This document shows positions 1 through 64,000 of a DNA stretch of 64,000 nucleotides, in pieces; the stretch's first letter is position 1; every line of letters begins with the position of its first letter. The notes beneath the pieces were generated by a model. That model did no database searches. It was not told where the DNA came from and saw only the letters and a list, made by a program, of their open reading frames with translations. The position numbers were made by a program, and so were the translations under genes. The stretch lies in the IMG/VR virus record IMGVR_UViG_3300034374_006354, one strand, 5' to 3'. The DNA is from an uncultured virus (IMG/VR IMGVR_UViG_3300034374_006354) (Duplodnaviria; Heunggongvirae; Uroviricota; Caudoviricetes).

Positions 1-296
1 ACTGGACGATTTAACTGGTTTTCTCTGAAAGAGACATCTCTAAGATTAGAAATATAATTATTAGAGCGGTTACCGTCTTTATGATCTATTTGGTCAGGAT
101 CTATCCCGTTTATTAATTTCCATATTAATCGATGTGCTCTATATTTTTTATTATCTAAGTTTATAAGTATATAACCCGAATCAGAAAGTGTTCCAGCGGT
201 CTTTCCACTACGCCTCCAGATTAGATTACCGTTTTTATAAACAAATAGTTCATGTAATCTTAACCTAGAGGGTAATTTTAATGTCTTTTTAGTAAT
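1..296 (-). CDS. HNH endonuclease, runs off the window edge, start uncertain
   Basis: Manual translation: LPSRLRLHELFVYKNGNLIW...YRAHRLIWKLINGIDPDQIDHKDGNRSNNNISNLRDVS, a typical HNH motif. No in-frame ATG; ATT at 294-296 follows a GAGGGAG SD-like sequence. Confidence 0.75.
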   Translation of the reverse strand, partial: MTKKTLKLPSRLRLHELFVYKNGNLIWRRSGKTAGTLSDSGYILINLDNKKYRAHRLIWKLINGIDPDQIDHKDGNRSNNYISNLRDVSFRENQLNRP

Positions 297-796
297 ATCT
301 TGTCTCCCTCTTTGTCAACTTTAATCATTTGGAATCCTATAGATTTACCATAATCAATAGAACTAGCATCTCTATATATCTCTTTATAATACATCTTTTT
401 GATTCCTGATTGAAACAGAGCTACCGTACATGGAATACACGGTAGGAGAGTGCAATAAGCTGTTGCACCCTCTCCTGATTGAGTTGATTTTGCTAGTTTT
501 GATAGGGCATTAAGTTCAGCATGAATAACACAAGGAAGGGTTACACCGTTACGATCCCTCATTACATTAGATGCTCCATGCGGTGTTCCATTATAACCGA
601 TAGAGAGTATATTGTTATCTCTAGCAATTACACACCCTACTTTAGTTTTCTCATCTTTTGATCTAGAGGCTACTAGCTCACATACTCCCATAAGGAACTC
701 TACCTCTTCATCTTCCTTTCGGATAAGATCACCAATAGTGACATCACTACCGTTAAACATAAGCTCATAGTATGAATCGTCTGAATTAAAGCTCAT
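278..796 (-). CDS. dCMP deaminase
   Basis: KVGCVI, GYNG, HAELNAL and PCIPC zinc-deaminase motifs. Confidence 0.9.
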   Translation of the reverse strand: MSFNSDDSYYELMFNGSDVTIGDLIRKEDEEVEFLMGVCELVASRSKDEKTKVGCVIARDNNILSIGYNGTPHGASNVMRDRNGVTLPCVIHAELNALSKLAKSTQSGEGATAYCTLLPCIPCTVALFQSGIKKMYYKEIYRDASSIDYGKSIGFQMIKVDKEGDKILLKRH

Positions 797-2579
797 ATCC
801 TGTAGGCCTCTCCATTTGAATAATGTCTTGCATAGTTTTTTTCTTAAGCTCTACTTCCTGCTTAAGGAGTTCTCTAACTTTGCCAATAGTCACACTCTCT
901 TCAAATACGAGGGCTTCGCGAATAGCCTTAAAATCACCGGGAGTTAAGTACTTAAAGTAAGTAGCATCCCTCTCTCTCTCCAACCAAAGCTTTTGTTTCT
1001 TCATACGAGGGAAATACATCTTAAAACATTCTTGAATCTGTTCTTCACTAAGGAAATCAAACTTCAGCTTAAGATACAATCGCCGCATGATTGCAGGATC
1101 CATAGAATTAATATGGTTAGACGTAGCGATAAAGATTCCTTTATACTCATCAAGTTCATTAAGAAGCTGATTAACAAAGGTTTTCTCATAGTTACGATCA
1201 GCCGTAGCTCTACTACCTGCAATAGAATCAATCTCATCAATCAAGAGAATTGACCCAGAATTACTAGCCTCTTCAAAAGCTGCTTGCAATTCTTTTTCAC
1301 CTTCACCTACATACATGCTCTGAAGATCGGCATAGGTCTTCTTGACCACCTTCAGATTCAACCTTTCCCCAATATACTTAGCCAACAAAGACTTACCGCA
1401 TCCGGGAGGGCCATAGAAGAGACAAGATACAAGATCAGGTCTTTCATTCAGAGGCCTTGACATAACATCTGCAATTTGTTTAACGAGACCATCTGCAGAA
1501 CGGTCAATGTTAATAAGGTCTAAATCGTATGTCCTATGATCAATGCTAGTCAGATGATTACTAGTGGTTTTCTTAGGAAGATTAATTGTAATACCACCGA
1601 TATCAAGCTGATCTGGTGCAATACAACAATCCGCAGCGGCGGAAGAGTTCTTCTCTGTCTCTATAATAAGAGAAGCCATGTGTTGAAGTTCGGATTCAGT
1701 AAACTCTACAGGATCTACCCTTAATACTACTCCGGGAATATTAGGACCTGTGAAAGTAGTATCTGCCCACTCTCCTTCAGACCATTCCCTCTCAGAAGCA
1801 CTAGTTTCTCTCTTAGAGAATCCACTTAGAAGGTTATCGATAAAGTTTACTCTATCATTTTCCTCTTCTACTTTCTGGTTAGATTTGATATAGTGTGCAT
1901 AAGCACTGAGCTGTGCTGTAAACCATTCTTCAATAGCTTCGTTTCGGGTCATATAACCCGTAGTTCCTGTTTTAGGGTTGTCTACGATGTAAGCAAAAGA
2001 TCGATTCTTAGATACATTATAACAACCATAACTAATACAGCTTTTATAAGCTGGAACAAAAACCTTAGCAGGTCTTGTAATAAACAAGTCAGTGATCCAA
2101 GTCCCATTAAGGAACTTTTCAACTACACTCTTAGCCTCTTCTTTTGGGATCTTAACAAGGTTAGACCCCTTCGCTTCTTCTGCATCTGCTTCTTTCTTTA
2201 CTGCTAACGCAAAAGTTAACTCATTATAGATCATTACAAGAGACCCATATAAATGAGGGTTGATCTTGGCTACCTCATAGAAATCAATAGACTTCTCCCA
2301 ATTACTCAGGAGTTCATCCATGATTTCAACAGTGATATCATTCTTCTCTAGAGCTTTGTCTTTGAAGTCTTCAATATTAAACTTCTTTTTATCCTCTACG
2401 CCTTGATTATAAGCATCCACCATGAACAAGAAATACTCATGTTCTTCAGGATTATTCATAATAAGGATTCGAGTCATTGTTTCCAATACTTTTCTAAAAC
2501 CTTCCCTATCTTTAATTATAGGATGGTATTCCATTTTAGACTCCCAATTTAGGTTCGGCAGTAAAGTCAACATCAACAT
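786..2579 (-). CDS. AAA+ ATPase with long unknown N-terminal region (true start probably MEYHP near 2534)
   Basis: Walker A GPPGCGKS, Walker B LLIDEID, ATSN sensor-1 and DPAIMRR arginine finger. Confidence 0.85.
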   Translation of the reverse strand: MLMLTLLPNLNWESKMEYHPIIKDREGFRKVLETMTRILIMNNPEEHEYFLFMVDAYNQGVEDKKKFNIEDFKDKALEKNDITVEIMDELLSNWEKSIDFYEVAKINPHLYGSLVMIYNELTFALAVKKEADAEEAKGSNLVKIPKEEAKSVVEKFLNGTWITDLFITRPAKVFVPAYKSCISYGCYNVSKNRSFAYIVDNPKTGTTGYMTRNEAIEEWFTAQLSAYAHYIKSNQKVEEENDRVNFIDNLLSGFSKRETSASEREWSEGEWADTTFTGPNIPGVVLRVDPVEFTESELQHMASLIIETEKNSSAAADCCIAPDQLDIGGITINLPKKTTSNHLTSIDHRTYDLDLINIDRSADGLVKQIADVMSRPLNERPDLVSCLFYGPPGCGKSLLAKYIGERLNLKVVKKTYADLQSMYVGEGEKELQAAFEEASNSGSILLIDEIDSIAGSRATADRNYEKTFVNQLLNELDEYKGIFIATSNHINSMDPAIMRRLYLKLKFDFLSEEQIQECFKMYFPRMKKQKLWLERERDATYFKYLTPGDFKAIREALVFEESVTIGKVRELLKQEVELKKKTMQDIIQMERPTGYEL

Positions 2580-4209
2580 AAGTTAATCTCATAGACTCAG
2601 GACTATAAATGGCCCCTCCTGCATCACCTGTTTTACCATTAAATCTGTTCTTCAGTACTCTTACCCTGATTCTATTACGGTCTAACTCGTTAGTAGCAGT
2701 CATGTCTCTTGCAAAAGCAATAATCTGAAAGCTAACTTGTTTAACGGAACCAGAACCTTTAATATCATCCATTGAGGGCATCTTACCCTCTTCAAAGGCT
2801 TGTCCTCCTGTTGACGTCTTTCTGAGGTGTGAAATCAAACCGATCCAGACATTATGTCGTTTAACCATTTTAAGCAAGTCAGACATAACCTTATCAACAG
2901 CACTATTCTGATCACCTTCTGCTTCTGATACAGCAATCGTTAGGTGATCTAATATAATATATTTACAACCCATAACACAAAGGGTTTCAATCTTTTCCAT
3001 TAAGGTATCATCAGATACAGAACCCTGATGGTCTAAAACTTTAATCTTTTCATCTAAGAAGAGTTTCTCAAAAGCTTTTCGCTTTTCCTCTTCAGATACT
3101 TCGTTTTCCTCGAAATCCTTACCTACTTCCATCTGGAGAAGCTTTCTTACATATTCTCCCGGGGATTCCTCAAGAGGTATAACTCCAATATCTTCATCTT
3201 CTTTAGCAGTCTTGTGGAACTCTAAGAGGATTTCTCTGGTCATAGTTGACTTGCCTGCTCCTGTTCCAGAGATAAATAGGTCAATCTCTCCGAGTCTAGC
3301 TCCTTTCGTTTTATGATTAACACCTTGCATACAAGCGGGGAATGGTAAAGCCTCTTTAGTTTCCTGTTCTATGTATTGACCCCACAGAGGCTCACCTGCT
3401 AGAATATTAGCTGGACACCACTTTTTAGCATCCCATACTGCCCTGCATACTTCTTTCCATCCATGTTTAAGAAGTTCTTCATTAGGGTCTTTCTCTTTGA
3501 TCTTGGCAATCCTTACTTTATCAATACCAATGATCTTACAGACCTCGTTTAAAGCTTTTTCACCAGCAGGGTCATTATCGAGCATTAAGACCACTTCATC
3601 ATAACCACGAAGCCACTCTCTGTTCTCCATAACAGCTTTCTTGCCTGTTGAACTAGGCATACCTACTACAGGATAGAATTTCTTATAGTGCTCATACATA
3701 GCGTAGGCTACAGAGAGAGCATCAATCTCTCCTTCTGTGATTACAATCCTTTTACCTGCTCCTGAGAATAGATTCTGACCAAATAGACCCTCGATCTGTC
3801 CTGTGACATGGAAGTCTTTTGGAAGTTCCCTGATTTTATAACCAGTGATATTGGTTTTACCATAGGGGTAATAGTGGGCTAAAATATCACCATTTACTCC
3901 ATCCTCTCTAGATTTAACCCCATAGAATTCTGTAACAGATTTAGGAATATTTCTTTCTTTAAAACCCCTTGAATTCATATTAAGAATATCTTCTAATTTC
4001 TCTTTCTTAATAGAGAGCATATATGGGTTTTCTTTCTTCTCAAATTGCAATACACTACCCTCCTCTTTCTCTTCTAGAGGGTTTTTATGGGATGCCCCAC
4101 ATACAAAGCATGTAGCGGGGCCTTCCTCATAAATACCTACACCATCACTAGAACCGCATTCAGAACAACCCATATGGCCTACAAATTGGCTCTTAGTGAG
4201 TTCCTTCAT
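2536..4209 (-). CDS. T7 gp4-like DNA primase-helicase
   Basis: N-terminal Zn ribbon (CSECGSSDG...CFVC), TOPRIM (ITEGEIDALS, LDND), SF4 helicase motifs SGTGAGKS, ILDHL and DIKGSGSVKQ. Confidence 0.95.
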   Translation of the reverse strand: MKELTKSQFVGHMGCSECGSSDGVGIYEEGPATCFVCGASHKNPLEEKEEGSVLQFEKKENPYMLSIKKEKLEDILNMNSRGFKERNIPKSVTEFYGVKSREDGVNGDILAHYYPYGKTNITGYKIRELPKDFHVTGQIEGLFGQNLFSGAGKRIVITEGEIDALSVAYAMYEHYKKFYPVVGMPSSTGKKAVMENREWLRGYDEVVLMLDNDPAGEKALNEVCKIIGIDKVRIAKIKEKDPNEELLKHGWKEVCRAVWDAKKWCPANILAGEPLWGQYIEQETKEALPFPACMQGVNHKTKGARLGEIDLFISGTGAGKSTMTREILLEFHKTAKEDEDIGVIPLEESPGEYVRKLLQMEVGKDFEENEVSEEEKRKAFEKLFLDEKIKVLDHQGSVSDDTLMEKIETLCVMGCKYIILDHLTIAVSEAEGDQNSAVDKVMSDLLKMVKRHNVWIGLISHLRKTSTGGQAFEEGKMPSMDDIKGSGSVKQVSFQIIAFARDMTATNELDRNRIRVRVLKNRFNGKTGDAGGAIYSPESMRLTYVDVDFTAEPKLGV

Positions 4210-4466
4210 TAATGAACCTCTCGATCATTATCGTCTGTTAAATCTTCTCCAAGTTTCTCAGCTTTAATCCTATCAACCATCTGGTTAGGGGATTCCCCAT
4301 AGGCCTGAAAAACTAAGGTTCCTGCAATAAGAGCAAAAGAACCAACAAAGAACATTGAGAAAGCAGGGGGAACTGACCATGTAAAAAGGGCCAATACCAA
4401 AGCCCAAGGGCCTGCAACAATAGACACAAGAATAAATAGCAAGTATGCTACCAAATAATACTTCAT
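4209..4466 (-). CDS. hypothetical membrane protein
   Basis: Hydrophobic N-terminal segments; abuts neighbouring genes. Confidence 0.6.
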   Translation of the reverse strand: MKYYLVAYLLFILVSIVAGPWALVLALFTWSVPPAFSMFFVGSFALIAGTLVFQAYGESPNQMVDRIKAEKLGEDLTDDNDREVH

Positions 4467-5011
4467 TTTACCTCCAAATCTTTATGTTTATTAAGAATTG
4501 ATTTTGCTTTCTTTAAACAGAGATGCATTAAATCATGTTGTTCCTGATCTAATCCGGGAATAAACCGAATAGGAGCCACTTGGTTATTATACCATTTCCT
4601 TTCTCCATTGTCATCTCTTTCCGTTAAAGAACAAAGACACATTTGTAACCATGCTTCTGTATAATTACACCATGCCCTTGTTTTAAACACACCTAATATA
4701 TGAAACTCTACTTCATCCCCGTTCTTAATATCATCATTAACATGTGAGGAGGAGGTAGTATATGCTCTCCATAAGGACTTACCTGTTTTGATATGAGTAT
4801 TCTTCTTATACGACCAAAACTGTTTCTTTCCTATATAGAACATATTCCTAGTTCTGTTAATCACAAGATAAACAAAACCAAATCTCTTTGATATATCAAC
4901 ATTGACCCCTGAGTATTCCCAATGACCTAGGTCTGTTTTGATATATTGTTTCTTAGCTACATACTTACTCATGGGAAGGGCCATCCTCTTTTGGGATAGC
5001 AAAGTCATCAT
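4463..5011 (-). CDS. GIY-YIG-like endonuclease (start probably MSKY near 4971)
   Basis: GFVYLVIN...FYIGKK motif and YTTSS. Confidence 0.65.
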   Translation of the reverse strand: MMTLLSQKRMALPMSKYVAKKQYIKTDLGHWEYSGVNVDISKRFGFVYLVINRTRNMFYIGKKQFWSYKKNTHIKTGKSLWRAYTTSSSHVNDDIKNGDEVEFHILGVFKTRAWCNYTEAWLQMCLCSLTERDDNGERKWYNNQVAPIRFIPGLDQEQHDLMHLCLKKAKSILNKHKDLEVK

Positions 5012-5684
5012 CTAAGGTTCTACGGATATGGATAAGTTGGCCGGTGTGTTCAAGCTCTTTCTTCCAGTCTTCCCCGTATACCTCATAGTATTTATCAATA
5101 ACTTTTTGCTTTCTTTCTTTACTAGTAGTAGCTCCATCTAAAATCTGACCTGCTTTAACAGGGCCGATCCCATAAAGACCCGGGATATTATCTACTGAAT
5201 CACCTGTTAAAATCTGTGTCCAATAGTGAATATCCGCTTCTTCCTCGTCAACCCAAATCAACTCCTTCTTATGAATGAGATAATGGGTGCCTGGAATACA
5301 TTGTAAGTCTTTATCAATACTTGCTATTACATAAGGTGTACCGTTCTCCCTACATTCTTCAGCCCAAATCCTTACATAATCATCAGCTTCCATGTCTACA
5401 GCTTCTTCTACTAGTTTTTCATTAAGTAGTTGTCGTCGTAGTTTAAAATACTGAGGATTAGCTTCTTTAGATTTAGCTCGGCTATCTCCACTCTTATAAG
5501 TAGGATCAACCTCTTTCCTGTAGTTAGTATCTCCAAATACTGCAATACGACACTCATCAGAGAAACAAGAGTCTAAGACCTCTTTAAGACCTTCATCAAA
5601 AGCTTGTCTAGCTTTCTTTAAAGTTTTACAGCCCCAAGCAGTTCTAAATAACAAAGGATCACCATCAATCAGCACTATGCTCAT
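4965..5684 (-). CDS. 5'-3' exonuclease (T7 gp6/FEN family)
   Basis: LIDGD, EADD, SIDKDL and GDSVDNIPGLYGIGPVKA helix-3-turn-helix. Confidence 0.9.
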   Translation of the reverse strand: MSIVLIDGDPLLFRTAWGCKTLKKARQAFDEGLKEVLDSCFSDECRIAVFGDTNYRKEVDPTYKSGDSRAKSKEANPQYFKLRRQLLNEKLVEEAVDMEADDYVRIWAEECRENGTPYVIASIDKDLQCIPGTHYLIHKKELIWVDEEEADIHYWTQILTGDSVDNIPGLYGIGPVKAGQILDGATTSKERKQKVIDKYYEVYGEDWKKELEHTGQLIHIRRTLDDDFAIPKEDGPSHE

Positions 5685-6024
5685 TACTAGTCTCCTTTGC
5701 TTTCTTACACCATGTCCTAACAGTAGTAGGGTTAATTCCTAGCTCTCTAGCTACCTTAGCATAATTGCCTAACTCTTCATAAAGAGCTAGAGCTTTCTTC
5801 TCTTTGTCATCATCCTTAAGAATCTCAGACTCATTCCTTTTAGAACTAATAGTATTTCCTTTCGAATCTACTAGTTTCCAATTAGTAACATTATTATAGT
5901 CTTCCATCCTTTTAGAGATTCTTTCTACAGAATACATACCACCTTCAGTGATAGTAACTGGGACTTTCAATACTGATGATTTACCTTTAACCTTCCAAGT
6001 CGTGATTAATGTACCATTTTTCAT
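5665..6024 (-). CDS. HTH DNA-binding protein
   Basis: C-terminal NYAKVARELGINPTTVRTW helix-turn-helix. Confidence 0.65.
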   Translation of the reverse strand: MKNGTLITTWKVKGKSSVLKVPVTITEGGMYSVERISKRMEDYNNVTNWKLVDSKGNTISSKRNESEILKDDDKEKKALALYEELGNYAKVARELGINPTTVRTWCKKAKETSNEHSAD

Positions 6025-6033
6025 TTATGACTC

Positions 6034-8611
6034 CTAGTGTGTTTCAAACCAATTGTCACCAATCTTTGCTTCACCATCCATACAAGTAACCCCATACCAT
6101 TTAGGGGCCTCTCGGAAAGCTTCTTTACAAATCTCAGCGGCTCTTTCTTCATAGCCTTCTTTAACAGCCCATTGCATTTCATCATGGTAAAAGATCAGAG
6201 GGAAAGCAGGGATGCCTTCTTCTTTGAACTTATCCATAGCATATGCAACAGCGGCTTTACAAGTGATTCCCTCTGCTGATTGCAGGAGGTAATTCAAGGC
6301 TTTATGAGCAGAATCAAGGTAAACCCTACGACCATCCAGTGCTGGAATGCTCGCTCGTCTATCTCTTGCTTCTGAAGCATAAACAATTGTATCTAGTGTT
6401 TCAGATAAGGTTTTGAATCCCGGAATAGCTTTAGCAAACTTCTTCTTAGATTCCTTACCTGCTTTGGAGTCTCTCTTTCCTGTAAGGATTAGGCCTAACT
6501 TCTCATAGCCTGCTCCAAATAAGAAAGCGTAACATTTTGTTCGAGGAGAATCGCTAATTCCCCTCCGTTCTCTTATGAACTGCTATATGTCGCCATATAG
6601 ATCGGACTATATCATCTAGGTTTCCCTAGTCGTGCGCTTCGGAACCGCTTGGTCCTACTCCATTAAGGATAGTCTCTGCACCTTCTAAGTAGTTTGCCGC
6701 TTTACGCAACAATTCGGGATTGTCTTGGAACAACCCTAACGCTCTATTACAATTATGACACAACTTCCCTCTTACAAAATCTGTTCCATGTTTATGATCT
6801 AAACATAGTTTTTCTGACTCAGGTTTACCATTCATGGAAAAGCCTTCAGAACCACAGATTTGGCATTCATTTACCTCTTTAAATTTATTCCATACTTCTT
6901 TTGTGAAATAATTGAATCTTTCAGACCTACCTGCTCTATTACCGAATTCTCGGCATTTCTGAGAGCAGTAGTCTTCTCTTATGGTAGATGGTTTAAAATT
7001 TTCTTCACACCAACTACAATCTTTAGAGCGGGTTACACCAAGACAATCATCACAAGTGAGCTGGTTATGCACATAAGGTGCGAAATCTTTCTCACATAAT
7101 TTACATTGTTTAGTTTTATAACCCATTTATTACTCCTTAGCTTGGCTCAGGATTGTCTCTTTCGAGAGTTTCCCTGAGTTCACACGATTTTACGTGGACT
7201 TACATTTTATCCACGGCTTTGCTGTAGGTCTATCACAACCTAAGATATCTGCATTCTTCTGGTGAACATCACCATTAATAACAGTATCGGTAAAATCAGA
7301 GTCATTAATATAATGACAAAGTGCTCTAAACTGGTTACCAGAGGAGTCTGCACCTACAACCTTATAGCCCTTCGGGGCTCCAAATAGTGCACGCATCTCT
7401 TTACCCCAAGCAGCATTTGGGGAAGGTACATTCACAACAATCTTATGTCGTGATCTACCTGTTGGTGTAGCGATAGTAAACATATCACCACGGAGAGTAT
7501 CCGTATCTTCAACGTGGGCTAGCCAGCCCTGAAGTATACCTAGTCTAGAACGGGTGGTATAGAAGCGGTTAATTAAAACCCCTTTCTCACCTAATGCGGT
7601 TAAGGATTCTTCACACAATTTAGGAGATTTCTTCCTGAGTTCTCCGTTAACTCTTTCCCAATTCCAATCTAAAGGTTCCCACCCTAGTTTGTAGAGATAG
7701 TGTTTAACGTGTTCAATAGATCCTAAGTCGGGATCTAAATACTTAACCCTAACGTAAGGACCATCGAGGATCCTTGTAGTATGTGCTGTCTCTGGATCAG
7801 AGATTTCACAGGGACTAATAATGTTCTTAAAGTGGTTAATACTAGCAACCTTATAGTTACCTGACTTAGTAAATTCAGGAACCTTAAAAGCTCCATCCTT
7901 ATCCATCACTTTAAGGCGATATGGCATATCTGGTTCGATTTTAGCTCGAATGTCTGCTAGCTCATTTTCCATCCTTCTTTCAAGGGCTTCAGCTGCAGAT
8001 ACATCAAACCGCCAACCATTGTCTGCGATTTGGGCTTGGAACTCAGCCAGCTTGTGTTCAACTCGTAGGCTCCTCTTTAAATAAGAGGGGTGTTCTACGA
8101 CTTTCAACATATCACTAAGTTCTTTACATAGAATCTTATACATCTTAGTATTAATTACTACGTCTTCCCTACAACGATGAACCATGTCATCACTATAGTT
8201 ATCCCAATCTTCATGTTTAGGCTTCTCTACGCCTAGATATGCACCCCATGTTTCGAGATTATGAACTCCACCAAACCTGTTATAATCTAACAACTGAGAC
8301 ATTAGCAATGTGTCTCTTATAATAGTTTCAGGCTGGGGTTCCCAGTGGAGTATCTTTTTCAATACAGGAAGGTCATATTGGATTATATTATGTCCGATTA
8401 GCTCACTTGCTTCGTCGAATAGTTCTCTAAACGCATTAAGTGGCATTGAGCTATCATTAGTGACATTATAATAATCGCAATAAATGAACTCTTCTTCTGT
8501 AGAAACATCTCTAGCTACAATCATCCAAACCTTAGAAACAGGTTCTCTTAGTTTATTACCTCTAAGAAAACCATTAGCTTCAAGGTCGAATACTAATTTT
8601 CTTCCTGCCAA
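6034..8611 (-). CDS. Family A DNA polymerase, spliced; exons 8611-7209 and 6532-6034, about 633 aa
   Basis: 3'-5' exonuclease FDLE and GHNIIQYD, motif A GADSSGNQFR. Joining the exons restores motif B (RPTAKPWI-YAFLFGAG). Motif C is FYHDE. Exon total of 1902 nt is in frame. Confidence 0.92.
6533..7208 (-). mobile_element. Group I intron in the DNA polymerase gene
   Basis: 5' exon ends in U, which pairs with G in P1 (CGUGGAU/GUCCACG); intron ends in G. Core elements AACUCAGGGAAAC...AAUCCUGAGC, GCAGAGACUA and GAUAUAGUCC. Removal restores the reading frame and motif B. Confidence 0.92.
6626..7126 (-). CDS. Intron-encoded endonuclease VII-family (His-Me) homing endonuclease
   Basis: CQICG...LCLDHKHGTDFVRGKLCHNCNRALGLFQDN..LLRKAANYL plus N-terminal CxxC repeats; lies inside the intron. 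Confidence 0.85.
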   Translation of the reverse strand: MGYKTKQCKLCEKDFAPYVHNQLTCDDCLGVTRSKDCSWCEENFKPSTIREDYCSQKCREFGNRAGRSERFNYFTKEVWNKFKEVNECQICGSEGFSMNGKPESEKLCLDHKHGTDFVRGKLCHNCNRALGLFQDNPELLRKAANYLEGAETILNGVGPSGSEAHD

Positions 8612-8622
8612 ATTTTCCTCCT

Positions 8623-9447
8623 TTAAAAGAAAGATTGTCTCCCGAAGTGACGGTTAAGCCTTTGAACTTCATCATCACTAATTTTAAATTCGGGATACTT
8701 CTTGGTTATTTTATGAATATAATCAGGATTATATCTTCCCGATGACCAATCAAATGTTAACTCTCTTGTCATTAATGTTTCTATAAATGGTGTACTAAAC
8801 TTGAAATCATCATCAAAATACACCTTAGATAATGAACAACAAAAACAATTGTTAACATATTGAATAGGCGACATCTTTAATAATATAAATTCCACAGACA
8901 TAGGCTCTTCCCTAGGTCTCCTAATATTACTTAATTTGCCTCTTACAACAAAGTCTACTGCTCTCCTACTATAAGTATAATCATTAGTACCATCCTCTGT
9001 ATCCTTACCTAGCAACTGAATATCTGATAGTTCTAGATCCGTATCTTGGAACGTACCAACAATCGCTGCAATACAAAAGTCTTTACTAAAGTTTTCAGGA
9101 GAGGATAAGTAAATGTCAAGGTCCCTAATCTCTTTACCTAATACCCAATCTCTTGGAGCACCACCTGCAATTATAACCTCTTTTTGATTAAACGACTCTT
9201 TAAGATAAGAAACTATATTTAGCCAAGTATAAGTTTGACCTATACTTGATTGTCTTGCTCTTCGGTAACTAATATCAGATTTGCTTGGTGGAAATCCTGT
9301 TATCTTGTTTAAGTGCAAGAATTCTTCCTCCGTAAAATCCCCAATTTTCCTGTTACTGTAATCTGTAAAGTTAAGTTTATTATTCCCAATCAAGTATACT
9401 CTCCTCTTCCCAAGATTCTCTATGACGATACAAGTTATTAATCGCAA
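8623..9447 (-). CDS. Nucleotidyltransferase (CCA/poly(A) polymerase head-like); start uncertain
   Basis: IIAGGAPRDWVLGKEIRDLDIY matches the GG.RD...DxD signature. Confidence 0.75.
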   Translation of the reverse strand: MRLITCIVIENLGKRRVYLIGNNKLNFTDYSNRKIGDFTEEEFLHLNKITGFPPSKSDISYRRARQSSIGQTYTWLNIVSYLKESFNQKEVIIAGGAPRDWVLGKEIRDLDIYLSSPENFSKDFCIAAIVGTFQDTDLELSDIQLLGKDTEDGTNDYTYSRRAVDFVVRGKLSNIRRPREEPMSVEFILLKMSPIQYVNNCFCCSLSKVYFDDDFKFSTPFIETLMTRELTFDWSSGRYNPDYIHKITKKYPEFKISDDEVQRLNRHFGRQSFF

Positions 9448-10183
9448 TAGTTATATGATTTAAATCCTCTTGATTCAAATTTTCTCTTGTATAGAGTTCT
9501 TCAATAGAATCTATAGTAAATTGAACCTGAGACTCAAATCCATAAGGTTCACCACACCATGCTTTATTAAACGTATGATCTGATGTAGCCGCATACTCTT
9601 GGATGGTAACTCCTTTATTTAAAAAGGTCACAAACATTATATCCCTTTTTGTATCAGGCTTGCTTAATTGCAGTTCCATGGATGTAGGTATGGAAAGAAT
9701 AGGATACCCTACTGCTCCCGTACTAGGAGGAAATAATGCATCAAGCTTAACTGAATACAGTAAAGCATAGTTTACCATAGAAGGGTCTCTTCCCTCTGAA
9801 TAATTGATTGCTTCATATGGGGGTATTGGTGAAAACTTTAGATCCTCTTCTTTAACTCTATAAGAGCTTTTTAGGTTATTTAACACCCCTGTCTTTATAG
9901 ATCTAGCTATATCTAGAGGGGAGTAATAACCATCTCCATCGTGTTCTATAGCGAGGTGGGTAATGTCCCTTCCTGTAATCCTATCCTCAAACAGAAAGTT
10001 ACTGGCACTACTACCCACCAAGAAAGTACGATCAAGAAATAAAGATCTTTTAAAATCTCTATAATCAAAGTTAATATCTTTACGAGCATCAAAAGCAGTT
10101 CTCATAAAACCTGAAAACAGTCTTCTTCTAAAAAGGTTTACTGCTGAACTATTAAAGTCATTAATACTCTTTTCAATTCTCAT
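9380..10183 (-). CDS. hypothetical protein
   Basis: 267-aa ORF overlapping neighbours in the operon. Confidence 0.65.
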   Translation of the reverse strand: MRIEKSINDFNSSAVNLFRRRLFSGFMRTAFDARKDINFDYRDFKRSLFLDRTFLVGSSASNFLFEDRITGRDITHLAIEHDGDGYYSPLDIARSIKTGVLNNLKSSYRVKEEDLKFSPIPPYEAINYSEGRDPSMVNYALLYSVKLDALFPPSTGAVGYPILSIPTSMELQLSKPDTKRDIMFVTFLNKGVTIQEYAATSDHTFNKAWCGEPYGFESQVQFTIDSIEELYTRENLNQEDLNHITIAINNLYRHRESWEEESILDWE

Positions 10184-10620
10184 TCCGATTCATTCTCGAT
10201 AACAGATATAAGCCTATTAAGATACCATTGAGCCTTCTTAAGGTCTTGAATAAGAAGGTCTTTCTTTCCAGCCCTCATCGTATATTTAAACACATGTCCA
10301 AGACAATGAGCGTGATAAGGCTTATGATGAGAAAGCAGATATTCCATAATATCCATATACTCTAACCCTTCAGGGAATCTTTCGTAAGCTTCCTTTGGAA
10401 TCAGTTTATAATGCTTAGGATTGACTGCTTCAGCAATAGCATCTTTTTCCTCATACACCACTTTTTCTTCTCCCATTTCATATCCCAACCATTCCGCTAC
10501 TTCATATTGATGATGCGGCGGTCTACCAAATACTTCCTCAAATTCTTCAAGCATAGTCTTAGATTTAGACATAATACTCCTCTGGTTTGTAGATAGATTT
10601 AACAGAAACATATCGACCAT
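10180..10620 (-). CDS. DUF3310-like protein (start probably MSKS near 10573)
   Basis: VNPKHY...LGHVFKYTMRAGKK...QDLKKAQWYL pattern. Confidence 0.75.
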   Translation of the reverse strand: MVDMFLLNLSTNQRSIMSKSKTMLEEFEEVFGRPPHHQYEVAEWLGYEMGEEKVVYEEKDAIAEAVNPKHYKLIPKEAYERFPEGLEYMDIMEYLLSHHKPYHAHCLGHVFKYTMRAGKKDLLIQDLKKAQWYLNRLISVIENESE

Positions 10621-11029
10621 CTAGTGTGGGAATCTTAAGAGTGATCAGTTGAAGATCCTTGTAGATTCTACCAAAGCCGATAAGTGACCTTCCTTCAGGG
10701 TAATCAGGATAGCCGTAAGCTTTACCTTTGATTACAACAAAACTATCTCCTAGGATATAATAATCTCCGTAGGCTTCTGATTCCAACCTTAGAGAGTTGG
10801 TAAAGGTCATATAGACTCTACCATCATAAAACCATCCCTTAACCTTATTACCTCCTTGTTCCAGCATACGAGAGCTTTCGTCTTGAACCCAAGGTAACCA
10901 TGATTTATGTCTTACATGAGTATCTTTGATATAATTGATAGTTTGCTTAATTTTCTTAGGTTCATAAACCTCTACAGAAACATCAGCAATAGGTTTAAAC
11001 AATTCAAATAGTGTTTTAAAATTCATCAC
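10565..11029 (-). CDS. hypothetical protein
   Basis: ORF tightly packed in the operon. Confidence 0.6.
   Translation of the reverse strand: MMNFKTLFELFKPIADVSVEVYEPKKIKQTINYIKDTHVRHKSWLPWVQDESSRMLEQGGNKVKGWFYDGRVYMTFTNSLRLESEAYGDYYILGDSFVVIKGKAYGYPDYPEGRSLIGFGRIYKDLQLITLKIPTLDGRYVSVKSIYKPEEYYV
10634..10650 (-). promoter_or_regulatory. Possible variant of the phage promoter motif (AACTGATCACTCTTAAG)
   Basis: Two mismatches to the 17-mer consensus, same orientation as the genes, but inside a CDS. Confidence 0.4.
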
Positions 11030-11688
11030 TTTTTATTAGCTTTTCTACTAGCTCTCCTTTGTTCTTTTCTATATCTCATATCTCTAGCTTGAATCCACGC
11101 GGGGTCACTAAGGCCTTTGTGTTCCATAAACATCTCGTGATCCATATCCATAAGAGCAAAATACTTAAGTTTATAGTTATAGTATACCTTATAAGCTTCA
11201 TAAGGGTCTTGTCTTTTGAAAGAGTCAGGCATACATTGGGGTATCTCTAAGTATCTAAATTTACTCTCATGCTTAATTTTCGCAGGAGGATTTTGAATAA
11301 TCTTTCTTAGATCTTTAATGGTTTTGTGCTCTTTATAAAATCCATGACTCTCCCAATATCTTGATCCTAAAGCCATCATATGACGGTATAGCCATTTATA
11401 ATTAGCACTACTTTCTCTAACCCATATAGAACATGGATGATTATGGTGAGTATCCCAATAGAGCTCGCACTTTTCAGCCGCTAGCATACCACTATATTCC
11501 CCTCTGTCAGGAATAATATACTTTATAGCTTTTCTATTTCCAAAATCTACAGTGCCTTCTTCACCGTCAAGCATCCTATGTGCAGTACAAAGCATCTGTG
11601 CAGCTTCTACAAGCATTTTATTAACATGGTTCTTATGTAGCATATTAGCCGCTTCATAAGGTCTTCGATTAAGAAAGAAGATATTCAT
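11026..11688 (-). CDS. Pyrimidine-dimer DNA glycosylase-like protein
   Basis: MNIFFL...HVNKMLVEAAQMLCTAH...HHNHPCSIWVRESSANYKWL pattern. Confidence 0.7.
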   Translation of the reverse strand: MNIFFLNRRPYEAANMLHKNHVNKMLVEAAQMLCTAHRMLDGEEGTVDFGNRKAIKYIIPDRGEYSGMLAAEKCELYWDTHHNHPCSIWVRESSANYKWLYRHMMALGSRYWESHGFYKEHKTIKDLRKIIQNPPAKIKHESKFRYLEIPQCMPDSFKRQDPYEAYKVYYNYKLKYFALMDMDHEMFMEHKGLSDPAWIQARDMRYRKEQRRASRKANKK

Positions 11689-12143
11689 TAGTAATAACTC
11701 CTAACTGCTTTAATAATATCTTGAAGCTCATAATGTTTCTCCGTAGCCATAGATTCCAAGAAAGGGTGGATAGGATCATCAGGATCAGAATACAAGATAA
11801 TAATCTTGTTCTTCATATGAGCAAACATGATCTCACATGCTGTACCCGTACCCTTACCCATCTTCCTTCGAATATCCGCAACTACTACTCGGGAGTTAGC
11901 GATGTCTTGCATATCTTGTTTAAAGATACGTTTACATACATTCATACTCCTTGTAGTATCTTGAAGATAGTCTCCTAATTGATCATGGAAGGTAACACGG
12001 CGAGTAGGATCAAGGACTTGAATAGGGTCTTGATGCCATCCTGTCAACAAACCTTCCCTTAGCTCCATGCGCCAACCTTTCATCTCTTCCTCAGAAAGAT
12101 CTTCCATAGGACCAGCAAGGTAAACGTAGTCTTTACGTTCCAT
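11688..12143 (-). CDS. Nucleoside 2-deoxyribosyltransferase-like protein
   Basis: VYLAGPM, D...I.NS and GTACEI motifs. Confidence 0.75.
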   Translation of the reverse strand: MERKDYVYLAGPMEDLSEEEMKGWRMELREGLLTGWHQDPIQVLDPTRRVTFHDQLGDYLQDTTRSMNVCKRIFKQDMQDIANSRVVVADIRRKMGKGTGTACEIMFAHMKNKIIILYSDPDDPIHPFLESMATEKHYELQDIIKAVRSYY

Positions 12144-12378
12144 CCAAAAGATCCTCCACCATTACTCCCGGTTTTCTATCGATATAGTAATCTTCATCTT
12201 CAACCGCTGTAATAGCGATATGTTGGTGAGATTGTTTATATTTAGGGTGTTCCATGTCGTTCTTAACAATTGTTCTAACTGACTCTGGATTATCGAGTTT
12301 ACGCAGTAGAGCAAGAAGGTTCCTTCGTGATAGATAGACACGAACGTAGTTGTCTGGGTTTGGTGTTTCATCTGTCAT
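12133..12378 (-). CDS. hypothetical protein
   Basis: ORF coupled to neighbours. Confidence 0.55.
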   Translation of the reverse strand: MTDETPNPDNYVRVYLSRRNLLALLRKLDNPESVRTIVKNDMEHPKYKQSHQHIAITAVEDEDYYIDRKPGVMVEDLLDGT

Positions 12379-12626
12379 TAATCAACCTCTACAATATCGA
12401 TTCGGGGGATGACTCTAACTAGTTCTAAATCTTCTAGACTACCCCAAGTACCATCTACATAAACAAATTGCTTGCCGTTACGCATAGGTGCTTGTGATAC
12501 TAATCCTATCCGAGGTTCTAAGAGGCTTCCGAACTTCTTAGAGTATACTAGACACCAATCTCCAACGTCGACATCACTCCAATCAGTGAGAGAGCTCTTA
12601 AAAAGTTCAATATTTACACTAGTCAT
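12378..12626 (-). CDS. hypothetical protein
   Basis: ORF with GAGGA SD upstream. Confidence 0.6.
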   Translation of the reverse strand: MTSVNIELFKSSLTDWSDVDVGDWCLVYSKKFGSLLEPRIGLVSQAPMRNGKQFVYVDGTWGSLEDLELVRVIPRIDIVEVD

Positions 12627-12641
12627 ATTATATCCTCGTAT

Positions 12642-12670
12642 AAAAAGCCCCCAAGCCTAAGCTCAGGGGC
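12642..12670 (-). terminator. Possible intrinsic terminator after the SSB gene
   Basis: Imperfect GCCCC/GGGGC stem followed by a U-tract on the minus strand. Confidence 0.5.
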
Positions 12671-12677
12671 ATAATGT

Positions 12678-13172
12678 TTACCAGTCAGAAGAATCTTCTT
12701 CTACCTCTTCTGGTACCACAATTTCTGTCTGACCACCAGCTTCGAAAGCGAGGCCGGGGCCACCCTTATATTCTACCAGACGTTCTACTTGAATTGCGCG
12801 GATACCAAATCCGGTTTTCTTCTGGCCATTCTGTGTATACTCGTAAGTATCCAACTGAACGTTACCAACAGAACCATTACCAACAATAGCCCGATCGACT
12901 GGCATCAACTGCATATCGACCACCTGAACAGGAGGACGCTCCTTACCGTCCTTTGTAAAAGCTTTACGCTTGAGGTTACACTGATAGAAAGTTCCATCAT
13001 CGTCTTCCTTCAGAGTTACATGAAGACCTTGGTCTTTCCACTCTTTAGACTCGTCTTTATCACGAGTTCGAATCTGAACTTCCCAGTGTGGGTATGGCTC
13101 ATTAAATGGGTTTACCGGATTATCCAGCTTAGCCCACCAAAGTTCTGCACCTTTGATAACAATAGTTGTCAT
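12678..13172 (-). CDS. ssDNA-binding protein (T7 gp2.5-like)
   Basis: VGNGSVGNV and AIQVERLVEY motifs; acidic tail ending in an aromatic residue (EEDSSDW). Confidence 0.75.
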   Translation of the reverse strand: MTTIVIKGAELWWAKLDNPVNPFNEPYPHWEVQIRTRDKDESKEWKDQGLHVTLKEDDDGTFYQCNLKRKAFTKDGKERPPVQVVDMQLMPVDRAIVGNGSVGNVQLDTYEYTQNGQKKTGFGIRAIQVERLVEYKGGPGLAFEAGGQTEIVVPEEVEEDSSDW

Positions 13173-13252
13173 ATATTTAAAATCCTATTAGTCGGGTTTC
13201 TTTAAAAAGCTTCTGATACCTTCCCCGTTAAAGGTAAAAGAAGCATATCCTA

Positions 13253-16183
13253 TTAACAAAATGCAAAGTCTGATTCCAGTATCTCTGCTATATCTAAATT
13301 TCCACGTTCAGGAAATAAATCCATGGCATCTAACTGAGCCAATAGCTGCGCTAAAGGATCAGATTTATAGAAGTCCATAAATTGTTCCCTTGTTATTCTG
13401 AAGAGATCTTTCATATTACCGGGATGACAACCGAAGCTATCATGCACAGTGGTTACTATGAAGTCTGAACTATTAATAATTAATGTCAGATGTGCAGCAT
13501 CAAATGAATGAACTATATTGGGGGCTGCGCCAGTGGATTGTTTTCTCCTATCCAGCTTACCTGTCTCTTTAGGTTGAATAGTAAGTTGTATACCCTTTCC
13601 TCTATTGGATCTACAAAACCTTACTCTAACCCTTTGTTCCTTTGTTTTCAAATATTCTTGAACAGCAGGAAAGTAGGTTACTGGAACTCTCCAAGATAGG
13701 AAGGAGTTCTCCACATTTGCCCTCTCTGCCAATTTCTGAAATAGGGATAGCATGGTAGCAGGCCCTTTCAATTTCTTCAACATAGTATCCCTGAGTAGGT
13801 CTCCGAAGGGGTTTGACCAAGACTTATCTTTGAACTTTAACTCTTCCGTAAGTGTTTTAGTATCGTCAAATATCTGGTCTCTAACTCCTTGTCTGGTTAC
13901 ACCATAACCGAGGGTCATCACAGGTCTTTTTACTGCCTTTCTTTGAATCTTAAGATCATCTTTAAAAGTCATCCAGAAGGGTATAAATATCTTCTTTTCA
14001 AACTCTTTATTGTTAGTTCTCCACTCATCAAGCTCTTTGAAAGCAGCATCTTTATCCTCTTTAGTTTCTGCCTTCTCTCGTTTGAGTTTAATCTCTTTTA
14101 TTTCTTCCATGAGTCTTGGGAGTTCTTCTTTTACAGGGTGATCTAGTTTATCATAAAGATCACTAAGGGCTTCCCAAGTAGCCTCTGCGACATACATGTA
14201 TACATCCCCGGGCTCATCCGTGGGTACTAGGTTTACTAGTGGTGCGATATTTTCATCAAGTGAGAGTGCAGTTAGGTGTTGTACACCATTATTCGCATAG
14301 TGTTCAAAGAGGGGCGTTAATCCTCTTCCGATTGGTATTGTTTTAAATTTTTATATTTAAACTTATTTCCTAAAATAGAGCCCTTTTCTTTTATTTTATT
14401 AGAGTTGTGGTACTTGTCTCTGCCTTCTTTAAAAGAATCGGAATATAAGTTATTTGAATGAATTAAATTTTCTTTTGGTGTACACCACTCTAAGTTTTCA
14501 ACTCTATTATCACTTTTTATTTCGTTGATATGATTAATTTGGGGCTTATCAAGAGGATTAGGGATAAAAGCAGATGCCACTAATCTATGTACTTTACATG
14601 TTAGCTGTTTACTTTTAACCCAAAGAGTAACTATTTCATAACCATCCTTGTCTCTTCTGGTTTTTAAGTAAGAAACTCTTTTTCCTTTTATTTTACCTTC
14701 TTTATTAATATAATAACCACTATCTTCTATTTGTTTCCACATATAATTTCCTCTTGTGAAAACAATACCAATCAGCTGCATGTCACCATGCAGATCAGAC
14801 CATATCTTCTAGAGCGGTAGCCCTAGCCTCCCGTTTCGGACCACTTGGCCCTACGTCTTTCGACTGGTCGTTGCACGTTCCTAATAATTTTAGGCTTCGC
14901 TCAGGATTGTCTCTTTCGAGAGTTTCCCTGAATTAGAGAGGTTTTAGATGAGCCAGCATTAACCCATCGATGAATATTGGAAGATGACATACATAATCTT
15001 CAGTGTCGTTACCACCTATAACCTTCCACATGTCTAGCGCTCTCCATTCGAAAGCACAAGCAAGAGCAGACCACGGCTTCTCAGCCTCCATCCATCCGGT
15101 ATTAGTATCAGGAAATGCTGCCCACGAATAAATCTCATCTAGATTATCCAGAACATATTGTACCCTCTCGTCTAGAGATAGCTTATCTTGACCAATACTA
15201 TTAGCAGTATGAACAGCTAACCAATAAGCGCCTTCATCACCGAGAGGGACACCCTCGTTATACATAATGAGACCCTTAGCGTTATCTGAACTTTGCTCGT
15301 TAAGATAAGGAGTCATCGGATATATACGACCACGGAAGTCGCAATTATAAGCTTGATAGAAAGGTCGTTCACCTATTCTATCCGCTATAGTTTTAATAAA
15401 TTCTGCTTCTAGGAACATTCCTGCTCTACTAGCCACCATTTCTTCTTTGTCATGCTTGAAAGGAGAGAGTTGAGATGGTTTATAATCCCTCTTCAACAAC
15501 TCCTCTTTGGTCTGCATATTAAGAAGCTTCTTATAAACATGGAAGACATTCTGGTTAATCTTGTAAGGTGTCTTCTGTAGTTTATTAAGAGCGTTAAACA
15601 CATGTGGTGCAGAATATGGGGTAATCATTTTAAGAGTCTTAGTTGAAGCTCCTCGTATCAAAGGCGCTTTCAAATCGATATGATAGAAAGAATTCCAATC
15701 TTTAGCGGGAGTCAACAAAGGGAACTCAGGAGAGTTCTCAATATCTTCACTTAAAATAATCTTGTTTAAAAGCTCTTCATCAGTGCATATTAGTGCATAA
15801 AGAGCATTATCGTTAGCTCTGGAGGATCTACCTTTATTTACTAGTTTAATATCTAGCAGGTGGACCCCTCTATCCTTATAATCTTTATTACAAAAGGCTT
15901 CCAGAATCTTAACGCCACAATGAACAGCTGCTTTTGTTTCTTCTTTTTCTTCTTCCTCTTTAAAGTGCATTCTAATAACAGCACCTATTGAAGCAGCAAC
16001 AGAGGTCATAGAGGCTCCTTGGATAACACCAAGAACTACTTTGCTAATTACGAGTCTATAAATGTCCTCGATAGTTTCATCAAAGTTTTCCTCTAAATGT
16101 TTCCATAACCAATGTACATGACTTCGGCGGTCCTTTGTGGTGAGTAGCCTTTCTGACAAACTCGATATTATTTGATCACGCAT
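13253..16183 (-). CDS. T7-type single-subunit RNA polymerase, spliced; exons 16183-14962 and 14295-13253, about 754 aa
   Basis: DFRGRIY; spliced motif A LPIFIDG-S-NNGVQHL; motif B RKAVKRPVMTLGYG; APNIVHSFDAAHL; motif C VHDSFG; C-terminus SDFAFC. Exon total of 2265 nt is in frame. Confidence 0.95.
14296..14961 (-). mobile_element. Group I intron in the RNA polymerase gene
   Basis: P1 pairing GAUGGGU/GCUCAUC with the splice-site U.G pair; terminal G. Core AAUUCAGGGAAAC...AAUCCUGAGC, GCAACGACCA and GAUAUGGUCU. Splicing yields T+CG (Ser), restoring DGSNNG. Confidence 0.92.
14317..14781 (-). CDS. Intron-encoded NUMOD4/HNH homing endonuclease (I-HmuI-like; start probably MWKQ near 14742)
   Basis: WKQI..SGYYINKEGKI; VHRLVASAFIPNP...INHINEIKSDNRVENLEWCTPKENLIH. 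Confidence 0.88.
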   Translation of the reverse strand: MQLIGIVFTRGNYMWKQIEDSGYYINKEGKIKGKRVSYLKTRRDKDGYEIVTLWVKSKQLTCKVHRLVASAFIPNPLDKPQINHINEIKSDNRVENLEWCTPKENLIHSNNLYSDSFKEGRDKYHNSNKIKEKGSILGNKFKYKNLKQYQSEED

Positions 16184-16190
16184 ATATTAC

Positions 16191-16376
16191 CTAATCATTT
16201 GTGGGATACATATTACTTACAGTATTCCTAATAAATGTGGCCAGATCTACTTTATCACAATCTGGTTCTACAGTAAAATATTCAAGAGGATTATTAGCCA
16301 TATCAACAAGCAACATACGTACTTCTTGGACTACTTCTTCCTCAATAATTTTCTTAACTCTTTCATCCATAACCAT
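16191..16376 (-). CDS. hypothetical protein
   Basis: Short ORF directly upstream of the RNA polymerase gene. Confidence 0.5.
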   Translation of the reverse strand: MVMDERVKKIIEEEVVQEVRMLLVDMANNPLEYFTVEPDCDKVDLATFIRNTVSNMYPTND

Positions 16377-16570
16377 AAATCTTAAACCATAATATACTAA
16401 GGGAATCTACTTTTCCACTTTCTACCCAAATAGAGAATAAAGCTCTATCTCCTAAACTAAGAATAAATACAGCCCAGTCTAGATACACAGGGGTTTTATA
16501 TCCTAAGACAGTAAATAAATGAAACCAGTTTTCCATATTTACTCCAAAAAAAAAAATAAGTTAAAATCTA

Positions 16571-16659
16571 ACCCCCTGCAACTAGACTGGATTCCTTTAT
16601 GCTATAGAGTGATCAATTTCACTCAGGAGCATAAAAGAATCCTGCCTAGCGCAGGGGGT
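16571..16659. other. Long imperfect inverted repeat (RNase III-site-like or terminator-like) enclosing a promoter motif
   Basis: Nested pairings accccctgc/gcagggggt, ctag/ctag, ggattcctttatgct/agcataaaagaatcc and gagtga/tcactc. Confidence 0.75.
16602..16618 (-). promoter_or_regulatory. Phage RNAP promoter motif AATTGATCACTCTATAG
   Basis: Repeated 17-mer resembling T7/T3/SP6 promoters (...CACTATAG); intergenic and co-oriented with genes. Confidence 0.75.
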
Positions 16660-16744
16660 AGTAAGTAGAAGAGATACCATCTTCAATTTGGAAAGGGCTT
16701 AACCCACACAGTAATTGTGGTGGGAGTTACCTTGTCTCGCTTAT

Positions 16745-16960
16745 TTAGTCTTTATCTTCTAGAGATGCATTAATTGGATGATCCTGTTTCTTATTAGCAA
16801 ATTTCTGCCTAGCGAAGAAAACCCTTTTCTTTTGATCTTTGGACAGGGCATTCCATTGTTTATCCGTAAATGGATAAAAGGCTTTTTGCTTAAGAGACAT
16901 TCTCTCGAATTGCTCATCAGTAATCAGCGGGATTTCAAATAGTTCCTTAAGCATCAGCAT
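16745..16960 (-). CDS. hypothetical protein
   Basis: ORF in the small-gene cluster. Confidence 0.55.
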   Translation of the reverse strand: MLMLKELFEIPLITDEQFERMSLKQKAFYPFTDKQWNALSKDQKKRVFFARQKFANKKQDHPINASLEDKD

Positions 16961-17327
16961 ACTCCTTTCGAAAGAAGTCTTTTACTTGTTGGAAATATTC
17001 TTCCTTCTTTGCACCGAAGATAGTGTTGGTAAAAGCAGGAATCTGCATAAAATGCAAACCGTAGTAGTCCTTGGCATCTAGGAGATTATGAAAAATCCTA
17101 GACTTAGCTTCTACCTCAGTTGCCTCTTTCATACCAAGAATACTGATATCATCAAACATTTCCTCTACAGGAAGTGTAACATGACCGAGAGTATTAATGA
17201 TTTCTACCATGTCTTCTTGCGAAAAACGATTTACTTGAGTATTCATACCTATCTCCTTAAATGAGTGAAGTAAAGAATTTTTTAGCAGATTCAAACTTAG
17301 CTTCTGCTTTATCCATAAGGGTTTCAT
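16947..17327 (-). CDS. hypothetical protein (start probably MNTQ near 17246)
   Basis: AAGGAG SD before the internal ATG. Confidence 0.55.
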   Translation of the reverse strand: MKPLWIKQKLSLNLLKNSLLHSFKEIGMNTQVNRFSQEDMVEIINTLGHVTLPVEEMFDDISILGMKEATEVEAKSRIFHNLLDAKDYYGLHFMQIPAFTNTIFGAKKEEYFQQVKDFFRKEYADA

Positions 17328-17631
17328 CGTTGAGTTCTACGAGAGCTCTATCGATTTCATCCCTAATATCAAGGAGAGATTCTTTAGCTTCTAGCTTTTG
17401 GGAGTCGTTCATTCCTTCTACAAACAGAGATCTTGCTGCAACAAGGGTTTCCTCATAAGAGGAAGAACCGAAGTTACCTGTAAGACATTCCATTACAGTA
17501 GGTTCATTATTATACTGAGCGACTTTCTCAAGCATAACACCGGAGAATGTAGCAAACACTACAACAAAAGACAACGCAATGATATTAAAAAAGGTTTTCA
17601 TAATATTATACCTCCTCAGTTTTAGGTTCAC
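17257..17631 (-). CDS. hypothetical protein with N-terminal hydrophobic segment
   Basis: GAGGAGG SD before MKTFF. Confidence 0.55.
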   Translation of the reverse strand: MNLKLRRYNIMKTFFNIIALSFVVVFATFSGVMLEKVAQYNNEPTVMECLTGNFGSSSYEETLVAARSLFVEGMNDSQKLEAKESLLDIRDEIDRALVELNDETLMDKAEAKFESAKKFFTSLI

Positions 17632-17788
17632 AGGTTACAACAACAGTATCGTCAACACCAAAAGTTTCATAAAGATTATTATGAGTTCTAGCTACTTCTT
17701 GACATTGTTGCAGAGTTTCATATTCCATAGTGGGAACAGGAGTAGTTTCTCCGGTTATCAGAAGGGTCAATACAAGTACATACCACAT
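17606..17788 (-). CDS. hypothetical small protein
   Basis: GGAG SD, hydrophobic N-terminus. Confidence 0.5.
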   Translation of the reverse strand: MWYVLVLTLLITGETTPVPTMEYETLQQCQEVARTHNNLYETFGVDDTVVVTCEPKTEEV

Positions 17789-17790
17789 GA

Positions 17791-17976
17791 TTATCTCTCC
17801 TTAGCTAGGCGACGTTTAGCTTCTTTCCATATCTTCTGCCTTTCCATAGCTCTCTTGATCTTTTCTTCTTTCTCTTGTTTTTCTTTTTCCTCCTGTGTAG
17901 GAATCAAAGATAAAAACCAAAAAAGTAGAATAAGACCAAGAATAGTTTGGATTACAGTTCCAATAAAAGCAAACAT
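17791..17976 (-). CDS. hypothetical membrane protein
   Basis: TM segment followed by a charged tail; GAGG SD. Confidence 0.55.
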   Translation of the reverse strand: MFAFIGTVIQTILGLILLFWFLSLIPTQEEKEKQEKEEKIKRAMERQKIWKEAKRRLAKER

Positions 17977-17980
17977 AACA

Positions 17981-18274
17981 TTACCTCACTTGGTAGGGGC
18001 CTCTCTCAAGTGCATTATAAAAGGATACCAGATGGTATTGATCTTTTAACACATATTCGAGACCAGATTTAAGGTCAGCTTCCGCATCCCCAGTTTTGTC
18101 TACAGTACCGACATAACATTCAAAATCACCTACTTCGAAGCAGATGATGCATCGCCCATACTTCGCAGCGACCTCTATATCCGGAGACATATGAAAACCG
18201 TCGCGGGTAAGTTCGATATTTCTCATTATATCGGATACATGTTGGATTGAACAGCCATGATAAAGTTTTAACAT
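17981..18274 (-). CDS. hypothetical protein, possible ADP-ribosyltransferase fold
   Basis: LYHG...GFHMSPDIEVAAKYG...GLEYVL pattern. Confidence 0.45.
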   Translation of the reverse strand: MLKLYHGCSIQHVSDIMRNIELTRDGFHMSPDIEVAAKYGRCIICFEVGDFECYVGTVDKTGDAEADLKSGLEYVLKDQYHLVSFYNALERGPYQVR

Positions 18275-18412
18275 TTAAGCCACCAATGCCATTACAGTTA
18301 CGAAATGTGCCAGCATAACAGTCAGAAGGAATGCACAGGCTCCATAAAGGAGCATGTTTTCCTCTTTTGTAGCGGGTACTTGTTGAAACAACATTTTAAC
18401 AAATTTGTTCAT
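18275..18412 (-). CDS. small hydrophobic protein (45 aa)
   Basis: Manual translation MNKFVKMLFQQVPATKEENMLLYGACAFLLTVMLAHFVTVMALVA; GAGGAG SD. Confidence 0.55.
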   Translation of the reverse strand: MNKFVKMLFQQVPATKEENMLLYGACAFLLTVMLAHFVTVMALVA

Positions 18413-18609
18413 TTTACAACTCCTCAAAAGATATAGATCAAAGGTTAAGTTAAGGAATAGAGATTATCCAATAGTGAATTAGGTAATACCCAATTATGCA
18501 AAATGATAAAACTAAATAACCAGAGCTATGGAGCCTTTTTATAGGTTCTATTATAGGTTCCCATTTAGGATCCTTCTTTGATTTATTTATCATTTATATT
18601 CCTTGGAAT

Positions 18610-18646
18610 TTCTTCCATTATAGATACATGGATTTTCTCAGTTTTT
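18610..18646 (-). promoter_or_regulatory. Second-class motif, copy 2 (putative early promoter)
   Basis: 33/37 identical to 21409-21445, including an identical 20-mer (minus strand ATGTATCTATAATGGAAGAA). Confidence 0.65.
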
Positions 18647-18863
18647 ACCAACGTACAACTCCATGCCAGTATAGTGAATCCCTCTGGTCTTTATTGAAAA
18701 CACCCAACCTACAGATGTCTTTATAAAGAGAGATAGAGGTTTCTCTATCTAGCCGCTTTAGGACACGTTTAGTAAACCTATGAGCAACACGAAGTTGTTT
18801 AGAAGTGTTACAACTCTTAATAACACGAATACACTTGGAACATAGAGTATCATATTTGTTCAT
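18645..18863 (-). CDS. hypothetical protein
   Basis: GAGGA SD; part of the small-gene cluster. Confidence 0.55.
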   Translation of the reverse strand: MNKYDTLCSKCIRVIKSCNTSKQLRVAHRFTKRVLKRLDRETSISLYKDICRLGVFNKDQRDSLYWHGVVRW

Positions 18864-19010
18864 AAGTTTTCCTCACATTGTCTTCGACATGATTCACGAC
18901 AATTACAAATAGCATCATCGTAAAGATCACCCATTCCTTCTTTAAAAGGACAAAGTTGAGGCTCTTCACAATGATCCCTACCATATTGTGGACACTGCAT
19001 AATTTCCCCC

Positions 19011-19700
19011 CTATACAATAAGGAAAGGCTCAGCCTTACCATCTTCGATAAGGAGACCGTAAGGAACATGAACACCATTATCACTGCCTACACAGTCAAT
19101 ACAGTAGTTTTCTTTATCCTTAGTACGAATCTCCGTTCCAGCAGAATGACCAAAGATTTGTTTAATACCGGGAATGGCCTTAAACTCTCTTTCATAATCA
19201 CACCATAAAATACCACCACAAGGAGAGTAACCTCCTCTAGCGGGGCCTACTTGTAGATAATCTCCTTCGTAAAGGTAAGTATCTACATCCTCACGTGTAG
19301 CTTCTCCACCAAAGAAATTAGCAGAGAGTCCAGCGTGAGTAATAAGAAAGCCTTCAATCTCTACATGGTATTTAAACATACCATTACCAGAGATATCCAT
19401 TCTCATTGTATCAGCATACAATTGTGTATTATGATTGTAACCACTAGAAAAACAACCATCACCGAAGTAATGATAATCGTGGTTACCAATGAGAGGAATA
19501 GCTTGCTTATTAACTGCAGCATCGGTAACTATCCTGAAAGTCTTAATACAATCTTCAGGAGATGCTGTGAAACTATCAAAGTAATCACCCACGAACAAGG
19601 TGAGGTATTCGTGAGCGAGTGCTTTTTCAGCAATCTCCCAGTTACCATGGAGATCACCTACAACCAGATATTTCATTACCGCCTCCAAGTACAAGCCCAA
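19011..19700 (-). CDS. Calcineurin-like metallophosphoesterase (start probably MKYL near 19676)
   Basis: GDLHG, GDYFD, GNHD, THAG and FGHS motifs. Confidence 0.9.
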   Translation of the reverse strand: MGLYLEAVMKYLVVGDLHGNWEIAEKALAHEYLTLFVGDYFDSFTASPEDCIKTFRIVTDAAVNKQAIPLIGNHDYHYFGDGCFSSGYNHNTQLYADTMRMDISGNGMFKYHVEIEGFLITHAGLSANFFGGEATREDVDTYLYEGDYLQVGPARGGYSPCGGILWCDYEREFKAIPGIKQIFGHSAGTEIRTKDKENYCIDCVGSDNGVHVPYGLLIEDGKAEPFLIV

Positions 19701-19706
19701 ATAGAC

Positions 19707-20003
19707 TTATTTTTCATTACTGATCCTCATAGGTTCACTACTGCTCCCAAAACAAATTCTACCTTTACCCATCCAGTCTACAATTTGAATAGTAGGATAT
19801 TTAAAAGTAGAACCCATAGTAGGATTGTCATCGGCAAATGCATTTAGTATTTCCCTAAGTTCACCAACAGTTTCAAAAGTAGGCATGTTCCTCTTCATCT
19901 CAGCAATGGCTTCCCTGTCATTCTTACGGCGCATAAATATCCGTACGAAGTAAGGGCGAAGGAACTCTGTAATAGCAGTTCCCACCGCAGTTTCTAAAAT
20001 CAC
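19707..20003 (-). CDS. hypothetical protein
   Basis: Overlap-coupled ORF. Confidence 0.55.
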   Translation of the reverse strand: MILETAVGTAITEFLRPYFVRIFMRRKNDREAIAEMKRNMPTFETVGELREILNAFADDNPTMGSTFKYPTIQIVDWMGKGRICFGSSSEPMRISNEK

Positions 20004-20353
20004 GAGAATTCTCCTTTGATAAGATCATAACTACCCGAGCCAACAAGGTAAACAGAGTCTCCTCCGTCAAGCTCATGATGCTCAACATCCTCATCACGAT
20101 CAAGAATACACTTTAGAAGGATCTGCAAAGAAACCTCGGCATCATATTCATTGTAGATCACGGCTCCAGTCTTTATAATCTTAGTAAGTACATCTTCAAG
20201 ATCATGGATACCATTATCAGGGTCTACGTGGAGAGCGAAAGCCCAACCACTAGAAGACTTACCGATATGATATTCAATACCTTTCAGACCACAGTTAGGA
20301 CAATTGCAATCACAATTATCGTATCGAGCATAATAATTAGTACCCATAGGCAC
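20000..20353 (-). CDS. hypothetical protein
   Basis: MGTNYY...CPNCG...HIGKSSSGWAF; GGAGG SD. Confidence 0.65.
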   Translation of the reverse strand: MPMGTNYYARYDNCDCNCPNCGLKGIEYHIGKSSSGWAFALHVDPDNGIHDLEDVLTKIIKTGAVIYNEYDAEVSLQILLKCILDRDEDVEHHELDGGDSVYLVGSGSYDLIKGEFS

Positions 20354-20356
20354 CTC

Positions 20357-20698
20357 CTATATCATTTGGATCCACTGTTTAGGAACTACTTTTTCCCCTA
20401 AGTCATCATCGATTAATAAAAGATTCTCAAACCTTTTAAGATCGTTTATCCTCAGCTTTGTAGCTTTCATTTGGATCCATATAGACTCCGCTTGAAAACT
20501 CCATCTGTCATAAGGAACACGATAGGATATGACGGGACCAAAGAAGAAAAACTGCTTACGTAAATAGGTAATCTCTTCTTTATGACGAAGCTTAAGTTTA
20601 TCCATATACGATTGATCTTCTTTGATTACATCACGAACCTGTTTGAGAACTTCCTCGGTTTTCTCAGGATTGAGAATTACCATTCCTTCTTGTTTCAT
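20357..20698 (-). CDS. hypothetical protein
   Basis: GGAGGAG SD. Confidence 0.6.
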   Translation of the reverse strand: MKQEGMVILNPEKTEEVLKQVRDVIKEDQSYMDKLKLRHKEEITYLRKQFFFFGPVISYRVPYDRWSFQAESIWIQMKATKLRINDLKRFENLLLIDDDLGEKVVPKQWIQMI

Positions 20699-20919
20699 GT
20701 AGTCTCCTCCCTGAAATCAATAGCCTCATCAATAAGCGAACTTAAAACATCATTCACAACAGACAACTCTACCCCTCGGCTCTCAAGCTCATAAAGAGCC
20801 ATTGCACGATAGAATAGAGTGTAACTACGGGCTCTTACCTTTGACCACAACTCGTCCTTAGTGGCACAAGTAAGAGAGGTAGGCCTTTGTAAATCACGAA
20901 CTCTTAATTCAACCATCAC
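20695..20919 (-). CDS. hypothetical protein
   Basis: Overlap-coupled ORF. Confidence 0.55.
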   Translation of the reverse strand: MMVELRVRDLQRPTSLTCATKDELWSKVRARSYTLFYRAMALYELESRGVELSVVNDVLSSLIDEAIDFREETT

Positions 20920-21056
20920 AATACTCCATTAGCAAGAACAACAGCAACGATTACCACAGTGAAACAACCTGAGATAAATCCCCAAATCCAACCACGATCA
21001 CGAGCATTCAGCAAGTGAAGTTCATTGTATTTCAATTCAAGTAATTCAGATTTCAT
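20916..21056 (-). CDS. small membrane protein (46 aa)
   Basis: Manual translation MKSELLELKYNELHLLNARDRGGIWGFISGCFTVVIVAVVLANGVL; AAGGAG SD. Confidence 0.55.
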   Translation of the reverse strand: MKSELLELKYNELHLLNARDRGWIWGFISGCFTVVIVAVVLANGVL

Positions 21057-21067
21057 TTCAAATCTCC

Positions 21068-21169
21068 TTAAGCAGCCAAGGCTACCAGAACAAGTTTAGA
21101 GCCCCAAGTCATAACTGCAAACAGAGCTACATAGAATACTACTACAGATACATCTTTTAGAAATTTCAT
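21068..21169 (-). CDS. small membrane protein (33 aa)
   Basis: Manual translation MKFLKDVSVVVFYVALFAVMTWGSKLVLVALAA; GGAGG SD. Confidence 0.5.
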   Translation of the reverse strand: MKFLKDVSVVVFYVALFAVMTWGSKLVLVALAA

Positions 21170-21179
21170 TAGAACCTCC

Positions 21180-21197
21180 AAAAGGGGCTTTCGCCCC
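21180..21197 (-). terminator. Short hairpin, possible terminator
   Basis: GGGGC-GAAA-GCCCC followed by UUUU on the minus strand. Confidence 0.5.
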
Positions 21198-21202
21198 CGG
21201 TG

Positions 21203-21364
21203 TTAGGAAAGAAAGAAAAGAGACCAGCTTACAAAACTGGTCGCAAGCATGATAACCATGAATCCACCTGCAGAGAAAGCAAAGAGGTATCTCTCACTTT
21301 CATTTGCGGGATCATAGCCCATCATTACTTTGAAAAGCATTGCAATACTTTTAAGAAAGAACAT
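21203..21364 (-). CDS. small membrane protein (53 aa), first gene after the second-class motif
   Basis: Manual translation MFFLKSIAMLFKVMMGYDPANESERYLFAFSAGGFMVIMLATSFVSWSLFFLS; AGGAG SD. Confidence 0.55.
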   Translation of the reverse strand: MFFLKSIAMLFKVMMGYDPANESERYLFAFSAGGFMVIMLATSFVSWSLFFLS

Positions 21365-21408
21365 AATCGTCTCCTATAGACATTGATTAAAGATTAAGTA
21401 GAAGAGAA

Positions 21409-21445
21409 TTCTTCCATTATAGATACATCATTTTTCTCACTTTTT
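21409..21445 (-). promoter_or_regulatory. Second-class motif, copy 1 (putative early promoter)
   Basis: Near-identical to 18610-18646; directly downstream of the strong terminator and upstream of the small-gene cluster. Confidence 0.65.
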
Positions 21446-21462
21446 TGGGCCTATTTTTGCAT

Positions 21463-21502
21463 AAAAAACCCCCAAAGGTTTGGACCTTTGGGGGTTCTTT
21501 TT
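21463..21502. terminator. Strong intrinsic terminator ending the structural transcript
   Basis: 13-bp perfect stem aacccccaaaggt/acctttgggggtt with A-tract and T-tract flanks. Confidence 0.9.
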
Positions 21503-21535
21503 AGTATCTAGGATTAGGCTAACTAATCACTAGTT

Positions 21536-21886
21536 TTATTGCATCTGACCTTGGGCAGCAGCCTGTTGAGCTTCCTGAACTGGAACAACAAATTTGTTAG
21601 TCAGTTCGAGAACAACACGTGCCTCTGCACCTTTAGCAGTTACATTAGAGAGCATGCTTGCTAATACCTGCATTTCTTGCTCATCTACACCGAGAGAGTA
21701 TTCTACCGGAGCATCTGCTTCAATTTCACCTGCTTCTGCAAGTTCTTGAACGCGTTTTACTTCTGCGATAAGCTTGTCATCTACTGTTACAATAACTCGA
21801 GCAGCAGAGGCATGAATATCGGCATTACGAAGAGTCCGAATGAGAAAAGCCATCTCTTCGGGTTTAAGAGTGATATAGTTATCCAT
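21536..21886 (-). CDS. hypothetical protein with internal duplication (possible fibre chaperone)
   Basis: Two related halves (EMAFLIRTL..A.I.ASAARVI / EMQVLASML..V.AKGAEARVV); downstream of the fibre gene. Confidence 0.6.
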   Translation of the reverse strand: MDNYITLKPEEMAFLIRTLRNADIHASAARVIVTVDDKLIAEVKRVQELAEAGEIEADAPVEYSLGVDEQEMQVLASMLSNVTAKGAEARVVLELTNKFVVPVQEAQQAAAQGQMQ

Positions 21887-21904
21887 TGTTTATTCCTTAA
21901 TTAA

Positions 21905-22294
21905 TTATTGAGCCCAAGCGTCTGGGTTGTATTCTGTATCAGCATCTGCTTCAGAATCTTTCTCAGCATCGCACTTAGCTTGGCACTCTGGCAGAATTAC
22001 ATTCTTGATATATTCGTGGGCATTAGGCCAGCCTTCTGCACCAGGACGGTTTTCATTCGTAAAGATAACGAATTCTTTCAGATTAGATTCCGTGGGGAAA
22101 TCAACAAAACCATCACCATCAATATCTACGGGTGCATCATTCTCATTAAATCGCATAGCAGTTTGATATCGTGCATCAGGGCCGATAGATGAATCTTTAT
22201 AAGCATAGCTTACTTCTACGATCATGGGTACGACTGTACCATCTGCTTTTACTCGATCCTTCTTACGAGAGGATACGATTTCTACTTCCAACAT
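21905..22294 (-). CDS. hypothetical protein
   Basis: AGGAG SD; follows a promoter motif. Confidence 0.65.
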   Translation of the reverse strand: MLEVEIVSSRKKDRVKADGTVVPMIVEVSYAYKDSSIGPDARYQTAMRFNENDAPVDIDGDGFVDFPTESNLKEFVIFTNENRPGAEGWPNAHEYIKNVILPECQAKCDAEKDSEADADTEYNPDAWAQ

Positions 22295-22395
22295 TATTAA
22301 ATCTCCTAGGAGTAATTATCGGGTCTAGAACTCCGATTTCTTGTTAATGGAATTGGGGAAGGAATAAACCCTCCCCGTTTCCGGTTTGAATTGCT

Positions 22396-22412
22396 CTTTA
22401 GTGTGATCAATT
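22396..22412 (-). promoter_or_regulatory. Phage RNAP promoter motif AATTGATCACACTAAAG
   Basis: Intergenic copy of the 17-mer. Confidence 0.75.
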
Positions 22413-22419
22413 AATTCGA

Positions 22420-25400
22420 TTACGAGGGATCACCATAGAAAGGAATCCATCTCTTAACACCATTAATCTCAATCTGAATGTGACCCTGGATGGTACCAGT
22501 GGTTGTCAGGGTGCTGATTGCGCTGGTAGTATCAGCATCGGCAGTACCTTTGAAGTCGATATAGCCAGCGTCAACCGTCCCAAGTTGCAAGCCGATTGCC
22601 TCTTTAGCTGCGTCCTGTTGGATAAACAGTGGCAAGGCACCGACCGCAGCGGAATTATCCTGAACGATATTGATCAGGTTACGTGCACCTGTGTCGGCAG
22701 AGTTACTCGATATGTTGATAGCTTTACCTGAAGTCAAACTGTTAGCGTTAGAGATATTGATACCAGCCACGCCTGTAGTTGTCACCGGAGTGTTAACATA
22801 AATCGACTGATTTCCAACGGCTTCGCTGTCAATTTCTATCGACGATGCCGCACCATTATTATCAACAAGCACCGCTGATGCACTTGTTGCACTGTTCTGG
22901 ACAAATAACGGGTTATAGCCGTTGCCACCGCCGCCTTGGATGCGTATGCCATAACCATCACCGTCTTGCCTGATATCCAAAATTGATGTGTTACTGGCCG
23001 CAGCGTTGTCGTTCACGATTTCGACAAGGTTGCGAGTGCTGGTGTCTGCGGAGTTTGAAGTGACACTGATCGCTGATCCGGTAGTCAGCGAGTTAGCTGT
23101 TGGTATGTCGATGATGTCATCTGTTGTTTGCGCCGACTCAGCCACGACGAGTGCCGATCCAGCAGTTGTGGCAGCGGAATAAAGAGCAATGCCATGTTGG
23201 TTGCTATTTTGATCAATCTCCAAAACGTACCCGCCGCCGTTGCTTTGAATCCACGCTGCTGCTGCTGAACCATCTTGCTGGATAAAGAGCGGGTAGGTGC
23301 CATCCGCGCTGGCGTTATCATTCACGATTGAGACAAGGTTACGGCTTGATGCGTCTGCGGAGTTAGAATAAAGATACAGAATCTCGCCAGTGGTAAGAGC
23401 ATTCGCAGCAATGTGATGGGCAGCGCCGGTAGTCAAAGCGACCATGTCCCAATAGGCACCGTCAGCAGTAATCGGGCCGGTGGAACCGTCAAAATCAATG
23501 GCGCGACCATCGGCATTCATATCAATCTGCAAAGCGAAAGCAGGCGCGTCCTGCTGGATTCTCAGCCCCGTAGCTCCACTGGCCGCAGCGTTGTCATTCA
23601 CGATTGAAACCAGAGGGCGACTCGATACGTCTGCGGAGTTTGAGTCTACCTTTAACCCTGATCCGGTAGTCAAAGAGTCAGCCTGATAAACCGCAAGGAC
23701 ATTCGCCGTTGTCTGTGCTGGCGTGTCAATCCAGATTGCATTGCCTGATGTAGTTGCAGCGGTATCAATCCACAAACCGTGGCCGTTAGCATTTTGGTAA
23801 AGCTCAAACGCTTTTTGTGACGCGTCTTGAGAAATTCGGAAAGGGACTGTGCCTGTGGCGGCGGCATTGTCGTTCACAATTTTTACAAGCTGGCGAGTGC
23901 TTACGTCCGAACTGTTAGAATGGAAGTAAGCAATGTCACCTGTTGTAAGTGCGCTCGCGTTTGCAAATTGCGCGAGTCTCCCTGTTGTCGTTTGTGGCAC
24001 AGTGATATCAAAAACATTAGCACTAGTCGCCTCTGAATCTATAGTGAAGGCGTTGCCGTCACCGTCTTGGTCGATAAATATCCCGTTGCCTACGCCGGTA
24101 TGCTGAACATACAGCCCATAACTCGAACCAGAAAACTGACCGATAAATGCCGCTTCCTTTGCTGCGTCTTGCTGAATACGCAAAGGCGTTGCCCCAACAG
24201 CAGCCGAATTGTCATTCACGATCTCGACAAGGTTGCGCGTGTTGGTGTCGGCGCTGTTGGAGCCAAATATCGCGTTGCCGCCTGTGGTTAATGTGTTTGC
24301 ATCGCCATTGGCTACAACATGCCCCGTACTGGTAGCGGGGCCAGTGAATTGCAGCGCATTGCCACTTGCTTCGGTGTCAATTTCAATAGCCGGTGCGCCA
24401 GCATTTTGGTCAACAAATACTGCTTGTTTTGCAGCATCCTGCCTGAACGTGGCGACGGTTGAGCCAGTTGCCAAGGTATTGTCATTGATCAAATTCAAAA
24501 GGCTGCGAGTTCCAGTGTCAGCACTATTGCTGGCCAAGTAGAAAATCCCACCTGTTGTCAGCGAATCCACCAAATTGATGTTCATCACCTTCGCAGTGGT
24601 CACAGCATGCGTTGTCATCTGTATGGTATGTGCTGTCGTGTTGGCACCGTCTATCTGAAGCGCGTTAGAGTTGGCATTTTGGTCAACAAATACTGCTCGT
24701 TGTGCAGCATCCTGAAGGATCGCCAGCGCGGTTGTTCCTGTTGCCGACGTATGGTCGTTTGTAATCTGAACAAGGTTCTTCGTGCCTGTAGATGACGAGT
24801 TTGAATAAAACGACGCCAAGCGGCCCGTTGTTAAATTGCTGCCTGCAACAACCAATGCATTATTTGTTGCTCCATTAGCGGTAACTTGAAGCGCTACCGC
24901 GTTGGCGTCTTGGGTAACACTTAAAGCGGTCGTGCCAGTTGCCAACGTGTTGTCATTAACGATTTTGACAAGGTTGCGGCTGTTGGTGTCGGCGCTATTT
25001 GATTGGATTCTGAGATTGCCACCTGTTGTAAGCGCATCAGCCGATTCAATTCTAGCGATGTTCGCCGTTGTTGCTTGCGCGTCTTGGACGCTAATTGCAT
25101 GACCGTTCCCGTTGTGATCAATGTTTAGCGCCGTTGACGTTGCCGCAACAACCACTTCAATGCCATATCCAGAGCCAGCATCGTTGCGAACATACAGCGG
25201 TGTATTGTTGCCTGCCGCGCCGTTGTCATTGACGATTTCGACAAGATTGCGAGTGCTGGTGTCGCCGCTGTTGCTGGTCAACTTCAAAGCAGCGCCGGTT
25301 GTCAGACTGTTGGCATTCTCAATCAACAACACATTACCGGATGTATTAACCGGCGTATCAATCCAAACCGTTGAAACCGTGGTTGACTGGCTATCAATAT

Positions 25401-28400
25401 AGAGCGCTCTTGAATCGTACCCGTTGTTGTCAATTTCGATGGCGTTATCGCCGCCGTTCATCTGAACAAACAATGCACGCTGCGCGGCATCTTGGCTTAC
25501 GTTTAGAACCGTCGCACCTGTCGCCAGCGTATTGTCATTGATAATCTCGACAAGGTTGCGACTGTTGGTGTCGGCGCCATTTGAGCGTAGCCGTTGAATG
25601 GCTCCGGCGGTCAGCGCGTCTGCACCGCCCGTTACAAAAACATAACCCGTTGTGGTTGCCGGTGATGTGACGTTAAAGACGCTGGCTGACGTACTTTCAC
25701 TGTCGATAAGCAGGGCTGTGCCATTGCCATTTTGATCCAAGAACGCCGCCGCGCCTTGTCCACCGTTAGAGACAGTAAAGACGTTGCCGAACCCTGTTTG
25801 CCCTTTTGTAATGCTAAGGCCGTCAGCGTTCGATCGTTGATCAACTAAAACGGCTTTGCCGCCACCAGAGGTAATAAAGTGGGCGGCATAGTCAGAACTA
25901 TCTTGACGAACAACAAGGCCGACCGCGCCCGTAGCCAGCGTATTATCATTGACAATTTCAACAAGGTTGCGACTCGATGTGTCGGCGCTGTTGGAGGAAA
26001 ACAGCGCTGTAGATCCTGAAGTGAGCGCGTTAGCTGTATTGATGTTCAAGACATTGCGCGTCGTTGTGCCAGCGTCATCAGCCAAAAATGCGGCGGTATT
26101 TGCATTAAGATCAACGCGCACAGCGGAAGCGGGTGAAGCGTCAGCATTATGCTCAATGTAGATTCCGTCAGCGGCAGCGTCTTGCTGGATACGGAGCGGA
26201 GTCGCGCCAGTCGCACTTGCATTGTCATTGACAATTTCGACAAGGTTGCGGCTGTTAGTGTCGGCGCTGTTGGATTGGATCGCCAGCGCTCGCCCACTGG
26301 TGAGACTGCTAGCGCCAGAAATATCGACAACCCTGCCGGTTGTTTGCGCTGGTGAGGGAAACAGAATCCCGGCGTTACCCGTGGCAGCAGTGTCAATGTA
26401 GAGCGCAGTCGAGTCGGTGTTCTGGTAAATGTTGACGCCACGAGAAACCGCGTTCTGTGTCACGCTGAGGGTGCCAGCGATGCCAAAATTTCCGCTGAAA
26501 TTTGAAGCGCCTGTTACATCAAGTGCGTTCCCGGTGCTGTCGTTCCTGACGCTGAGAACAGTTGTACCTGTCGCCAGCGTATTGTCATTGTGCAAAAAGA
26601 CCAATGGCCTTGAACTGGTATCGGCTGAGTTTGAATATAGCTCCATCAGCTTACCAGTGGTTAAACCGTTGGCATTCGCATTGATAACTCGGCCTGTTGT
26701 CGTTGGCCCTGCTACGATGTAGATAACATCGGCTGTTGTAGATTCTGAATCTACCTCTAAGCTGCGCCCGTTTGCATCCTGATCGACTAGCAGCGTCGTT
26801 TCGCTGGCGTTCGTTTTGACCGCCAGCTGTGCGCCCGTGGCTGATGGGCCTACGTAAAGGTTATTTGTTATTGAAGTTTCGCTGGCGTTTGTTATTGAAA
26901 TAACGTCAGAGCCACCGATGCCAATATTAAATAGTGAGTCGCCAGCCGCTTCGCTGGTTGACGTAAACTCGACGTAATTCCTGCTCCCGCTGTTCTGGAA
27001 GTACTCCCACACAAAAACATCAGGGTCGCCGTCAGTGAAACCCATGCGACCGTAATCGCCAGAACTGCCAGAGAAATAAATGTGTGTCGCGTCGGCAATG
27101 TTTAAATCAGCCGTTGCTGTCAACCCACCATCTTTCAACAATACGCCGTCAATCGTCACGCCTGCGGCGGCAGTAGCTTCGTTGATTGTGTCAACGTCGA
27201 GCGATGCACCATCGGCTAAAATAACATTGCCCGACGAATCCAACGACATAATCTGAGCGCCGCTTGAGTTTTCCCAAATGAATTTGGCAGACGCGAATCC
27301 TAAGCGCTGTGCATAGCTATCATTGCCATCGCTTTTTATGTAGTTATGCCATCGCTCGACGCCGCCCGTATTTATCAGGCGCAGCATCTTAGAATCAGTC
27401 GCCAACTGCTTTAACGACAAAGCACCGTTTGCAGAATCAGATTCAATGCCGACAGGCCCACTAACCGAAATCTTTTCTGTTGCAGTTGTAACGCCAGTGC
27501 TGCCGATTTCAATAGTGCCGTCAATCAGCTTGACAGCTTCAATCGTGACGCCTGCCGCTGCCGTTATCTCGTTGATCGTGTCAATCAACAATGCTTCGGT
27601 TGTAGCTTCCCATGAGGCTCTAACTGCAGACCCTGCCGCATCATATAACCTAAAATCCCCGTCGCTTCGGAAATCTGCCCGCAAGGTTCCAGACGTTCCT
27701 CCGCTGCGAATTTGCAAACTGTCGGTGGAACCTTCTACATTTATTGTGTAGATATCTTTCGGTGTAGTGGTGACACCGTTCCCAAGGATTAGAAAGGCGC
27801 TAGAAAAATCTGAAGGTCCAGCGATATTTATACCACCTGCACCGGACGAATGATAAAAGGCGGCAAGCCCCCCCGCACCAGTATTAAATTCGGCAGAACC
27901 ATTTACTTCAATGCCACCATCTTTCAGCAGCACTCCATCAATCGTCACGCCTGCGGCTGCGGTCGTTTCGTTGATTGTGTCAACCGTCAGTTGATCACCT
28001 ACGGAAACGATGACGTTGTTGCCCCCCGATGTGTTTCCATTACCGAGGATTTCTGACCATTCGTTTTGTGCCGCCGCCACGGTGTCGACGTAGGCTTTAA
28101 TCGACTCGGTTGTTGCAATGCTGGAAGTCGAAGCGGTGGCAAAGGTATCGTCATCTAGCAGGGTATTGAATGCGCCACCAGTACCGAGAGTAATGCCACC
28201 ATCTTTCAGCAGATTGCCGTCGATAGTTACACCAGCCGCAGCCGTGGTTTCGTTGATTGTGTCGGCGGTCAGAATGTCGCCAGCGGAAACGATGACGTTG
28301 TTACCGTTTGAGATATTGCCGTTGGCGAGGATTTCTGACCACTCGTTTTGCGCCGCTGCCACGGTATCAACGTAGGCTTTTATTGACTCGGTGGTTGCAA

Positions 28401-29592
28401 TGCTGGTTGTTGAAGCTGTTGCGAAAGTGTCATCATCCAGCAACGTATTGAACGCCCCGCCAGTGCCGAGAGTGATCCCGCCATCTTTCAGCAGATTGCC
28501 GTCGATGGTTACACCAGCCGCAGCCGTGGTTTCGTTGATTGTGTCGGTGGTGATCTGCTGTCCAGCAGTGACAATGATATTGTTCGCGCCAGTAGTGTTG
28601 CCGTTGGCGAGGATTTCAAAAAGTTCATTGTTCCCGGCGATCTGCGAATCCACGTAAGCCTTAATAGACTGCTGAGTAGCAAGCGCAGTTGCGCTATTAC
28701 TTATAAGAGTATCTTCATCAAGGATAGCATTAACGGTTACCCCGGTCAATAGATTAATCCCACCATCTTTAAGAAGAACACTATCAATAGTAACACCAAG
28801 GTTCAGAGTATTCTCATCAATGACATCAATCTTCATGTTGTCATTAACAACCACTTCTCCACCATTAGCGCTAATAGTTACAAAACCATTGCCCAACAGG
28901 GAGATATCATTGGCTCCTTCACCAATAACAATGTTATTGCTAGAGTTCATGTATATCAAGTTACGAGTAACAGTATTACCTGTTTCGTAACCAAAGAGGT
29001 TGTTATTGTTCTTTAAGTATACCTCACCATCTTTGATAAGGGTGTTATCAATAGTAACACCAGTGTTTAAAGTGGTTTCATTAATGGTATTTGTAAGAAG
29101 TTGTTGGCCTGCCTGCATAGTCAGATCATTAGCGCCCGAATTGGCCCCCGCTGCAAGAGCGATAGCAAGGGTTACAGCGTCAGGATCTAACCCAATGATA
29201 CCTGTTCCGGAATCATAGGTGAGCTTACCTGCAACTACACTAATAGCTGCCCTAGCGTCTGCTTCTGTGTTAGAAGCTGCTTGAATATCTGCTTCTGCTA
29301 ATGTTTGGTTAATGAATTCCGAATTAGCAAAGTCATAAGTTAATACTTCCCCTGAAGTAGGGTCAGTAAGATTAATACCATTAATCTCCTCTATCTCTAC
29401 ACCATTAGTAAAGATATCTCCGGTATTAATAGTTTGAACCACATTTCCACCAGCGTCAGAGATAGTAATAACCATCTCATTAAGTTCATTAATAACAACG
29501 TTGGTAATTGAATCCCCTTTAGTACCTTGAGCTCCAACTCTAGATAAGGAGATTTTATATTGGACATTTTCTACTTTAATTCCATCTGCCAT
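22420..29592 (-). CDS. Giant repetitive tail fibre / adhesin-like virion protein (2390 aa)
   Basis: Located after the tail genes; A/T/N/S/G-rich; repeats TINETTAAAGVTIDG.LLKDGG and SNSADT..RNLVEIVNDN. Confidence 0.8.
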   Translation of the reverse strand: MADGIKVENVQYKISLSRVGAQGTKGDSITNVVINELNEMVITISDAGGNVVQTINTGDIFTNGVEIEEINGINLTDPTSGEVLTYDFANSEFINQTLAEADIQAASNTEADARAAISVVAGKLTYDSGTGIIGLDPDAVTLAIALAAGANSGANDLTMQAGQQLLTNTINETTLNTGVTIDNTLIKDGEVYLKNNNNLFGYETGNTVTRNLIYMNSSNNIVIGEGANDISLLGNGFVTISANGGEVVVNDNMKIDVIDENTLNLGVTIDSVLLKDGGINLLTGVTVNAILDEDTLISNSATALATQQSIKAYVDSQIAGNNELFEILANGNTTGANNIIVTAGQQITTDTINETTAAAGVTIDGNLLKDGGITLGTGGAFNTLLDDDTFATASTTSIATTESIKAYVDTVAAAQNEWSEILANGNISNGNNVIVSAGDILTADTINETTAAAGVTIDGNLLKDGGITLGTGGAFNTLLDDDTFATASTSSIATTESIKAYVDTVAAAQNEWSEILGNGNTSGGNNVIVSVGDQLTVDTINETTAAAGVTIDGVLLKDGGIEVNGSAEFNTGAGGLAAFYHSSGAGGINIAGPSDFSSAFLILGNGVTTTPKDIYTINVEGSTDSLQIRSGGTSGTLRADFRSDGDFRLYDAAGSAVRASWEATTEALLIDTINEITAAAGVTIEAVKLIDGTIEIGSTGVTTATEKISVSGPVGIESDSANGALSLKQLATDSKMLRLINTGGVERWHNYIKSDGNDSYAQRLGFASAKFIWENSSGAQIMSLDSSGNVILADGASLDVDTINEATAAAGVTIDGVLLKDGGLTATADLNIADATHIYFSGSSGDYGRMGFTDGDPDVFVWEYFQNSGSRNYVEFTSTSEAAGDSLFNIGIGGSDVISITNASETSITNNLYVGPSATGAQLAVKTNASETTLLVDQDANGRSLEVDSESTTADVIYIVAGPTTTGRVINANANGLTTGKLMELYSNSADTSSRPLVFLHNDNTLATGTTVLSVRNDSTGNALDVTGASNFSGNFGIAGTLSVTQNAVSRGVNIYQNTDSTALYIDTAATGNAGILFPSPAQTTGRVVDISGASSLTSGRALAIQSNSADTNSRNLVEIVNDNASATGATPLRIQQDAAADGIYIEHNADASPASAVRVDLNANTAAFLADDAGTTTRNVLNINTANALTSGSTALFSSNSADTSSRNLVEIVNDNTLATGAVGLVVRQDSSDYAAHFITSGGGKAVLVDQRSNADGLSITKGQTGFGNVFTVSNGGQGAAAFLDQNGNGTALLIDSESTSASVFNVTSPATTTGYVFVTGGADALTAGAIQRLRSNGADTNSRNLVEIINDNTLATGATVLNVSQDAAQRALFVQMNGGDNAIEIDNNGYDSRALYIDSQSTTVSTVWIDTPVNTSGNVLLIENANSLTTGAALKLTSNSGDTSTRNLVEIVNDNGAAGNNTPLYVRNDAGSGYGIEVVVAATSTALNIDHNGNGHAISVQDAQATTANIARIESADALTTGGNLRIQSNSADTNSRNLVKIVNDNTLATGTTALSVTQDANAVALQVTANGATNNALVVAGSNLTTGRLASFYSNSSSTGTKNLVQITNDHTSATGTTALAILQDAAQRAVFVDQNANSNALQIDGANTTAHTIQMTTHAVTTAKVMNINLVDSLTTGGIFYLASNSADTGTRSLLNLINDNTLATGSTVATFRQDAAKQAVFVDQNAGAPAIEIDTEASGNALQFTGPATSTGHVVANGDANTLTTGGNAIFGSNSADTNTRNLVEIVNDNSAAVGATPLRIQQDAAKEAAFIGQFSGSSYGLYVQHTGVGNGIFIDQDGDGNAFTIDSEATSANVFDITVPQTTTGRLAQFANASALTTGDIAYFHSNSSDVSTRQLVKIVNDNAAATGTVPFRISQDASQKAFELYQNANGHGLWIDTAATTSGNAIWIDTPAQTTANVLAVYQADSLTTGSGLKVDSNSADVSSRPLVSIVNDNAAASGATGLRIQQDAPAFALQIDMNADGRAIDFDGSTGPITADGAYWDMVALTTGAAHHIAANALTTGEILYLYSNSADASSRNLVSIVNDNASADGTYPLFIQQDGSAAAAWIQSNGGGYVLEIDQNSNQHGIALYSAATTAGSALVVAESAQTTDDIIDIPTANSLTTGSAISVTSNSADTSTRNLVEIVNDNAAASNTSILDIRQDGDGYGIRIQGGGGNGYNPLFVQNSATSASAVLVDNNGAASSIEIDSEAVGNQSIYVNTPVTTTGVAGINISNANSLTSGKAINISSNSADTGARNLINIVQDNSAAVGALPLFIQQDAAKEAIGLQLGTVDAGYIDFKGTADADTTSAISTLTTTGTIQGHIQIEINGVKRWIPFYGDPS

Positions 29593-29593
29593 T

Positions 29594-30061
29594 TTACACC
29601 TCCTCAGTTGGGCTATAAAGGACTTCTATAAGTCCTCTAACGGGTTTCCAAATTTGTTGTCCATCGCCTATCCCTGCATCTACGATCTCTAAATCGAAGA
29701 AGCCATAGACAGGCTTATTAGGTTCGGGTTCAGTGGCCCAAGTAGCAATTAAATCATCTGTAACTACTACTTTAAAAATATTATCGGTAGTATCATCATC
29801 AATAATAGGTAATGATGTGATTGTACCACCCGCTCTTGGAGCAGTAGGTTGGGTACCTAACCCATCATTATCCCCTTCGACTACTTTAGCAGTCACAGTG
29901 GCACCATTCATGTTAGTCATCCAGTTAGCTGTAAACTCTAGATGAATCTGCTCACCATGGACTACGGAACATAATACAGAACCATTATCTTCCGTTAAGT
30001 CCTTACTAGGGGAAGTAATACGTGCGCGTCCATCAGCGCTGGTAGATGTACTTCTAGCCAT
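29594..30061 (-). CDS. putative virion structural protein
   Basis: Abuts the fibre gene; beta-rich sequence. Confidence 0.55.
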   Translation of the reverse strand: MARSTSTSADGRARITSPSKDLTEDNGSVLCSVVHGEQIHLEFTANWMTNMNGATVTAKVVEGDNDGLGTQPTAPRAGGTITSLPIIDDDTTDNIFKVVVTDDLIATWATEPEPNKPVYGFFDLEIVDAGIGDGQQIWKPVRGLIEVLYSPTEEV

Positions 30062-30157
30062 TAGTTTTCTCCTTTGCCGATCCTCAGATGGGCAATAAAA
30101 GTTAAATTATAAAAAGGGAATCCCACCCTTTCTGCATTGAGCAGTTTAATAAACATA

Positions 30158-31387
30158 TTAGATTTCTTCAAACCAGTTAACTGCACCAATCAAATCAGAA
30201 TTAACTCCTGTTGCTCTAACACACAGTATAAACTCATCGGGTGTACCATCGATAGAGATTCCTAGGTGTAATGCTGTATCGTGAGCAAATGTGATTTCAC
30301 TATTAGCAGCTCCGTATCCGCTTGCTAATACTGTACCACCAGTTACGATGTTAGTATTACCTGCAGCAACTGCTGTTTGTACTCCATTATTAGATGCAAA
30401 AGTAAAAGTACCTGCAACTGAAGGGTTTCTAATAATAGACCAAAGAAAGTTATCATTGGTAGTACTAAGGATAGAGATCCCGCTTATATGGAGATGAATA
30501 TTAGGTTTAGCAGTATCCAACCTTATCCCACAAAGGGCATAGGTGTTAGTGGTAGAGTCTGCATCTGTATGGATAACTCCCTGATTAACTGTACCGTCTT
30601 CACCTATCTGATTAACGCCCTCAGTACCAATAGTAGAGCATACCATCTCCAAAGAGCCACTACCCTCACCGGCTTGTCTAATCTCATAGCGAATAGGCTG
30701 GTTAGAGTGAGTCATATAGGTACTAACACCCGCATTGGAGTGATTATACCTAGCTATTTCATACATTACACCATCAATAACCACGCAGAATCTTACAGAA
30801 CCTACCCCTAACCACTCATAGTCTATTTGGAGAATGAGTGATTTAGTGAAGTCTATAGTGATTCCTGATGGTCCTGAACCATCCATAGGGTCTGTCCAGT
30901 CTGCTCTTGCAATCCTTGCAGTCTGAGTTCCGCTCTTATAGATACAACAATAATAATCTGAACCATCAGATTCAATAAAGATACCATCAATATTAGTACT
31001 AAAAGTTCCTGTAGTCGCTGATTGGAATAATCCAATTCTCTTTGTTACATTTGTTTCATTAACAAAATTACAAAAAGTTAAGAAAGCTTGTTGACCCTTA
31101 CCTGCAAAATAAGGTGCTCTCTGGAAAGTTTGCCTGATGACATAATCTGCATCTGCAGCAGTAGTCATGTTAACAGAGGCGTTAGTAGTACTATGTACGC
31201 TAGTAGCAGTACCATTTAGTTCTTCATCTACTAATGCTGGATTCTTACTATTAGGGTGTTTTACATCAAGTAAAGTGGTAACCTGACTAACCCTTTGTCT
31301 ACCAAAAGCATCATTAGCTCCTGTAGGAGCAGGGGTCCAAGACCACCCACCGGGAATCACCCCGGGTGAATTAAATTCAATAGTCAT
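30158..31387 (-). CDS. putative virion structural protein
   Basis: 409-aa beta-rich ORF (DAFGRQRVS, IDYEWLGVGSVRF) in the tail module. Confidence 0.6.
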   Translation of the reverse strand: MTIEFNSPGVIPGGWSWTPAPTGANDAFGRQRVSQVTTLLDVKHPNSKNPALVDEELNGTATSVHSTTNASVNMTTAADADYVIRQTFQRAPYFAGKGQQAFLTFCNFVNETNVTKRIGLFQSATTGTFSTNIDGIFIESDGSDYYCCIYKSGTQTARIARADWTDPMDGSGPSGITIDFTKSLILQIDYEWLGVGSVRFCVVIDGVMYEIARYNHSNAGVSTYMTHSNQPIRYEIRQAGEGSGSLEMVCSTIGTEGVNQIGEDGTVNQGVIHTDADSTTNTYALCGIRLDTAKPNIHLHISGISILSTTNDNFLWSIIRNPSVAGTFTFASNNGVQTAVAAGNTNIVTGGTVLASGYGAANSEITFAHDTALHLGISIDGTPDEFILCVRATGVNSDLIGAVNWFEEI

Positions 31388-31395
31388 ATTATCCT

Positions 31396-31692
31396 CTAAA
31401 TAGTAATAGCTGCAACTACAGCTGAACCTGATGTATTAGTTACCACTACCTGATATTCACTAACGGTAACCACTTCCTGAATGATATCACAACCTTTTAC
31501 GGTTAAGATGTTTACGAAAGGAAGAGACTCATCAATACGCCCTTTAAGAACTAGAGTGTCTCCGCTATTCATGTTTGCTTGAAATACTGATGTTTGATTA
31601 TCGTGCGGATCGAAATACAGTATCCCACTCGTATAGGATACAGTATTATCTGCGGTTTGAAAAACCTTAAACCTTTTGTTCTTATCAGACAT
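31396..31692 (-). CDS. hypothetical protein
   Basis: GGGAG SD; first gene after the promoter at 31829-31845. Confidence 0.6.
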   Translation of the reverse strand: MSDKNKRFKVFQTADNTVSYTSGILYFDPHDNQTSVFQANMNSGDTLVLKGRIDESLPFVNILTVKGCDIIQEVVTVSEYQVVVTNTSGSAVVAAITI

Positions 31693-31828
31693 TAGGTTCT
31701 CCCTTTAATTAATTAGGTTAAATAACAATAACCCCTTCATATATGGATTCCTTAGTAGCTTCCGCTAAGGGGTTCTTATAGGGCCTAAGGGGGCATTAAT
31801 GATCATTAATAACCCCCGGGGCCATCTT

Positions 31829-31845
31829 CTATAGGGTGATCAATT
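31829..31845 (-). promoter_or_regulatory. Phage RNAP promoter motif AATTGATCACCCTATAG
   Basis: Identical to 59807-59823. Confidence 0.8.
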
Positions 31846-32013
31846 CTTTAATTGCTCTACTACGATTTTGGCTAAGATACCTACGAATGATCTTAGTTCA
31901 ATCAAGCTCATACTTTGCAACTGTAAATCAATCTCTTCTGGAGACATTCTAATAAGCTTCTCCATAGGAAGTCTTTGTTGGACTTCTGGCTTTTTATTTC
32001 CTTTATACTTCAT
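31840..32013 (-). CDS. hypothetical protein (57 aa)
   Basis: Manual translation MKYKGNKKPEVQQRLPMEKLIRMSPEEIDLQLQSMSLIELRSFVGILAKIVVEQLKN; its stop codon overlaps the promoter motif. Confidence 0.5.
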   Translation of the reverse strand: MKYKGNKKPEVQQRLPMEKLIRMSPEEIDLQLQSMSLIELRSFVGILAKIVVEQLKN

Positions 32014-32485
32014 TAGCTATAATTTCCCATCTCTCTGGTAAGTAAGGGGCAGATACAAGATCAATACGATAGAATCCTGATTGTTCTGTAGAGAACTCAA
32101 AAGATCCATCGTTTACTACTATGTCTTTACCATCTACCCTAATAACAGTTCCTTCCGGTAATCCAGACAGGATAGCCTCGTCGATGCCATCTGCTGTAAT
32201 CTCTAGTTTATTCCAAGAACCTTGAAATTGAGTTTTAGGGATTACCATCATGGTATTAATGTCTACATAGTGAGTTAAATACTCAACAGTAGAATCGTGT
32301 GCTAATTCTAAATAAGCTAAAGTCTCACCTGTAGAAGCCTCTATAGATTGTCTATGATGTTCTGCTACAGGACGACCTTTAATTGCAGGGACGCCCATAG
32401 TGATTAGCTTTTTGATCCTTCCTGTGTCTGGATGATATAAAATATATTTCATAATTACCTCTTTAACTGTATAATAGTGAAACAA
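32003..32485 (-). CDS. tail-associated protein (start probably MKYI near 32452)
   Basis: Directly follows the tail tip gene; ITADGIDEAILSGLPEGT. Confidence 0.6.
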   Translation of the reverse strand: MFHYYTVKEVIMKYILYHPDTGRIKKLITMGVPAIKGRPVAEHHRQSIEASTGETLAYLELAHDSTVEYLTHYVDINTMMVIPKTQFQGSWNKLEITADGIDEAILSGLPEGTVIRVDGKDIVVNDGSFEFSTEQSGFYRIDLVSAPYLPERWEIIANEV

Positions 32486-35400
32486 CCAGAGTTCACTGTA
32501 ATGTCATTGACGTTAGATATAGGTCTAGCATGACAATAAAAAGTCCTAGTGCCGCTTCCTGAAGAAGTGAAAGTACCCATATATGATACTGTTCTCTTAG
32601 TTAGGGGAACCGTTAATGCTGGACTGTATTGCGCATTAGATCCTGGAGAACCTTCTGAAATCCTTACCATCATAGTATTAGCAGTAACGGTAGAAGCTTC
32701 TACCTCCATTACCCACCAATATATTAAGGTAGTACCTGTGGCTTCTACGTCCATGGAGAAGGAGAAAACATCTTCATAAGTACCTGAATCATCCAACAAG
32801 CTTGTAAATATAGTAGCATCTGCATTACCTGCTGTAGCAGCGTTATCAAATAACTCAGCGGTATCTACCGAATCATCTGCCATTAAGGAGTTAGTGATAT
32901 TGCTAGCTTTTATATTACCAGTAGCGATGATGTCACCCCCTACAGTAAGGGTTCCTTCTTTTCCTTTCCATTCTAAGTAATCACCAGATTTATCACCAAC
33001 AGCGAAATCGTATGCAGCATCAGTACCACTTGTAGCAAGAATGTCTCTCTTCCTTAACCAAATACCACTACCTGTAATTGAACCACCAGATTGGGACATA
33101 GTACCTCCTTTAATCCCTACTTGAGGGTAGGAGGGGGTACCACTTAAGGCAGTCATAACATAAAAGTTAGGGTGGGTTATATATGCTCCATAAGTAGCAT
33201 TATTACCCATGGAGATACCGGATTGGCCATTAAACTCATAAGCATCCTGTCCTGTTCCGATATACATACCATTAGCTTCAAAAGTCCATCCAGATATCGC
33301 AGCAGAGCTACAAATCACAGAACCTTTAAGACGGAGGTTACCAGAGGAGTCAACATTAAAGTTTTGACTTCTAATTACACCATTGCCGTTAAGGTAGATA
33401 GCGGTTCCTGCATTACTAAAATTACCAGAAGTATAAGAGTAATCTGTAGATTCAATTACACCTGTAGTGATATTATCCCCATGAATAGTAGTAGCGCCAC
33501 TAGTGCTTAAATCAGTAAAAGTTACAAGAGAAGTAAAATTAAAATTCTGGAATCTACCAGAGAAACTCGGAGAACCTGTATTACTCCCAGAAGCCGATTC
33601 TGTCACTTCATATTTAGCTGCATAATAGCTATCACCCGATATAGCGGGAGGAGTTGTACTCCAATTGCTAGTTAACCCTACGAATGCCCCTGTAGAGAAT
33701 GTGTAACTAGTAGCTGTAGGATTTGCACCGGGATCTCCTGTAAGCTGATAATAAACGAAACCTGTCTTAGTTTTAAGACCTATATCTCCGGGATCTCCTT
33801 GCGCTCCCCAAGAGCTAATAAGAGAACCTGAAGACCACTCCGTATCAGCAATAGTAGCAGTGGTTCCTACCCCGATTGCTGGAGCTGTTCTTTTATACAA
33901 GTACTTTTCAGTAGCATCTACGTTAGGAGCAGTAGTAGACCATCCCTGTGCATCACTAAATACAACAGAACCATCAGCAAATGTATAGGTAGTATTCCCA
34001 ATAGGTTTGGTAACAGCCCCGCCACTTGACGTCGATTTCTTAAAGATTTCTACAGTAGCTTGGTTAAGACCTGCTACACCCTCTAACGATTTAGTAAGTG
34101 TAAAGTCCTTATCATAGTTTACCCCACCATAAGTAGCACGAAGGGTCCATGTGATAGGAGCAGTGGTAGCTGTGGGGGTTCCTGTTACCCAATAAGTTCC
34201 TCCCGGTGAAGTCATGTTCATCGTAAGGCCGTCTTGAGTAGCAGTACTAACAATACTATAGGTTACTGCACTTTCAGATCGTTTATTAGTAGATCCATCA
34301 AATAATTGGAATATACCTTGAGCACCTAAGTAGCTGTTACCTGCAGCTAATGTGTCTCCAACACCAGTATCATCTGTTGGTATGGAGTGAGATTCATTAG
34401 TTAAGTAAGCAGTAATATTATTAGGAGACAAACTAGCTATTTCTATTGTATCATACGCTAGTTCTACTTGATCTCCATCGGCAACTCCAACCCTTATAGT
34501 GTAAGGACCAGAGTCAGGATCTGGTACAGTAAACACAAAAGTATCGGTTGTAGCGGTAGCTCCATCTGTAAAAGATACCTCATCAGAAAAACCATCACCA
34601 GTAAATTTAAAGTAACCATTACTAACATTCTGAGCCGTTGCAGTGAGGGTAATGGATGTAGGAGAATTAAGATCTCCATCTTTATCATAGTCAATAAAAT
34701 ATTGAGTTGCAGTTAATTTTACAGTAACAGCATTAGCTCCTGCCGCACCGGGAGCACCGGGAGCACCAGCTAACCCGTCTGTTCTTTGAGCATAGATAGT
34801 AGGGGAAGACCATGTGGTTGTAGCTGCTGTTTCTATATTAGACCCTACGAATAAACCTACAGACACATATACAGTATCACCGTTGGATGTTAGAGCAGGA
34901 ATGCTATCATCCCAACCATCTACTCCGGTAGGAGTAGGATTAGTGAGTGTACTGTTAGTAAAGTTGTATGATCCTCCTGTAGGTTGAGTATTATCATTTT
35001 TCCTATAGATATAAACTTCAGCAGTAGCATTACCTTCAATTTGAAAAGGAGTATCCCATGTATATGTATCGCTATCTACAGGAGTAGTCCCTTGAGAAGC
35101 CCATAAAGTATCTGTACCTGTAGTACCGGAAGGGGTATCTGCCCATCCTGCGGGAATACCTGTAGAGGGTGCAGGAGTCGACGGAGCACTTACGCTTCTT
35201 TGGAATATGATATTTACATTGGCACCATTAGTACCAATCTCTACTCCTGTTACAGCCAGTTTTCTTGTTGTGGTGAATACAGCATACCCTGGTAATTTTA
35301 ACTGTAATGTAACAGAGATAATACCGCTAGCACTAAAGTTACTAGTAGTAGTCTCAAAATAATTTTGACCTAAAGTATAAGCTGTGTCTGATCTAGTAAA

Positions 35401-37854
35401 AGTTCCTGTATTAGAAACACTAGACACCCACCACTCGAAATCACCAAGATCATTAGTATCTCCCGTATAATCAATACGGGTCATCTCTTGTGCACCAATA
35501 AACGCTTCTAATCTTGCTGTAGCATCAGGTGAAGTGTATCCACCACCTGATTGCTCTACCCAAGAAATATTTTGAATATCCCAAGCAAAACTCCAAGCTG
35601 AAGCTGCAGCGGTTACCACATTAACTGGACCAATGACTACCTCAGAAGGATCTGAGCGTTTGCCTGTTTGAGATACTGATCTAGCACGGATATAAACATC
35701 TTCTTCAGGTTCACCAATGTTCATGGTAAACTGTTCGTTCTTAGTACGACCTGCTATAAACCAATCATCGTCATCTGTGCTATTCGATTTAGCCCATTCA
35801 ATTTCATAGTAATCAAAAGCATTACTATTGCTTACTTCAAATCTTAAGAATACTGCAGATTCAGTAGGTAATACACGATACCCATAAGAAGTAGGGTTAT
35901 CAATATTAGCTTCTGAGATTTCTGTATTAGTAAGAGTAGGTGGGAAGATTTCAAATGAAATGTGTCTATCATAAGGACTCACGATTTCATCAGTGATATT
36001 CCATGCGAAATCAGAGGAATTAATTCGAGTACCTGAAACTTTTACGGTAAGGAGTTCAGTTAGTTCTACACGATCTACCCGCATAATATCATCATCGCTG
36101 GTTAAGCTATTGATAACACTATTTAGTTTAATTACATCTCCCGGTTCAAGATTATACGCTTCTGAAAAGCACTCAAATTCATATTGAACCGCTCTACGGG
36201 ATTCCCTTACTGTTTGTTCAGCTAAGGCTCTAGCATGATAGGGGTCTGTATAACCGGCTCCATCTAATTGAGCGTTAAGTACTACACCATTATCTTCACT
36301 TAGGTATGTGGTACTTACTGCCCCATTTTTCTCAGGCCATGTTTGTGTCTTCGCCTTGAAATTATCTTGTTCATCAAGATAACGAACAGAAGCTTCATTA
36401 AGTTTAATATCCTTATTAGGATAAGTAGTTTTAATTTGACTATTCTTTAGAATATCATCTGTTACAATAAGGTTGCTTTCTGCTTCTGCCTTAAGAGCAG
36501 CTTGAGAGGTCCAGTATCCTAATTGTAATTTAAACTTACCCTCAGACCAAATAAGATCTGCATTAGGCATAGAGTTAAGAATATCTTGAATATTCTCTCT
36601 AACAGGCAATGAGGGATCAATAGTAATATTACACTCATATAAAGGTAGAGTATCCGGTTGTGTATTGATCTTATCGATCATTGCACTAAGTTGGATTTCT
36701 TCAATATCCGCAGCGGTATCCATAGTAGGAGCACCATCTACTTCTGTCACCTCTGTAAGAGGAACTTGAATCTCGTCATTACCTATATCATATGTAGAGT
36801 TAGTAAAATCGATATCATAGTGACCACCGTCTTCATGCACGATTTGTCCTACATATCCTGCAGCTGCTAAATTAGCCTGGATAGTTGATACGTCTTCTAC
36901 TGAAATTTGATTCTTTGGTAAAAATATAGAGATATAGTTATTACCTCCAATAGTTCTACCATAGAGCGGAGTATTTGTATAGGATGCGGAGTTACCTTGC
37001 CATATATAACCCCTTCTCTCAACCGTTCCTAATCCTGCAGCAGGGTTTACAGTTTGGGCGCAAGTAACAGCAGCGTTATAGAAGGATTCCAAATCAATTT
37101 CAGAATTATCTAAACCCATTCCATAATCACCGGTCATATAATCTAATAGAACTAATGCCGGATTATTAGTGTATGTTAAAGTGCCTGCGCGGTTATAAGT
37201 ATAGTTGCCTCCACCTGCATCTACGACTTGCGGTATCTTTTTACCTTTTACATAAAACTTTAAGTCAGGAATTTGGTAGTATTGTGGATTATCTCTATCA
37301 AGCCAAAATGAAGTAGTACAAAAAGCTAAATCTGTGAACTTGTTGGTAGATAGCATACCGTTAGCTGTTGCTAAAGGACAAGCTGTTCCTCCATTATTAT
37401 ATTGGACAATAATATGTCCGCCTTCTTCATCTTGAGCTCTAGTAAACTCTTTATCATTATAAGGCAAGTCATCTACTTGAATGTACTTAACTTCTTCAAT
37501 CTCACCTTGGCAAATTGCATATTGTCCTATGAGAAATCTATTTCTATGCTTTCTATCTTTATAATCAAGATTGGTGCCTACAGTAAACCTTGAATTTGAT
37601 AACCAAGTGGAATCCGCTCCCGGTGTTGCTGCATAGATATGATCGTGTTGTGTAATCACATCAGCAAGAATACCACCAACCATCTGCCTACCATACACAA
37701 TAGGTATAGGGGAAGATTCTCCTTTAATAGTTAACTGAAAACCTTTTCTTTCATCCGCTTCTGCTTCTGCTTTCTTCTGGGCTTTCCTTTGTTTTCTTTG
37801 TTGAATAACACTAGTTACAATCGAGATTACAGCTAGAATAATATCTAATACCAT
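32455..37854 (-). CDS. Tail tip / central fibre protein (1799 aa)
   Basis: PIPIVYGRQMVGG, YTNNPALVLLDYM, LEPGDVI, an FN3-like region and a collagen-like GAPGAPGAAG stretch; position after tape measure and distal tail genes. Confidence 0.85.
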   Translation of the reverse strand: MVLDIILAVISIVTSVIQQRKQRKAQKKAEAEADERKGFQLTIKGESSPIPIVYGRQMVGGILADVITQHDHIYAATPGADSTWLSNSRFTVGTNLDYKDRKHRNRFLIGQYAICQGEIEEVKYIQVDDLPYNDKEFTRAQDEEGGHIIVQYNNGGTACPLATANGMLSTNKFTDLAFCTTSFWLDRDNPQYYQIPDLKFYVKGKKIPQVVDAGGGNYTYNRAGTLTYTNNPALVLLDYMTGDYGMGLDNSEIDLESFYNAAVTCAQTVNPAAGLGTVERRGYIWQGNSASYTNTPLYGRTIGGNNYISIFLPKNQISVEDVSTIQANLAAAGYVGQIVHEDGGHYDIDFTNSTYDIGNDEIQVPLTEVTEVDGAPTMDTAADIEEIQLSAMIDKINTQPDTLPLYECNITIDPSLPVRENIQDILNSMPNADLIWSEGKFKLQLGYWTSQAALKAEAESNLIVTDDILKNSQIKTTYPNKDIKLNEASVRYLDEQDNFKAKTQTWPEKNGAVSTTYLSEDNGVVLNAQLDGAGYTDPYHARALAEQTVRESRRAVQYEFECFSEAYNLEPGDVIKLNSVINSLTSDDDIMRVDRVELTELLTVKVSGTRINSSDFAWNITDEIVSPYDRHISFEIFPPTLTNTEISEANIDNPTSYGYRVLPTESAVFLRFEVSNSNAFDYYEIEWAKSNSTDDDDWFIAGRTKNEQFTMNIGEPEEDVYIRARSVSQTGKRSDPSEVVIGPVNVVTAAASAWSFAWDIQNISWVEQSGGGYTSPDATARLEAFIGAQEMTRIDYTGDTNDLGDFEWWVSSVSNTGTFTRSDTAYTLGQNYFETTTSNFSASGIISVTLQLKLPGYAVFTTTRKLAVTGVEIGTNGANVNIIFQRSVSAPSTPAPSTGIPAGWADTPSGTTGTDTLWASQGTTPVDSDTYTWDTPFQIEGNATAEVYIYRKNDNTQPTGGSYNFTNSTLTNPTPTGVDGWDDSIPALTSNGDTVYVSVGLFVGSNIETAATTTWSSPTIYAQRTDGLAGAPGAPGAAGANAVTVKLTATQYFIDYDKDGDLNSPTSITLTATAQNVSNGYFKFTGDGFSDEVSFTDGATATTDTFVFTVPDPDSGPYTIRVGVADGDQVELAYDTIEIASLSPNNITAYLTNESHSIPTDDTGVGDTLAAGNSYLGAQGIFQLFDGSTNKRSESAVTYSIVSTATQDGLTMNMTSPGGTYWVTGTPTATTAPITWTLRATYGGVNYDKDFTLTKSLEGVAGLNQATVEIFKKSTSSGGAVTKPIGNTTYTFADGSVVFSDAQGWSTTAPNVDATEKYLYKRTAPAIGVGTTATIADTEWSSGSLISSWGAQGDPGDIGLKTKTGFVYYQLTGDPGANPTATSYTFSTGAFVGLTSNWSTTPPAISGDSYYAAKYEVTESASGSNTGSPSFSGRFQNFNFTSLVTFTDLSTSGATTIHGDNITTGVIESTDYSYTSGNFSNAGTAIYLNGNGVIRSQNFNVDSSGNLRLKGSVICSSAAISGWTFEANGMYIGTGQDAYEFNGQSGISMGNNATYGAYITHPNFYVMTALSGTPSYPQVGIKGGTMSQSGGSITGSGIWLRKRDILATSGTDAAYDFAVGDKSGDYLEWKGKEGTLTVGGDIIATGNIKASNITNSLMADDSVDTAELFDNAATAGNADATIFTSLLDDSGTYEDVFSFSMDVEATGTTLIYWWVMEVEASTVTANTMMVRISEGSPGSNAQYSPALTVPLTKRTVSYMGTFTSSGSGTRTFYCHARPISNVNDITVNSGCFTIIQLKR

Positions 37855-38462
37855 TATTTCTTACCCCATCTAATCTTAATTGAATCTGTGTTCTTATAAA
37901 TATTATCAAAGCAGGTATCTGTTGCATCAATAAGTTTTTGGACATAGCTATCACTAATTCTCTCATTAGTACGATCCAGAGCACCAAAAGGAGAAGAACA
38001 TTCGATTATAGCGTTCTTAGTTCCTTCGGCTGGATTAGTTTCAATCGAAACCCCATCTATCCTGCCTTTATAGAGAATATCTAAATCAGTAGTATTCCCT
38101 AACAACCCTAATCTGACGGTAACATCTGTACCGACTGCATTATTATCGAAGTATCCTTTAAATTCATTATTGAAATCAACTAATTCCAGCCTATATATTT
38201 CTCTGTCGGCTACATTAGTTAACTGAGGAGGGGCAAATTTAGTAAGCCCCCCATCAGAAGTATAAGTATTGCCTCCTACGGATAAATCGTAAGGAGCATC
38301 TGTTAACCTAACTGTTCCGCCTGAGAATTCCATATCCAAAATAAGATAAGGTTCTGAAACACCAGCAACCAAACCTGTAATGATTGAACTTGGAGTATTC
38401 TTCATTTTACAGTGCCTCAATAAGGTTAATTGTTCCAGCGTCACTAAGGACACCATCTGCAA
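37854..38462 (-). CDS. minor tail protein (start probably MKNT near 38406)
   Basis: Synteny and a C-terminal IRWG motif. Confidence 0.65.
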   Translation of the reverse strand: MQMVSLVTLEQLTLLRHCKMKNTPSSIITGLVAGVSEPYLILDMEFSGGTVRLTDAPYDLSVGGNTYTSDGGLTKFAPPQLTNVADREIYRLELVDFNNEFKGYFDNNAVGTDVTVRLGLLGNTTDLDILYKGRIDGVSIETNPAEGTKNAIIECSSPFGALDRTNERISDSYVQKLIDATDTCFDNIYKNTDSIKIRWGKK

Positions 38463-39003
38463 ACGTAATACCAGTTACATTAGTAACATCACGGTATGCC
38501 GTAAGTATAATATTATCAGAATCTCTATAAGCTAAAGCAGTTGTATCTGGTACTGCAGATCTTAATGAGGGGTAAATGTTTATATCCCCCGATCCAGAGT
38601 ATTCTGAAGTTACAAGATAAATTTTATCATGGTTAGCAAACTTAATAAATCTACCTTTTGCTATTGTACCATTAGCTCCTGTTAGTGTAATAGTACTATC
38701 ACCTGCTGAGTGAGCACCGGATACAGTAACCGCACTAGTAGAAGTGCCAGAACTAATAGTTGTCCCTCTAACGTTAAGCTGAGGCATAGTCATTGTAACT
38801 GTATCGCTCCAGCCTAATAACATGTCAGGTAAAAAGCTAGAAGCATCCTGCATTACTATCCCAAATTCTAATTCCCATCTTTGAGCATTTTGGGATACTC
38901 TCCTCGTCTTCAGGGATACTGAGTCAGAGGAGAATACCGGTTCATTAGATGTAATTTGAAATGGGGCAACAATGTCATATCCTAAGAATTGATATGCTGC
39001 CAT
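38407..39003 (-). CDS. distal tail protein-like
   Basis: Follows the tape measure gene; AQRWELEF, GRFIKFANHDKIY, IYPSLR. Confidence 0.6.
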   Translation of the reverse strand: MAAYQFLGYDIVAPFQITSNEPVFSSDSVSLKTRRVSQNAQRWELEFGIVMQDASSFLPDMLLGWSDTVTMTMPQLNVRGTTISSGTSTSAVTVSGAHSAGDSTITLTGANGTIAKGRFIKFANHDKIYLVTSEYSGSGDINIYPSLRSAVPDTTALAYRDSDNIILTAYRDVTNVTGITFADGVLSDAGTINLIEAL

Positions 39004-39012
39004 TATTCCTCC

Positions 39013-42000
39013 TTAACGTAAGTTTTCACGATTATACTGATTTACCCCACCAGCAATTGTGGGAAGCATCTGTATAATTTCTTTCTTGGTTTGTCTAGAA
39101 ATATCACCAGTGATATGAATGTTATTTACTACTTGGTTTTGGCTATCAGACCTCATAGTATTACCTTTAGCAGCAGCAAAGAGTTCTGTTTGTTGAGCTT
39201 CTGTAAGAACCATTTCACCACCATTAAGTTTATGGTAACCTCCTCCATCTGGTACTAATCCTCCGTTATGGAAGAATAAACCAAAGAAAGAGCCAATACC
39301 GCTACCAATACTACTAAATAAACTTCCAAGAGTATTAGCGATACTTCCTAAGAATCCACCAAGCTTACCGATGAGTCCATCAAATATAGAACTAAATTTA
39401 GAAGTAAAGCTTTCAAATACTTGTTTGAAACCACCAGCAGCTTTCTCACCTCCGGACTCTACGCCACCCGCAGCGGTCTCTGCCGCGCTAGTGCCTTCCG
39501 CAGGGATTTCTCCTGTAGTAGAACCCGTAGGATCAGCACCCCCTTCCGGTAAACCTTCTGTTCCACCGGGAAGTGCGATATCTAGGGGGTCTCCTTTTCC
39601 ACCAGATCCTACAATCTGAACCCATAAAGGCTTAGCTGCAGATGAACCCAGAGCAGAAAGACCTTCTCCTATGTTCTCTCCTGTTTGTGTAACCTTTCCA
39701 AACAAGCCACTTAATCGTGATTGGAGACCACCTTGTCCTTCTTCACCACCAAATATACCTTCAGTGATACCAGCGGATAGGGACTCAATAACTTTGTCTC
39801 GGAAAGATTCAAACAAGTTAGTACCAAAATCACCTAGATCCGATTCTCCTTTAAGAAGACTAGTAAGCCCTCCTTGGAAATCATCTCTAAATTCTCCAGC
39901 TGCAACTTCCCCTTGTGTTTTGGAAAATTCACTAATTTGTTTAGTAAGAGCATTATTTTCATTTTGGAGTACTACTAGTTCTCCTAATCTACCAATAATA
40001 TCTTCCCCAATAACTCTTTGTTGAGTTAATAGGTCAAGAGATACAGGGAGTCCTTGTTTTGTTAACCTAGCTATCTCTTGTTGTACTTTATTACCTGATT
40101 CAAATAAGGCTAATAGGTTTTGAGTTTCTTTTGCATTATCATCAAGGAATTCCCTAAGTTTAGTAGTATCAATAACAGCATTAGGAGTATTCTCTTGAAT
40201 AAGATCCTTGATTGCTGCGGCAAAAGAAATAGTATCAAAGAACTCTTGAGTAGGTTCTTCATCTGGTTTATTGAACGAAGCAAGAGCATCTTGGAAGAAG
40301 GTTTTAACACTTGCTAAAAAGCCTGCAGCACTGCTAAAATTCTCTTCCCCAATTGCACTCTTAATCAAAACAGTTATAGACTCTAATAAAGAGTCAAGAA
40401 TATCACTGCTATTAATATTACCAGAATTTCCTACTAAACCACCAGTAGCAAACCTAGGGAGTCTACCTGTTCTGTTTAAGGCCTCCAAGAAAGGAAGGTA
40501 ACGACTAGCTACCCTTTCTCTAATTACATATTCTCCATTAGAGAGTAATACAGGGATATCGTCTGACGTTCCTGTCCCGGGTCCTATAACACGGCCACCC
40601 ATAGCGAAACCGGGATTGGAAGGGTTAGATCCAGATTCTACAGGGATTCTTTCTTGTCTCTGTTGAGCCCCAAAGAACCAAGTTTTAGCATCAAAAGCGG
40701 TTAAGGCTTCAATAATCTTCTTACCAATGTCCGTTCCGATAGCTACTATCTCTTCATAACCTTCAGCGAAGAAAGCGAAAAACTTCTTAGCAAAATTAGC
40801 AGCAATATCGTCCCATTCTCTTATATCGCCTATGGCTTCGAATAGCGCCTTCCCTATGTCACTACCTATTTGTCTAACAGTGGAACTTCTAAAAGCAGAT
40901 ACAACTGCTGCTGCCAAACTTGCTCCTACAAAGAAAGTAAGTAGACTAGATGCGCCTATAATTGTAGTAACAAACAGAGAGGCTGCCCTAAGCATAGCAG
41001 GTAATAACCCTACTGTCATAGTAGCAACCCAGGCCAGTGCTCCTTTAATACTGGCAGCAATTGTTCCTGCAGAAGTAATAGCTACGTATCTTGAACCCGC
41101 TAATATAGCGGTAGCTAATAGTTTAGTTCTAACAAGGAGCATAGCTTTCGCCCAACTAGCTACAATTAGTGTTCCGACTGGTTTTAATAAGATAGCTATA
41201 CCCCCAGGCGAGAACGCTAAGGCTGTAGCTGTAGCGAGAATCCCGCCAAGTCTACCTGCTATATAACCAAGTAATGAACTACCAATTACCTCACCAAGCC
41301 TATAGGTAGCTAAGGTTATAACAAATTGTTGTGCAGAGTTTGCACCTACCTTCCTAGCAAATTCAGTGGCTAAGAAAGAACCAGCGATACCACCGAATAC
41401 ACCACCAATGGAAGCACCAAGAGTACCTAGTGCAGCTGCACCTGCAGAAGCTGCTTTAGCGATTCTGCCAGTAGAGTCTCTATAGATATCACCAGAGAGT
41501 CTTACTTGGTCTCGTAAGGTTTGTTGTTGCCTTATGATACCTTTCTCAATCTTTTGAGATTCTTTTTTAGCAGCATCATATTGCTCTTGAGTAATTGTAC
41601 CTGATTTTAATTGCAGCTGAGAAGCCCTAGATGCTTCTTTAAGACCACCAAGGTCTGCTTCAAGTGTTGTTAACTGCTGTTCCAGACCTCTAAATGCTTC
41701 TGATCCTGCCCTAACACCCCTGGCTGCATATAGTGATGATGCGCCTGCTTCGGGATTAGGAAAGAGTAATCTAGAAAGACCACCACCACCTAGTCTAAGA
41801 GCTTCTTTACTGAAGTACAATGCAGTAAGGGTGCCTACTAGGTTTTCAGAAATAAATTCAATAGCATCTGCTAACAATCCCTCATCTACTCCAAATATTT
41901 GTGTAGATTGTTGAATAAGAGAGCCGATACCATCAGATACTTTTTGTAAGATATTGGTTTGTTTTCTTAATTCTTCTTCAAGAGGAATAGCATCATCGCC

Positions 42001-43770
42001 AAATAAATTCTCTTCTTCTAGTTGCTTAGAGAACCCTTTTAAAAACCCTCCTAGACCGATAGTAAGCGTAGCTAATACCGCGTTACCTGCTGCAGCAGCT
42101 GCAAGACCTATAAAGATAAGAATGGTTCCTGCAATACCAGAAATAGCATCAAGAGACACTCCGATTATTTGATCTGTGATTTGTCGGATTTTATCTCCAT
42201 ATTCTATATTAATAATAGCAGGAAGTAGCCTTATTAGAGTAATAGCCCTTTTTAAATCATCAATTACATCGTTAAGGACACCGCCAATATTGCTAGCAAA
42301 GTTTCCTATATATGACAAAACGGAACTTATAGTAGAGGAAGCGGAGGATAATGCATTATCTATAAAATCTGACCAGTATACTGCAGTTTGGTTAGCTAAC
42401 TTCTTAACACCTTCTCCGAACTTAGTGAGCTCACCATTTTCGTTTCTAATAGCGCTAATAAAGTCTCTAGTACTATTTGCAACTGCATTATGATTCGATA
42501 CTATTGCCTTTTTTATTCTAAACCAATATCCCTCTAAGATAAGTGTTGTTGCAGCTAACTCTAACTGAAATAAGAAACTAAAAGAGGTAAATAAGGGCAT
42601 ATCAAATACAATATCAACTATACTAGTAAATATAGCTAGAACAGCTAATTTAAAAGCAGTTAATATTGCTATTGCTTTAAATATTGTTTTAGACCAAGAA
42701 ATAACACCTATTATTAAATCTGGCCATACAGAGGCCCCCACTACATAGATATACAAATCATAAAAGATGTCTTTAACATCCTGAGCAAAATCTGAAATAT
42801 AGGAAGTAGCTTCTTTTAACCTATCTGTAAACCTAACCACCATACTTGTGATTCTATCAAAGGTATCAATAGGTAATTTAGCAAGATCATCAATAATCGG
42901 TGCCAATCTTAGTCTAATTAATAAGAATTCTGTTTGTAAAACTCTGAGTCTTACTGCTAAGGTTGACAACGTTTCCCCTATTGCCACCCCTAGTCTTTCA
43001 ATAACCGGTCCTAATCTACCGGTGTTTAATACTTTGAAGATATCATTAATGCCAACACCTATCTCCCTTCTTGCATTAGAGAATGCATTAGAGATAGTTA
43101 CATTAATCTTACTATATTCTTCATCAATTTCATCAGCAGCCCCAAGAAGTGCTCTCTGCACTACTCTAGCTGTCACTTTTCCTTGCTCTGCAAGCCTGCG
43201 TAGCTGACCTATATCTACGTCTAATTCTTTAGCAATTGCTTGAGCAATCCTAGGTGTACCCTCTAAGACAGAGTTTAATTCCTGTCCTCTAAGAACACCA
43301 GAGGCTAAACCTTGTTGTAACTGGATCAAAGAACCGCTAATAGTTTGAGCGGAACCCCCACCAATCTTAGCTGCTTTTAAAAGAACCTCTGTTAGTTTAA
43401 GTGATTCGTCAGCGGATAATTTAGTATTCCTAGCAAGAGAAGAATATAAGTTTGTTGTTTCTTCTAATTGTACTCTAACTCTTCGTGAGGTATTTAACAG
43501 TTTTGTTTGTGTTACAATGAGCCTGTTAGTTCTACCTGTGGTCAAAGCAATTTGGTTATTAATTCTAGTAAAACTATCCGTTACTCCTTTAAGCCCCGCT
43601 GCACCTACAAGAGCGGTTGCTCCCGCTGCTAGTATAGTAAATGTAGTAGATAAAGTACTACTAGTCCTTTCTGCACTGTCAGCGATTCTGTCAACAGATT
43701 TATTAAGCCTATTAAGGTCAGACTGGGCTTGTTTGGAATTGGAAGTTATCTCAATTTCTAAAGCCATCAA
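39013..43770 (-). CDS. Tail tape measure protein
   Basis: 1585 aa, helical; QLQQGLASGVLRGQELNSVLE tape-measure motif; FAMGG..GPGTGTSDDIP..LSNGEYV. Confidence 0.92.
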   Translation of the reverse strand: MMALEIEITSNSKQAQSDLNRLNKSVDRIADSAERTSSTLSTTFTILAAGATALVGAAGLKGVTDSFTRINNQIALTTGRTNRLIVTQTKLLNTSRRVRVQLEETTNLYSSLARNTKLSADESLKLTEVLLKAAKIGGGSAQTISGSLIQLQQGLASGVLRGQELNSVLEGTPRIAQAIAKELDVDIGQLRRLAEQGKVTARVVQRALLGAADEIDEEYSKINVTISNAFSNARREIGVGINDIFKVLNTGRLGPVIERLGVAIGETLSTLAVRLRVLQTEFLLIRLRLAPIIDDLAKLPIDTFDRITSMVVRFTDRLKEATSYISDFAQDVKDIFYDLYIYVVGASVWPDLIIGVISWSKTIFKAIAILTAFKLAVLAIFTSIVDIVFDMPLFTSFSFLFQLELAATTLILEGYWFRIKKAIVSNHNAVANSTRDFISAIRNENGELTKFGEGVKKLANQTAVYWSDFIDNALSSASSTISSVLSYIGNFASNIGGVLNDVIDDLKRAITLIRLLPAIINIEYGDKIRQITDQIIGVSLDAISGIAGTILIFIGLAAAAAGNAVLATLTIGLGGFLKGFSKQLEEENLFGDDAIPLEEELRKQTNILQKVSDGIGSLIQQSTQIFGVDEGLLADAIEFISENLVGTLTALYFSKEALRLGGGGLSRLLFPNPEAGASSLYAARGVRAGSEAFRGLEQQLTTLEADLGGLKEASRASQLQLKSGTITQEQYDAAKKESQKIEKGIIRQQQTLRDQVRLSGDIYRDSTGRIAKAASAGAAALGTLGASIGGVFGGIAGSFLATEFARKVGANSAQQFVITLATYRLGEVIGSSLLGYIAGRLGGILATATALAFSPGGIAILLKPVGTLIVASWAKAMLLVRTKLLATAILAGSRYVAITSAGTIAASIKGALAWVATMTVGLLPAMLRAASLFVTTIIGASSLLTFFVGASLAAAVVSAFRSSTVRQIGSDIGKALFEAIGDIREWDDIAANFAKKFFAFFAEGYEEIVAIGTDIGKKIIEALTAFDAKTWFFGAQQRQERIPVESGSNPSNPGFAMGGRVIGPGTGTSDDIPVLLSNGEYVIRERVASRYLPFLEALNRTGRLPRFATGGLVGNSGNINSSDILDSLLESITVLIKSAIGEENFSSAAGFLASVKTFFQDALASFNKPDEEPTQEFFDTISFAAAIKDLIQENTPNAVIDTTKLREFLDDNAKETQNLLALFESGNKVQQEIARLTKQGLPVSLDLLTQQRVIGEDIIGRLGELVVLQNENNALTKQISEFSKTQGEVAAGEFRDDFQGGLTSLLKGESDLGDFGTNLFESFRDKVIESLSAGITEGIFGGEEGQGGLQSRLSGLFGKVTQTGENIGEGLSALGSSAAKPLWVQIVGSGGKGDPLDIALPGGTEGLPEGGADPTGSTTGEIPAEGTSAAETAAGGVESGGEKAAGGFKQVFESFTSKFSSIFDGLIGKLGGFLGSIANTLGSLFSSIGSGIGSFFGLFFHNGGLVPDGGGYHKLNGGEMVLTEAQQTELFAAAKGNTMRSDSQNQVVNNIHITGDISRQTKKEIIQMLPTIAGGVNQYNRENLR

Positions 43771-43840
43771 GCTCTCCTAATAAAATACCCCTTTGGTAGA
43801 TACATTTTGGAATGCAATCTGCCATTGGGGTAGAATGATA

Positions 43841-44239
43841 TTATCTCCTTCTAACAAAATTACCAGATACTTCAAAGTACTTAGAGATAGTTCTCTCGAT
43901 AAACCTAGCCGGAGCTTGTCTAGAGGAACCTGCATTAAGTTGTTGAATATAAGGTGTTCCGTTAGTGATATATAATGTTTCTATTTTGTTTTTTGGTATA
44001 GGGCCTAAAACACTAACTGAAACATTAGTATCTGTAGAAATTTTGTTCACAAGTTGTGCATTCTTACTAAGTAGCCAAGAGCTTCTAGCTCTCCCTGTAT
44101 CTACTGGAGTAACTTGCACTAGTTCAGAAGTAGCAGCTAAGGCACCAGATCTTTGTGCTTGGTTTATAAGTACAATTATCTCTTCATCTAGTTCATCAAA
44201 GGTGTCTTTAACCCCTTTAATCTTAACCTCAACTGCCAT
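43841..44239 (-). CDS. HK97 gp10-like tail completion protein
   Basis: TPVDTGRARSSW and N.TPYI..LN.GSSRQAP. Confidence 0.8.
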   Translation of the reverse strand: MAVEVKIKGVKDTFDELDEEIIVLINQAQRSGALAATSELVQVTPVDTGRARSSWLLSKNAQLVNKISTDTNVSVSVLGPIPKNKIETLYITNGTPYIQQLNAGSSRQAPARFIERTISKYFEVSGNFVRRR

Positions 44240-44579
44240 TTTCTTCTCCTTTACCTTTCATAGCTTGGGCAAACTTCATACCGAATACTGAAGACTTTAA
44301 TGAAGACACCATAGCTTCTTCTTCTGGTCTTTCACTATCATATGAGTCTACTGCAGCTAATGAAGGAAATAATTCTTTAGGTGATTTCTTTACTCCCTGA
44401 ACAGTCAATAGTTTGGCGGTTCTATTATCTTCTCGCCACCCTATTGGCCTTGCTTGGAAATATTTAGACCACTTTCTTAATTCCTCCGCTGGCATTTCAT
44501 TTTCTATTATGTATACTGGGATCCCTAAATGGAATGCCAAATCATATAAGAATAAATCAGCGGAGCTTAGTCGTTTCCC
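44229..44579 (-). CDS. Tail assembly chaperone GT C-terminal part, reached by -1 frameshift
   Basis: The -1 frame from GGGAAAC (44579-44573) reads GKRLSSADLFLYDLAFHLG..., continuous with ORF 44229-44540. Confidence 0.8.
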   Translation of the reverse strand, partial: GKRLSSADLFLYDLAFHLGIPVYIIENEMPAEELRKWSKYFQARPIGWREDNRTAKLLTVQGVKKSPKELFPSLAAVDSYDSERPEEEAMVSSLKSSVFGMKFAQAMKGKGEENGS

Positions 44580-44863
44580 TGTTCTGATGGGGCTTCTACA
44601 CCCATGATTCCTTCTGAGAGCTTAGTAAGCTCAGTAACAGGAAAATCATCAATTTCGTCATCAGTAAGGTCTTCTGCTCCAATAACCGCTTTTCGAATAA
44701 CAAACCGAAGCAAGTCTAATTGAGCTTTAGGATCGTCCTCTTTAGCTTTCTTAGTTTTGGCTTCAATTTCTTTAGCGTCGGCGACTGTAAGAACCTTCAC
44801 TTCAACTTCACCGTCCATAAACGGGAGTTTCTTAGTCATTTTACGACCTACAAATTCTTTCAT
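44567..44863 (-). CDS. Tail assembly chaperone G
   Basis: Between the major tail and tape measure genes; ends at slippery G GGA AAC. Confidence 0.8.
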   Translation of the reverse strand: MKEFVGRKMTKKLPFMDGEVEVKVLTVADAKEIEAKTKKAKEDDPKAQLDLLRFVIRKAVIGAEDLTDDEIDDFPVTELTKLSEGIMGVEAPSEQGND

Positions 44864-44872
44864 TATTTTATC

Positions 44873-45115
44873 CTAATTAAATAGATGTTCATTATTTGCT
44901 TTAAATTCGTCTAAGAGAGTATGCATCTTATTGAGTACATCGAGTGTCTCAAAGATTTCCTGTCGCTTAGAAAGTTGTTCCGGATCTTGTTCATCAGAGA
45001 AATCTTTATACCGATCAAAGGTTTTCCTTGATGAAAAATCAATATCTTTCTTCATATTCCTTAACGTTGTCGTAAGGACAAAAGACTTATCAAAAGGAGG
45101 TTTTCTATCTTCCAT
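44873..45115 (-). CDS. hypothetical protein
   Basis: 80-aa ORF with AGGA SD. Confidence 0.6.
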   Translation of the reverse strand: MEDRKPPFDKSFVLTTTLRNMKKDIDFSSRKTFDRYKDFSDEQDPEQLSKRQEIFETLDVLNKMHTLLDEFKANNEHLFN

Positions 45116-45134
45116 TTTAGTATCCTGTATTATG

Positions 45135-45153
45135 AAAGGGCTCCGAAGAGCCC
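45135..45153 (-). terminator. Hairpin/terminator after the major tail gene
   Basis: GGGCUC-UUCG-GAGCCC followed by UUU. Confidence 0.6.
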
Positions 45154-45168
45154 CCTCATTATTCTTTA

Positions 45169-45777
45169 TTAAGGCAGAGCGTACGTAGACGTAGTAGTAC
45201 CAGCAACCAGAGAGAAAGGACCGTTAAAGTCACCATCAATCGTAAGGGTCATCGTGGCCTGCATAGAATCCGTCAGCCCGGGTTGTACTTCGAAAGAAGC
45301 AACCGTGCCAAAGAAATAAAAGTCATCAAACAGATCAGCGTTATCTGCCGTGATTACACCGTTACCATCCGTAGCTAGGTCGGAGTCAGTTACACGAACG
45401 CGGAAGCAGCAACGAGTACCCGCTTTACGCAGAGTATCAATTGCAGCGTGATCTGAAGGTACATAGTTCAGAGAGAATTCCAAAGAAGGAGCATCTGACT
45501 GACCAGCAACCTGAGATGACGTAGCCTGGCCATAGACAGGTACGTTTACAACGTTAGCAGGAGTACCCAGAGAAGGGAATTCCCGAATGTTACCTACGTG
45601 AACTACTGCGCCCTCAATGGTTTCGTCAGTAGCTACTTGAGTAGCAAGAATAGTCGCGCTATTCGATACAAACAAGGCGTGGAGAGTACCAGCACTGTCC
45701 AGCGCATCATTTGCCGTATTAGGTACGTAGTCCAGAGTACTGAACTTAGACGCACTAATTGAAGTAATGTGTGCCAT
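45169..45777 (-). CDS. Major tail (tube) protein
   Basis: VGNIREFPSLGTPAN...GQSDAPSLEFSLNYVP; synteny. Confidence 0.8.
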   Translation of the reverse strand: MAHITSISASKFSTLDYVPNTANDALDSAGTLHALFVSNSATILATQVATDETIEGAVVHVGNIREFPSLGTPANVVNVPVYGQATSSQVAGQSDAPSLEFSLNYVPSDHAAIDTLRKAGTRCCFRVRVTDSDLATDGNGVITADNADLFDDFYFFGTVASFEVQPGLTDSMQATMTLTIDGDFNGPFSLVAGTTTSTYALP

Positions 45778-45792
45778 TATTTGTTAACCTCG

Positions 45793-46188
45793 TTAGTTAA
45801 AAAATTTAAAATCGACTTCATAATCCCCTCTAAACAAAGAAGGGTTGTCGCTATCTGGACCCATAATATTAAGCCTGCTTGCAGCTGTTTTAGTGCCGTT
45901 AGTTAGGGTCTTGTTCTCTAAGAGAGTATCTAGGGAGTCTGCGATTTCCATTAGACGTTTAGAACCCTGATCTGCAGGAACATAGATTTGTACGATAACA
46001 AAACCTGAGATTCCTGATCTAGAATAAGATTGATCAGTTTTCAATGGAAGATATTCTACTTTTACAAATTCGGTATCTGTACTTGGGATTTGATAATTTA
46101 CAGGGTAAGCAGAGATGTTTAAAGATGTCCACGTTGAACTGGCGAACAGAGCCTCAATGTCTCTTTGTGAATCTACATATTTAGCCAT
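45793..46188 (-). CDS. tail terminator-like protein
   Basis: G.VIVQIYVP..G...IAD.L pattern; synteny. Confidence 0.65.
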   Translation of the reverse strand: MAKYVDSQRDIEALFASSTWTSLNISAYPVNYQIPSTDTEFVKVEYLPLKTDQSYSRSGISGFVIVQIYVPADQGSKRLMEIADSLDTLLENKTLTNGTKTAASRLNIMGPDSDNPSLFRGDYEVDFKFFN

Positions 46189-46536
46189 TTAACCCTCCGT
46201 TACTTGCATTACAATTAATCCAGGTTCCAGCTTGTAAGACAAGATAGAATAATCCTGAGAACTAATAGTAATAGTATCATAAAGTTTAGGGTCAGGCAAG
46301 TCAGATTCTTTTATATAAACTTCCTTAATCGGTGTGTTCTTAGATTCAGTGTTATTCTCTTCCTGAGCAATAACAATAGCGGTGACAAACGTCTCCGTTT
46401 CTGTAGCAGTAGCCACACCTGTTGAAAAATTATATGATCTACCAGATTGGGTTTTAAGAGTAACCGTTTCTGCTAAATCTCCTACTCCTTTAAAAGCGAG
46501 ATTGACAGCTGTAGTAATCTTTGATCTTATAGACAT
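46189..46536 (-). CDS. head closure protein-like
   Basis: Synteny and size. Confidence 0.6.
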   Translation of the reverse strand: MSIRSKITTAVNLAFKGVGDLAETVTLKTQSGRSYNFSTGVATATETETFVTAIVIAQEENNTESKNTPIKEVYIKESDLPDPKLYDTITISSQDYSILSYKLEPGLIVMQVTEG

Positions 46537-46539
46537 AAA

Positions 46540-47061
46540 TTACCACCCGCTTCGCCAATATCTACCGCTTCCTCTGAGAATAGGTTTTAAGAATCTACGA
46601 ATGCTACTAGGAAACAGTGATGCGTTCTGCACCTCTGTAATCTCAATAGATCCCACCTTGATGTTTTCAAACGATCCAGTACGATCCCATAATCCGTCAT
46701 TATTGATTAAATGATATGCCAATTCATAGGTTGCCCTACGAATTAATTGGATATCTCTATTAAGACTAGATTCTGTTTCATCGTTATCCGCAGTAAAAGT
46801 ATAAGTAGAGCTGAATTCATCTTGGACCCCCCGGCTGGTATCTCTGAAAGATCCAGCGCGAGGGAATGCGAGTAATTGGGAGGTATCAGCTACCTTTCCC
46901 AAATAATCCATTTCATCCAAGTAAGAAGTAGCAGTAATAAGAGCCTGCTCCTTCAAATCACAATCAGCGTTATCCCATGCTGCAACGTCCATGCGATCAT
47001 CGAAGTAACTGTCAGCCTCGTTCAAGGTGACATAACAGTTAGTACCCTTTACTAGTGCCAT
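46540..47061 (-). CDS. head-tail adaptor
   Basis: YVTLNEADSYF...KEQALITATSYLD...LAFPR...IKVGSI; follows the capsid gene. Confidence 0.75.
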   Translation of the reverse strand: MALVKGTNCYVTLNEADSYFDDRMDVAAWDNADCDLKEQALITATSYLDEMDYLGKVADTSQLLAFPRAGSFRDTSRGVQDEFSSTYTFTADNDETESSLNRDIQLIRRATYELAYHLINNDGLWDRTGSFENIKVGSIEITEVQNASLFPSSIRRFLKPILRGSGRYWRSGW

Positions 47062-47083
47062 AGTCAGTTACCTCCTATGATGA

Positions 47084-48271
47084 TTAAATGTGGAAGATAG
47101 GCAGAATGCCGAGGTTAAGCAGATCGACTTTACGGTCCCAAGTAGGCGTAGCTGCAGAGCCAGCCAGCGTAGCGTTAGTTGCAAACGCAGTGCTTGTGCC
47201 GGTGAAGCTATAGCCGCGAGGATGCATTACGTAACCCCAACGGTACCAAGCAGTCGTACGACCAGAACCCATACCAACGTGTTCGTTGCGATCAACAGCA
47301 ACAGGGTTGGGTACTGATACGTTATGCATGAATACAGAACCAGGGAGCATCATAAAGGAGCACTTCAGCGTAGTCATCTGAGTTACACCAGACAGACCAG
47401 CATAAGTTACCGTACCAAGAGAAACAGCAAAGTTTCGTGATACGATCAGTCGAACAACACCACCAAGGATAGTTTCGAAAGAAACGTTACCGTCGACAAC
47501 ACGCTCGTCGTCTACGAGGTTAGCAACCTTGACATCGAGGTAATCTTCAGGAGAGATAACCATGTATACGAAGTCAGGAGTATAATCAGACCATGCACCC
47601 ATTGCGCGAATAATGTGCTCAACGCGACGACCGGGAACAGTCTGAGTCAGGTCAACCAGACCTTCAATAGAAGAACCAGTACCAACCGTGTCAGAGCTAG
47701 ATGCTACATAACCGAAAGCCTTAGAGCCATCAGCGTCAACAGAGTTACCAGCCCATGCTTCTGTATAGTTGGTAGGGGCCAAATCATTAGCAGTCTTGAG
47801 TTCGGCGTTCATTACACCATTCAGGACTGAACGGAGAGCTTGGTCTTCGTCTTCTGAACGAGTCTCAGCGAAGTCACGAGCAATCTTGCCCAGACCGTCT
47901 TCACCCGAGATTACAGACTGAACCATGTACTCGTTAGCACCGTGGGTACGAACCGTCTTAATGTAGGTCTGTACTTCAGTGCTGATGTTCGTGGTCTTAC
48001 CGTAGTCTTCGTTCTGAGAAGCAACGTTAACAACAGCGTTTGAGCTACCTGTTACGTCTTCACTAGCACCACCAGTAGCGCCTACAGCGTAGGCACCAAG
48101 AGGCTTGTAGAAGCGAACCTGACCGATAAAGTCTTCGCCGTTAGGATTAATCTGAGCGTCAGAACCTACGAGAGCAGTACCAACGATCTTCTTAGCTCGA
48201 GTGTACATTTCATCAGTGTAACCCGAGATTGCTTTATTAAGTGTGCCAAATGCACTTGAGGAAATTGCCAT
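47084..48271 (-). CDS. Major capsid protein
   Basis: 395 aa after the scaffold gene; biased codon usage; YVMHPRGYSF C-terminal motif. Confidence 0.8.
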   Translation of the reverse strand: MAISSSAFGTLNKAISGYTDEMYTRAKKIVGTALVGSDAQINPNGEDFIGQVRFYKPLGAYAVGATGGASEDVTGSSNAVVNVASQNEDYGKTTNISTEVQTYIKTVRTHGANEYMVQSVISGEDGLGKIARDFAETRSEDEDQALRSVLNGVMNAELKTANDLAPTNYTEAWAGNSVDADGSKAFGYVASSSDTVGTGSSIEGLVDLTQTVPGRRVEHIIRAMGAWSDYTPDFVYMVISPEDYLDVKVANLVDDERVVDGNVSFETILGGVVRLIVSRNFAVSLGTVTYAGLSGVTQMTTLKCSFMMLPGSVFMHNVSVPNPVAVDRNEHVGMGSGRTTAWYRWGYVMHPRGYSFTGTSTAFATNATLAGSAATPTWDRKVDLLNLGILPIFHI

Positions 48272-48302
48272 TATTTAGTCTCCAATCGAGAAAAATTAAA
48301 TG

Positions 48303-48998
48303 TTACTGCCACTTCCCTGTTCCATCGAATCGACCTGCTGCGGCTGCAGCCATAATTTCTTCGGTAGACATTTCTTCTAGTGGCTTATTATGATCAAACC
48401 CTTGACCGGACTGTGTAATATTCTCTTGTCCAGAGCCAGAGGATTGTTTTGGTTTAAATAAGAACTCTTTGTCTTCGTCTTTGCGGAAAGATTCGATGAA
48501 ATCTTTAACGGAAGCGCCAGTACGGTGAACCCACTGACCTTTCTCGTCTTGAACAAGTTGAGATACGACATCTTTGTAAGCAAAGTCTGCTGCAGTGTCG
48601 TTTCTGAAATCCAAGCCTTTGAGAGCATTCCTCACGACATTATCGCGAGTAAGTTCAGTAATCTGCTTGTCTTTCTCTGCGAGTCGTGCAGTCAGTTCTG
48701 CCAACTTAAGATCGGCGGCTTCTTTATGTTTACCCTCTTCTTCGAGTTGTTGAATCTCTCGTTGCTTTCTTTCTTCCTCGTATGCAACAGCCTTTCGGAC
48801 TGCTTCATCACGGGCTTCATAAGCAGCATCAAGTTTTTCCTTGATACCTGAGAGTTCTTCATTAACCCTAGCTTCAACAATCTTCGCTAGCTCTTCACTA
48901 GACGGAGTATCATTTTGGCTTTGGGAATTCTCATCATCCCCTTGAGAGTTTTGGTTTTCATCTAATTCTTTTTGTGACATTTTAAGCTCCTTGGGCAC
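48303..48998 (-). CDS. Capsid scaffolding protein (start probably MSQK near 48980)
   Basis: Acidic coiled-coil protein directly upstream of the capsid gene. Confidence 0.75.
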   Translation of the reverse strand: MPKELKMSQKELDENQNSQGDDENSQSQNDTPSSEELAKIVEARVNEELSGIKEKLDAAYEARDEAVRKAVAYEEERKQREIQQLEEEGKHKEAADLKLAELTARLAEKDKQITELTRDNVVRNALKGLDFRNDTAADFAYKDVVSQLVQDEKGQWVHRTGASVKDFIESFRKDEDKEFLFKPKQSSGSGQENITQSGQGFDHNKPLEEMSTEEIMAAAAAGRFDGTGKWQ

Positions 48999-49046
48999 GG
49001 CCCAGTAATTTCGTTTTAGGTCACAGACCTTTAAATATAAAATAGG

Positions 49047-52000
49047 TTATGGGCCAATTCCATACCAGTCTTCTCCTTCTAGGATCAATTCCAATATGTC
49101 TTCGGCTGTAATACCATCCTTGGGGTTTAAGAGACCCAACTCTTCTGCTTCCTTAAGAAGTCTTTCATAGGACTCTTTAGAAAGCCCTTGTTTCCTCATT
49201 TCCTTGAGGGTACGAAGGAGTGTTTGACCCTCTACCGCATCCGCATATATTCTACGTAATGCCCATTTAGCATCTGTAGAATCAACGATGTTAGTAAAGA
49301 ATCCGTCATGAATAGTCGCTGTGTTCACGTTATTCGCTCTACCCCATAAGTGGAATTTGCGAACAATGGATGCGTCATTCATGTGGTTTCCATTTACTCC
49401 TAGACCGCTACGAGCATCAATAATCGATGACCTTCCTAAATATTTAGAGTCGGTTATCGCTACCTCGTAGACATTACTCACCCTCCTTCCAGTTACAGGA
49501 TCGATAAAAGAGATCCTTTCTTGAACTGTAGGACGGTATCGCTGATACAAGAGTTTACCGTCTACTGTAACCCAAGGTATGTCTACCTTTCCTGATTCAG
49601 TAATGTAAACCTCCGCAACTTTTTTCCAATATGAAATAAAGTTCTCCGTTACCGGAGCAACGTCTTTAAGGTGTTTTGACATAATACGGGCTACCTCTTT
49701 AAATTGTTGAGGGCCTACAATGCCACCTTTAACGTTGGTCAGCTTGGCTACAAAAAGCTCCGAATCAGGGTGAACGTCTCTAGCGTGTGCCAAGAGCTTT
49801 TTCCCGATTGGAACATTGTTAGTTATAGAGTAGTTTACTTCTGTTTTAAGTTCTCTTAGAGACGCCGCCACAGACGACGCATTAGATTTCTCCGCTGCTT
49901 TAATCGCATTATCAATGCCTTTATTAAAGTCTCTTAATTCATCAGCAGTTACTACTACAAAATTTTTCTTAGCAAGAACTTTAGCTAATTTAGCTTCAAT
50001 AGCCCCTGCTTGTGTTGCTTGTCCAGCACCATAAAAAGCTACCATCGATTGACCTTTAGCTGCCTTAGATAAATCACCAAAGTCTAAGTCGTTTCCTAAT
50101 GGATTTATTTTATGGAAGTCTGGATCAGATAAGGTTCTTTCTGCTACAATATCATAAAGACGATTCTTTCTTTTTGTTTTTAGAATATTAGAAGCCTGAG
50201 CTAACTGCCTATCCCTTGTGCTTAGGGCAATTAACTGAGCTCCTGAAGCAGAAGCGTCATTTTCGTTTGCTAATTGTGTGAAATAACCTTTTAATTTTCT
50301 ATTGTCAGTAAAATCACCATCTACATGCTTATAGATACGTGTATATTCAAGAGCAAGTCGAGCTAGTTTTGGAACTTCTTCAGGTTCAGTTGCCCTAATA
50401 AGAGGATGCTCTAGGAACTCCCGGATCCTACGATCCCTTTGAGTTTCTGCTAACATCAACTCCCCTATCTCTCTGAGTGCCTTCTCATTTTCTCTAAAGG
50501 CTCTTAGTCTTCCCTCATTAGTCAGAGTATTGAAAGGATCTCCTACGAGTGTTCCTAATTGCAATCGAAGTTCATTAACAGTCTCAGGACGAATTTGTTT
50601 AGATACTTTGGTATTTAAGAAGGGTCGTATGAACTCCCCTCCTGCAGGGTGAAGATACCCTTGGGTATATAATCGTCCTCTACCGTCTATCTGCGCCCAA
50701 TTCCTCCAAGATTGTTTATTAACGCGATGCCACCTTAAGGACTGCATCATGCCTGCGCCTGCTTCTCCTCTTTGAAGAACAATCTTTCGAAAACCGTTTA
50801 GCTCATCATAGTAGGCAACTCTTCCTCTGGGGTCTCTGAAATACATAAGAGATTCAAAGAAAGAGGCAAAATCATCATCAACTTCCCATTCAAAATCCAT
50901 GGCGTGATTAAGCATTCTAGAGAAATCCCTATCGATCAGGTTTTGATCATAATTACCAGAGGCTCTTCGTGTTATTACACTAAGCCCTGTTTTACGACCT
51001 CTAGAATCAAAGAACGTCTTTGATCCTGCCTTCACAGTAAGCATATCCCTTTCTCTTATGATACCAATTCGTCTAGAGTATACTAACTCCTGATATGCCC
51101 TCTGCAGTTTGAGCATTTCAGGGTCAATAATCTGGACTTCCCGGGAGATGGTATCCGCATAAGAGCCTATTCCCGGCCTTCCGGATTCGACATCGATGAT
51201 GCCTCTACGAGTAACACCTCTCATGCCAATTCTGATTTTGCCTTGGTCCTTAAGACCATCAAGAATATCTGATCCTACTTTATGATAATTTTTAACTGTT
51301 GGTGGTTTAAAGAATATATCGAAGTCGTTAGCCTCCGCTTCATAAATCTTCTTACCAATCCTAATAGCTAACAAATCATAGTCTGTAGACTCGCCTGTTG
51401 CTATGTCTGCCATTATCTCAGATAATAGCTTAGTACGTTTCTTTAAGAAATCAGGAGTAAGCTCTCTTTGTATAAAGTCTTCTCTTTTCCTGGCATATAT
51501 CCATTCAAGATCTAGAATCCTTCTTTTTCTCTCATTACCAGCTTGTAAAAAGCGAGTTATAAGATCATCTGAAGGTTCCCCATTATATCTCTTTAGAAAA
51601 GCCTTCCCAAAAGGTAAACTCTCAATTTCTTTCTTAATTTTCTTTCTAATAGATTTCTTAGTAGGAATGTAAGCAGGTACTCTTGGGAAATAAAGCCTAA
51701 GCGGTGATCTACCTTTAATATATAAATCTCTAGCTAAAGGTAATCCATTTTTAACTGCCCACTCATCTACGTATCTCTGATTTGATAATGTCCTGTCCGA
51801 CAAGTCATCAAAAGAAGTCCATTCTCCTAATATCTGAACTTGAGCATCTTCTTCTTTATTGCCAAAACGAAATATATTTCCTCGTAATCTAGATCTTCTA
51901 TCTAGAATTCTAGAAGTGTTCACTACTGAGTTCTTGAGTTCTGCTTTAAGAACGCTAGAAAGATTTACCCACGGAGTCTTATCTTTTGCGTACCTTTCGA

Positions 52001-53498
52001 ATACAATTCTAAGGTTTTCAGCAACAGCAGTTCTCTGATTGACAGATAATCCTTCATCTTCCAATGAATCTACAAAACCTGTAATCCAAGCTTTCTGTTC
52101 TGTCGTTAGTAGTTTAGATCTATTTACAAAGTCTATTCTCTCTTGGTATACTTCAAAATCAGGACTATAAATCAGTGTTGATTTTTGTTCTCCGGTTAAT
52201 GGATCAACTCCCACATTCCTTTCATCGAATTGATTATTTGCTCTCCGTCGAGTAGCACGTTTACCCGCAAGAGATGTACCTCTATAATCCACAACAGCCA
52301 AGGCGGAGGAATTATTGTGTGCCTCTGCCCTGTAAAAGACTTTAAGTTGGTTCTCAACGTCTTTATTACGAATCAAAGTCTGTGGTCTTGAAGCATCCAC
52401 TCTCAAATTATTAATAGCGGTTGCACTTAAAGCTTTCTGCTTTACTGGTGTGAAGTTTGTATTTTTATTATCCAGCCTTCGAAGTGCTTGTAATGAAATA
52501 GGTTTCCCACTTGCTGTAGTAAAACTTGTAAGCGGGAGTTGTCCAGAATCAAAAAGATCTACTTTCTGTATATCTCCTTGAAAATGGCGAACCTTAGTTT
52601 CTCTAGGTTGCCTTGTGAGCCATTGTCCATAGGTTTCCCTACTTGGCCCAATACCATCGAACTTTTTAATATTAGTTTGTTTAATAGCTTTAAGAGCTTT
52701 CTTTTTTACGTCAGGGGAAGTACTAGCTAAGAGCTCATCATAAGACTTAACAACAGGTACTAGTGTGCTACGACACCTCCAGTGTAAAGGAGGAACAAAG
52801 CGGAGGTCATCTAGGTCGTAGATTTCCCCATCGTGATGAGCACAAATGGCTGATGTACGATTATCCAATACTGCGGTAAAGCGCATGCCCTTAAGAATTG
52901 CTCTATTCTCTTGGAATGAAGCTAATTGAGCTGTAGTTTGCGTCTTAGTTACGGCAGTTCTCACTAATGCGGATGCTTGGGCTTCGGTCAATCTTGTTGT
53001 TTTTATAACCGAGCGGACTAGCTGTTTGTTGTCCCACCCTTCCCGCAAGCCTTTTGTAATAGTGGCTTGAATGCGCTTAAGTTCGTTAGCGCCGAGACCT
53101 TGGATACGCCTGCTTAGTGTTCCTTCCCCTCTGACGTTAGCACCTACGATTTCCTCAAGTACTTTAGTAGCAGCAGGTCTGCGGATTACCGCCCATTGAC
53201 CTAAGCTTTTATTGAGGTTATTAGTGCTAAAATCGGTTTCTACCAACCCAAAATCTTGCATTTGGGAGGTTACATTTACATCTAATTCTTTAGAGAATCG
53301 ACTAACCTCCTGTTTGATTTCAGGCATGTGTTGTACCGCAGTACCTTTCGTTAAGTCTTTCCCCTCTAATAATTTAGTCAAACGGGTTCTATGTTTACGT
53401 ATAGTACGTTTCGTATCCGTTTGAACACGATCCTCGTACATACGTGTCATAGCAGTATGATCAACTTGACGATCGTAAATATCATCATTGATTGACAT
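49047..53498 (-). CDS. MuF (SPP1 gp7-like) minor head protein fused to a T7-type RNA polymerase domain; putative virion RNA polymerase
   Basis: N-terminal FTAVLDNRTSAICAHHDG...PPLHWRCRSTLVP (MuF). C-terminal IDGRGRLY, NDASASGAQL (motif A), KAAKGQSMVAFYG (B), NGNHMNDAS and IHDGF (C). Confidence 0.9.
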   Translation of the reverse strand: MSINDDIYDRQVDHTAMTRMYEDRVQTDTKRTIRKHRTRLTKLLEGKDLTKGTAVQHMPEIKQEVSRFSKELDVNVTSQMQDFGLVETDFSTNNLNKSLGQWAVIRRPAATKVLEEIVGANVRGEGTLSRRIQGLGANELKRIQATITKGLREGWDNKQLVRSVIKTTRLTEAQASALVRTAVTKTQTTAQLASFQENRAILKGMRFTAVLDNRTSAICAHHDGEIYDLDDLRFVPPLHWRCRSTLVPVVKSYDELLASTSPDVKKKALKAIKQTNIKKFDGIGPSRETYGQWLTRQPRETKVRHFQGDIQKVDLFDSGQLPLTSFTTASGKPISLQALRRLDNKNTNFTPVKQKALSATAINNLRVDASRPQTLIRNKDVENQLKVFYRAEAHNNSSALAVVDYRGTSLAGKRATRRRANNQFDERNVGVDPLTGEQKSTLIYSPDFEVYQERIDFVNRSKLLTTEQKAWITGFVDSLEDEGLSVNQRTAVAENLRIVFERYAKDKTPWVNLSSVLKAELKNSVVNTSRILDRRSRLRGNIFRFGNKEEDAQVQILGEWTSFDDLSDRTLSNQRYVDEWAVKNGLPLARDLYIKGRSPLRLYFPRVPAYIPTKKSIRKKIKKEIESLPFGKAFLKRYNGEPSDDLITRFLQAGNERKRRILDLEWIYARKREDFIQRELTPDFLKKRTKLLSEIMADIATGESTDYDLLAIRIGKKIYEAEANDFDIFFKPPTVKNYHKVGSDILDGLKDQGKIRIGMRGVTRRGIIDVESGRPGIGSYADTISREVQIIDPEMLKLQRAYQELVYSRRIGIIRERDMLTVKAGSKTFFDSRGRKTGLSVITRRASGNYDQNLIDRDFSRMLNHAMDFEWEVDDDFASFFESLMYFRDPRGRVAYYDELNGFRKIVLQRGEAGAGMMQSLRWHRVNKQSWRNWAQIDGRGRLYTQGYLHPAGGEFIRPFLNTKVSKQIRPETVNELRLQLGTLVGDPFNTLTNEGRLRAFRENEKALREIGELMLAETQRDRRIREFLEHPLIRATEPEEVPKLARLALEYTRIYKHVDGDFTDNRKLKGYFTQLANENDASASGAQLIALSTRDRQLAQASNILKTKRKNRLYDIVAERTLSDPDFHKINPLGNDLDFGDLSKAAKGQSMVAFYGAGQATQAGAIEAKLAKVLAKKNFVVVTADELRDFNKGIDNAIKAAEKSNASSVAASLRELKTEVNYSITNNVPIGKKLLAHARDVHPDSELFVAKLTNVKGGIVGPQQFKEVARIMSKHLKDVAPVTENFISYWKKVAEVYITESGKVDIPWVTVDGKLLYQRYRPTVQERISFIDPVTGRRVSNVYEVAITDSKYLGRSSIIDARSGLGVNGNHMNDASIVRKFHLWGRANNVNTATIHDGFFTNIVDSTDAKWALRRIYADAVEGQTLLRTLKEMRKQGLSKESYERLLKEAEELGLLNPKDGITAEDILELILEGEDWYGIGP

Positions 53499-53523
53499 AA
53501 AACCCCCGTTTAACTAGTATAAT

Positions 53524-53703
53524 TTAGAAGTCGGAATCTTTAATAACTTTAGCTTCTTCCCTTGAGGAAACCAAAAGTCGTCCATCTTCCAACACTTCCA
53601 GGACTTTAAAGCCCTCGTTATTTGTATCGCCAACTTTTACTTTGGACTTTTTCTTATCAGCTTTGATACTCCATGAAGTATCTTTTTCTTCTTTATCCGC
53701 CAT
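53524..53703 (-). CDS. hypothetical protein (59 aa)
   Basis: Manual translation MADKEEKDTSWSIKADKKKSKVKVGDTNNEGFKVLEVLEDGRLLVSSREEAKVIKDSDF; fills the gap between genes. Confidence 0.55.
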   Translation of the reverse strand: MADKEEKDTSWSIKADKKKSKVKVGDTNNEGFKVLEVLEDGRLLVSSREEAKVIKDSDF

Positions 53704-53974
53704 GATTAAATTTCCCTTCCATTAACAGGACAGCATCATCTTCTAGCATAGGCGTTTTTCCTAGAAACTTATTATTCTCTGGGGTAGGCTCTACAATCCA
53801 TCGAATTTCAGTATCACCATGACTACCCGCAGGCACTTCTCGTTTCTCTACAATTTTCCACAAACCGTTTTTAGACAGCATGCCTACTTCCAGTTTAGGA
53901 ACGGATTTAAGCTCAGGCTTTTCTTCTTCCTTCTTAGGACGGCCCGGGCCTTTCTTTTCTTCACTCATTATCAT
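53693..53974 (-). CDS. hypothetical protein
   Basis: KGPGRPKK AT-hook-like motif; overlaps the portal stop. Confidence 0.6.
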   Translation of the reverse strand: MIMSEEKKGPGRPKKEEEKPELKSVPKLEVGMLSKNGLWKIVEKREVPAGSHGDTEIRWIVEPTPENNKFLGKTPMLEDDAVLLMEGKFNHGG

Positions 53975-55589
53975 CTTCCTCAGAAATTGGTTCTGGTGTA
54001 TTAGTTTGTTGGTTGACTATAGAGTCCATAGTCATAGTGTCTAATCCACCCATAATTAAATCATCTTGGTTAATCTCATCTTGACCTTCTAGATCATCAT
54101 AGTCAGAGTCGATAATATCGTTAGCTTTAGCCACTTCCAAGAATACGGATCGTGGAATAATGCCGGTTTGATACCACTCTGTAACCAGACGCAACCAATC
54201 AGCACCTAAAGGCGCAGGGTTAAGATCAGGAGTCAAGTTAAAGGTAATCTCTTCGATATCGTAATCGGTGTCATATTTCCAGTTTAGCATCCACATAAGA
54301 ATTCGTCTCATTTGAGTAGATACTTTAAAACTGATGGAAGCAAGCAATGCAGACTGACCCGCATTACGGATCTCCAAAGCTACACCAGAATCTCTACCGC
54401 TGCCATTCTCAGCAGCCATCATTCTAATACCCAATCTTGCCATTTCATTGACAGAGTTTTGAATGATTTGTTCCATATCTCGAAGAGCTTTTGATGGTGT
54501 TTCGAGAGCCTTAACATCCTCTCCTGCACCAACCTTTAGCCAAGAGCCAAGGCCTCCATCCACAACCTCCTCAAACTGATCATCAGTCATGTCAGAGATT
54601 ACAACAGGAGTATAAGTTGCTGAACCAAGCAATAAGTGGTTCCTTCGTGATACTTTGTTGTATAGCGCTACTTCCCTATCGATGAGCGGCATAAGAACCG
54701 GTTCATCTCCATCGATATTTCCGTTAAGAGGAACAGCAGGAATAAAATTTAATCTTTTTCCATTGGCTAGGATATTGTCATTTATGCCAATAAGCTCCCA
54801 ACCTGAACCTCCTCCACGATGGAAGTCATTTTGTTCTTGACCATTGATAAACTGTACATCTACTGGCTTCTTTTTAATCTGGTATTTCTTAATTCTATAA
54901 AAACCCATTTCATCTAGTTCATGGACATGAACAGTCTCAATATAATCCGGATGATAAGGATTCTCAGCAAAGCTTTCTTCATAGCTTCTGATTATCATAA
55001 ATTTAAGAACATGTTTTCCAGTTATGGGGTGTTTACCCATCTTCCAGTTAATAACAGATTCGGCCTGAATAAGGATAGGATAAGGTCTAATCTTATCTCT
55101 GTCTTCTTTTTCTAGTGCCTCGATATTAGGAACCACAGGATGGTCCACCATTACCCAAGCTCTAGAGGTATGAAGCTCCTCTGTAAGAGCATCATTAAGG
55201 AATGATAATAGAGAATTACCATTCGCAGTAAATTCGTTTTTAATCCAATCTAATGCACCTTCAGGTACACCGTCTGGTAAAATTACTTCAGGTTGTTTTC
55301 GAAGCATACCACCAATCAATACTTTAACATATTGAGAGGTAAGTCCAGGCAGTTCTGCTTCTGCTTTATAAAACTTATATTGAGATTCCGTCATAGACGG
55401 AGAGAAGGGCAATAAGATATTACTAAACCCTATTGCATCCAAGGTGTTATCCAGAGCCTTAGCGTGTGCTTGACCATTCAGGATGCCCCTAGATAACCTC
55501 CAAAGAGGCTTCAAGGACTCATACCTTGAATTAGGATCTCCAACCGTTTTACTACGGTTATTGGAGGTACCTGTACTATTTGTAGACAT
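53961..55589 (-). CDS. Portal protein
   Basis: 542 aa directly after the terminase; DSGVALEIR; acidic C-terminus. Confidence 0.85.
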   Translation of the reverse strand: MSTNSTGTSNNRSKTVGDPNSRYESLKPLWRLSRGILNGQAHAKALDNTLDAIGFSNILLPFSPSMTESQYKFYKAEAELPGLTSQYVKVLIGGMLRKQPEVILPDGVPEGALDWIKNEFTANGNSLLSFLNDALTEELHTSRAWVMVDHPVVPNIEALEKEDRDKIRPYPILIQAESVINWKMGKHPITGKHVLKFMIIRSYEESFAENPYHPDYIETVHVHELDEMGFYRIKKYQIKKKPVDVQFINGQEQNDFHRGGGSGWELIGINDNILANGKRLNFIPAVPLNGNIDGDEPVLMPLIDREVALYNKVSRRNHLLLGSATYTPVVISDMTDDQFEEVVDGGLGSWLKVGAGEDVKALETPSKALRDMEQIIQNSVNEMARLGIRMMAAENGSGRDSGVALEIRNAGQSALLASISFKVSTQMRRILMWMLNWKYDTDYDIEEITFNLTPDLNPAPLGADWLRLVTEWYQTGIIPRSVFLEVAKANDIIDSDYDDLEGQDEINQDDLIMGGLDTMTMDSIVNQQTNTPEPISEEDDNE

Positions 55590-55600
55590 CTAAGCCTCCG

Positions 55601-56941
55601 TTAAAATGTGTATGATTGTCTTGATCTTTTCTTAGTCCCTGCTGTTACAGGGAACAAGAATTCTGAAGCGTATCTTACACCGTCTGAATGGTGTTCTACG
55701 CCTTCTGATTTATCGATCATAGCAGAATCTGGATTATTTTCTTTCCAGACAGTTCTTTCCATTGATCTAATAGTATTCTTACATCTTGGATGAAATAGCA
55801 TTCGTACCTCACCAGCTGCTGTTTTAAGCATCCTGTTTACTGATGCAACAGAATCTACAATAGGTGGGTTCTTGTTTCTTGCCCTAGTCTCGAAGTTAAA
55901 GCTTTGCAGAATAGAGAAGTCAGTTCTTCCTACCGCTGCAGAAGACTTTCTGTTACGGCCTGTAGGGTCAGGATAACAAATAATCTTATGACCCTTATCT
56001 CCATATTGGGCTTTAAGCCTTTTACCTAAAGTTTCTGTATCGGGATGACCCATAAAGTCCTCTAAGAAGTGCATTTGACCTCCTCTCAATGCAAACAAAG
56101 AGGTGGCCATAATACCTACGTTGAAGTCAATACACGCATGAACATCTTCTCCCTCTTCAAAGTAGGGGATAGTATTCGTTACATGATCACGTCTATTAAA
56201 GTTATAGAACAGGTTGTTACCTGATTCATCAAAGGACGCTTCATATTCCCTCTTAAACTGGAGGGGATCCATTGTGTGTAAATCCCGCTCAATTTCTTCT
56301 GGATCAAGGTAGGGACTATCTTTGTATGTAAAATGGTAACTTCCCCATCGATCGTCGACGGATTCGTTATTGTATAAGTCATAAAAATAATCTTTACCTT
56401 TGGGCGTACTAATAATGAGGGATCGTCCTGGTGAAGGAGCACCTAATGCTCTCGCCCGTTCTGGTGACCATCTAGTAGCTACACAAGGCCTAATCACGGA
56501 TTCCCATGACTCCCTAAATGAACTACCTGCCCCACCCCAAGAGGTTACCTCATCGAGCACAACAAAATATTGACCTGAGCCCCTGAGTCGTTCGGACGCT
56601 TCATAAGACCATAGTTTCAATATAACGTTATTAGGGAACCAGAATGTTCCTGAGTGCATACTACACTTATCTGCCCAATCTTCCATCCCAAATTGCCAAG
56701 CAATCATAGGAAAGTAAATATCTAAAGTTTGTTGGTAAGTAGGAGCAATGAGAGCCACATTCTTATTAGGAACATCTGCTGGCATATTAACTAAATCTTG
56801 TACTGCCAAACAAGCCGCTGCTCCTGCAAGATAACTCTTACCAAATCCCCGAGAAGCACAACAGACTGCATTCCTGATCCTCTTTTCTACAAAGAGATCA
56901 TTAATGATCTGCGACTGGCCCGGGTGTAGAGTGATACTCAT
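55601..56941 (-). CDS. terL: Terminase large subunit
   Basis: LHPGQ, ASRGFGKS, VVLDE, ISTPKG, FKREYEASF, IDFN and HHSDGVRY. Confidence 0.95.
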   Translation of the reverse strand: MSITLHPGQSQIINDLFVEKRIRNAVCCASRGFGKSYLAGAAACLAVQDLVNMPADVPNKNVALIAPTYQQTLDIYFPMIAWQFGMEDWADKCSMHSGTFWFPNNVILKLWSYEASERLRGSGQYFVVLDEVTSWGGAGSSFRESWESVIRPCVATRWSPERARALGAPSPGRSLIISTPKGKDYFYDLYNNESVDDRWGSYHFTYKDSPYLDPEEIERDLHTMDPLQFKREYEASFDESGNNLFYNFNRRDHVTNTIPYFEEGEDVHACIDFNVGIMATSLFALRGGQMHFLEDFMGHPDTETLGKRLKAQYGDKGHKIICYPDPTGRNRKSSAAVGRTDFSILQSFNFETRARNKNPPIVDSVASVNRMLKTAAGEVRMLFHPRCKNTIRSMERTVWKENNPDSAMIDKSEGVEHHSDGVRYASEFLFPVTAGTKKRSRQSYTF

Positions 56942-57429
56942 TTCATAAATCTCCTAAAGAGTAACTTGATCCTTCCTTTGAAAGATCTAGTATTCTCAAT
57001 ATCTTCTTTTAATCCGTAATAACCAAGATTAGTATATTCTTCTGTTGTATACCACAACCATTTCTTTGGATCAAAGCGTTTTGGAATCTCATTAGTACAC
57101 TTGAGATGCTTCGTAGCTATCTCATAACCAATATATTGTCCGGGGAAGAACGCTTTATGCTTTCCATCAGAAAAATTATAGCATGAATCCTTGTCATAGA
57201 ATTCTGAAAGGAGTTCTGATTCCTTTTCCTGACATTCTTGCCGACTGCCACGGAAGACAATTTCCCTCTTGAAATGCATCTTTGGATCAGAATAATCCCT
57301 CCAGAATTCCCAATTTCTACTAGAGCAGACATAGGAATCATCTTCGGATCCTTTATGATACCCAATGTATATCTTACCACTAGATTGGTTTGTAAGAATA
57401 TATACAAAGGAAGTCTGCTTGTTGTCCAT
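56938..57429 (-). CDS. Seg-like GIY-YIG endonuclease
   Basis: FVYILTN..SGKIYIGYH...Y.CSS...E...YN. Confidence 0.75.
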   Translation of the reverse strand: MDNKQTSFVYILTNQSSGKIYIGYHKGSEDDSYVCSSRNWEFWRDYSDPKMHFKREIVFRGSRQECQEKESELLSEFYDKDSCYNFSDGKHKAFFPGQYIGYEIATKHLKCTNEIPKRFDPKKWLWYTTEEYTNLGYYGLKEDIENTRSFKGRIKLLFRRFMK

Positions 57430-58092
57430 TTAACTCTCCATTACTTCTAACCACATTCTACACGCATCGCTCCTTTGGCAGTCTTTGAGGGTGAACTCAA
57501 TGACTGGGATTGGTAGATTGTGTTTATTAATCTTTTCAACTAGCCAAGATAACCCCGAATTACAAGGTATATCCTTCTGTTTTAGGTCTCCATTAATTAG
57601 TAGTTTGGCGTTTACTCCTACGCGAGTAACTAACATCATTGCCTGTTCAACTGTCAGGTTCTGACATTCATCCGCTAGGATCCATGTGTCATCAAATGTT
57701 CTACCACGCATCAATTGCAATGGTACAATCTCAATATTCTTCCCTAAGTCACATTTAACCTTACCGTGTCCTACTCGTTGTGCGATGACATCTAGTACAG
57801 GCATTGCCCAAGGAATTGTTTTGTCGTCAAGATCACCGGGAAGGTGTCCTAACTCTTCACCTACGGGAACCATGGGTCTGGTAATGACAATTTTCCTTTT
57901 GGGAGAACGTGCATACCAGTCTGCCGCCAACCCTGCTGTAATGAATGTTTTTCCTGTTCCAGCAGAGCCCGTAGTGACTACTTGATCATAATATGAAATA
58001 GCATCTATAAGCTTTTCTTGGTTTAGAGTTTTCGCCTGAATTTGAGGCGCAGAAAACTGTTGTTGATATTGTTTCTTAGCTCTTTTACCCAT
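57430..58092 (-). CDS. phoH: PhoH-family ATPase
   Basis: GSAGTGKT, LGHLPGD, MRGRTF, DECQN and GDLKQKD. Confidence 0.95.
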   Translation of the reverse strand: MGKRAKKQYQQQFSAPQIQAKTLNQEKLIDAISYYDQVVTTGSAGTGKTFITAGLAADWYARSPKRKIVITRPMVPVGEELGHLPGDLDDKTIPWAMPVLDVIAQRVGHGKVKCDLGKNIEIVPLQLMRGRTFDDTWILADECQNLTVEQAMMLVTRVGVNAKLLINGDLKQKDIPCNSGLSWLVEKINKHNLPIPVIEFTLKDCQRSDACRMWLEVMES

Positions 58093-58162
58093 TTATATGA
58101 GACCTTCGTTAGTTAACACAAAAGGCTCTTGAGGCTTACTCGTCCGCCCCAGAGGAGCCTGA

Positions 58163-58609
58163 CTACCTGTAGGTTTTCTCAACCCACTTTGCAAACAAAA
58201 GAAGTTCCTCTTCTCCCGCTTGGCTTTTCATGGCATTAGCCAATCCAGATATGAATTGAATATTTCCACGAATATAACCCTTACTAGGATCAATCCTGTC
58301 TAATGTAGGACTTGATCTCCATCCTTCATTATCGGTGTAATTACCTACCTTGAGTTTAATACCAAGGATAGGGCATTTAAAATCGTAAGGGAGAATATCT
58401 ACAAGATCTTGCATAGTAATATCAGCGGGTACTCCCTTCTTTTCTGCTCGTCTGATACAGTCTTTCTTAGTAGAGTTAAGCCACCTGCATAATGTAGTGT
58501 CATTTACAAGATCTTTAAAATGGTTCTCGCAACCAATGCATACTTTCCTTTTAGGATTGAAACGTTGGCATACGTTAGCGTCATTATGGCAGACATAGCA
58601 GCTAGTCAT
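58163..58609 (-). CDS. HNH-like endonuclease
   Basis: CPILG...SPTLDRIDPSKGYIRGNIQFIS..ANAMK. Confidence 0.8.
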   Translation of the reverse strand: MTSCYVCHNDANVCQRFNPKRKVCIGCENHFKDLVNDTTLCRWLNSTKKDCIRRAEKKGVPADITMQDLVDILPYDFKCPILGIKLKVGNYTDNEGWRSSPTLDRIDPSKGYIRGNIQFISGLANAMKSQAGEEELLLFAKWVEKTYR

Positions 58610-59033
58610 TTAGGCTATTCCTTGCTACACCTTTCATTTTCTCATAGGTCCTCATACCGCCCAGCCCTAAAAGACCAAGTAGGAGAGGCATCATCCCTGA
58701 GATATCAATAGTAGGAAATACAACAGGTACTCCTGCTAATGCACAGAGAAAAGTGAGCAGTGGACCTATGAGGAAGTTCATAGCGAATCCGATCCCACAC
58801 ACCCAAACAATAAAAGGACGTCCTCCAGAAACAAATAAGCTACTGTGTTTAGCCTCTTCTTTATTAATTTCTAGCTGTGCAAGCCTAATAGCCTGCTCAT
58901 TAGCTGCTTCAAAGGTTTTAATCTTGAAAGCTAATTCATCTTTACTAATTTTTCCATCTTGCCATTGGCGGATAAGGTCACCAACCTCTCCAATGAGGTC
59001 TCCACCAAGGACACTTAATATTTTACTTAGCAT
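58602..59033 (-). CDS. Holin (3TM holin-like)
   Basis: SLFVSGGRPFIVWVCG...LLGLGGMRTYEK pattern with TM segments. Confidence 0.8.
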   Translation of the reverse strand: MLSKILSVLGGDLIGEVGDLIRQWQDGKISKDELAFKIKTFEAANEQAIRLAQLEINKEEAKHSSLFVSGGRPFIVWVCGIGFAMNFLIGPLLTFLCALAGVPVVFPTIDISGMMPLLLGLLGLGGMRTYEKMKGVARNSLND

Positions 59034-59034
59034 A

Positions 59035-59673
59035 TTATTTATCCTTAAAGGCTAGTGCAGCTCCCTTAAGCCTTCCTACAGCAATATTACATCTAGTCAT
59101 TTCCTTATCAGAAACATGATCTGCTTCATGAGAAGCAAAAGAGCAATAGGTAACTGCAGTAGCATCTAGTCCTTTAATTTCTTCTGTAGATATATGAAAT
59201 AAAGCAGCAGATTTAACACCTTCAGCCAGATATACCCTTTTAAGAGCACAATCTGGCATATCATCTACCTTAAATCTCATACTATTCTTGATAATAATTT
59301 CTTTAATCCTAGACCTATAATCATCATCCAATTCGAAGTGGACATAATTAATAGGTACTTGACCTCTTAATCTCATTTGCAGAATAGAGGAGGTCCACTG
59401 GGGGTTATATTTACCATTCCAAGCCCTAAATACTAAAAACCGATCAAGACTAGTATGTTGCAATATACCCCTAATATCTTCCTCGATATGATCCCATTCC
59501 TGTATAAATTCAGCAAAGTCTAAAGCCTTCCTACTAAAATCCATTTCTGCTTTAGCTTGAGATAACATAATATTTTGTTGTCGTATTTTTCTTTGCCCTA
59601 ATAAGGCAGTAATACAGACACCCAAAAAGGTAATACCAGCCACAATAATAGCTGTCCAATCCAGTCCTAACAT
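59035..59673 (-). CDS. Membrane-anchored protein next to the holin
   Basis: Single N-terminal TM helix followed by a globular domain. Confidence 0.6.
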   Translation of the reverse strand: MLGLDWTAIIVAGITFLGVCITALLGQRKIRQQNIMLSQAKAEMDFSRKALDFAEFIQEWDHIEEDIRGILQHTSLDRFLVFRAWNGKYNPQWTSSILQMRLRGQVPINYVHFELDDDYRSRIKEIIIKNSMRFKVDDMPDCALKRVYLAEGVKSAALFHISTEEIKGLDATAVTYCSFASHEADHVSDKEMTRCNIAVGRLKGAALAFKDK

Positions 59674-59806
59674 TAGTGTTCCCCTTAGGGATAAGTTGTT
59701 TAGGTTTAGTTAATAACATCAACTAGCCTCTTCCTATAGGATTCCTTAGTAAGCTTCCGCTAAGGGGTTCCTATAGGGTCATTAATGATATACCGGGGTC
59801 TATTTT

Positions 59807-59823
59807 CTATAGGGTGATCAATT
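59807..59823 (-). promoter_or_regulatory. Phage RNAP promoter motif AATTGATCACCCTATAG heading the lysis/packaging/head operon
   Basis: Identical to 31829-31845. Confidence 0.8.
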
Positions 59824-59844
59824 CATTCCCGGCAGTTTTTAGTT

Positions 59845-59861
59845 CTTTAATGTGATCAATT
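59845..59861 (-). promoter_or_regulatory. Phage RNAP promoter motif AATTGATCACATTAAAG
   Basis: Identical to 60226-60242. Confidence 0.7.
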
Positions 59862-60195
59862 AGTTACTCCCATCAACAACCTGTTTAAGATAATCCATTG
59901 CTTCCTTACCTTTTAATCGCTTTTGTCGTTGTTTTCTGAGCCTTTCATTGTGACAATCTTTACAGATTTTGTTTCTTCCAAGGGGTTTACGCTTATTAAG
60001 CCCAAAGTTTGAAGCATCCTTCTCTGTGTGACAAGCAGAGCACGTAATGGGATCACTTGTTGGTTCGTAGTTGAATTTCTTGGCATACTCCCTCTGACAC
60101 TCTAAACACTTATAGGAATAACCTCTCTTCTTGGAGCTATCCATAGGAAATCTATATTCCGGTTTCGTTTCTTTACAAGTAGAACATTTTAACAT
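59860..60195 (-). CDS. Zinc-finger protein (HNH-associated CxxC repeats, no nuclease motif seen)
   Basis: CSTC..CLEC and CSAC..CKDC; GGAGG SD. Confidence 0.7.
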   Translation of the reverse strand: MLKCSTCKETKPEYRFPMDSSKKRGYSYKCLECQREYAKKFNYEPTSDPITCSACHTEKDASNFGLNKRKPLGRNKICKDCHNERLRKQRQKRLKGKEAMDYLKQVVDGSN

Positions 60196-60225
60196 ATTTC
60201 CTCCATATTAAATTATTCTATTCTT

Positions 60226-60242
60226 CTTTAATGTGATCAATT
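60226..60242 (-). promoter_or_regulatory. Phage RNAP promoter motif AATTGATCACATTAAAG
   Basis: Intergenic copy of the 17-mer. Confidence 0.7.
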
Positions 60243-60410
60243 TGATCCTTCCAAAAAATTTTTTACTAATTCCCTATAGACCTTCGCTCAGTCGCTATCG
60301 CCTACGCTCTATGCTCCTTCGCTTAAAACCCTCATTTATTTGATAGCGCTACGCTTTTGCTCAAGGTATTGAGCTCTCTATAGGACAAAACTTAAATAAA
60401 GGAAGCTTAA

Positions 60411-60635
60411 ATGATAATCCCAGTAATCGCTGGTAGCTACCAAGAATTCCTATACTGGAGAAAAGGACAACCCGTAGACGACTATAGGTATATCCCTGTT
60501 AACACCATAGACCCCTTAAGAGGCACTAGGTTCACTGAAATAAAAAAGATAGGCACTTATCTAGACAGATGGAGCCTTGATACCCTACGTGAATTAGAAC
60601 TATTAGAAATTAATATATCATCAAGATATAAATAA
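60411..60635 (+). CDS. hypothetical protein
   Basis: AAGGA SD; first gene of the plus-strand block. Confidence 0.6.
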   Translation: MIIPVIAGSYQEFLYWRKGQPVDDYRYIPVNTIDPLRGTRFTEIKKIGTYLDRWSLDTLRELELLEINISSRYK

Positions 60636-60647
60636 AGGAGCCCTTAA

Positions 60648-60965
60648 ATGAAATCATTAGTGATCATAGCGGTCCTACTAATGATTCCATTAAGGACCCT
60701 AGGTGACATAGAGATAGACCTCTCTATCCCTAGATATAATGATTATGATGTAATTAAATCAGGCAAATTAGAATGTCGACAAGCAGTTACTTCACACAAA
60801 AAAGTAGAGATTGGTATAGTAGATGGTAAGATATACTCTAGATTAATCATTCCTATTGGCAAAAGACCCAAGAGGTTTGATTGTAGTAAATTATATGACT
60901 TAGTCATTAAAGAACTAGAATTGAGACTTTTAAGGTCTTATGATGCAAAGGAATTAACTCAATGA
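60648..60965 (+). CDS. hypothetical secreted protein
   Basis: AAGGAG SD; signal-peptide-like N-terminus. Confidence 0.65.
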   Translation: MKSLVIIAVLLMIPLRTLGDIEIDLSIPRYNDYDVIKSGKLECRQAVTSHKKVEIGIVDGKIYSRLIIPIGKRPKRFDCSKLYDLVIKELELRLLRSYDAKELTQ

Positions 60966-61219
60966 ATATTAAGGAAATAGCTACCATTGTGATAGGTACT
61001 GTGTCCATTACTTTGTCCATTTTAGGTTGGATGGAGTTAAGATTTAGCACAAAACAAGAAGCTGAGTTCAGACACATAGAAACCCAAATGGGTATTAATG
61101 ATATTAGATTAAGGTCATTCGAAGAAAGGGGCATTGATAACCTTGATGAAACAGAGAAGAGAATATATGAAGCCCTTAAAGATACACAAGCTAATTTAGC
61201 AGAAAGGAGGGCTAAATAA
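60962..61219 (+). CDS. hypothetical membrane protein
   Basis: N-terminal TM segment; ATGA overlap with the upstream gene. Confidence 0.65.
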   Translation: MNIKEIATIVIGTVSITLSILGWMELRFSTKQEAEFRHIETQMGINDIRLRSFEERGIDNLDETEKRIYEALKDTQANLAERRAK

Positions 61220-61521
61220 TGAGAAGCATTAAGGACATGTATAGCGGCACAAGAGTTATTCTCTTAGGGCTAGTGGGTATTCTATCCTTGCTATATATGT
61301 TTAACGTATATGCCCACCGTAACCAACATCATAATGATTGGCATGTGTATAGCAATACCATGAATGGTTATATGAGTATCATCAATACCTCTAATCATTG
61401 GCATGTGTGTACCATTGGTGTGTACCAATTTGAACTACCACCTGCTAGACTCAACCAATATGGACAGGTAGTACCTTCAGAATCAAGGAGGTATCCCGCA
61501 GGGCCATGGGGGTGTTATTAA
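61219..61521 (+). CDS. hypothetical protein with TM/signal segment
   Basis: AGGAGG SD; TAATG overlap. Confidence 0.6.
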   Translation: MRSIKDMYSGTRVILLGLVGILSLLYMFNVYAHRNQHHNDWHVYSNTMNGYMSIINTSNHWHVCTIGVYQFELPPARLNQYGQVVPSESRRYPAGPWGCY

Positions 61522-61744
61522 GGGGTCGTCTAGCGATTCCAAGAGATACAAGATAAGAATAGAAATGGTCGGGACTGTTTCTAGTAAGGGGTCATCTAAC
61601 GACTCCAATGACCCTTAGTGGTTCCTTAACTTCGTGATGGGCGGAGCTAGTGGAATCATTAGGGGTCTTTTTACGGGGAGTCATATAGGGTTCTTTAGTG
61701 GTCTTTGGTGGGGGTATATGGTTCCCTAGTGGTCTTTGGTGGGG
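61519..61744. repeat. Two pairs of short direct repeats in a non-coding region
   Basis: 24-mer at 61519-61542 and 61585-61608 (3 mismatches); identical 18-mer tagtggtctttggtgggg at 61696-61713 and 61727-61744. Confidence 0.8.
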
Positions 61745-62240
61745 ATATATGGTATATGATGGGGTGTATTCGAACCCTGCTATATGTATGAAATCAAATT
61801 CATTCGATCCCCTAATGCAAACTTGGTCTCTCCCTACACAAGATCAATATGCGAGAAAAAAGAATCAAAGAGGGACCATATGCCCCCACTATGCCTCCCA
61901 CATACCTCACCACTCGGGAATCACCCGGCATCCACGGTGATACCATGTAAGATTATGTAGGTTTCAAGAGTGCTCCTCTCTGCCCCTCTCTGGGACATTA
62001 AGAAAAGCTATACCTAGGCCATGGGTAGGCCATTAATTGTCCTTAGTGGTCATATATGGTTCACTGGTGGTCATTAGTGGTGAGGGTTTTAATTAGAGAG
62101 TGATTTAATGATTTATTAATGGTTATCCGTGGACTAACTGATATTTCTCTTTATAAGCAAAGATTGAGTTTTTACACGCAATAATATGCATAGTTATTTA
62201 TATTTGTTAAATAGATTGATTTTACATTACCCCCTCTTAT

Positions 62241-62257
62241 AATTGATCACTCTAAAG
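62241..62257 (+). promoter_or_regulatory. Phage RNAP promoter motif AATTGATCACTCTAAAG
   Basis: Plus-strand copy upstream of a plus-strand gene. Confidence 0.75.
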
Positions 62258-62272
62258 AACGAACAATAATAA

Positions 62273-62965
62273 GTGATTGATATGTATAAAGTATGTAAGA
62301 CTTGTGACTTAACTAAACAGGAAAAAAGCTTTCACAAAAATATTAAAGGAAGAGACGGTTTACGTAGCTCCTGTAAGGATTGTGAAAGAGAAAAGCGAAA
62401 AAGCAAACTACAGTTAGTAGAGAGAAAATGTAATACTTGTAAGAGAATAAAACCCCTAACAGAGGAATACTTTATATCTTGTGATTCTCCTTCTCACTTT
62501 AACTTTACGAGAAAATGTTTAGAGTGTATTAAAACATGTAACAGTTGTGGAATTAAAAAAGAGTTAAAAGATTTTCCTAAAAATAACTTTCATAAATCAG
62601 GATATGCTAACCGTTGCAAATCTTGTCAATTAGAATATCTAGATAAATATGGTGCAAAGAAATCTACAGCTAAAAAGAGTAAATATAGAAGAGAACGCAA
62701 TTCTCTATTTATCTCTAGGGTTAAGATGAGATTAGGCTGTCAATGTTGTGGATATAAAGAGCATCCTTCTGCTTTAGATTTCGATCATATAGACCCTTCT
62801 ACTAAGAACTCTAATGATTACTCCGCTATGAATAGTAATTGGAGTAGGAAAAGGATAAAAGAAGAGATGAGGAAATGTAGAGTATTGTGTGCTAATTGTC
62901 ATCGTATTCACTCTCATGGACATCACTACTCTAAATACCCCGGTTTAAATACACCTACCATTTAA
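62273..62965 (+). CDS. HNH endonuclease with tandem zinc fingers
   Basis: Three pairs of CxxC motifs, then CQCCG...ALDFDHIDPSTK...KCRVLCANCHRIH. Confidence 0.85.
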   Translation: MIDMYKVCKTCDLTKQEKSFHKNIKGRDGLRSSCKDCEREKRKSKLQLVERKCNTCKRIKPLTEEYFISCDSPSHFNFTRKCLECIKTCNSCGIKKELKDFPKNNFHKSGYANRCKSCQLEYLDKYGAKKSTAKKSKYRRERNSLFISRVKMRLGCQCCGYKEHPSALDFDHIDPSTKNSNDYSAMNSNWSRKRIKEEMRKCRVLCANCHRIHSHGHHYSKYPGLNTPTI

Positions 62966-63011
62966 GATCATTATGGACCACGTTAGAACCCCTTATAAAT
63001 CAATAAGATAA

Positions 63012-63028
63012 AATTGATCACTCTATAG
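63012..63028 (+). promoter_or_regulatory. Phage RNAP promoter motif AATTGATCACTCTATAG
   Basis: Same sequence as the minus-strand copy at 16602-16618. Confidence 0.78.
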
Positions 63029-63049
63029 GACTAGTCCCCGGGGGAACCT

Positions 63050-63160
63050 ATTAATATATCATTAATATATCATTAATGATCATTAATATTCATTAATATA
63101 TCATATATGATCCTTCATTATTCCTTCATATATCCCTTCATTATTCCTTCATTATTCCTT
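63050..63160 (+). repeat. AT-rich short tandem repeats
   Basis: Several (atat)cattaat units followed by ccttcattatt units. Confidence 0.8.
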
Positions 63161-63274
63161 TAAGAATCCCTGGATGATCCTATAGGACTCTGTTAGTTAG
63201 GTTATCATTAATATAACCCTAATAAAGAAACCCCTTAATTAACAAACAAAACAACAAACAAAAGAGTAATTAGT

Positions 63275-63631
63275 ATGTATAAATATATGACTATAGTCCT
63301 ATTAGGGTTAATCCTAGTAGGGTGTGAGAAGATAGAGGTGGAACCTGTTACCACTACAGTTAAAAAGAAACAGGAAGGATATGTTATACCAGATAGATTT
63401 AGTTGTGAGGCATATAGAGTAGATGAGGAGAATATAGAGAGATCATGTGGGATGCATGATAGTAAAGGATGTGTATATATTAAGGAAAGTAGGAGTGTAT
63501 ATAAGGGTATAGATTTGGTAGAGGCACATAAGTATGATATGCCTCATATGACTATATTCTTTACTACTAGAGGTACTCTTAGACATGAGTTTGATCATAT
63601 TACTGATGGTCCTAAACATGTAGGTGAGTAA
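63275..63631 (+). CDS. Putative lipoprotein with HExxH motif
   Basis: Lipobox-like ILVGC; C-terminal LRHEFDH. Confidence 0.6.
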   Translation: MYKYMTIVLLGLILVGCEKIEVEPVTTTVKKKQEGYVIPDRFSCEAYRVDEENIERSCGMHDSKGCVYIKESRSVYKGIDLVEAHKYDMPHMTIFFTTRGTLRHEFDHITDGPKHVGE

Positions 63632-63651
63632 AAAAAAAAGATATATAAATG

Positions 63652-63713
63652 ACCCCCTATGACAATAGGTATAGACCCAATTAAGGGAATACCTAAGTCA
63701 TAGGGGGTTTTTT
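63652..63713. terminator. Long hairpin between convergent genes, probable bidirectional terminator
   Basis: accccctatgac/gtcatagggggt and taggtat/ataccta stems with a T-tract after. Confidence 0.75.
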
Positions 63714-63861
63714 ATTGATCTTCATCATAGGGATAGTCTATAGGAGTATCCTCTGATAATAGTAGATAAACTATCATAATACAGAGAACTATACCTGTTA
63801 TGATTATAAATGCCATACCTAGTAAGGCTAGTATTGTTACTATTGTTAATAGGGTATTCAT
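63712..63861 (-). CDS. small membrane protein (49 aa)
   Basis: Manual translation MNTLLTIVTILALLGMAFIIITGIVLCIMIVYLLLSEDTPIDYPYDEDQ; GAGGA SD. Confidence 0.55.
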   Translation of the reverse strand: MNTLLTIVTILALLGMAFIIITGIVLCIMIVYLLLSEDTPIDYPYDEDQ

Positions 63862-64000
63862 AAATTATTCCTCGTAAGAGACTACAATATACCTATATCC
63901 TTTGTAATATAGTTCTTTTGCAAGTTGATTAGAAGCTATTGTAAGGCCTCTGGCTTTACCGTCTAGGTGTACTTTGCCATACATAGTAACATGTAGTTTT

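What the first reader, a model, noticed from the sequence alone, without database searches (positions are those of the whole stretch)
13253..53498. Two divergent single-subunit RNA polymerases imply a staged transcription programme
Seen: besides the MuF fusion there is a conventional T7-like RNAP (13253-16183) at the downstream end of a cluster of small genes and ahead of the replication genes. The two enzymes share only the core motifs (DGSNNGVQH vs DASASGAQL; HDSFG vs HDGFF). Two unrelated repeated intergenic motifs are present. Inference: the virion MuF-RNAP transcribes the small-gene region through to RNAP2, and RNAP2 then drives replication and structural genes. This is N4-like logic built from different parts.
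Basis: partly seen in the sequence, partly recalled or inferred. Interest (0 to 1): 0.8.

Follow-up and report, generated by a model that had tools for sequence, protein, structure and literature searches.

The report
Phage with two own RNA polymerases
This long-tailed freshwater phage encodes two very different T7-type RNA polymerases, one fused to a capsid protein and probably injected with the DNA, and each seems to have its own promoter type, which points to a two-step transcription programme that barely needs the host enzyme.

Summary
49047-53498(-) is a 1483-aa MuF head protein fused to a complete T7-type RNA polymerase with invariant catalytic motifs and no cysteine. 13253-16183(-) is a conventional 754-aa T7-like RNAP.

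The pair is conserved in Naomviridae-like phages (DSS3_VP1 and 5 of 5 long IMG/VR records).

There are two promoter-like classes. Class 1 (AATTGATCACnCTAwAG, 8 co-oriented intergenic copies) looks T7-like. It changes between lineages together with RNAP2's specificity loop.

Class 3 (AAAAAGTGAGAAAA-N7-ATCTATAAT) is almost letter-identical across the family. It has 1-5 copies per contig and always lies 0.9-9.6 kb upstream of RNAP2. It has no sigma-70 -35 element.

Best reading (about 0.55): the injected MuF-RNAP reads class 3 and expresses the early genes and RNAP2. RNAP2 then reads class 1 for replication, structural and lysis genes, including the MuF-RNAP gene.

The main rival is that host polymerase reads class 3. 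No expression or virion data exist.

This scan had already noted MuF-RNAP fusions on other DNA. I found no paper describing them.

Verdict: a new variant of N4/T7-type staged transcription.

The parts
49047..53498 (-). MuF-RNAP fusion gene (1483 aa), directly downstream of the portal gene 53961-55589
   Evidence: Phage_Mu_F plus RNA_pol. One search found at least 250 homologous clusters of about 1450-1500 aa.
52761..53075 (-). MuF (SPP1 gp7-like) head-morphogenesis domain, aa 142-246. It holds the protein's only two cysteines (C219, C242).
   Evidence: (E 2.3e-15).
49050..51818 (-). Complete T7-type RNA polymerase module, aa about 561-1483, free of cysteine
   Evidence: Model with pLDDT 81 and pTM 0.74. 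Foldseek finds T7 RNAP at E 5.8e-19. VIA gives Z 28.4 to T7 RNAP residues 36-882 and Z 15.7 to N4 mini-vRNAP. The motifs are invariant in 30 sequences. Cysteine count.
13253..16183 (-). RNAP2: conventional T7-like RNAP gene, 754 aa after splicing, ending ...DFAFC
   Evidence: (E about 1e-25 to T7 and mitochondrial RNAP).
14296..14961 (-). Group I intron (666 nt) inserted in the motif A codons (D-G-S). The 5' exon ends in U, which can pair with G in a 7-bp P1 helix (GAUGGGU / GCUCAUC). The last intron base is G.
   Evidence: Rfam at 86.5 bits. Sequence read. Junction confirmed by intron-less homologues.
14317..14741 (-). HNH_3 homing-endonuclease gene in the 3' part of the intron. The likely start is the ATG at 14741, behind AAGAGGAAA. 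The longest ORF starts at 14781.
   Evidence: PF13392, E 3.3e-10.
21409..21445 (-). Class-3 motif, copy 1 (AAAAAGTGAGAAAAATGATGTATCTATAATGGAAGAA). It lies just after a hairpin with a T run and about 45 nt before an RBS and small ORF.
18610..18646 (-). Class-3 motif, copy 2, about 15 nt before the RBS of ORF 18450-18593
16191..21400 (-). Candidate early block: about 18 small ORFs, only one with a family match (a weak metallophosphoesterase match, 19011-19700), running into RNAP2
   Evidence: No homologues in DSS3_VP1, G005 or Kolga.
21467..21496 (-). Strong hairpin (13 pairs) followed by a T run on the minus strand. It insulates the early block from the genes upstream.
   Evidence: and the sequence read.
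16602..16618 (-). Class-1 (T7-like) motif, 0 mismatches, 420 nt upstream of RNAP2
   Evidence: Conserved in L091 and L092.
22396..22412 (-). Class-1 motif ahead of genes 21905-22294 and 21536-21886
31829..31845 (-). Class-1 motif inside the tail module
59807..59861 (-). Two tandem class-1 motifs (59807-59823 and 59845-59861) at the head of the lysis, packaging, head and tail block, which includes the MuF-RNAP gene
60226..60242 (-). Class-1 motif ahead of 59860-60195
62241..62257 (+). Class-1 motif ahead of the plus-strand gene 62273-62965
63012..63028 (+). Class-1 motif ahead of the plus-strand gene 63275-63631
10634..10650 (-). Weak class-1-like site (3 mismatches) inside the replication block
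   Evidence: Also present in L089 and L090.

Best explanation
The phage runs a two-polymerase cascade.

Step 1 (inferred). The 1483-aa MuF-RNAP is built into the capsid through its portal-associated MuF domain and leaves the particle with the DNA.

Step 2 (inferred). In the cell it starts transcription at the class-3 promoters, which the family keeps almost letter for letter (AAAAAGTGAGAAAA-N7-ATCTATAAT; here at 21409-21445 and 18610-18646). This yields the small early genes and, by read-through, RNAP2.

Step 3. The RNAP2 mRNA must lose a self-splicing group I intron that sits in the motif A codons before an active enzyme can be made. The sequence shows this requirement; that splicing occurs is inferred.

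Step 4 (inferred from position and co-variation). RNAP2 reads the lineage-specific T7-like class-1 promoters (AATTGATCACnCTAwAG). These drive its own gene, the replication genes, the lysis, packaging, head and tail block and the plus-strand block. That includes the MuF-RNAP gene for the next generation of particles.

The host polymerase would be needed little or not at all.
For: The fused polymerase looks active and looks injected:
- It is a full T7-type fold (model pLDDT 81; Z 28.4, rmsd 3.7 A over 513 residues to T7 RNAP).
- The DxRGR motif and motifs A, B and C are invariant in 30 sequences of about 50% identity.
- It sits next to the portal gene and has a MuF domain.
- It has 0 cysteines in its last 923 aa, as do 113 of 114 full-length homologues. 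N4 gp50 has 0 in 3500 aa. RNAP2 has 9 and T7 RNAP has 12.
- An exhaustive phmmer search finds this polymerase clade essentially only inside proteins of about 1400-1550 aa, at positions about 550-1500.

The two enzymes travel together:
- DSS3_VP1 has both.
- 5 of 5 long IMG/VR records have both.
- In the tree they form two separate clades with congruent branching.
- Pelagibacter phage Kolga has an RNAP2 relative and a 634-aa MuF without a polymerase, and it has no class-3 motif.

Class 3 behaves like an early promoter read by a conserved phage protein:
- 18 copies in 9 genomes or loci share about 30 positions at 90% or more.
- An exact-pattern scan of IMG/VR gave 58 distinct contig groups, 42 of them with the family-type flank. 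All 28 that hold enough downstream DNA have an RNAP2 gene 0.9-9.6 kb downstream on the same strand.
- Copy number is 1-5 per contig.
- No copy has a -35 hexamer at 16-18 nt spacing or a TG extension (read).
- Sigma-70-like sites in 12-23 kb number 19, against 30 +/- 5.6 in shuffles.

Class 1 fits RNAP2:
- All 8 strong copies are intergenic and co-oriented with the downstream gene.
- In G003-G006 the first copy lies 6-25 nt after the RNAP2 stop, and none lies between class 3 and RNAP2.
- The upstream half differs by lineage: window AATTGATCAC, VP1 ATAGGGTGCG, G003/G005 ACCAGGGGACG. RNAP2's specificity loop differs in the same way, while the loop of the fused enzyme is more conserved.
- RNAP2 has diverged more than the fused enzyme (path from window to VP1: 1.72 against 1.18).
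Against: - There is no direct evidence: no virion proteome, no 5' ends, no time course.
- Class 3 contains a perfect TATAAT, so host sigma-70 polymerase cannot be excluded, whether acting alone through the -10 element or with a phage factor.
- The hosts of these phages are unknown apart from DSS3_VP1. 'Conserved across hosts' is therefore partly an assumption.
- In this window RNAP2 has a class-1 site and a weak hairpin (16641-16655) just upstream, so read-through from class 3 is assumed.
- The fused enzyme resembles T7 RNAP more than N4 vRNAP, and its candidate promoter has no hairpin. The N4 analogy is one of logic only.
- Five loci with RNAP2 (L093, L095-L098) showed no class-3 copy. They hold only 0-2.8 kb upstream.
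- EBPR siphovirus 1 has a split MuF-RNAP at 32% identity. It shows no class-3 motif in the first 50,000 of its 54,466 bases, the part scanned here; the record is a partial genome.
- The specificity-loop comparison rests on a sequence alignment to T7 at about 15% identity for the fused enzyme.
Confidence: 0.55

Rival explanations
1. A T7-like scheme. Host RNA polymerase reads class 3 as an early promoter and makes RNAP2. The capsid-fused polymerase does something else: it might pull the genome in, make primers, or read sites not recognised here.
For: Class 3 holds a perfect TATAAT. The order early promoter, then RNAP gene, then first phage promoter right after it is exactly that of T7 (the T7 layout is recalled). 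The fused enzyme's fold is closest to T7 RNAP, not to N4 vRNAP.
Against: There is no -35 element or TG extension in any of 18 copies. About 30 conserved positions lie outside what sigma-70 reads. The motif is letter-identical in phages of 34-47% G+C from marine and freshwater samples. This scheme leaves a conserved, catalytically intact, cysteine-free virion polymerase without any conserved target.
Confidence: 0.25
2. The assignments are reversed. The fused polymerase reads the T7-like class-1 motifs and RNAP2 reads class 3.
For: Both enzymes are T7-type, so either could in principle read a duplex promoter of about 20 bp.
Against: RNAP2 lies downstream of class 3, and in four relatives of class 3 only. 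RNAP2 could therefore not start its own synthesis. Class 1 varies with RNAP2's specificity loop, not with the more conserved loop of the fusion. That note is unchecked and is not independent proof.
Confidence: 0.05
3. The fusion is not injected. It acts late in the cell or is a structural relic. Class 3 is then a binding site for a regulator or an RNA element rather than a promoter.
For: Nothing shows that the protein is packaged or ejected. MuF proteins are first of all assembly factors (Pfam name).
Against: The catalytic residues are invariant over the family. Loss of cysteine parallels N4's injected enzyme. Each class-3 copy in the window sits after a terminator-like T run and 15-45 nt before an RBS and ORF. 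The spacing and orientation relative to RNAP2 are constant.
Confidence: 0.07

Closest known systems
Coliphage N4 (Schitoviridae): injected virion RNAP gp50, then RNAPII (gp15/gp16), then host RNAP
   Same: Both have two T7-family single-subunit polymerases, one in the particle and one made early. The virion enzyme has no cysteine (0 in 3500 aa in N4). There are only a few early promoters per genome (three in N4, recalled; 1-5 here). The early genes are small ORFans that include the second polymerase (for the N4 map).
   Different: N4's polymerase is the middle of a 3500-aa protein of a podovirus. Here it is the C-terminal two thirds of a 1483-aa MuF protein of a siphovirus. The fold is nearer to T7 RNAP (Z 28.4) than to N4 mini-vRNAP (Z 15.7). 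N4 early promoters are DNA hairpins (recalled), and class 3 has no conserved inverted repeat. N4 RNAPII has two subunits and N4 late genes use host RNAP (recalled). Here RNAP2 is one chain, and T7-like promoters stand before the structural genes too.
T7 and other Autographiviridae: early operon ending in the RNAP gene, then 17-23-bp phage promoters
   Same: RNAP2 matches T7 RNAP at E about 1e-25. Class 1 has the T7 layout: a variable -12 to -7 part, then CTATAG or TAAAGA. The first phage promoter lies right after the RNAP gene in four relatives. Promoter and specificity loop vary together.
   Different: In T7 the host polymerase reads the early promoters (recalled). Here a second, capsid-fused polymerase is the likely reader. 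RNAP2 is shorter (754 aa against 883) with a reduced N-terminal part. It forms its own clade with the Kolga RNAP.
Naomviridae roseophages DSS3_VP1 and DSS3_PM1 (dU-DNA siphoviruses)
   Same: These are the closest named relatives. The fusion is 44.5% identical over its full length and RNAP2 exon 2 is 44% identical. Gene order is the same. Class 3 is present at 35796 and 36243. They share a homologous dC-nucleotide deaminase and nucleotide kinase.
   Different: Identity is only about 25-65% per protein. G+C is 40% against 47.5%. The sample is freshwater. The class-1 sequence differs. DSS3_VP1 has its intron in terL, not in the RNAP gene. The published descriptions do not discuss either polymerase: 'RNA polymerase' occurs 0 times in the main texts of PMC8323127 and PMC12697855.
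MuF-effector fusions and 'polyvalent proteins' (Iyer et al. 2017, PMC5512222)
   Same: The principle is the same: an enzymatic cargo fused to MuF is delivered with the DNA (passages read).
   Different: In the passages read, that paper lists RNases, 2H phosphoesterases, RelA/SpoT and others on MuF. It states that N4-like virion RNAP modules occur only in N4-like phages. No MuF-RNAP is mentioned in those passages.
Other pairs of virion and non-virion RNAP (phiKZ-like jumbo phages; Thermus phage P23-45 with a tape-measure-fused RNAP)
   Same: The logic is the same: a packaged polymerase plus a second phage polymerase. (phiKZ: abstract of PMC4666361 seen in the listing. P23-45: recalled, not seen in any call.)
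   Different: Those enzymes are multisubunit or two-barrel types. Here both are T7-type single-subunit enzymes, and the carrier is MuF.

Membership tests
T7-like single-subunit RNAP (Pfam PF00940) | Sequence match above the curated cut-off | tested here: met
   Fusion: 29.8 bits (cut-off 22). RNAP2 exons: 81.2 and 123.5 bits.
T7-like single-subunit RNAP (Pfam PF00940) | Catalytic motifs T/DxxGR, A (Asp), B (K...YG) and C (HD) | tested here: met
   Fusion: DGRGR, NDASASGAQ, K..K.......YG and HDGF, all invariant in 30 sequences. RNAP2: DFRGR, DGSNNGVQH after splicing, RKAVKRPVMTLGYG and HDSFG.
T7-like single-subunit RNAP (Pfam PF00940) | Whole fold, N-terminal domain included | tested here: met
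   For the fusion, model residues 162-1083 align to T7 RNAP residues about 30-883 with Z 28.4. RNAP2 was not folded.
N4-like virion RNAP (gp50 family) | Closest sequence or structure relative is N4 mini-vRNAP | tested here: not met
   Z is 15.7 (2po4) against 28.4 for T7 RNAP. No N4 chain was found by phmmer at E up to 1.
N4-like virion RNAP (gp50 family) | Hairpin-form early promoters | tested here: not met
   There is no conserved inverted repeat in the 18 aligned class-3 copies. This is conditional on class 3 being its promoter.
N4-like virion RNAP (gp50 family) | Packaged in the virion and injected | not testable with these tools
   Only indirect support: the MuF domain, the position next to the portal gene and the absence of cysteine.
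MuF / SPP1 gp7 head-morphogenesis proteins (PF04233) | Domain match and position after the portal gene | tested here: met
   E 2.3e-15 at aa 142-246. The portal gene (DUF4055) is at 53961-55589, with only two small ORFs (53524-53703, 53693-53974) between it and the fusion gene.
Group I intron (RF00028) with homing endonuclease | Ribozyme core above the gathering score, U at the end of the 5' exon, terminal G, restored reading frame, and intron-less alleles | tested here: met
   86.5 bits (cut-off 50). Sequence read. 14 of 16 homologous genes are uninterrupted at this site. Splicing itself has not been shown: no read joints were found.
Naomviridae | Shared gene content and order with DSS3_VP1 | tested here: inconclusive
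   23 of the 69 window ORFs compared have a tblastn match in DSS3_VP1 at 25-65% identity, with the same module order. ICTV demarcation measures were not computed.
Naomviridae | dU in place of dT in virion DNA | not testable with these tools
   The window has a homologue of the DSS3_VP1 Dcd (41% identity) and of the nucleotide kinase. No homologue of its HD-type Dtm and no thymidylate synthase was seen in the 64 kb.

The most novel reading that the evidence does not exclude
The capsid-fused polymerase is an adaptation to a uracil-DNA genome. The incoming dU-DNA is a poor or dangerous template for host machinery. The phage therefore carries its own promoter-specific polymerase, tuned to a fixed promoter of about 35 nt that is read in its dU form. 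This would make early transcription fully independent of the host and would explain why the promoter is frozen across the whole family.

Support so far is thin:
- DSS3_VP1 has dU-DNA (PMC8323127).
- The window shares its deaminase and nucleotide kinase.
- The related phage Kolga has a thymidylate synthase, no such deaminase, no polymerase on its MuF and no class-3 motif.
Probability: 0.22. Interest if true: 0.85.

Novelty: new variant of a known kind. Interest (0 to 1): 0.68.

Why it matters
If the model holds, a globally distributed group of marine and freshwater siphoviruses runs its whole transcription with two of its own single-subunit polymerases. At least 250 protein clusters carry the fusion.

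This would be a second, independently built version of the N4 strategy. The delivery device is different (a MuF fusion) and the polymerase is T7-shaped.

It would yield two new orthogonal polymerase-promoter pairs. One has a promoter that is nearly invariant across the family. The other has natural specificity variants.

The model can be tested directly, because DSS3_VP1 and its host Ruegeria pomeroyi DSS-3 are in culture.

The finding also corrects annotation: hundreds of 'head morphogenesis' or 'minor capsid' proteins are RNA polymerases.

Tried and rejected
RNA evidence. One search found 5 freshwater metatranscriptome runs that hold 5-10% of the words of 13000-22500. Four were laid on 5500-23000. 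These are Logan contigs only, the cover is sparse, and there is no joint across either intron and no usable ends. The only consistent cover (4 of 4 runs) is 21543-22520. Contigs cannot show starts or expression level, and DNA carry-over is possible, so I draw nothing from this.

Own genome. The window's assembly is not held. The nearest record, G001, is a 29-kb fragment that holds the fusion gene only.

Sigma-70 reading of class 3. I looked for a -35 hexamer at 16-18 nt spacing and for a TG extension in all 18 copies and found none. The general sigma-70 scan of 12-23 kb gave fewer sites than the shuffles. This weakens the host-polymerase reading but does not exclude it.

Hairpin (N4-type) promoter. 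There is no conserved inverted repeat in class 3.

EBPR siphovirus 1. No class-3 motif in the first 50,000 of its 54,466 bases, the part scanned; the record is a partial genome and has no replication module. Uninformative.

Position of class 3 relative to genome ends. The contig starts of 'DTR' records are arbitrary: class 3 lies at 0.8 kb in G002 and at 23.8 kb in G004. No inference is possible.

Tree. The fused clade joins N4 RNAPII with 98% SH-aLRT, but the tool flags this as long branches meeting. I do not rely on it. The two G002 rows were dropped because my ORF extraction was broken by their introns.

Literature. Searches 'MuF' + 'virion RNA polymerase', 'MuF' + 'single-subunit RNA polymerase', 'Naomviridae' + 'RNA polymerase', a six-term search and an intron search found no description of a MuF-RNAP fusion or of an intron in a phage RNAP gene. 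The library lacks most subscription journals. I did not open the supplements of PMC8323127, and they may list these genes.
Full report
WHAT THE WINDOW IS

Almost all genes lie on the minus strand. Reading that strand from high to low coordinates, the order is:
- holin, PhoH, terminase, portal (53961-55589);
- the MuF fusion (49047-53498);
- scaffold, capsid, tail tube, tape measure, tail tip and a 2390-aa fibre-like protein;
- a block of small genes with no family name (22294-16191);
- the second RNA polymerase (16183-13253);
- a gp2.5-like SSB, nucleotide enzymes, DNA polymerase A, 5'-3' exonuclease, primase-helicase, an AAA protein and a dC-nucleotide deaminase.

A short plus-strand block starts at 60411.

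The nearest named phages are the dU-DNA roseophages DSS3_VP1 and DSS3_PM1 (Naomviridae), at 44.5% identity over the whole fusion protein. They have the same module order. DNA runs that hold the sequence are labelled freshwater metagenome.

THE TWO POLYMERASES

The fusion ORF carries a Phage_Mu_F domain (aa 142-246) and a weak but above-threshold RNA_pol match. Against PDB sequences it finds only T7 RNAP (E 9.3e-5), with DGRGR, NDASASGAQ and IHDGF aligned to T7's DWRGR, D537 and D812 regions.

An AlphaFold model of residues 400-1483 was built on 30 aligned family members chosen from the 120 listed of 250 hits. It has pLDDT 81 and pTM 0.74. Its residues 162-1083 superpose on T7 RNAP residues about 30-883:
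- Foldseek E 5.8e-19;
- VIA-align Z 28.4, rmsd 3.7 A over 513 residues;
- mitochondrial RNAPs score about Z 25 and N4 mini-vRNAP Z 15.7.

So the protein is MuF (about 1-330), then a helical linker (about 330-560, of which residues 1-489 are shared with the polymerase-less MuF of Pelagibacter phage Kolga), then a complete T7-type polymerase (about 561-1483).

The second enzyme is a clear T7/mitochondrial-type RNAP (E about 1e-25 for each half), but it is not a single ORF. Rfam finds a group I intron (86.5 bits). The sequence shows the 5' exon ending ...GAT GGG T and the 3' exon starting CG AAT AAT GGT.... Splicing at 14962|14295 therefore gives D-G-S-N-N-G-V-Q-H, which is motif A.

The exon end GAUGGGU can pair with GCUCAUC a few bases into the intron, with a U-G pair at the cut, and the intron ends in G (read). 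In 14 of 16 homologous genes the two exon matches are separated by exactly one codon. Only L089 and L090, which are 100% identical to the window, carry the intron. The intron holds an HNH_3 endonuclease gene.

The spliced protein has 754 aa and ends DFAFC. BLASTP between the two polymerases is not significant; the best match is E 0.12.

THE PAIR IS A FAMILY TRAIT

- DSS3_VP1 has both genes, annotated 'head morphogenesis' and 'RNA polymerase'.
- 5 of 5 long IMG/VR records with the fusion also have a 722-737-aa RNAP2. In G002 it is longer because of an intron.
- In a quick LG+G4 tree of 33 rows, the fused modules form one clade (100) on a very long stem. The RNAP2s form another (94), sister to the Kolga RNAP (95). 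Branching inside the two clades is congruent. The two enzymes are therefore not recent duplicates and have been inherited together.
- An exhaustive phmmer search of 1.84 billion representatives finds only 120 hits at E up to 0.001. The full-length hits are proteins of about 1400-1550 aa with the polymerase at about 550-1500.
The fusion has two, both in the MuF part, and none in its last 923 residues. The same holds for 113 of 114 full-length homologues. N4 gp50 has none in 3500 residues. RNAP2 has 9, T7 RNAP 12 and N4 RNAPII 13.

TWO PROMOTER-LIKE CLASSES

Class 1 is AATTGATCACnCTAwAG. The search found 11 matches at up to 3 mismatches against 1.0 expected. Eight of these have 2 mismatches or fewer, and all eight are intergenic and point at the next gene:
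- 16602 (before RNAP2);
- 22396;
- 31829;
- 59807 and 59845 in tandem at the head of the structural block;
- 60226;
- 62241(+) and 63012(+).

Relatives have the same 3' half (yTAAAGAr) with a different 5' half: ATAGGGTGCG in DSS3_VP1 and ACCAGGGGACG in G003-G006.

Class 3 is AAAAAGTGAGAAAA-N7-ATCTATAAT(G/A). The window has two copies, each 15-45 nt before an RBS and small ORF, and the first lies directly behind a strong hairpin with a T run.

Across relatives:
- The same sequence, with at most 1 mismatch in the specified letters, occurs in DSS3_VP1 (2 copies), G002 (2, plus one weaker), G003, G004 (2), G005, G006, L091 (2), L092 (2) and L094 (3).
- There is none in Kolga.
- There is none in L093 or L095-L098, which hold only 0-2.8 kb upstream of RNAP2.

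In the 18 aligned copies about 30 positions are conserved at 90% or more. These genomes range from 34 to 47% G+C, and their RNAPs are only 30-50% identical.

The 79 loci delivered fall into 58 groups.
- 42 groups have the family-type flank. All 28 of these that hold enough downstream DNA have an RNAP2 gene 0.9-9.6 kb downstream on the same strand. The other 14 end too early to judge.
- The 16 groups without the flank, which include all N5/N6 matches, have no RNAP2.

In G003-G006 the order is class 3, then small ORFs, then RNAP2, then a class-1 site 6-25 nt after the RNAP2 stop, with no class-1 site in between.

WHICH ENZYME READS WHICH CLASS (INFERENCE)

- RNAP2 cannot make itself, and in four relatives only class 3 precedes it. 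Class 3 must therefore be read by something present at the start of infection: the host polymerase or the packaged enzyme.
- Class 3 lacks a -35 hexamer at 16-18 nt spacing and a TG extension in all 18 copies. It is conserved over far more positions than sigma-70 reads. Sigma-70-like sites are not enriched in the early region (19 against 30 +/- 5.6).
- Class 1 varies by lineage, and so does RNAP2's specificity loop. The window group has a CRSNRGKGIQLT insert and the VP1/G00x group has a shorter, different loop. The corresponding loop of the fused enzyme keeps most positions. RNAP2 has also diverged more overall.
- The two classes share TCTATA followed by a purine, as related single-subunit polymerase promoters do.
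- The MuF-RNAP gene itself lies behind class-1 sites, which fits late synthesis for packaging.

On this basis I assign class 1 to RNAP2 (about 0.8) and class 3 to the fused enzyme (about 0.6).

WHAT IS SHOWN AND WHAT IS NOT

Shown:
- both genes, with intact motifs and fold;
- the intron and its junction;
- conservation of the pair;
- the two motif classes, their positions and their different evolutionary behaviour;
- the cysteine pattern.

Not shown:
- packaging and injection;
- activity;
- promoter function;
- timing;
- splicing;
- whether this phage has dU-DNA.

The metatranscriptome contigs gave nothing usable.

LITERATURE

The main texts of the two Naomviridae papers contain no occurrence of 'RNA polymerase' (found by term search). 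In the passages I read of Iyer et al. 2017, MuF is described as a carrier of other enzymes, and N4-like virion RNAPs are said to occur only in N4-like phages. Five searches found no description of a MuF-RNAP or of an intron in a phage RNAP gene. Subscription journals and supplements were not covered.

Two earlier notes of this scan, on other genomes, had already seen MuF-RNAP fusions. One assigned a 23-bp repeated motif to the compact second polymerase.

VERDICT

It is a new variant of the known 'virion polymerase plus second phage polymerase' strategy.

Noticed in passing
window 6532-7207 (-): The DNA polymerase A gene is also interrupted. G005 PolA residues 9-457 match 8599-7208 and residues 458-621 match 6531-6037. 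The roughly 676-nt insert holds an Endonuclease VII-type ORF (6626-7126), gives sub-threshold group I intron hits (32.3 and 24.1 bits), and shares a 41-nt stretch (7140-7180) that is 95% identical to the RNAP2 intron (14894-14934).
   Followed up: partly
L082 2130-2388; L052 5396-5662 (same as L088 477-743); L045 4999-5251; L127 29081-29761: Both polymerase genes are repeated targets of mobile elements in relatives. G002 has group I introns in RNAP2 (at another site) and in the polymerase part of its MuF fusion. L045 has one in its fusion. In EBPR siphovirus 1 an HNH gene splits the fusion.
   Followed up: partly
window 278-796 and 10180-10620: The window has a homologue of the DSS3_VP1 dC-nucleotide deaminase (41% identity), which was shown to make dUTP in that phage. 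It also has a DUF3310 nucleotide kinase. No thymidylate synthase appears in the 64 kb. The phage may have uracil DNA like DSS3_VP1.
   Followed up: partly
window 31729-31783 and 59724-59778 (-): A 55-nt element (76% identical pair) with an internal hairpin (CCCCTTAGCGGAAGC...TAAGGG-like) lies about 50-100 nt downstream of two class-1 sites. It could be a shared 5' leader or a processing site.
   Followed up: no
window 61648-62083 and 63050-63180: There are dense short repeats in the plus-strand block: TATAGGGTTCTTTAGTGGTC-like units, ATTAATGA units and four GAAGGAATAAT-like units at 11-12-nt spacing. These could be an origin, a packaging site or a regulator-binding region.
   Followed up: no
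window 22420-29592 (-): The 2390-aa ORF has about 50% G+C in a 38-40% genome. It consists largely of diverged tandem units of about 270-340 nt (8-10 copies at 60-75% identity), so it looks like a repeat-domain fibre.
   Followed up: no
window 21536-22294 (-): The two unnamed genes between the class-1 site at 22396 and the terminator at 21467-21496 are the only part of 5500-23000 covered by contigs in all 4 metatranscriptome runs laid. Contigs cannot rank expression.
   Followed up: no
window 4463-5011 and 59860-60195 (-): There are further free-standing nuclease genes: a SegE-like GIY-YIG gene between the exonuclease and the primase-helicase, and a double zinc-ribbon EndoVII/HNH-like gene behind a class-1 site.
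   Followed up: no

What the first reader, a model, noticed from the sequence alone, without database searches (positions are those of the whole stretch)
49047..53498. MuF minor head protein fused to a T7-type RNA polymerase: candidate virion-delivered RNAP in a siphovirus-type phage
Seen: one uninterrupted 1483-aa ORF in the canonical MuF slot (terL, portal, two small ORFs, this gene, scaffold, capsid). About aa 1-345 is a MuF/SPP1 gp7 domain (AVLDNRTSAIC..HDG, PPLHWRCRS, TYGQWL). The C-terminal part has, in order, DGRGRLY, NDASASGAQL, RLYDIVA, KAAKGQSMVAFYG, NGNHMNDAS and IHDGF. Known: these correspond to T7 RNAP DxRGRxY, motif A (D537), motif B (K631/Y639), the NFVHSQD segment and motif C (D812). 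SPP1 gp7 binds portal and DNA, is packaged at low copy and aids ejection; MuF proteins are known to carry C-terminal toxin domains. N4 packages a single-subunit vRNAP, but that is a ~3500-aa non-MuF protein in a podovirus. Inference: MuF acts as a packaging/ejection tag that delivers an RNA polymerase for early transcription. The R627 equivalent appears to be Ser, so motif B is divergent. I do not know of a characterised example, but cannot exclude that database homologues exist.
Basis: partly seen in the sequence, partly recalled or inferred. Interest (0 to 1): 0.96.

Follow-up and report, generated by a model that had tools for sequence, protein, structure and literature searches.

The report
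Head protein fused to RNA polymerase
A phage head-assembly protein that normally rides inside the capsid is fused here to a complete T7-type RNA polymerase, so this widespread group of long-tailed phages probably injects its own transcription enzyme together with its DNA.

Summary
Window 49047-53498, on the minus strand, is one uninterrupted 1483-aa ORF (168.8 kDa). It sits in the order TerL, portal, two small ORFs, this gene, scaffold, major capsid protein.

Residues 1-363 are a MuF/SPP1-gp7 head-morphogenesis module (Pfam PF04233, 57.8 bits). Residues about 562-1481 model as a full-length T7-like single-subunit RNA polymerase (PF00940, 29.8 bits; VIA-align Z 28.8 to T7 RNAP against 16.0 to N4 mini-vRNAP). 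The catalytic residues of DxRGRxY and motifs A, B and C are invariant in 45 of 45 aligned homologues.

The fusion is not an assembly artefact. Of 46 related IMG/VR loci whose 5' end can be read, 45 carry a 1453-1603-aa frame. The cultured relatives are the dU-DNA roseophages DSS3_VP1 and DSS3_PM1, where the gene is annotated only as a head protein.

The window also holds a second, unfused T7-like RNAP, interrupted by a group I intron. A T7-type promoter motif precedes the transcription units, including that RNAP gene.

Best reading (0.65): MuF packages the polymerase, which is ejected to start transcription without the host enzyme. Packaging and activity are inferred, not shown. Ten literature searches found no description. 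I class it as a new variant of virion RNA polymerases.

The parts
49047..53498 (-). MuF-RNAP fusion gene: 1483 aa, 168.8 kDa, pI 9.6 (stop codon included)
52410..53498 (-). MuF / SPP1 gp7-type head-morphogenesis module, aa 1-363. The Pfam core, aa 142-246, is 52761-53075.
   Evidence: Pfam PF04233 57.8 bits. phrog_241 E 4.4e-52. The AF2 model of aa 1-600 (pLDDT 86.5) matches 102 predicted viral minor-capsid / head-morphogenesis structures at E<=0.001.
51816..52409 (-). Extension of the MuF module plus the junction, aa 364-561. It contains a strongly conserved stretch at aa 403-448 of unknown role. tblastn similarity to the unfused head-morphogenesis proteins of Pelagibacter phages Kolga and Aegir runs to aa 489.
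49056..51815 (-). Complete T7-like single-subunit RNA polymerase module, aa 562-1481
   Evidence: AF2 pLDDT 83.8, pTM 0.78. Foldseek T7 RNAP 1cez_A E 8.5e-19. VIA-align 8dh5_M Z 28.8, rmsd 4.0, 519 aligned, model 85..1000 against T7 35..882. hhalign to T7 RNAP 95% probability, E 3.8e-8.
50667..50687 (-). DGRGRLY, aa 938-944, aligned to the T7 D421-Y427 segment
   Evidence: HMMER alignments. D938, R940, G941, R942 and Y944 are invariant in 45 of 45 sequences.
50256..50258 (-). Motif A catalytic Asp D1081, aligned to T7 D537
   Evidence: invariant in 45 of 45
50028..50066 (-). Motif B, KAAKGQSMVAFYG, aa 1145-1157. K1148, Y1156 and G1157 are invariant and K1145 is at least 90% conserved. S1144 sits at the R627-equivalent position.
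   Evidence: Conservation. The assignment to T7 K631/Y639/G640 is by pattern and fold, not by a sequence alignment (searches did not align it).
49305..49310 (-). Motif C, H1397-D1398, aligned to T7 H811-D812
   Evidence: invariant in 45 of 45
53961..55589 (-). Portal protein, immediately upstream. It is the presumed docking partner of the MuF module.
   Evidence: phrog_145 E 1.7e-56. A portal homologue lies upstream of the fusion gene in 34 of the 80 related loci.
48303..48998 (-). Head scaffolding protein, immediately downstream
   Evidence: phrog_206 E 5.6e-13
47084..48271 (-). Major head protein
   Evidence: phrog_247 E 6.6e-22
13253..16183 (-). Second, unfused T7-like RNAP gene. Exon 1 is about 15062-16183. 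The group I intron core is 14776-15061, with an HNH ORF at 14317-14781. Exon 2 is 13253-14197.
   Evidence: phrog_414 E 1.6e-57 and 2e-61; HNH phrog_59 E 5.2e-34. Rfam RF00028 86.5 bits. No significant BLASTP similarity to the fused RNAP.
16602..16618 (-). T7-type promoter-like site AATTGATCACTCTATAG, about 420 nt upstream of the second RNAP gene
59807..59861 (-). Two tandem T7-type promoter-like sites (59807-59823 and 59845-59861) at the head of the long minus-strand block
60226..60242 (-). T7-type promoter-like site. It is divergent from a weaker plus-strand site at 60364-60388.
62241..62257 (+). T7-type promoter-like site upstream of a plus-strand gene
63012..63028 (+). T7-type promoter-like site, followed by AT-rich palindromes and iterons
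31829..31845 (-). T7-type promoter-like site upstream of a virion structural gene
22396..22412 (-). T7-type promoter-like site
10634..10650 (-). Weaker T7-type promoter-like site (2 mismatches), just upstream of the nucleotide kinase gene

Best explanation
The gene encodes a two-part virion protein.

The N-terminal ~500 residues are a MuF/SPP1-gp7-type minor head protein. It is the only one found in this phage and it sits in the canonical slot after the portal gene. By analogy with gp7, this part is built into the procapsid at the portal in a few copies.

The C-terminal ~950 residues are a complete and, by all sequence criteria, catalytically competent T7-like single-subunit RNA polymerase.

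The proposed mechanism runs as follows:
1. The protein is made late and packaged through its MuF part.
2. It leaves the capsid with the DNA at infection.
3. It transcribes the first genes of the incoming genome from phage-specific promoters, without the host polymerase and without new protein synthesis.
4. Among its products would be the second, unfused phage RNAP, which then takes over or shares later transcription.

This parallels N4's vRNAP-then-RNAPII logic, but uses a different carrier and a T7-like enzyme. Transcription by the ejected enzyme may also help pull the genome in, as is known for T7 and N4.

Shown here: the architecture, the fold, the invariant catalytic residues, family-wide conservation of the fusion, synteny, the second RNAP and the promoter family.
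Inferred: packaging, ejection, activity, and which of the two polymerases reads which promoter.
For: 1. Architecture. Phage_Mu_F scores 57.8 bits and RNA_pol 29.8 bits, both above the curated cut-offs. phrog_241 and phrog_414 also match.

2. Fold. The aa 481-1483 model has pLDDT 83.8. T7 RNAP is the best match (Foldseek E 8.5e-19; VIA Z 28.8 covering T7 35-882). The N-terminal model matches 102 predicted minor-capsid / head-morphogenesis proteins at E<=0.001.

3. Catalytic competence. D938/R940/R942/Y944, D1081, K1148/Y1156/G1157, H1372/D1375, H1397/D1398 and the C-terminal YGxGP are invariant in 45 of 45 sequences at about 50% identity.

4. The fusion is selected.
- 229 clusters match at E<=0.001. 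Of the 120 listed, 114 are 1427-1596 aa long and 97 carry both precomputed Pfam domains.
- 617 IMG/VR stretches encode relatives.
- Of 46 loci with a closed 5' end, 45 have 1453-1603-aa frames.
- Of 23 distant long relatives, 22 carry MuF at E<=0.001.

5. Position. A portal gene lies directly upstream in 34 of the 80 related loci. DSS3_VP1 has the same slot. No other MuF hit was found among the 56 other window ORFs scanned.

6. Two-polymerase logic. The window has a separate T7-like RNAP gene, and so does DSS3_VP1 (gp080). The two enzymes are not detectably similar by BLASTP.

7. Promoters.
- AATTGATCACNCTANAG occurs 9 times against 0.17 expected; 0 of 100 shuffles reached 9. All sites are co-oriented with their genes, including one upstream of the second RNAP gene and those at the divergent early-looking region.
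- The core motif recurs between portal and the fusion gene in 4 relatives.
- DSS3_VP1 has its own T7/SP6-like motif in at least 13 copies, all in the gene orientation.
- Sigma-70-like sites are not enriched: 20 against 19.2 expected, and 10 against 18.9.

8. Precedent. MuF domains are fused to many enzymatic cargo domains predicted to be delivered into the host (Iyer 2017, passages). A MuF-ADP-ribosyltransferase of Xanthomonas phage Xp12 is among the structural matches.
Against: - There is no direct evidence that the protein is in virions, is ejected or is active.
- The Rihtman 2021 text has no occurrence of 'structural protein', and its only 'proteom' hits concern a proteomic tree. Its supplements were not seen.
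- Only one clear promoter family was found, for two polymerases. The promoter class read by the fused enzyme is therefore unidentified, and the promoters could all belong to the unfused RNAP.
- Sigma-70-like promoter scans are uninformative, so host-RNAP early transcription is not excluded.
- The T7 R627 equivalent is Ser or Ala in the family.
- Pfam RPOL_N is not detected, and the RNA_pol score is only modestly above its cut-off.
- In four relatives a promoter lies directly upstream of the fusion gene. That fits a late gene but says nothing about delivery.
- A 169-kDa cargo passing through a siphovirus tail has no experimental precedent that I know of (recalled).
Confidence: 0.65

Rival explanations
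1. The protein is a late intracellular polymerase and is not delivered. It would act only in the cell that makes it, for example to transcribe late genes or to work at the procapsid. The polymerase half would then be removed by proteolysis or left behind, so that only the MuF part is a virion component.
For: The gene lies in the late structural block. Four relatives have a phage promoter directly upstream of it. Nothing here shows packaging of the polymerase half. There are low-confidence segments in the models at aa 351-357 and aa 608-612 and 654-665 (model 128-132 and 174-185) where a cleavage could be imagined.
Against: A separate unfused RNAP already exists for intracellular transcription. 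The covalent fusion is kept in 45 of 46 readable loci and across relatives down to 23-25% identity. That is hard to explain if the link had no role. The window's PHROG scan found no head maturation protease gene next to it.
Confidence: 0.15
2. The protein is delivered, but its main job is not making mRNA. The ejected polymerase would chiefly act as a motor that pulls the genome into the cell, or as the primer-maker at a transcription-activated replication origin. This overlaps with the best explanation rather than excluding it.
For: The promoter-like site at 63012 is followed at once by AT-rich palindromes and iterons (63040-63180). This layout resembles the T7 primary origin (recalled). Transcription-driven genome entry is established for T7 and N4 (recalled).
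Against: There is no specific evidence for it. The same promoter family precedes ordinary genes.
Confidence: 0.1
3. The polymerase module is a catalytically dead structural or DNA-binding remnant.
For: The Pfam RNA_pol score is only 29.8 bits. The R627 equivalent is not conserved. PDB sequence matches are weak (E 0.0011).
Against: Both catalytic Asp residues, the motif B Lys/Tyr/Gly, the His of the NxxHxxD segment and the C-terminal tail are invariant in 45 of 45 sequences at about 50% identity. The fold matches full-length T7 RNAP at Z 28.8.
Confidence: 0.03
4. The protein is a MuF polymorphic toxin-type effector, delivered to harm competitor cells.
For: It has the same general layout: an N-terminal MuF domain plus a variable C-terminal enzyme (Jamet 2017; Iyer 2017).
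Against: The cargo is a polymerase, not a toxin domain. The downstream gene is the scaffold, not an immunity gene. The relatives are lytic phages. None of 185,579 species genomes carries a relative. The cargo is constant across the family rather than polymorphic.
Confidence: 0.02

Closest known systems
Coliphage N4 virion RNA polymerase gp50 (mini-vRNAP, PDB 2po4; full-length 9pnq/9pnt)
   Same: Both are single-subunit Pol-A-type RNA polymerases encoded among late genes and, for N4, carried in the capsid and injected to transcribe early genes. In both cases the phage also encodes a second T7-like RNAP for later transcription. The folds are related (Z 16.0 to 2po4, 14.2 to 9pnq).
   Different: This protein is 1483 aa against about 3500 aa. 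N4 uses its own N-terminal injection domain and C-terminal encapsidation domain (Iyer 2017 passage), whereas here the carrier is an N-terminal MuF head protein. The polymerase is much closer to T7 RNAP (Z 28.8) and aligns from T7 residue about 35, so it includes the T7-type N-terminal domain. The relatives are siphovirus-morphotype phages, not podoviruses. The promoters seen are T7-like duplex motifs, not N4-type hairpins; which enzyme reads them is unknown.
T7 RNA polymerase (PF00940; PDB 1cez, 1s77, 8dh5)
   Same: The fold matches over nearly the whole chain. DxRGRxY, motif A Asp, motif B Lys/Tyr/Gly, the NxxHxxD segment, motif C His-Asp and a conserved C-terminal tail are all present.
   Different: It is fused behind a ~500-aa head protein. 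Structure-based identity is only about 14-18%. The R627 equivalent is Ser or Ala, with a Lys one residue later. Pfam RPOL_N is not detected. The gene sits in the late structural block rather than being an early gene read by the host polymerase.
SPP1 gp7 / phage Mu F minor head proteins (PF04233)
   Same: The N-terminal domain is the same and the gene sits in the same place after the portal gene. gp7 is a portal-bound, low-copy virion protein that helps infection (recalled; cited in Iyer 2017).
   Different: It carries about 1000 extra residues that form an enzyme. No solved MuF structure was found for comparison.
MuF-cargo fusions: MuF polymorphic toxins (Jamet 2017) and MuF-effector or polyvalent proteins (Iyer 2017)
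   Same: The design principle is the same: a MuF head domain followed by an enzymatic C-terminal cargo that is predicted to be delivered with the DNA.
   Different: The cargo is an RNA polymerase serving the phage's own expression. It is constant rather than polymorphic, in lytic phages, with no immunity gene. Neither paper reports such a cargo. Jamet 2017 has 0 occurrences of 'polymerase'. [quoted passage not shown]
Virion RNAPs of dU-DNA jumbo phages (AR9/PBS2, phiR1-37) and of crAss-like phages
   Same: The concept of a packaged polymerase that frees early transcription from the host is the same. AR9, PBS2 and phiR1-37 share the dU-for-dT genome chemistry with the cultured relatives DSS3_VP1 and DSS3_PM1 (recalled).
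   Different: Those enzymes are multisubunit or two-barrel polymerases, unrelated in fold to this Pol-A-type enzyme (recalled).

Membership tests
Phage_Mu_F / SPP1 gp7 minor head protein family (PF04233) | Match to the family HMM above the curated cut-off | tested here: met
   57.8 bits against 29.6, aa 142-246; phrog_241 E 4.4e-52 over aa 1-363
Phage_Mu_F / SPP1 gp7 minor head protein family (PF04233) | Gene located in the head module just after the portal gene | tested here: met
   Portal 53961-55589, then two small ORFs, then this gene, scaffold and major head protein. Portal lies upstream in 34 of the 80 related loci.
Phage_Mu_F / SPP1 gp7 minor head protein family (PF04233) | Fold shared with other minor capsid / head morphogenesis proteins | tested here: met
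   The aa 1-600 model has 102 BFVD matches at E<=0.001, named head morphogenesis or minor capsid protein. No solved structure matched.
Phage_Mu_F / SPP1 gp7 minor head protein family (PF04233) | Physical presence in procapsid and virion through the portal | not testable with these tools
   Needs virion proteomics or cryo-EM
T7-like single-subunit RNA polymerase (PF00940) | Match to the family HMM above the curated cut-off | tested here: met
   29.8 bits against 22, aa 1069-1445; phrog_414 E 2.5e-24; hhalign to T7 RNAP 95%, E 3.8e-8
T7-like single-subunit RNA polymerase (PF00940) | Right-hand Pol-A fold with thumb, palm and fingers aligned to T7 RNAP | tested here: met
   Z 28.8, rmsd 4.0, 519 residues, T7 35..882; Foldseek E 8.5e-19
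T7-like single-subunit RNA polymerase (PF00940) | Catalytic Asp residues of motifs A and C | tested here: met
   D1081 and D1398 aligned to T7 D537 and D812; invariant in 45 of 45
T7-like single-subunit RNA polymerase (PF00940) | Motif B Arg-x3-Lys-x7-Tyr-Gly (T7 R627, K631, Y639, G640; numbering recalled) | tested here: inconclusive
   K1148, Y1156 and G1157 are invariant. The Arg position is Ser or Ala, with K1145 at least 90% conserved next to it. Sequence aligners did not align this motif.
T7-like single-subunit RNA polymerase (PF00940) | N-terminal promoter-binding domain (Pfam RPOL_N) | tested here: inconclusive
   No Pfam RPOL_N hit, but the structural alignment starts at T7 residue about 30-35
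T7-like single-subunit RNA polymerase (PF00940) | Promoter-dependent RNA synthesis | not testable with these tools
   Needs in vitro transcription
N4-like virion RNA polymerase (gp50 family) | A giant polypeptide of about 3500 aa, with the polymerase between its own injection and encapsidation domains, usually fused to an MPTase domain (Iyer 2017) | tested here: not met
   1483 aa. The only other domain is MuF. The fold is closer to T7 RNAP than to mini-vRNAP (Z 28.8 against 16.0).
N4-like virion RNA polymerase (gp50 family) | Packaged in the capsid and injected to transcribe early genes | not testable with these tools
   Inferred from the MuF fusion only
MuF polymorphic toxins (Jamet 2017) | Variable C-terminal toxin domain with a downstream immunity gene, in temperate phages or prophages | tested here: not met
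   The cargo is a conserved polymerase. The downstream gene is the scaffold. There are 0 relatives in the 185,579 species genomes.

The most novel reading that the evidence does not exclude
A whole, environmentally abundant family of long-tailed marine phages (Naomviridae-like, with dU-substituted DNA in the cultured members) would be independent of the host RNA polymerase from the first moment of infection.

- A T7-like polymerase tethered to the MuF head protein is ejected through a siphovirus tail with the DNA.
- It reads T7-type promoters on dU-DNA that the host sigma-70 enzyme reads poorly.
- It switches on a second phage polymerase.

On this reading MuF is a general delivery handle able to carry a folded enzyme of more than 100 kDa. 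It would also mean that every known dU-DNA phage lineage has independently acquired a virion polymerase.
Probability: 0.35. Interest if true: 0.9.

Novelty: new variant of a known kind. Interest (0 to 1): 0.82.

Why it matters
Virion-packaged RNA polymerases are known from N4-like podoviruses, phiKZ/AR9-like jumbo phages and crAss-like phages (recalled). Each uses a dedicated giant or multisubunit enzyme.

Here an ordinary T7-type polymerase appears to have been made deliverable simply by fusing it behind the common MuF head protein, in phages with a long non-contractile tail. If true, four things follow:

1. It adds a fourth, mechanistically simple route to host-independent early transcription.
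2. It gives the first cargo of known, easily assayed activity for testing whether MuF fusions really are ejected. That claim is so far only a prediction for the MuF toxins.
3. It re-annotates the largest head gene of the Naomviridae. The two cultured phages list it only as a head protein. Relatives are reported at about 3 x 10^8 per litre in one seawater sample (PMC12669031).
4. It offers an explanation of how dU-DNA phages get their first genes read.

It is directly testable, because DSS3_VP1 and DSS3_PM1 and their host are in culture. A compact, self-delivering T7-like polymerase with its own promoter would also be a useful tool.

Tried and rejected
**Portal-MuF complex.** I ran a complex prediction of the portal (23-row alignment) with MuF aa 1-420 (54-row alignment). 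The result was no verdict (score 0.00, mark 0.32). This counts neither for nor against binding.

**Solved MuF structure.** Foldseek of the aa 1-600 model against the PDB gave no match at E<=0.001.

**Own genome and earlier findings.** The window's assembly is not held. The nearest record, G001, is a 29-kb fragment with the same fusion.

**Other clades of MuF-RNAP.**
- P0230 and P0176 have no relatives in viral contigs.
- In the 50,697 phage records they match nothing full-length beyond DSS3_VP1 and DSS3_PM1.
- Among those records, only DSS3_VP1 (2 records), DSS3_PM1 and EBPR siphovirus 1 cover at least 80% of the query.

**Prophage copies.** No relative was found in genome contigs.

**Recent duplication of the phage's other RNAP.** Rejected. 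BLASTP of the fused protein against both exon products gave E 0.21 and 2.4.

**Host promoters.** Sigma-70-like sites are at or below the shuffled expectation in 59.6-64 kb and 16-22.5 kb. This is uninformative.

**A second promoter class for the fused enzyme.**
- An 11-mer count over the window found none, and a scan with a weight matrix built from the nine known sites added only one weaker site of the same family.
- The 'TATAG' and 'TAAAG' flavours of the one motif could mark two specificities, but that is speculation.

**Group I intron in the split EBPR siphovirus 1 homologue.** No Rfam hit.

**Motif B by sequence alignment.** Neither HMMER nor hhalign aligned it.

**Literature.**
- Ten searches found no paper describing a MuF-RNAP fusion.
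- The term 'virion-associated RNA polymerase' in PMC11619397 refers to an N4-like phage.
- The two polymerases in the Endozoicomonas phage preprint are unrelated to this question.

Full report
**1. The observation**

Window 49047..53498 holds a single 1483-aa ORF on the minus strand. It has an ATG start and no internal stop. The product is 168.8 kDa with pI 9.6.

PHROGs annotation of the neighbours and a small-ORF listing confirm the gene order. On the minus strand it runs: TerL (55601-56941), portal (53961-55589), two small ORFs (93 and 59 aa), this gene, scaffold (48303-48998), major head protein (47084-48271), then neck, tail and tape-measure genes.

**2. What the two halves are**

Pfam finds Phage_Mu_F at aa 142-246 (57.8 bits, cut-off 29.6) and RNA_pol at aa 1069-1445 (29.8 bits, cut-off 22). 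PHROGs finds head morphogenesis phrog_241 over aa 1-363 (E 4.4e-52) and RNA polymerase phrog_414 (E 2.5e-24).

The C-terminal part:
- An AlphaFold2 model of aa 481-1483, built with a 45-sequence alignment (A1), has pLDDT 83.8 and pTM 0.78.
- Foldseek ranks T7 RNAP first (1cez_A, E 8.5e-19), followed by mitochondrial RNAPs.
- VIA-align gives Z 28.8 to a T7 elongation complex (8dh5_M, rmsd 4.0, 519 residues). The alignment runs from model residue about 85 to 1000 and from T7 residue 35 to 882.
- The same tool gives about Z 25 to mitochondrial RNAPs and Z 16.0 and 14.2 to N4 mini-vRNAP and gp50.
- The module (protein aa about 562-1481) is therefore a whole T7-type enzyme including the N-terminal domain, not just a palm.
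- Profile searches agree: HMMER profile against T7 RNAP gives E 5.4e-6, and hhalign gives 95% probability, E 3.8e-8.

The N-terminal part:
- The aa 1-600 model (pLDDT 86.5) has no solved counterpart.
- It matches 102 predicted viral minor-capsid / head-morphogenesis proteins at E<=0.001. One of them is a MuF-ADP-ribosyltransferase fusion of Xanthomonas phage Xp12.
- tblastn similarity to unfused head-morphogenesis proteins of Pelagibacter phages Kolga and Aegir runs to aa 489. The junction therefore lies at roughly aa 490-560.

**3. Is the polymerase likely active?**

In A1 (45 sequences, about 47-79% identical to the window protein) the following residues are invariant:
- D938, R940, G941, R942 and Y944 (DxRGRxY)
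- D1081 (motif A)
- K1148, Y1156 and G1157 (motif B)
- H1372 and D1375 (the NxxHxxD segment)
- H1397 and D1398 (motif C)
- the C-terminal YGxGP tail

HMMER and hhalign align D938, D1081, H1372/D1375 and H1397/D1398 to T7 D421, D537, H784/D787 and H811/D812 (the roles of the T7 residues are recalled).

Motif B was not aligned by the sequence tools. Its assignment rests on the K-x7-YG pattern, on invariance and on the fold. The R627-equivalent position is Ser in the window protein and Ala in the family consensus, with a nearly invariant Lys (K1145) next to it. The invariant Tyr at the Y639 position fits an RNA polymerase rather than a DNA polymerase (recalled role).

**4. The fusion is real and old**

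- A search with aa 850-1483 found 229 protein clusters at E<=0.001. Of the 120 listed, 114 are 1427-1596 aa long. By precomputed Pfam, 97 carry both domains, 17 carry only PF04233 and 6 carry only PF00940; those six are 817-1257 aa long. All 120 align over 100% of the polymerase query.
- An exhaustive phmmer search of 1.84 billion representatives with aa 620-1483 found only 118 proteins at E<=0.001. In the long ones the polymerase part begins near residue 620.
- I scanned 27 of these against Pfam. Of the 23 long ones, 22 have Phage_Mu_F at E<=0.001 (21 above the cut-off) and 16 have RNA_pol at E<=0.001. One (P0224), together with the short P0233, is an unrelated repeat protein and a spurious match. 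One (P0165) keeps MuF but carries a nucleotidyltransferase and an acetyltransferase domain where the polymerase core would be.
- In IMG/VR, 617 stretches encode relatives. Of the 80 loci kept, 34 run off the contig end. Of the 46 with a closed 5' end, 45 have frames of 1453-1603 aa and one (L078) has 850 aa.
- A portal homologue lies upstream in 34 of the 80 loci.
- Among 50,697 phage records, only DSS3_VP1 (2 records), DSS3_PM1 and EBPR siphovirus 1 cover at least 80% of the protein. In EBPR siphovirus 1 the gene is split into gp47 and gp49 by an HNH gene.
- No bacterial or archaeal species genome carries a relative.

**5. What kind of phage this is**

Gene content and order match Bacteriophage DSS3_VP1 (Naomviridae, Noahvirus arc), where the homologue gp108 (44.5% identity) is annotated 'head morphogenesis'. 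DSS3_VP1 and DSS3_PM1 are lytic, have a siphovirus morphotype and contain dU in place of dT (Rihtman 2021, passages). A dCMP-deaminase-family dCTP deaminase and an HD dTMP phosphatase support this chemistry (Li 2025, abstract and section 2.2).

The window encodes a dCMP deaminase (278-796) and a nucleotide kinase (10180-10620). Whether its own DNA contains dU cannot be told from sequence.

**6. Context that bears on function**

(a) The window has a second RNAP gene at 13253-16183. Its two exon products match phrog_414 positions 161-511 and 542-816 (E 1.6e-57 and 2e-61). They are separated by a group I intron (Rfam RF00028, 86.5 bits, 14776-15061) that carries an HNH ORF. DSS3_VP1 has the uninterrupted counterpart, gp080, annotated 'RNA polymerase'. 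The two polymerases of the window are not detectably similar by BLASTP, so the fused one is not a recent copy.

(b) A T7-type promoter-like motif, AATTGATCACNCTANAG, occurs 9 times at up to 2 mismatches against 0.17 expected; 0 of 100 shuffles reached 9.
- It is always co-oriented with the downstream genes.
- The sites are at the divergent region at 59.8-60.4 kb, before the plus-strand genes at 62.2 and 63.0 kb, before structural genes at 31.8 and 22.4 kb, about 420 nt upstream of the second RNAP gene (16602), and, in weaker form, before the kinase gene (10634).
- A weight-matrix scan adds one weaker plus-strand site at 60364.
- The core motif recurs between portal and the fusion gene in four relatives at about 70% identity.
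- DSS3_VP1 has a different but also T7/SP6-like motif (ATAGGNNNCGTTAAAG...) in at least 13 copies, all in the gene orientation.

(c) Sigma-70-like sites are not enriched, which is uninformative.

(d) No other MuF homologue appears among the 56 other ORFs scanned.

**7. Most likely mechanism**

The MuF half does what gp7-type proteins do: it enters the procapsid at the portal in low copy. This is recalled for SPP1 gp7, and the family is described as head components fused to deliverable effectors in Iyer 2017. The covalently attached polymerase is thereby packaged, leaves with the DNA, and starts transcription of the incoming genome from phage promoters. The unfused RNAP is then made and continues the programme.

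This mirrors N4 (vRNAP, then RNAPII; recalled), but with a T7-like enzyme and a borrowed carrier. One possible reason is that cultured members have dU-DNA. The other dU-DNA phages I know of (PBS2/AR9, phiR1-37) also carry virion polymerases (recalled).

I put 0.65 on delivery plus early transcription, and about 0.95 on the narrower statement that this is a MuF head protein fused to an intact T7-like RNAP. I could not tell which polymerase reads the promoter family found. The two flavours (TATAG and TAAAG) may or may not reflect two specificities.

**8. Rivals**

- A late, non-delivered polymerase, or proteolytic removal of the polymerase half before packaging (0.15).
- Delivery mainly for genome pulling or origin priming (0.10, overlapping with the best explanation).
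- A dead remnant (0.03).
- A toxin-type effector (0.02).

The reasons for and against each are given in the rival entries.

**9. Comparison with what is known, and novelty**

It works like N4 gp50 but fails that family's defining architecture. It is a member of both PF04233 and PF00940. It follows the MuF-plus-cargo principle of Jamet 2017 and Iyer 2017, but neither reports a polymerase cargo:
- Jamet 2017 has 0 occurrences of 'polymerase'.
- Iyer 2017 states that N4-like virion RNAPs occur only in N4-like phages.

Three papers on these phages have 0 occurrences of 'RNA polymerase' in their main text: Rihtman 2021, Li 2025 and the 2025 single-particle genomics paper PMC12669031. I did not see their supplements, and the gene tables S2 and S3 of Rihtman 2021 could mention the unfused RNAP.

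Ten full-text searches found no description of the fusion. The library lacks most subscription journals, so absence from print is not proven. I class it as a new variant of a known kind, the virion RNA polymerases, with interest 0.82.

Noticed in passing
window 13253-16183 (-): The phage's second, unfused T7-like RNAP gene is interrupted by a group I intron (Rfam RF00028, 86.5 bits, 14776-15061) carrying an HNH homing endonuclease ORF (14317-14781).
   Followed up: partly
window 6583-7177 (-): Sub-threshold group I intron matches (32.6 and 24.1 bits, gathering score 50) flank an endonuclease VII-like ORF (6626-7126), just downstream of the DNA polymerase fragment 7190-8611. A 41-nt stretch (7140-7180) is 95% identical to part of the RNAP intron (14894-14934). 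This is probably a second, related intron splitting the DNA polymerase gene.
   Followed up: partly
window 63030-63180 and 61648-62083 (+): Directly after the promoter-like site at 63012 come AT-rich palindromes (ATTAATGATCATTAAT) and tandem TCCTTCATTAT iterons. Four copies of a 31-nt repeat lie at 61648-62083. The promoter-plus-AT-rich layout resembles a transcription-activated replication origin of the T7 type (recalled).
   Followed up: no
window 31729-31800 and 59724-59790: A 55-nt repeat (76% identical), with internal CCTATAGG and GCTTCCGCTAAGGGG elements and a CATTAATGA(T/C)C box, sits just downstream, in the direction of transcription, of two of the promoter-like sites. These may be regulator binding sites.
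   Followed up: no
window 22420-29592 (-): A 2390-aa ORF has many internal ~90-140-nt repeats and locally raised G+C (0.51 against about 0.39). It has no PHROG hit. DSS3_VP1 has a 2575-aa 'virion structural protein' with 30-nt periodic repeats. It is probably a repeat-rich fibre or decoration protein.
   Followed up: no
L084 (EBPR siphovirus 1, JF412302) 6049-11422: The MuF-RNAP homologue there is split into gp47 (1052 aa, 'head protein') and gp49 (431 aa) by an HNH endonuclease gene, gp48. Rfam finds no intron at the gathering threshold.
   Followed up: partly
protein P0165: A 1301-aa relative keeps the MuF domain and part of the region that follows it. It carries nucleotidyltransferase (PF01909) and GNAT acetyltransferase (PF13302) hits where the polymerase core would be. 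This suggests cargo exchange on the same carrier.
   Followed up: no
window 52155-52292 (-), protein aa 403-448: This stretch is highly conserved across 54 homologues (consensus DFRGTSLxGKxxSRRRxxNxFDERNxSxDPLTGExKSTLxYDPDF). It lies between the MuF core and the polymerase, and no function is assigned.
   Followed up: no
window 4463-5011, 6626-7126, 14317-14781, 56938-57429, 58163-58609, 59860-60195, 62273-62965: There is an unusually high load of HNH, endonuclease VII and homing-endonuclease-like ORFs: at least seven in 64 kb, several next to or inside core genes (TerL, RNAP, DNA polymerase).
   Followed up: no
window 278-796 and 10180-10620 (-): dCMP-deaminase-family and nucleotide-kinase genes occupy the same relative places as in dU-DNA phage DSS3_VP1. 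No HD-type dTMP phosphatase was seen among the PHROG hits of the ORFs scanned (Pfam was not run on them; the window may not hold the whole genome).
   Followed up: partly
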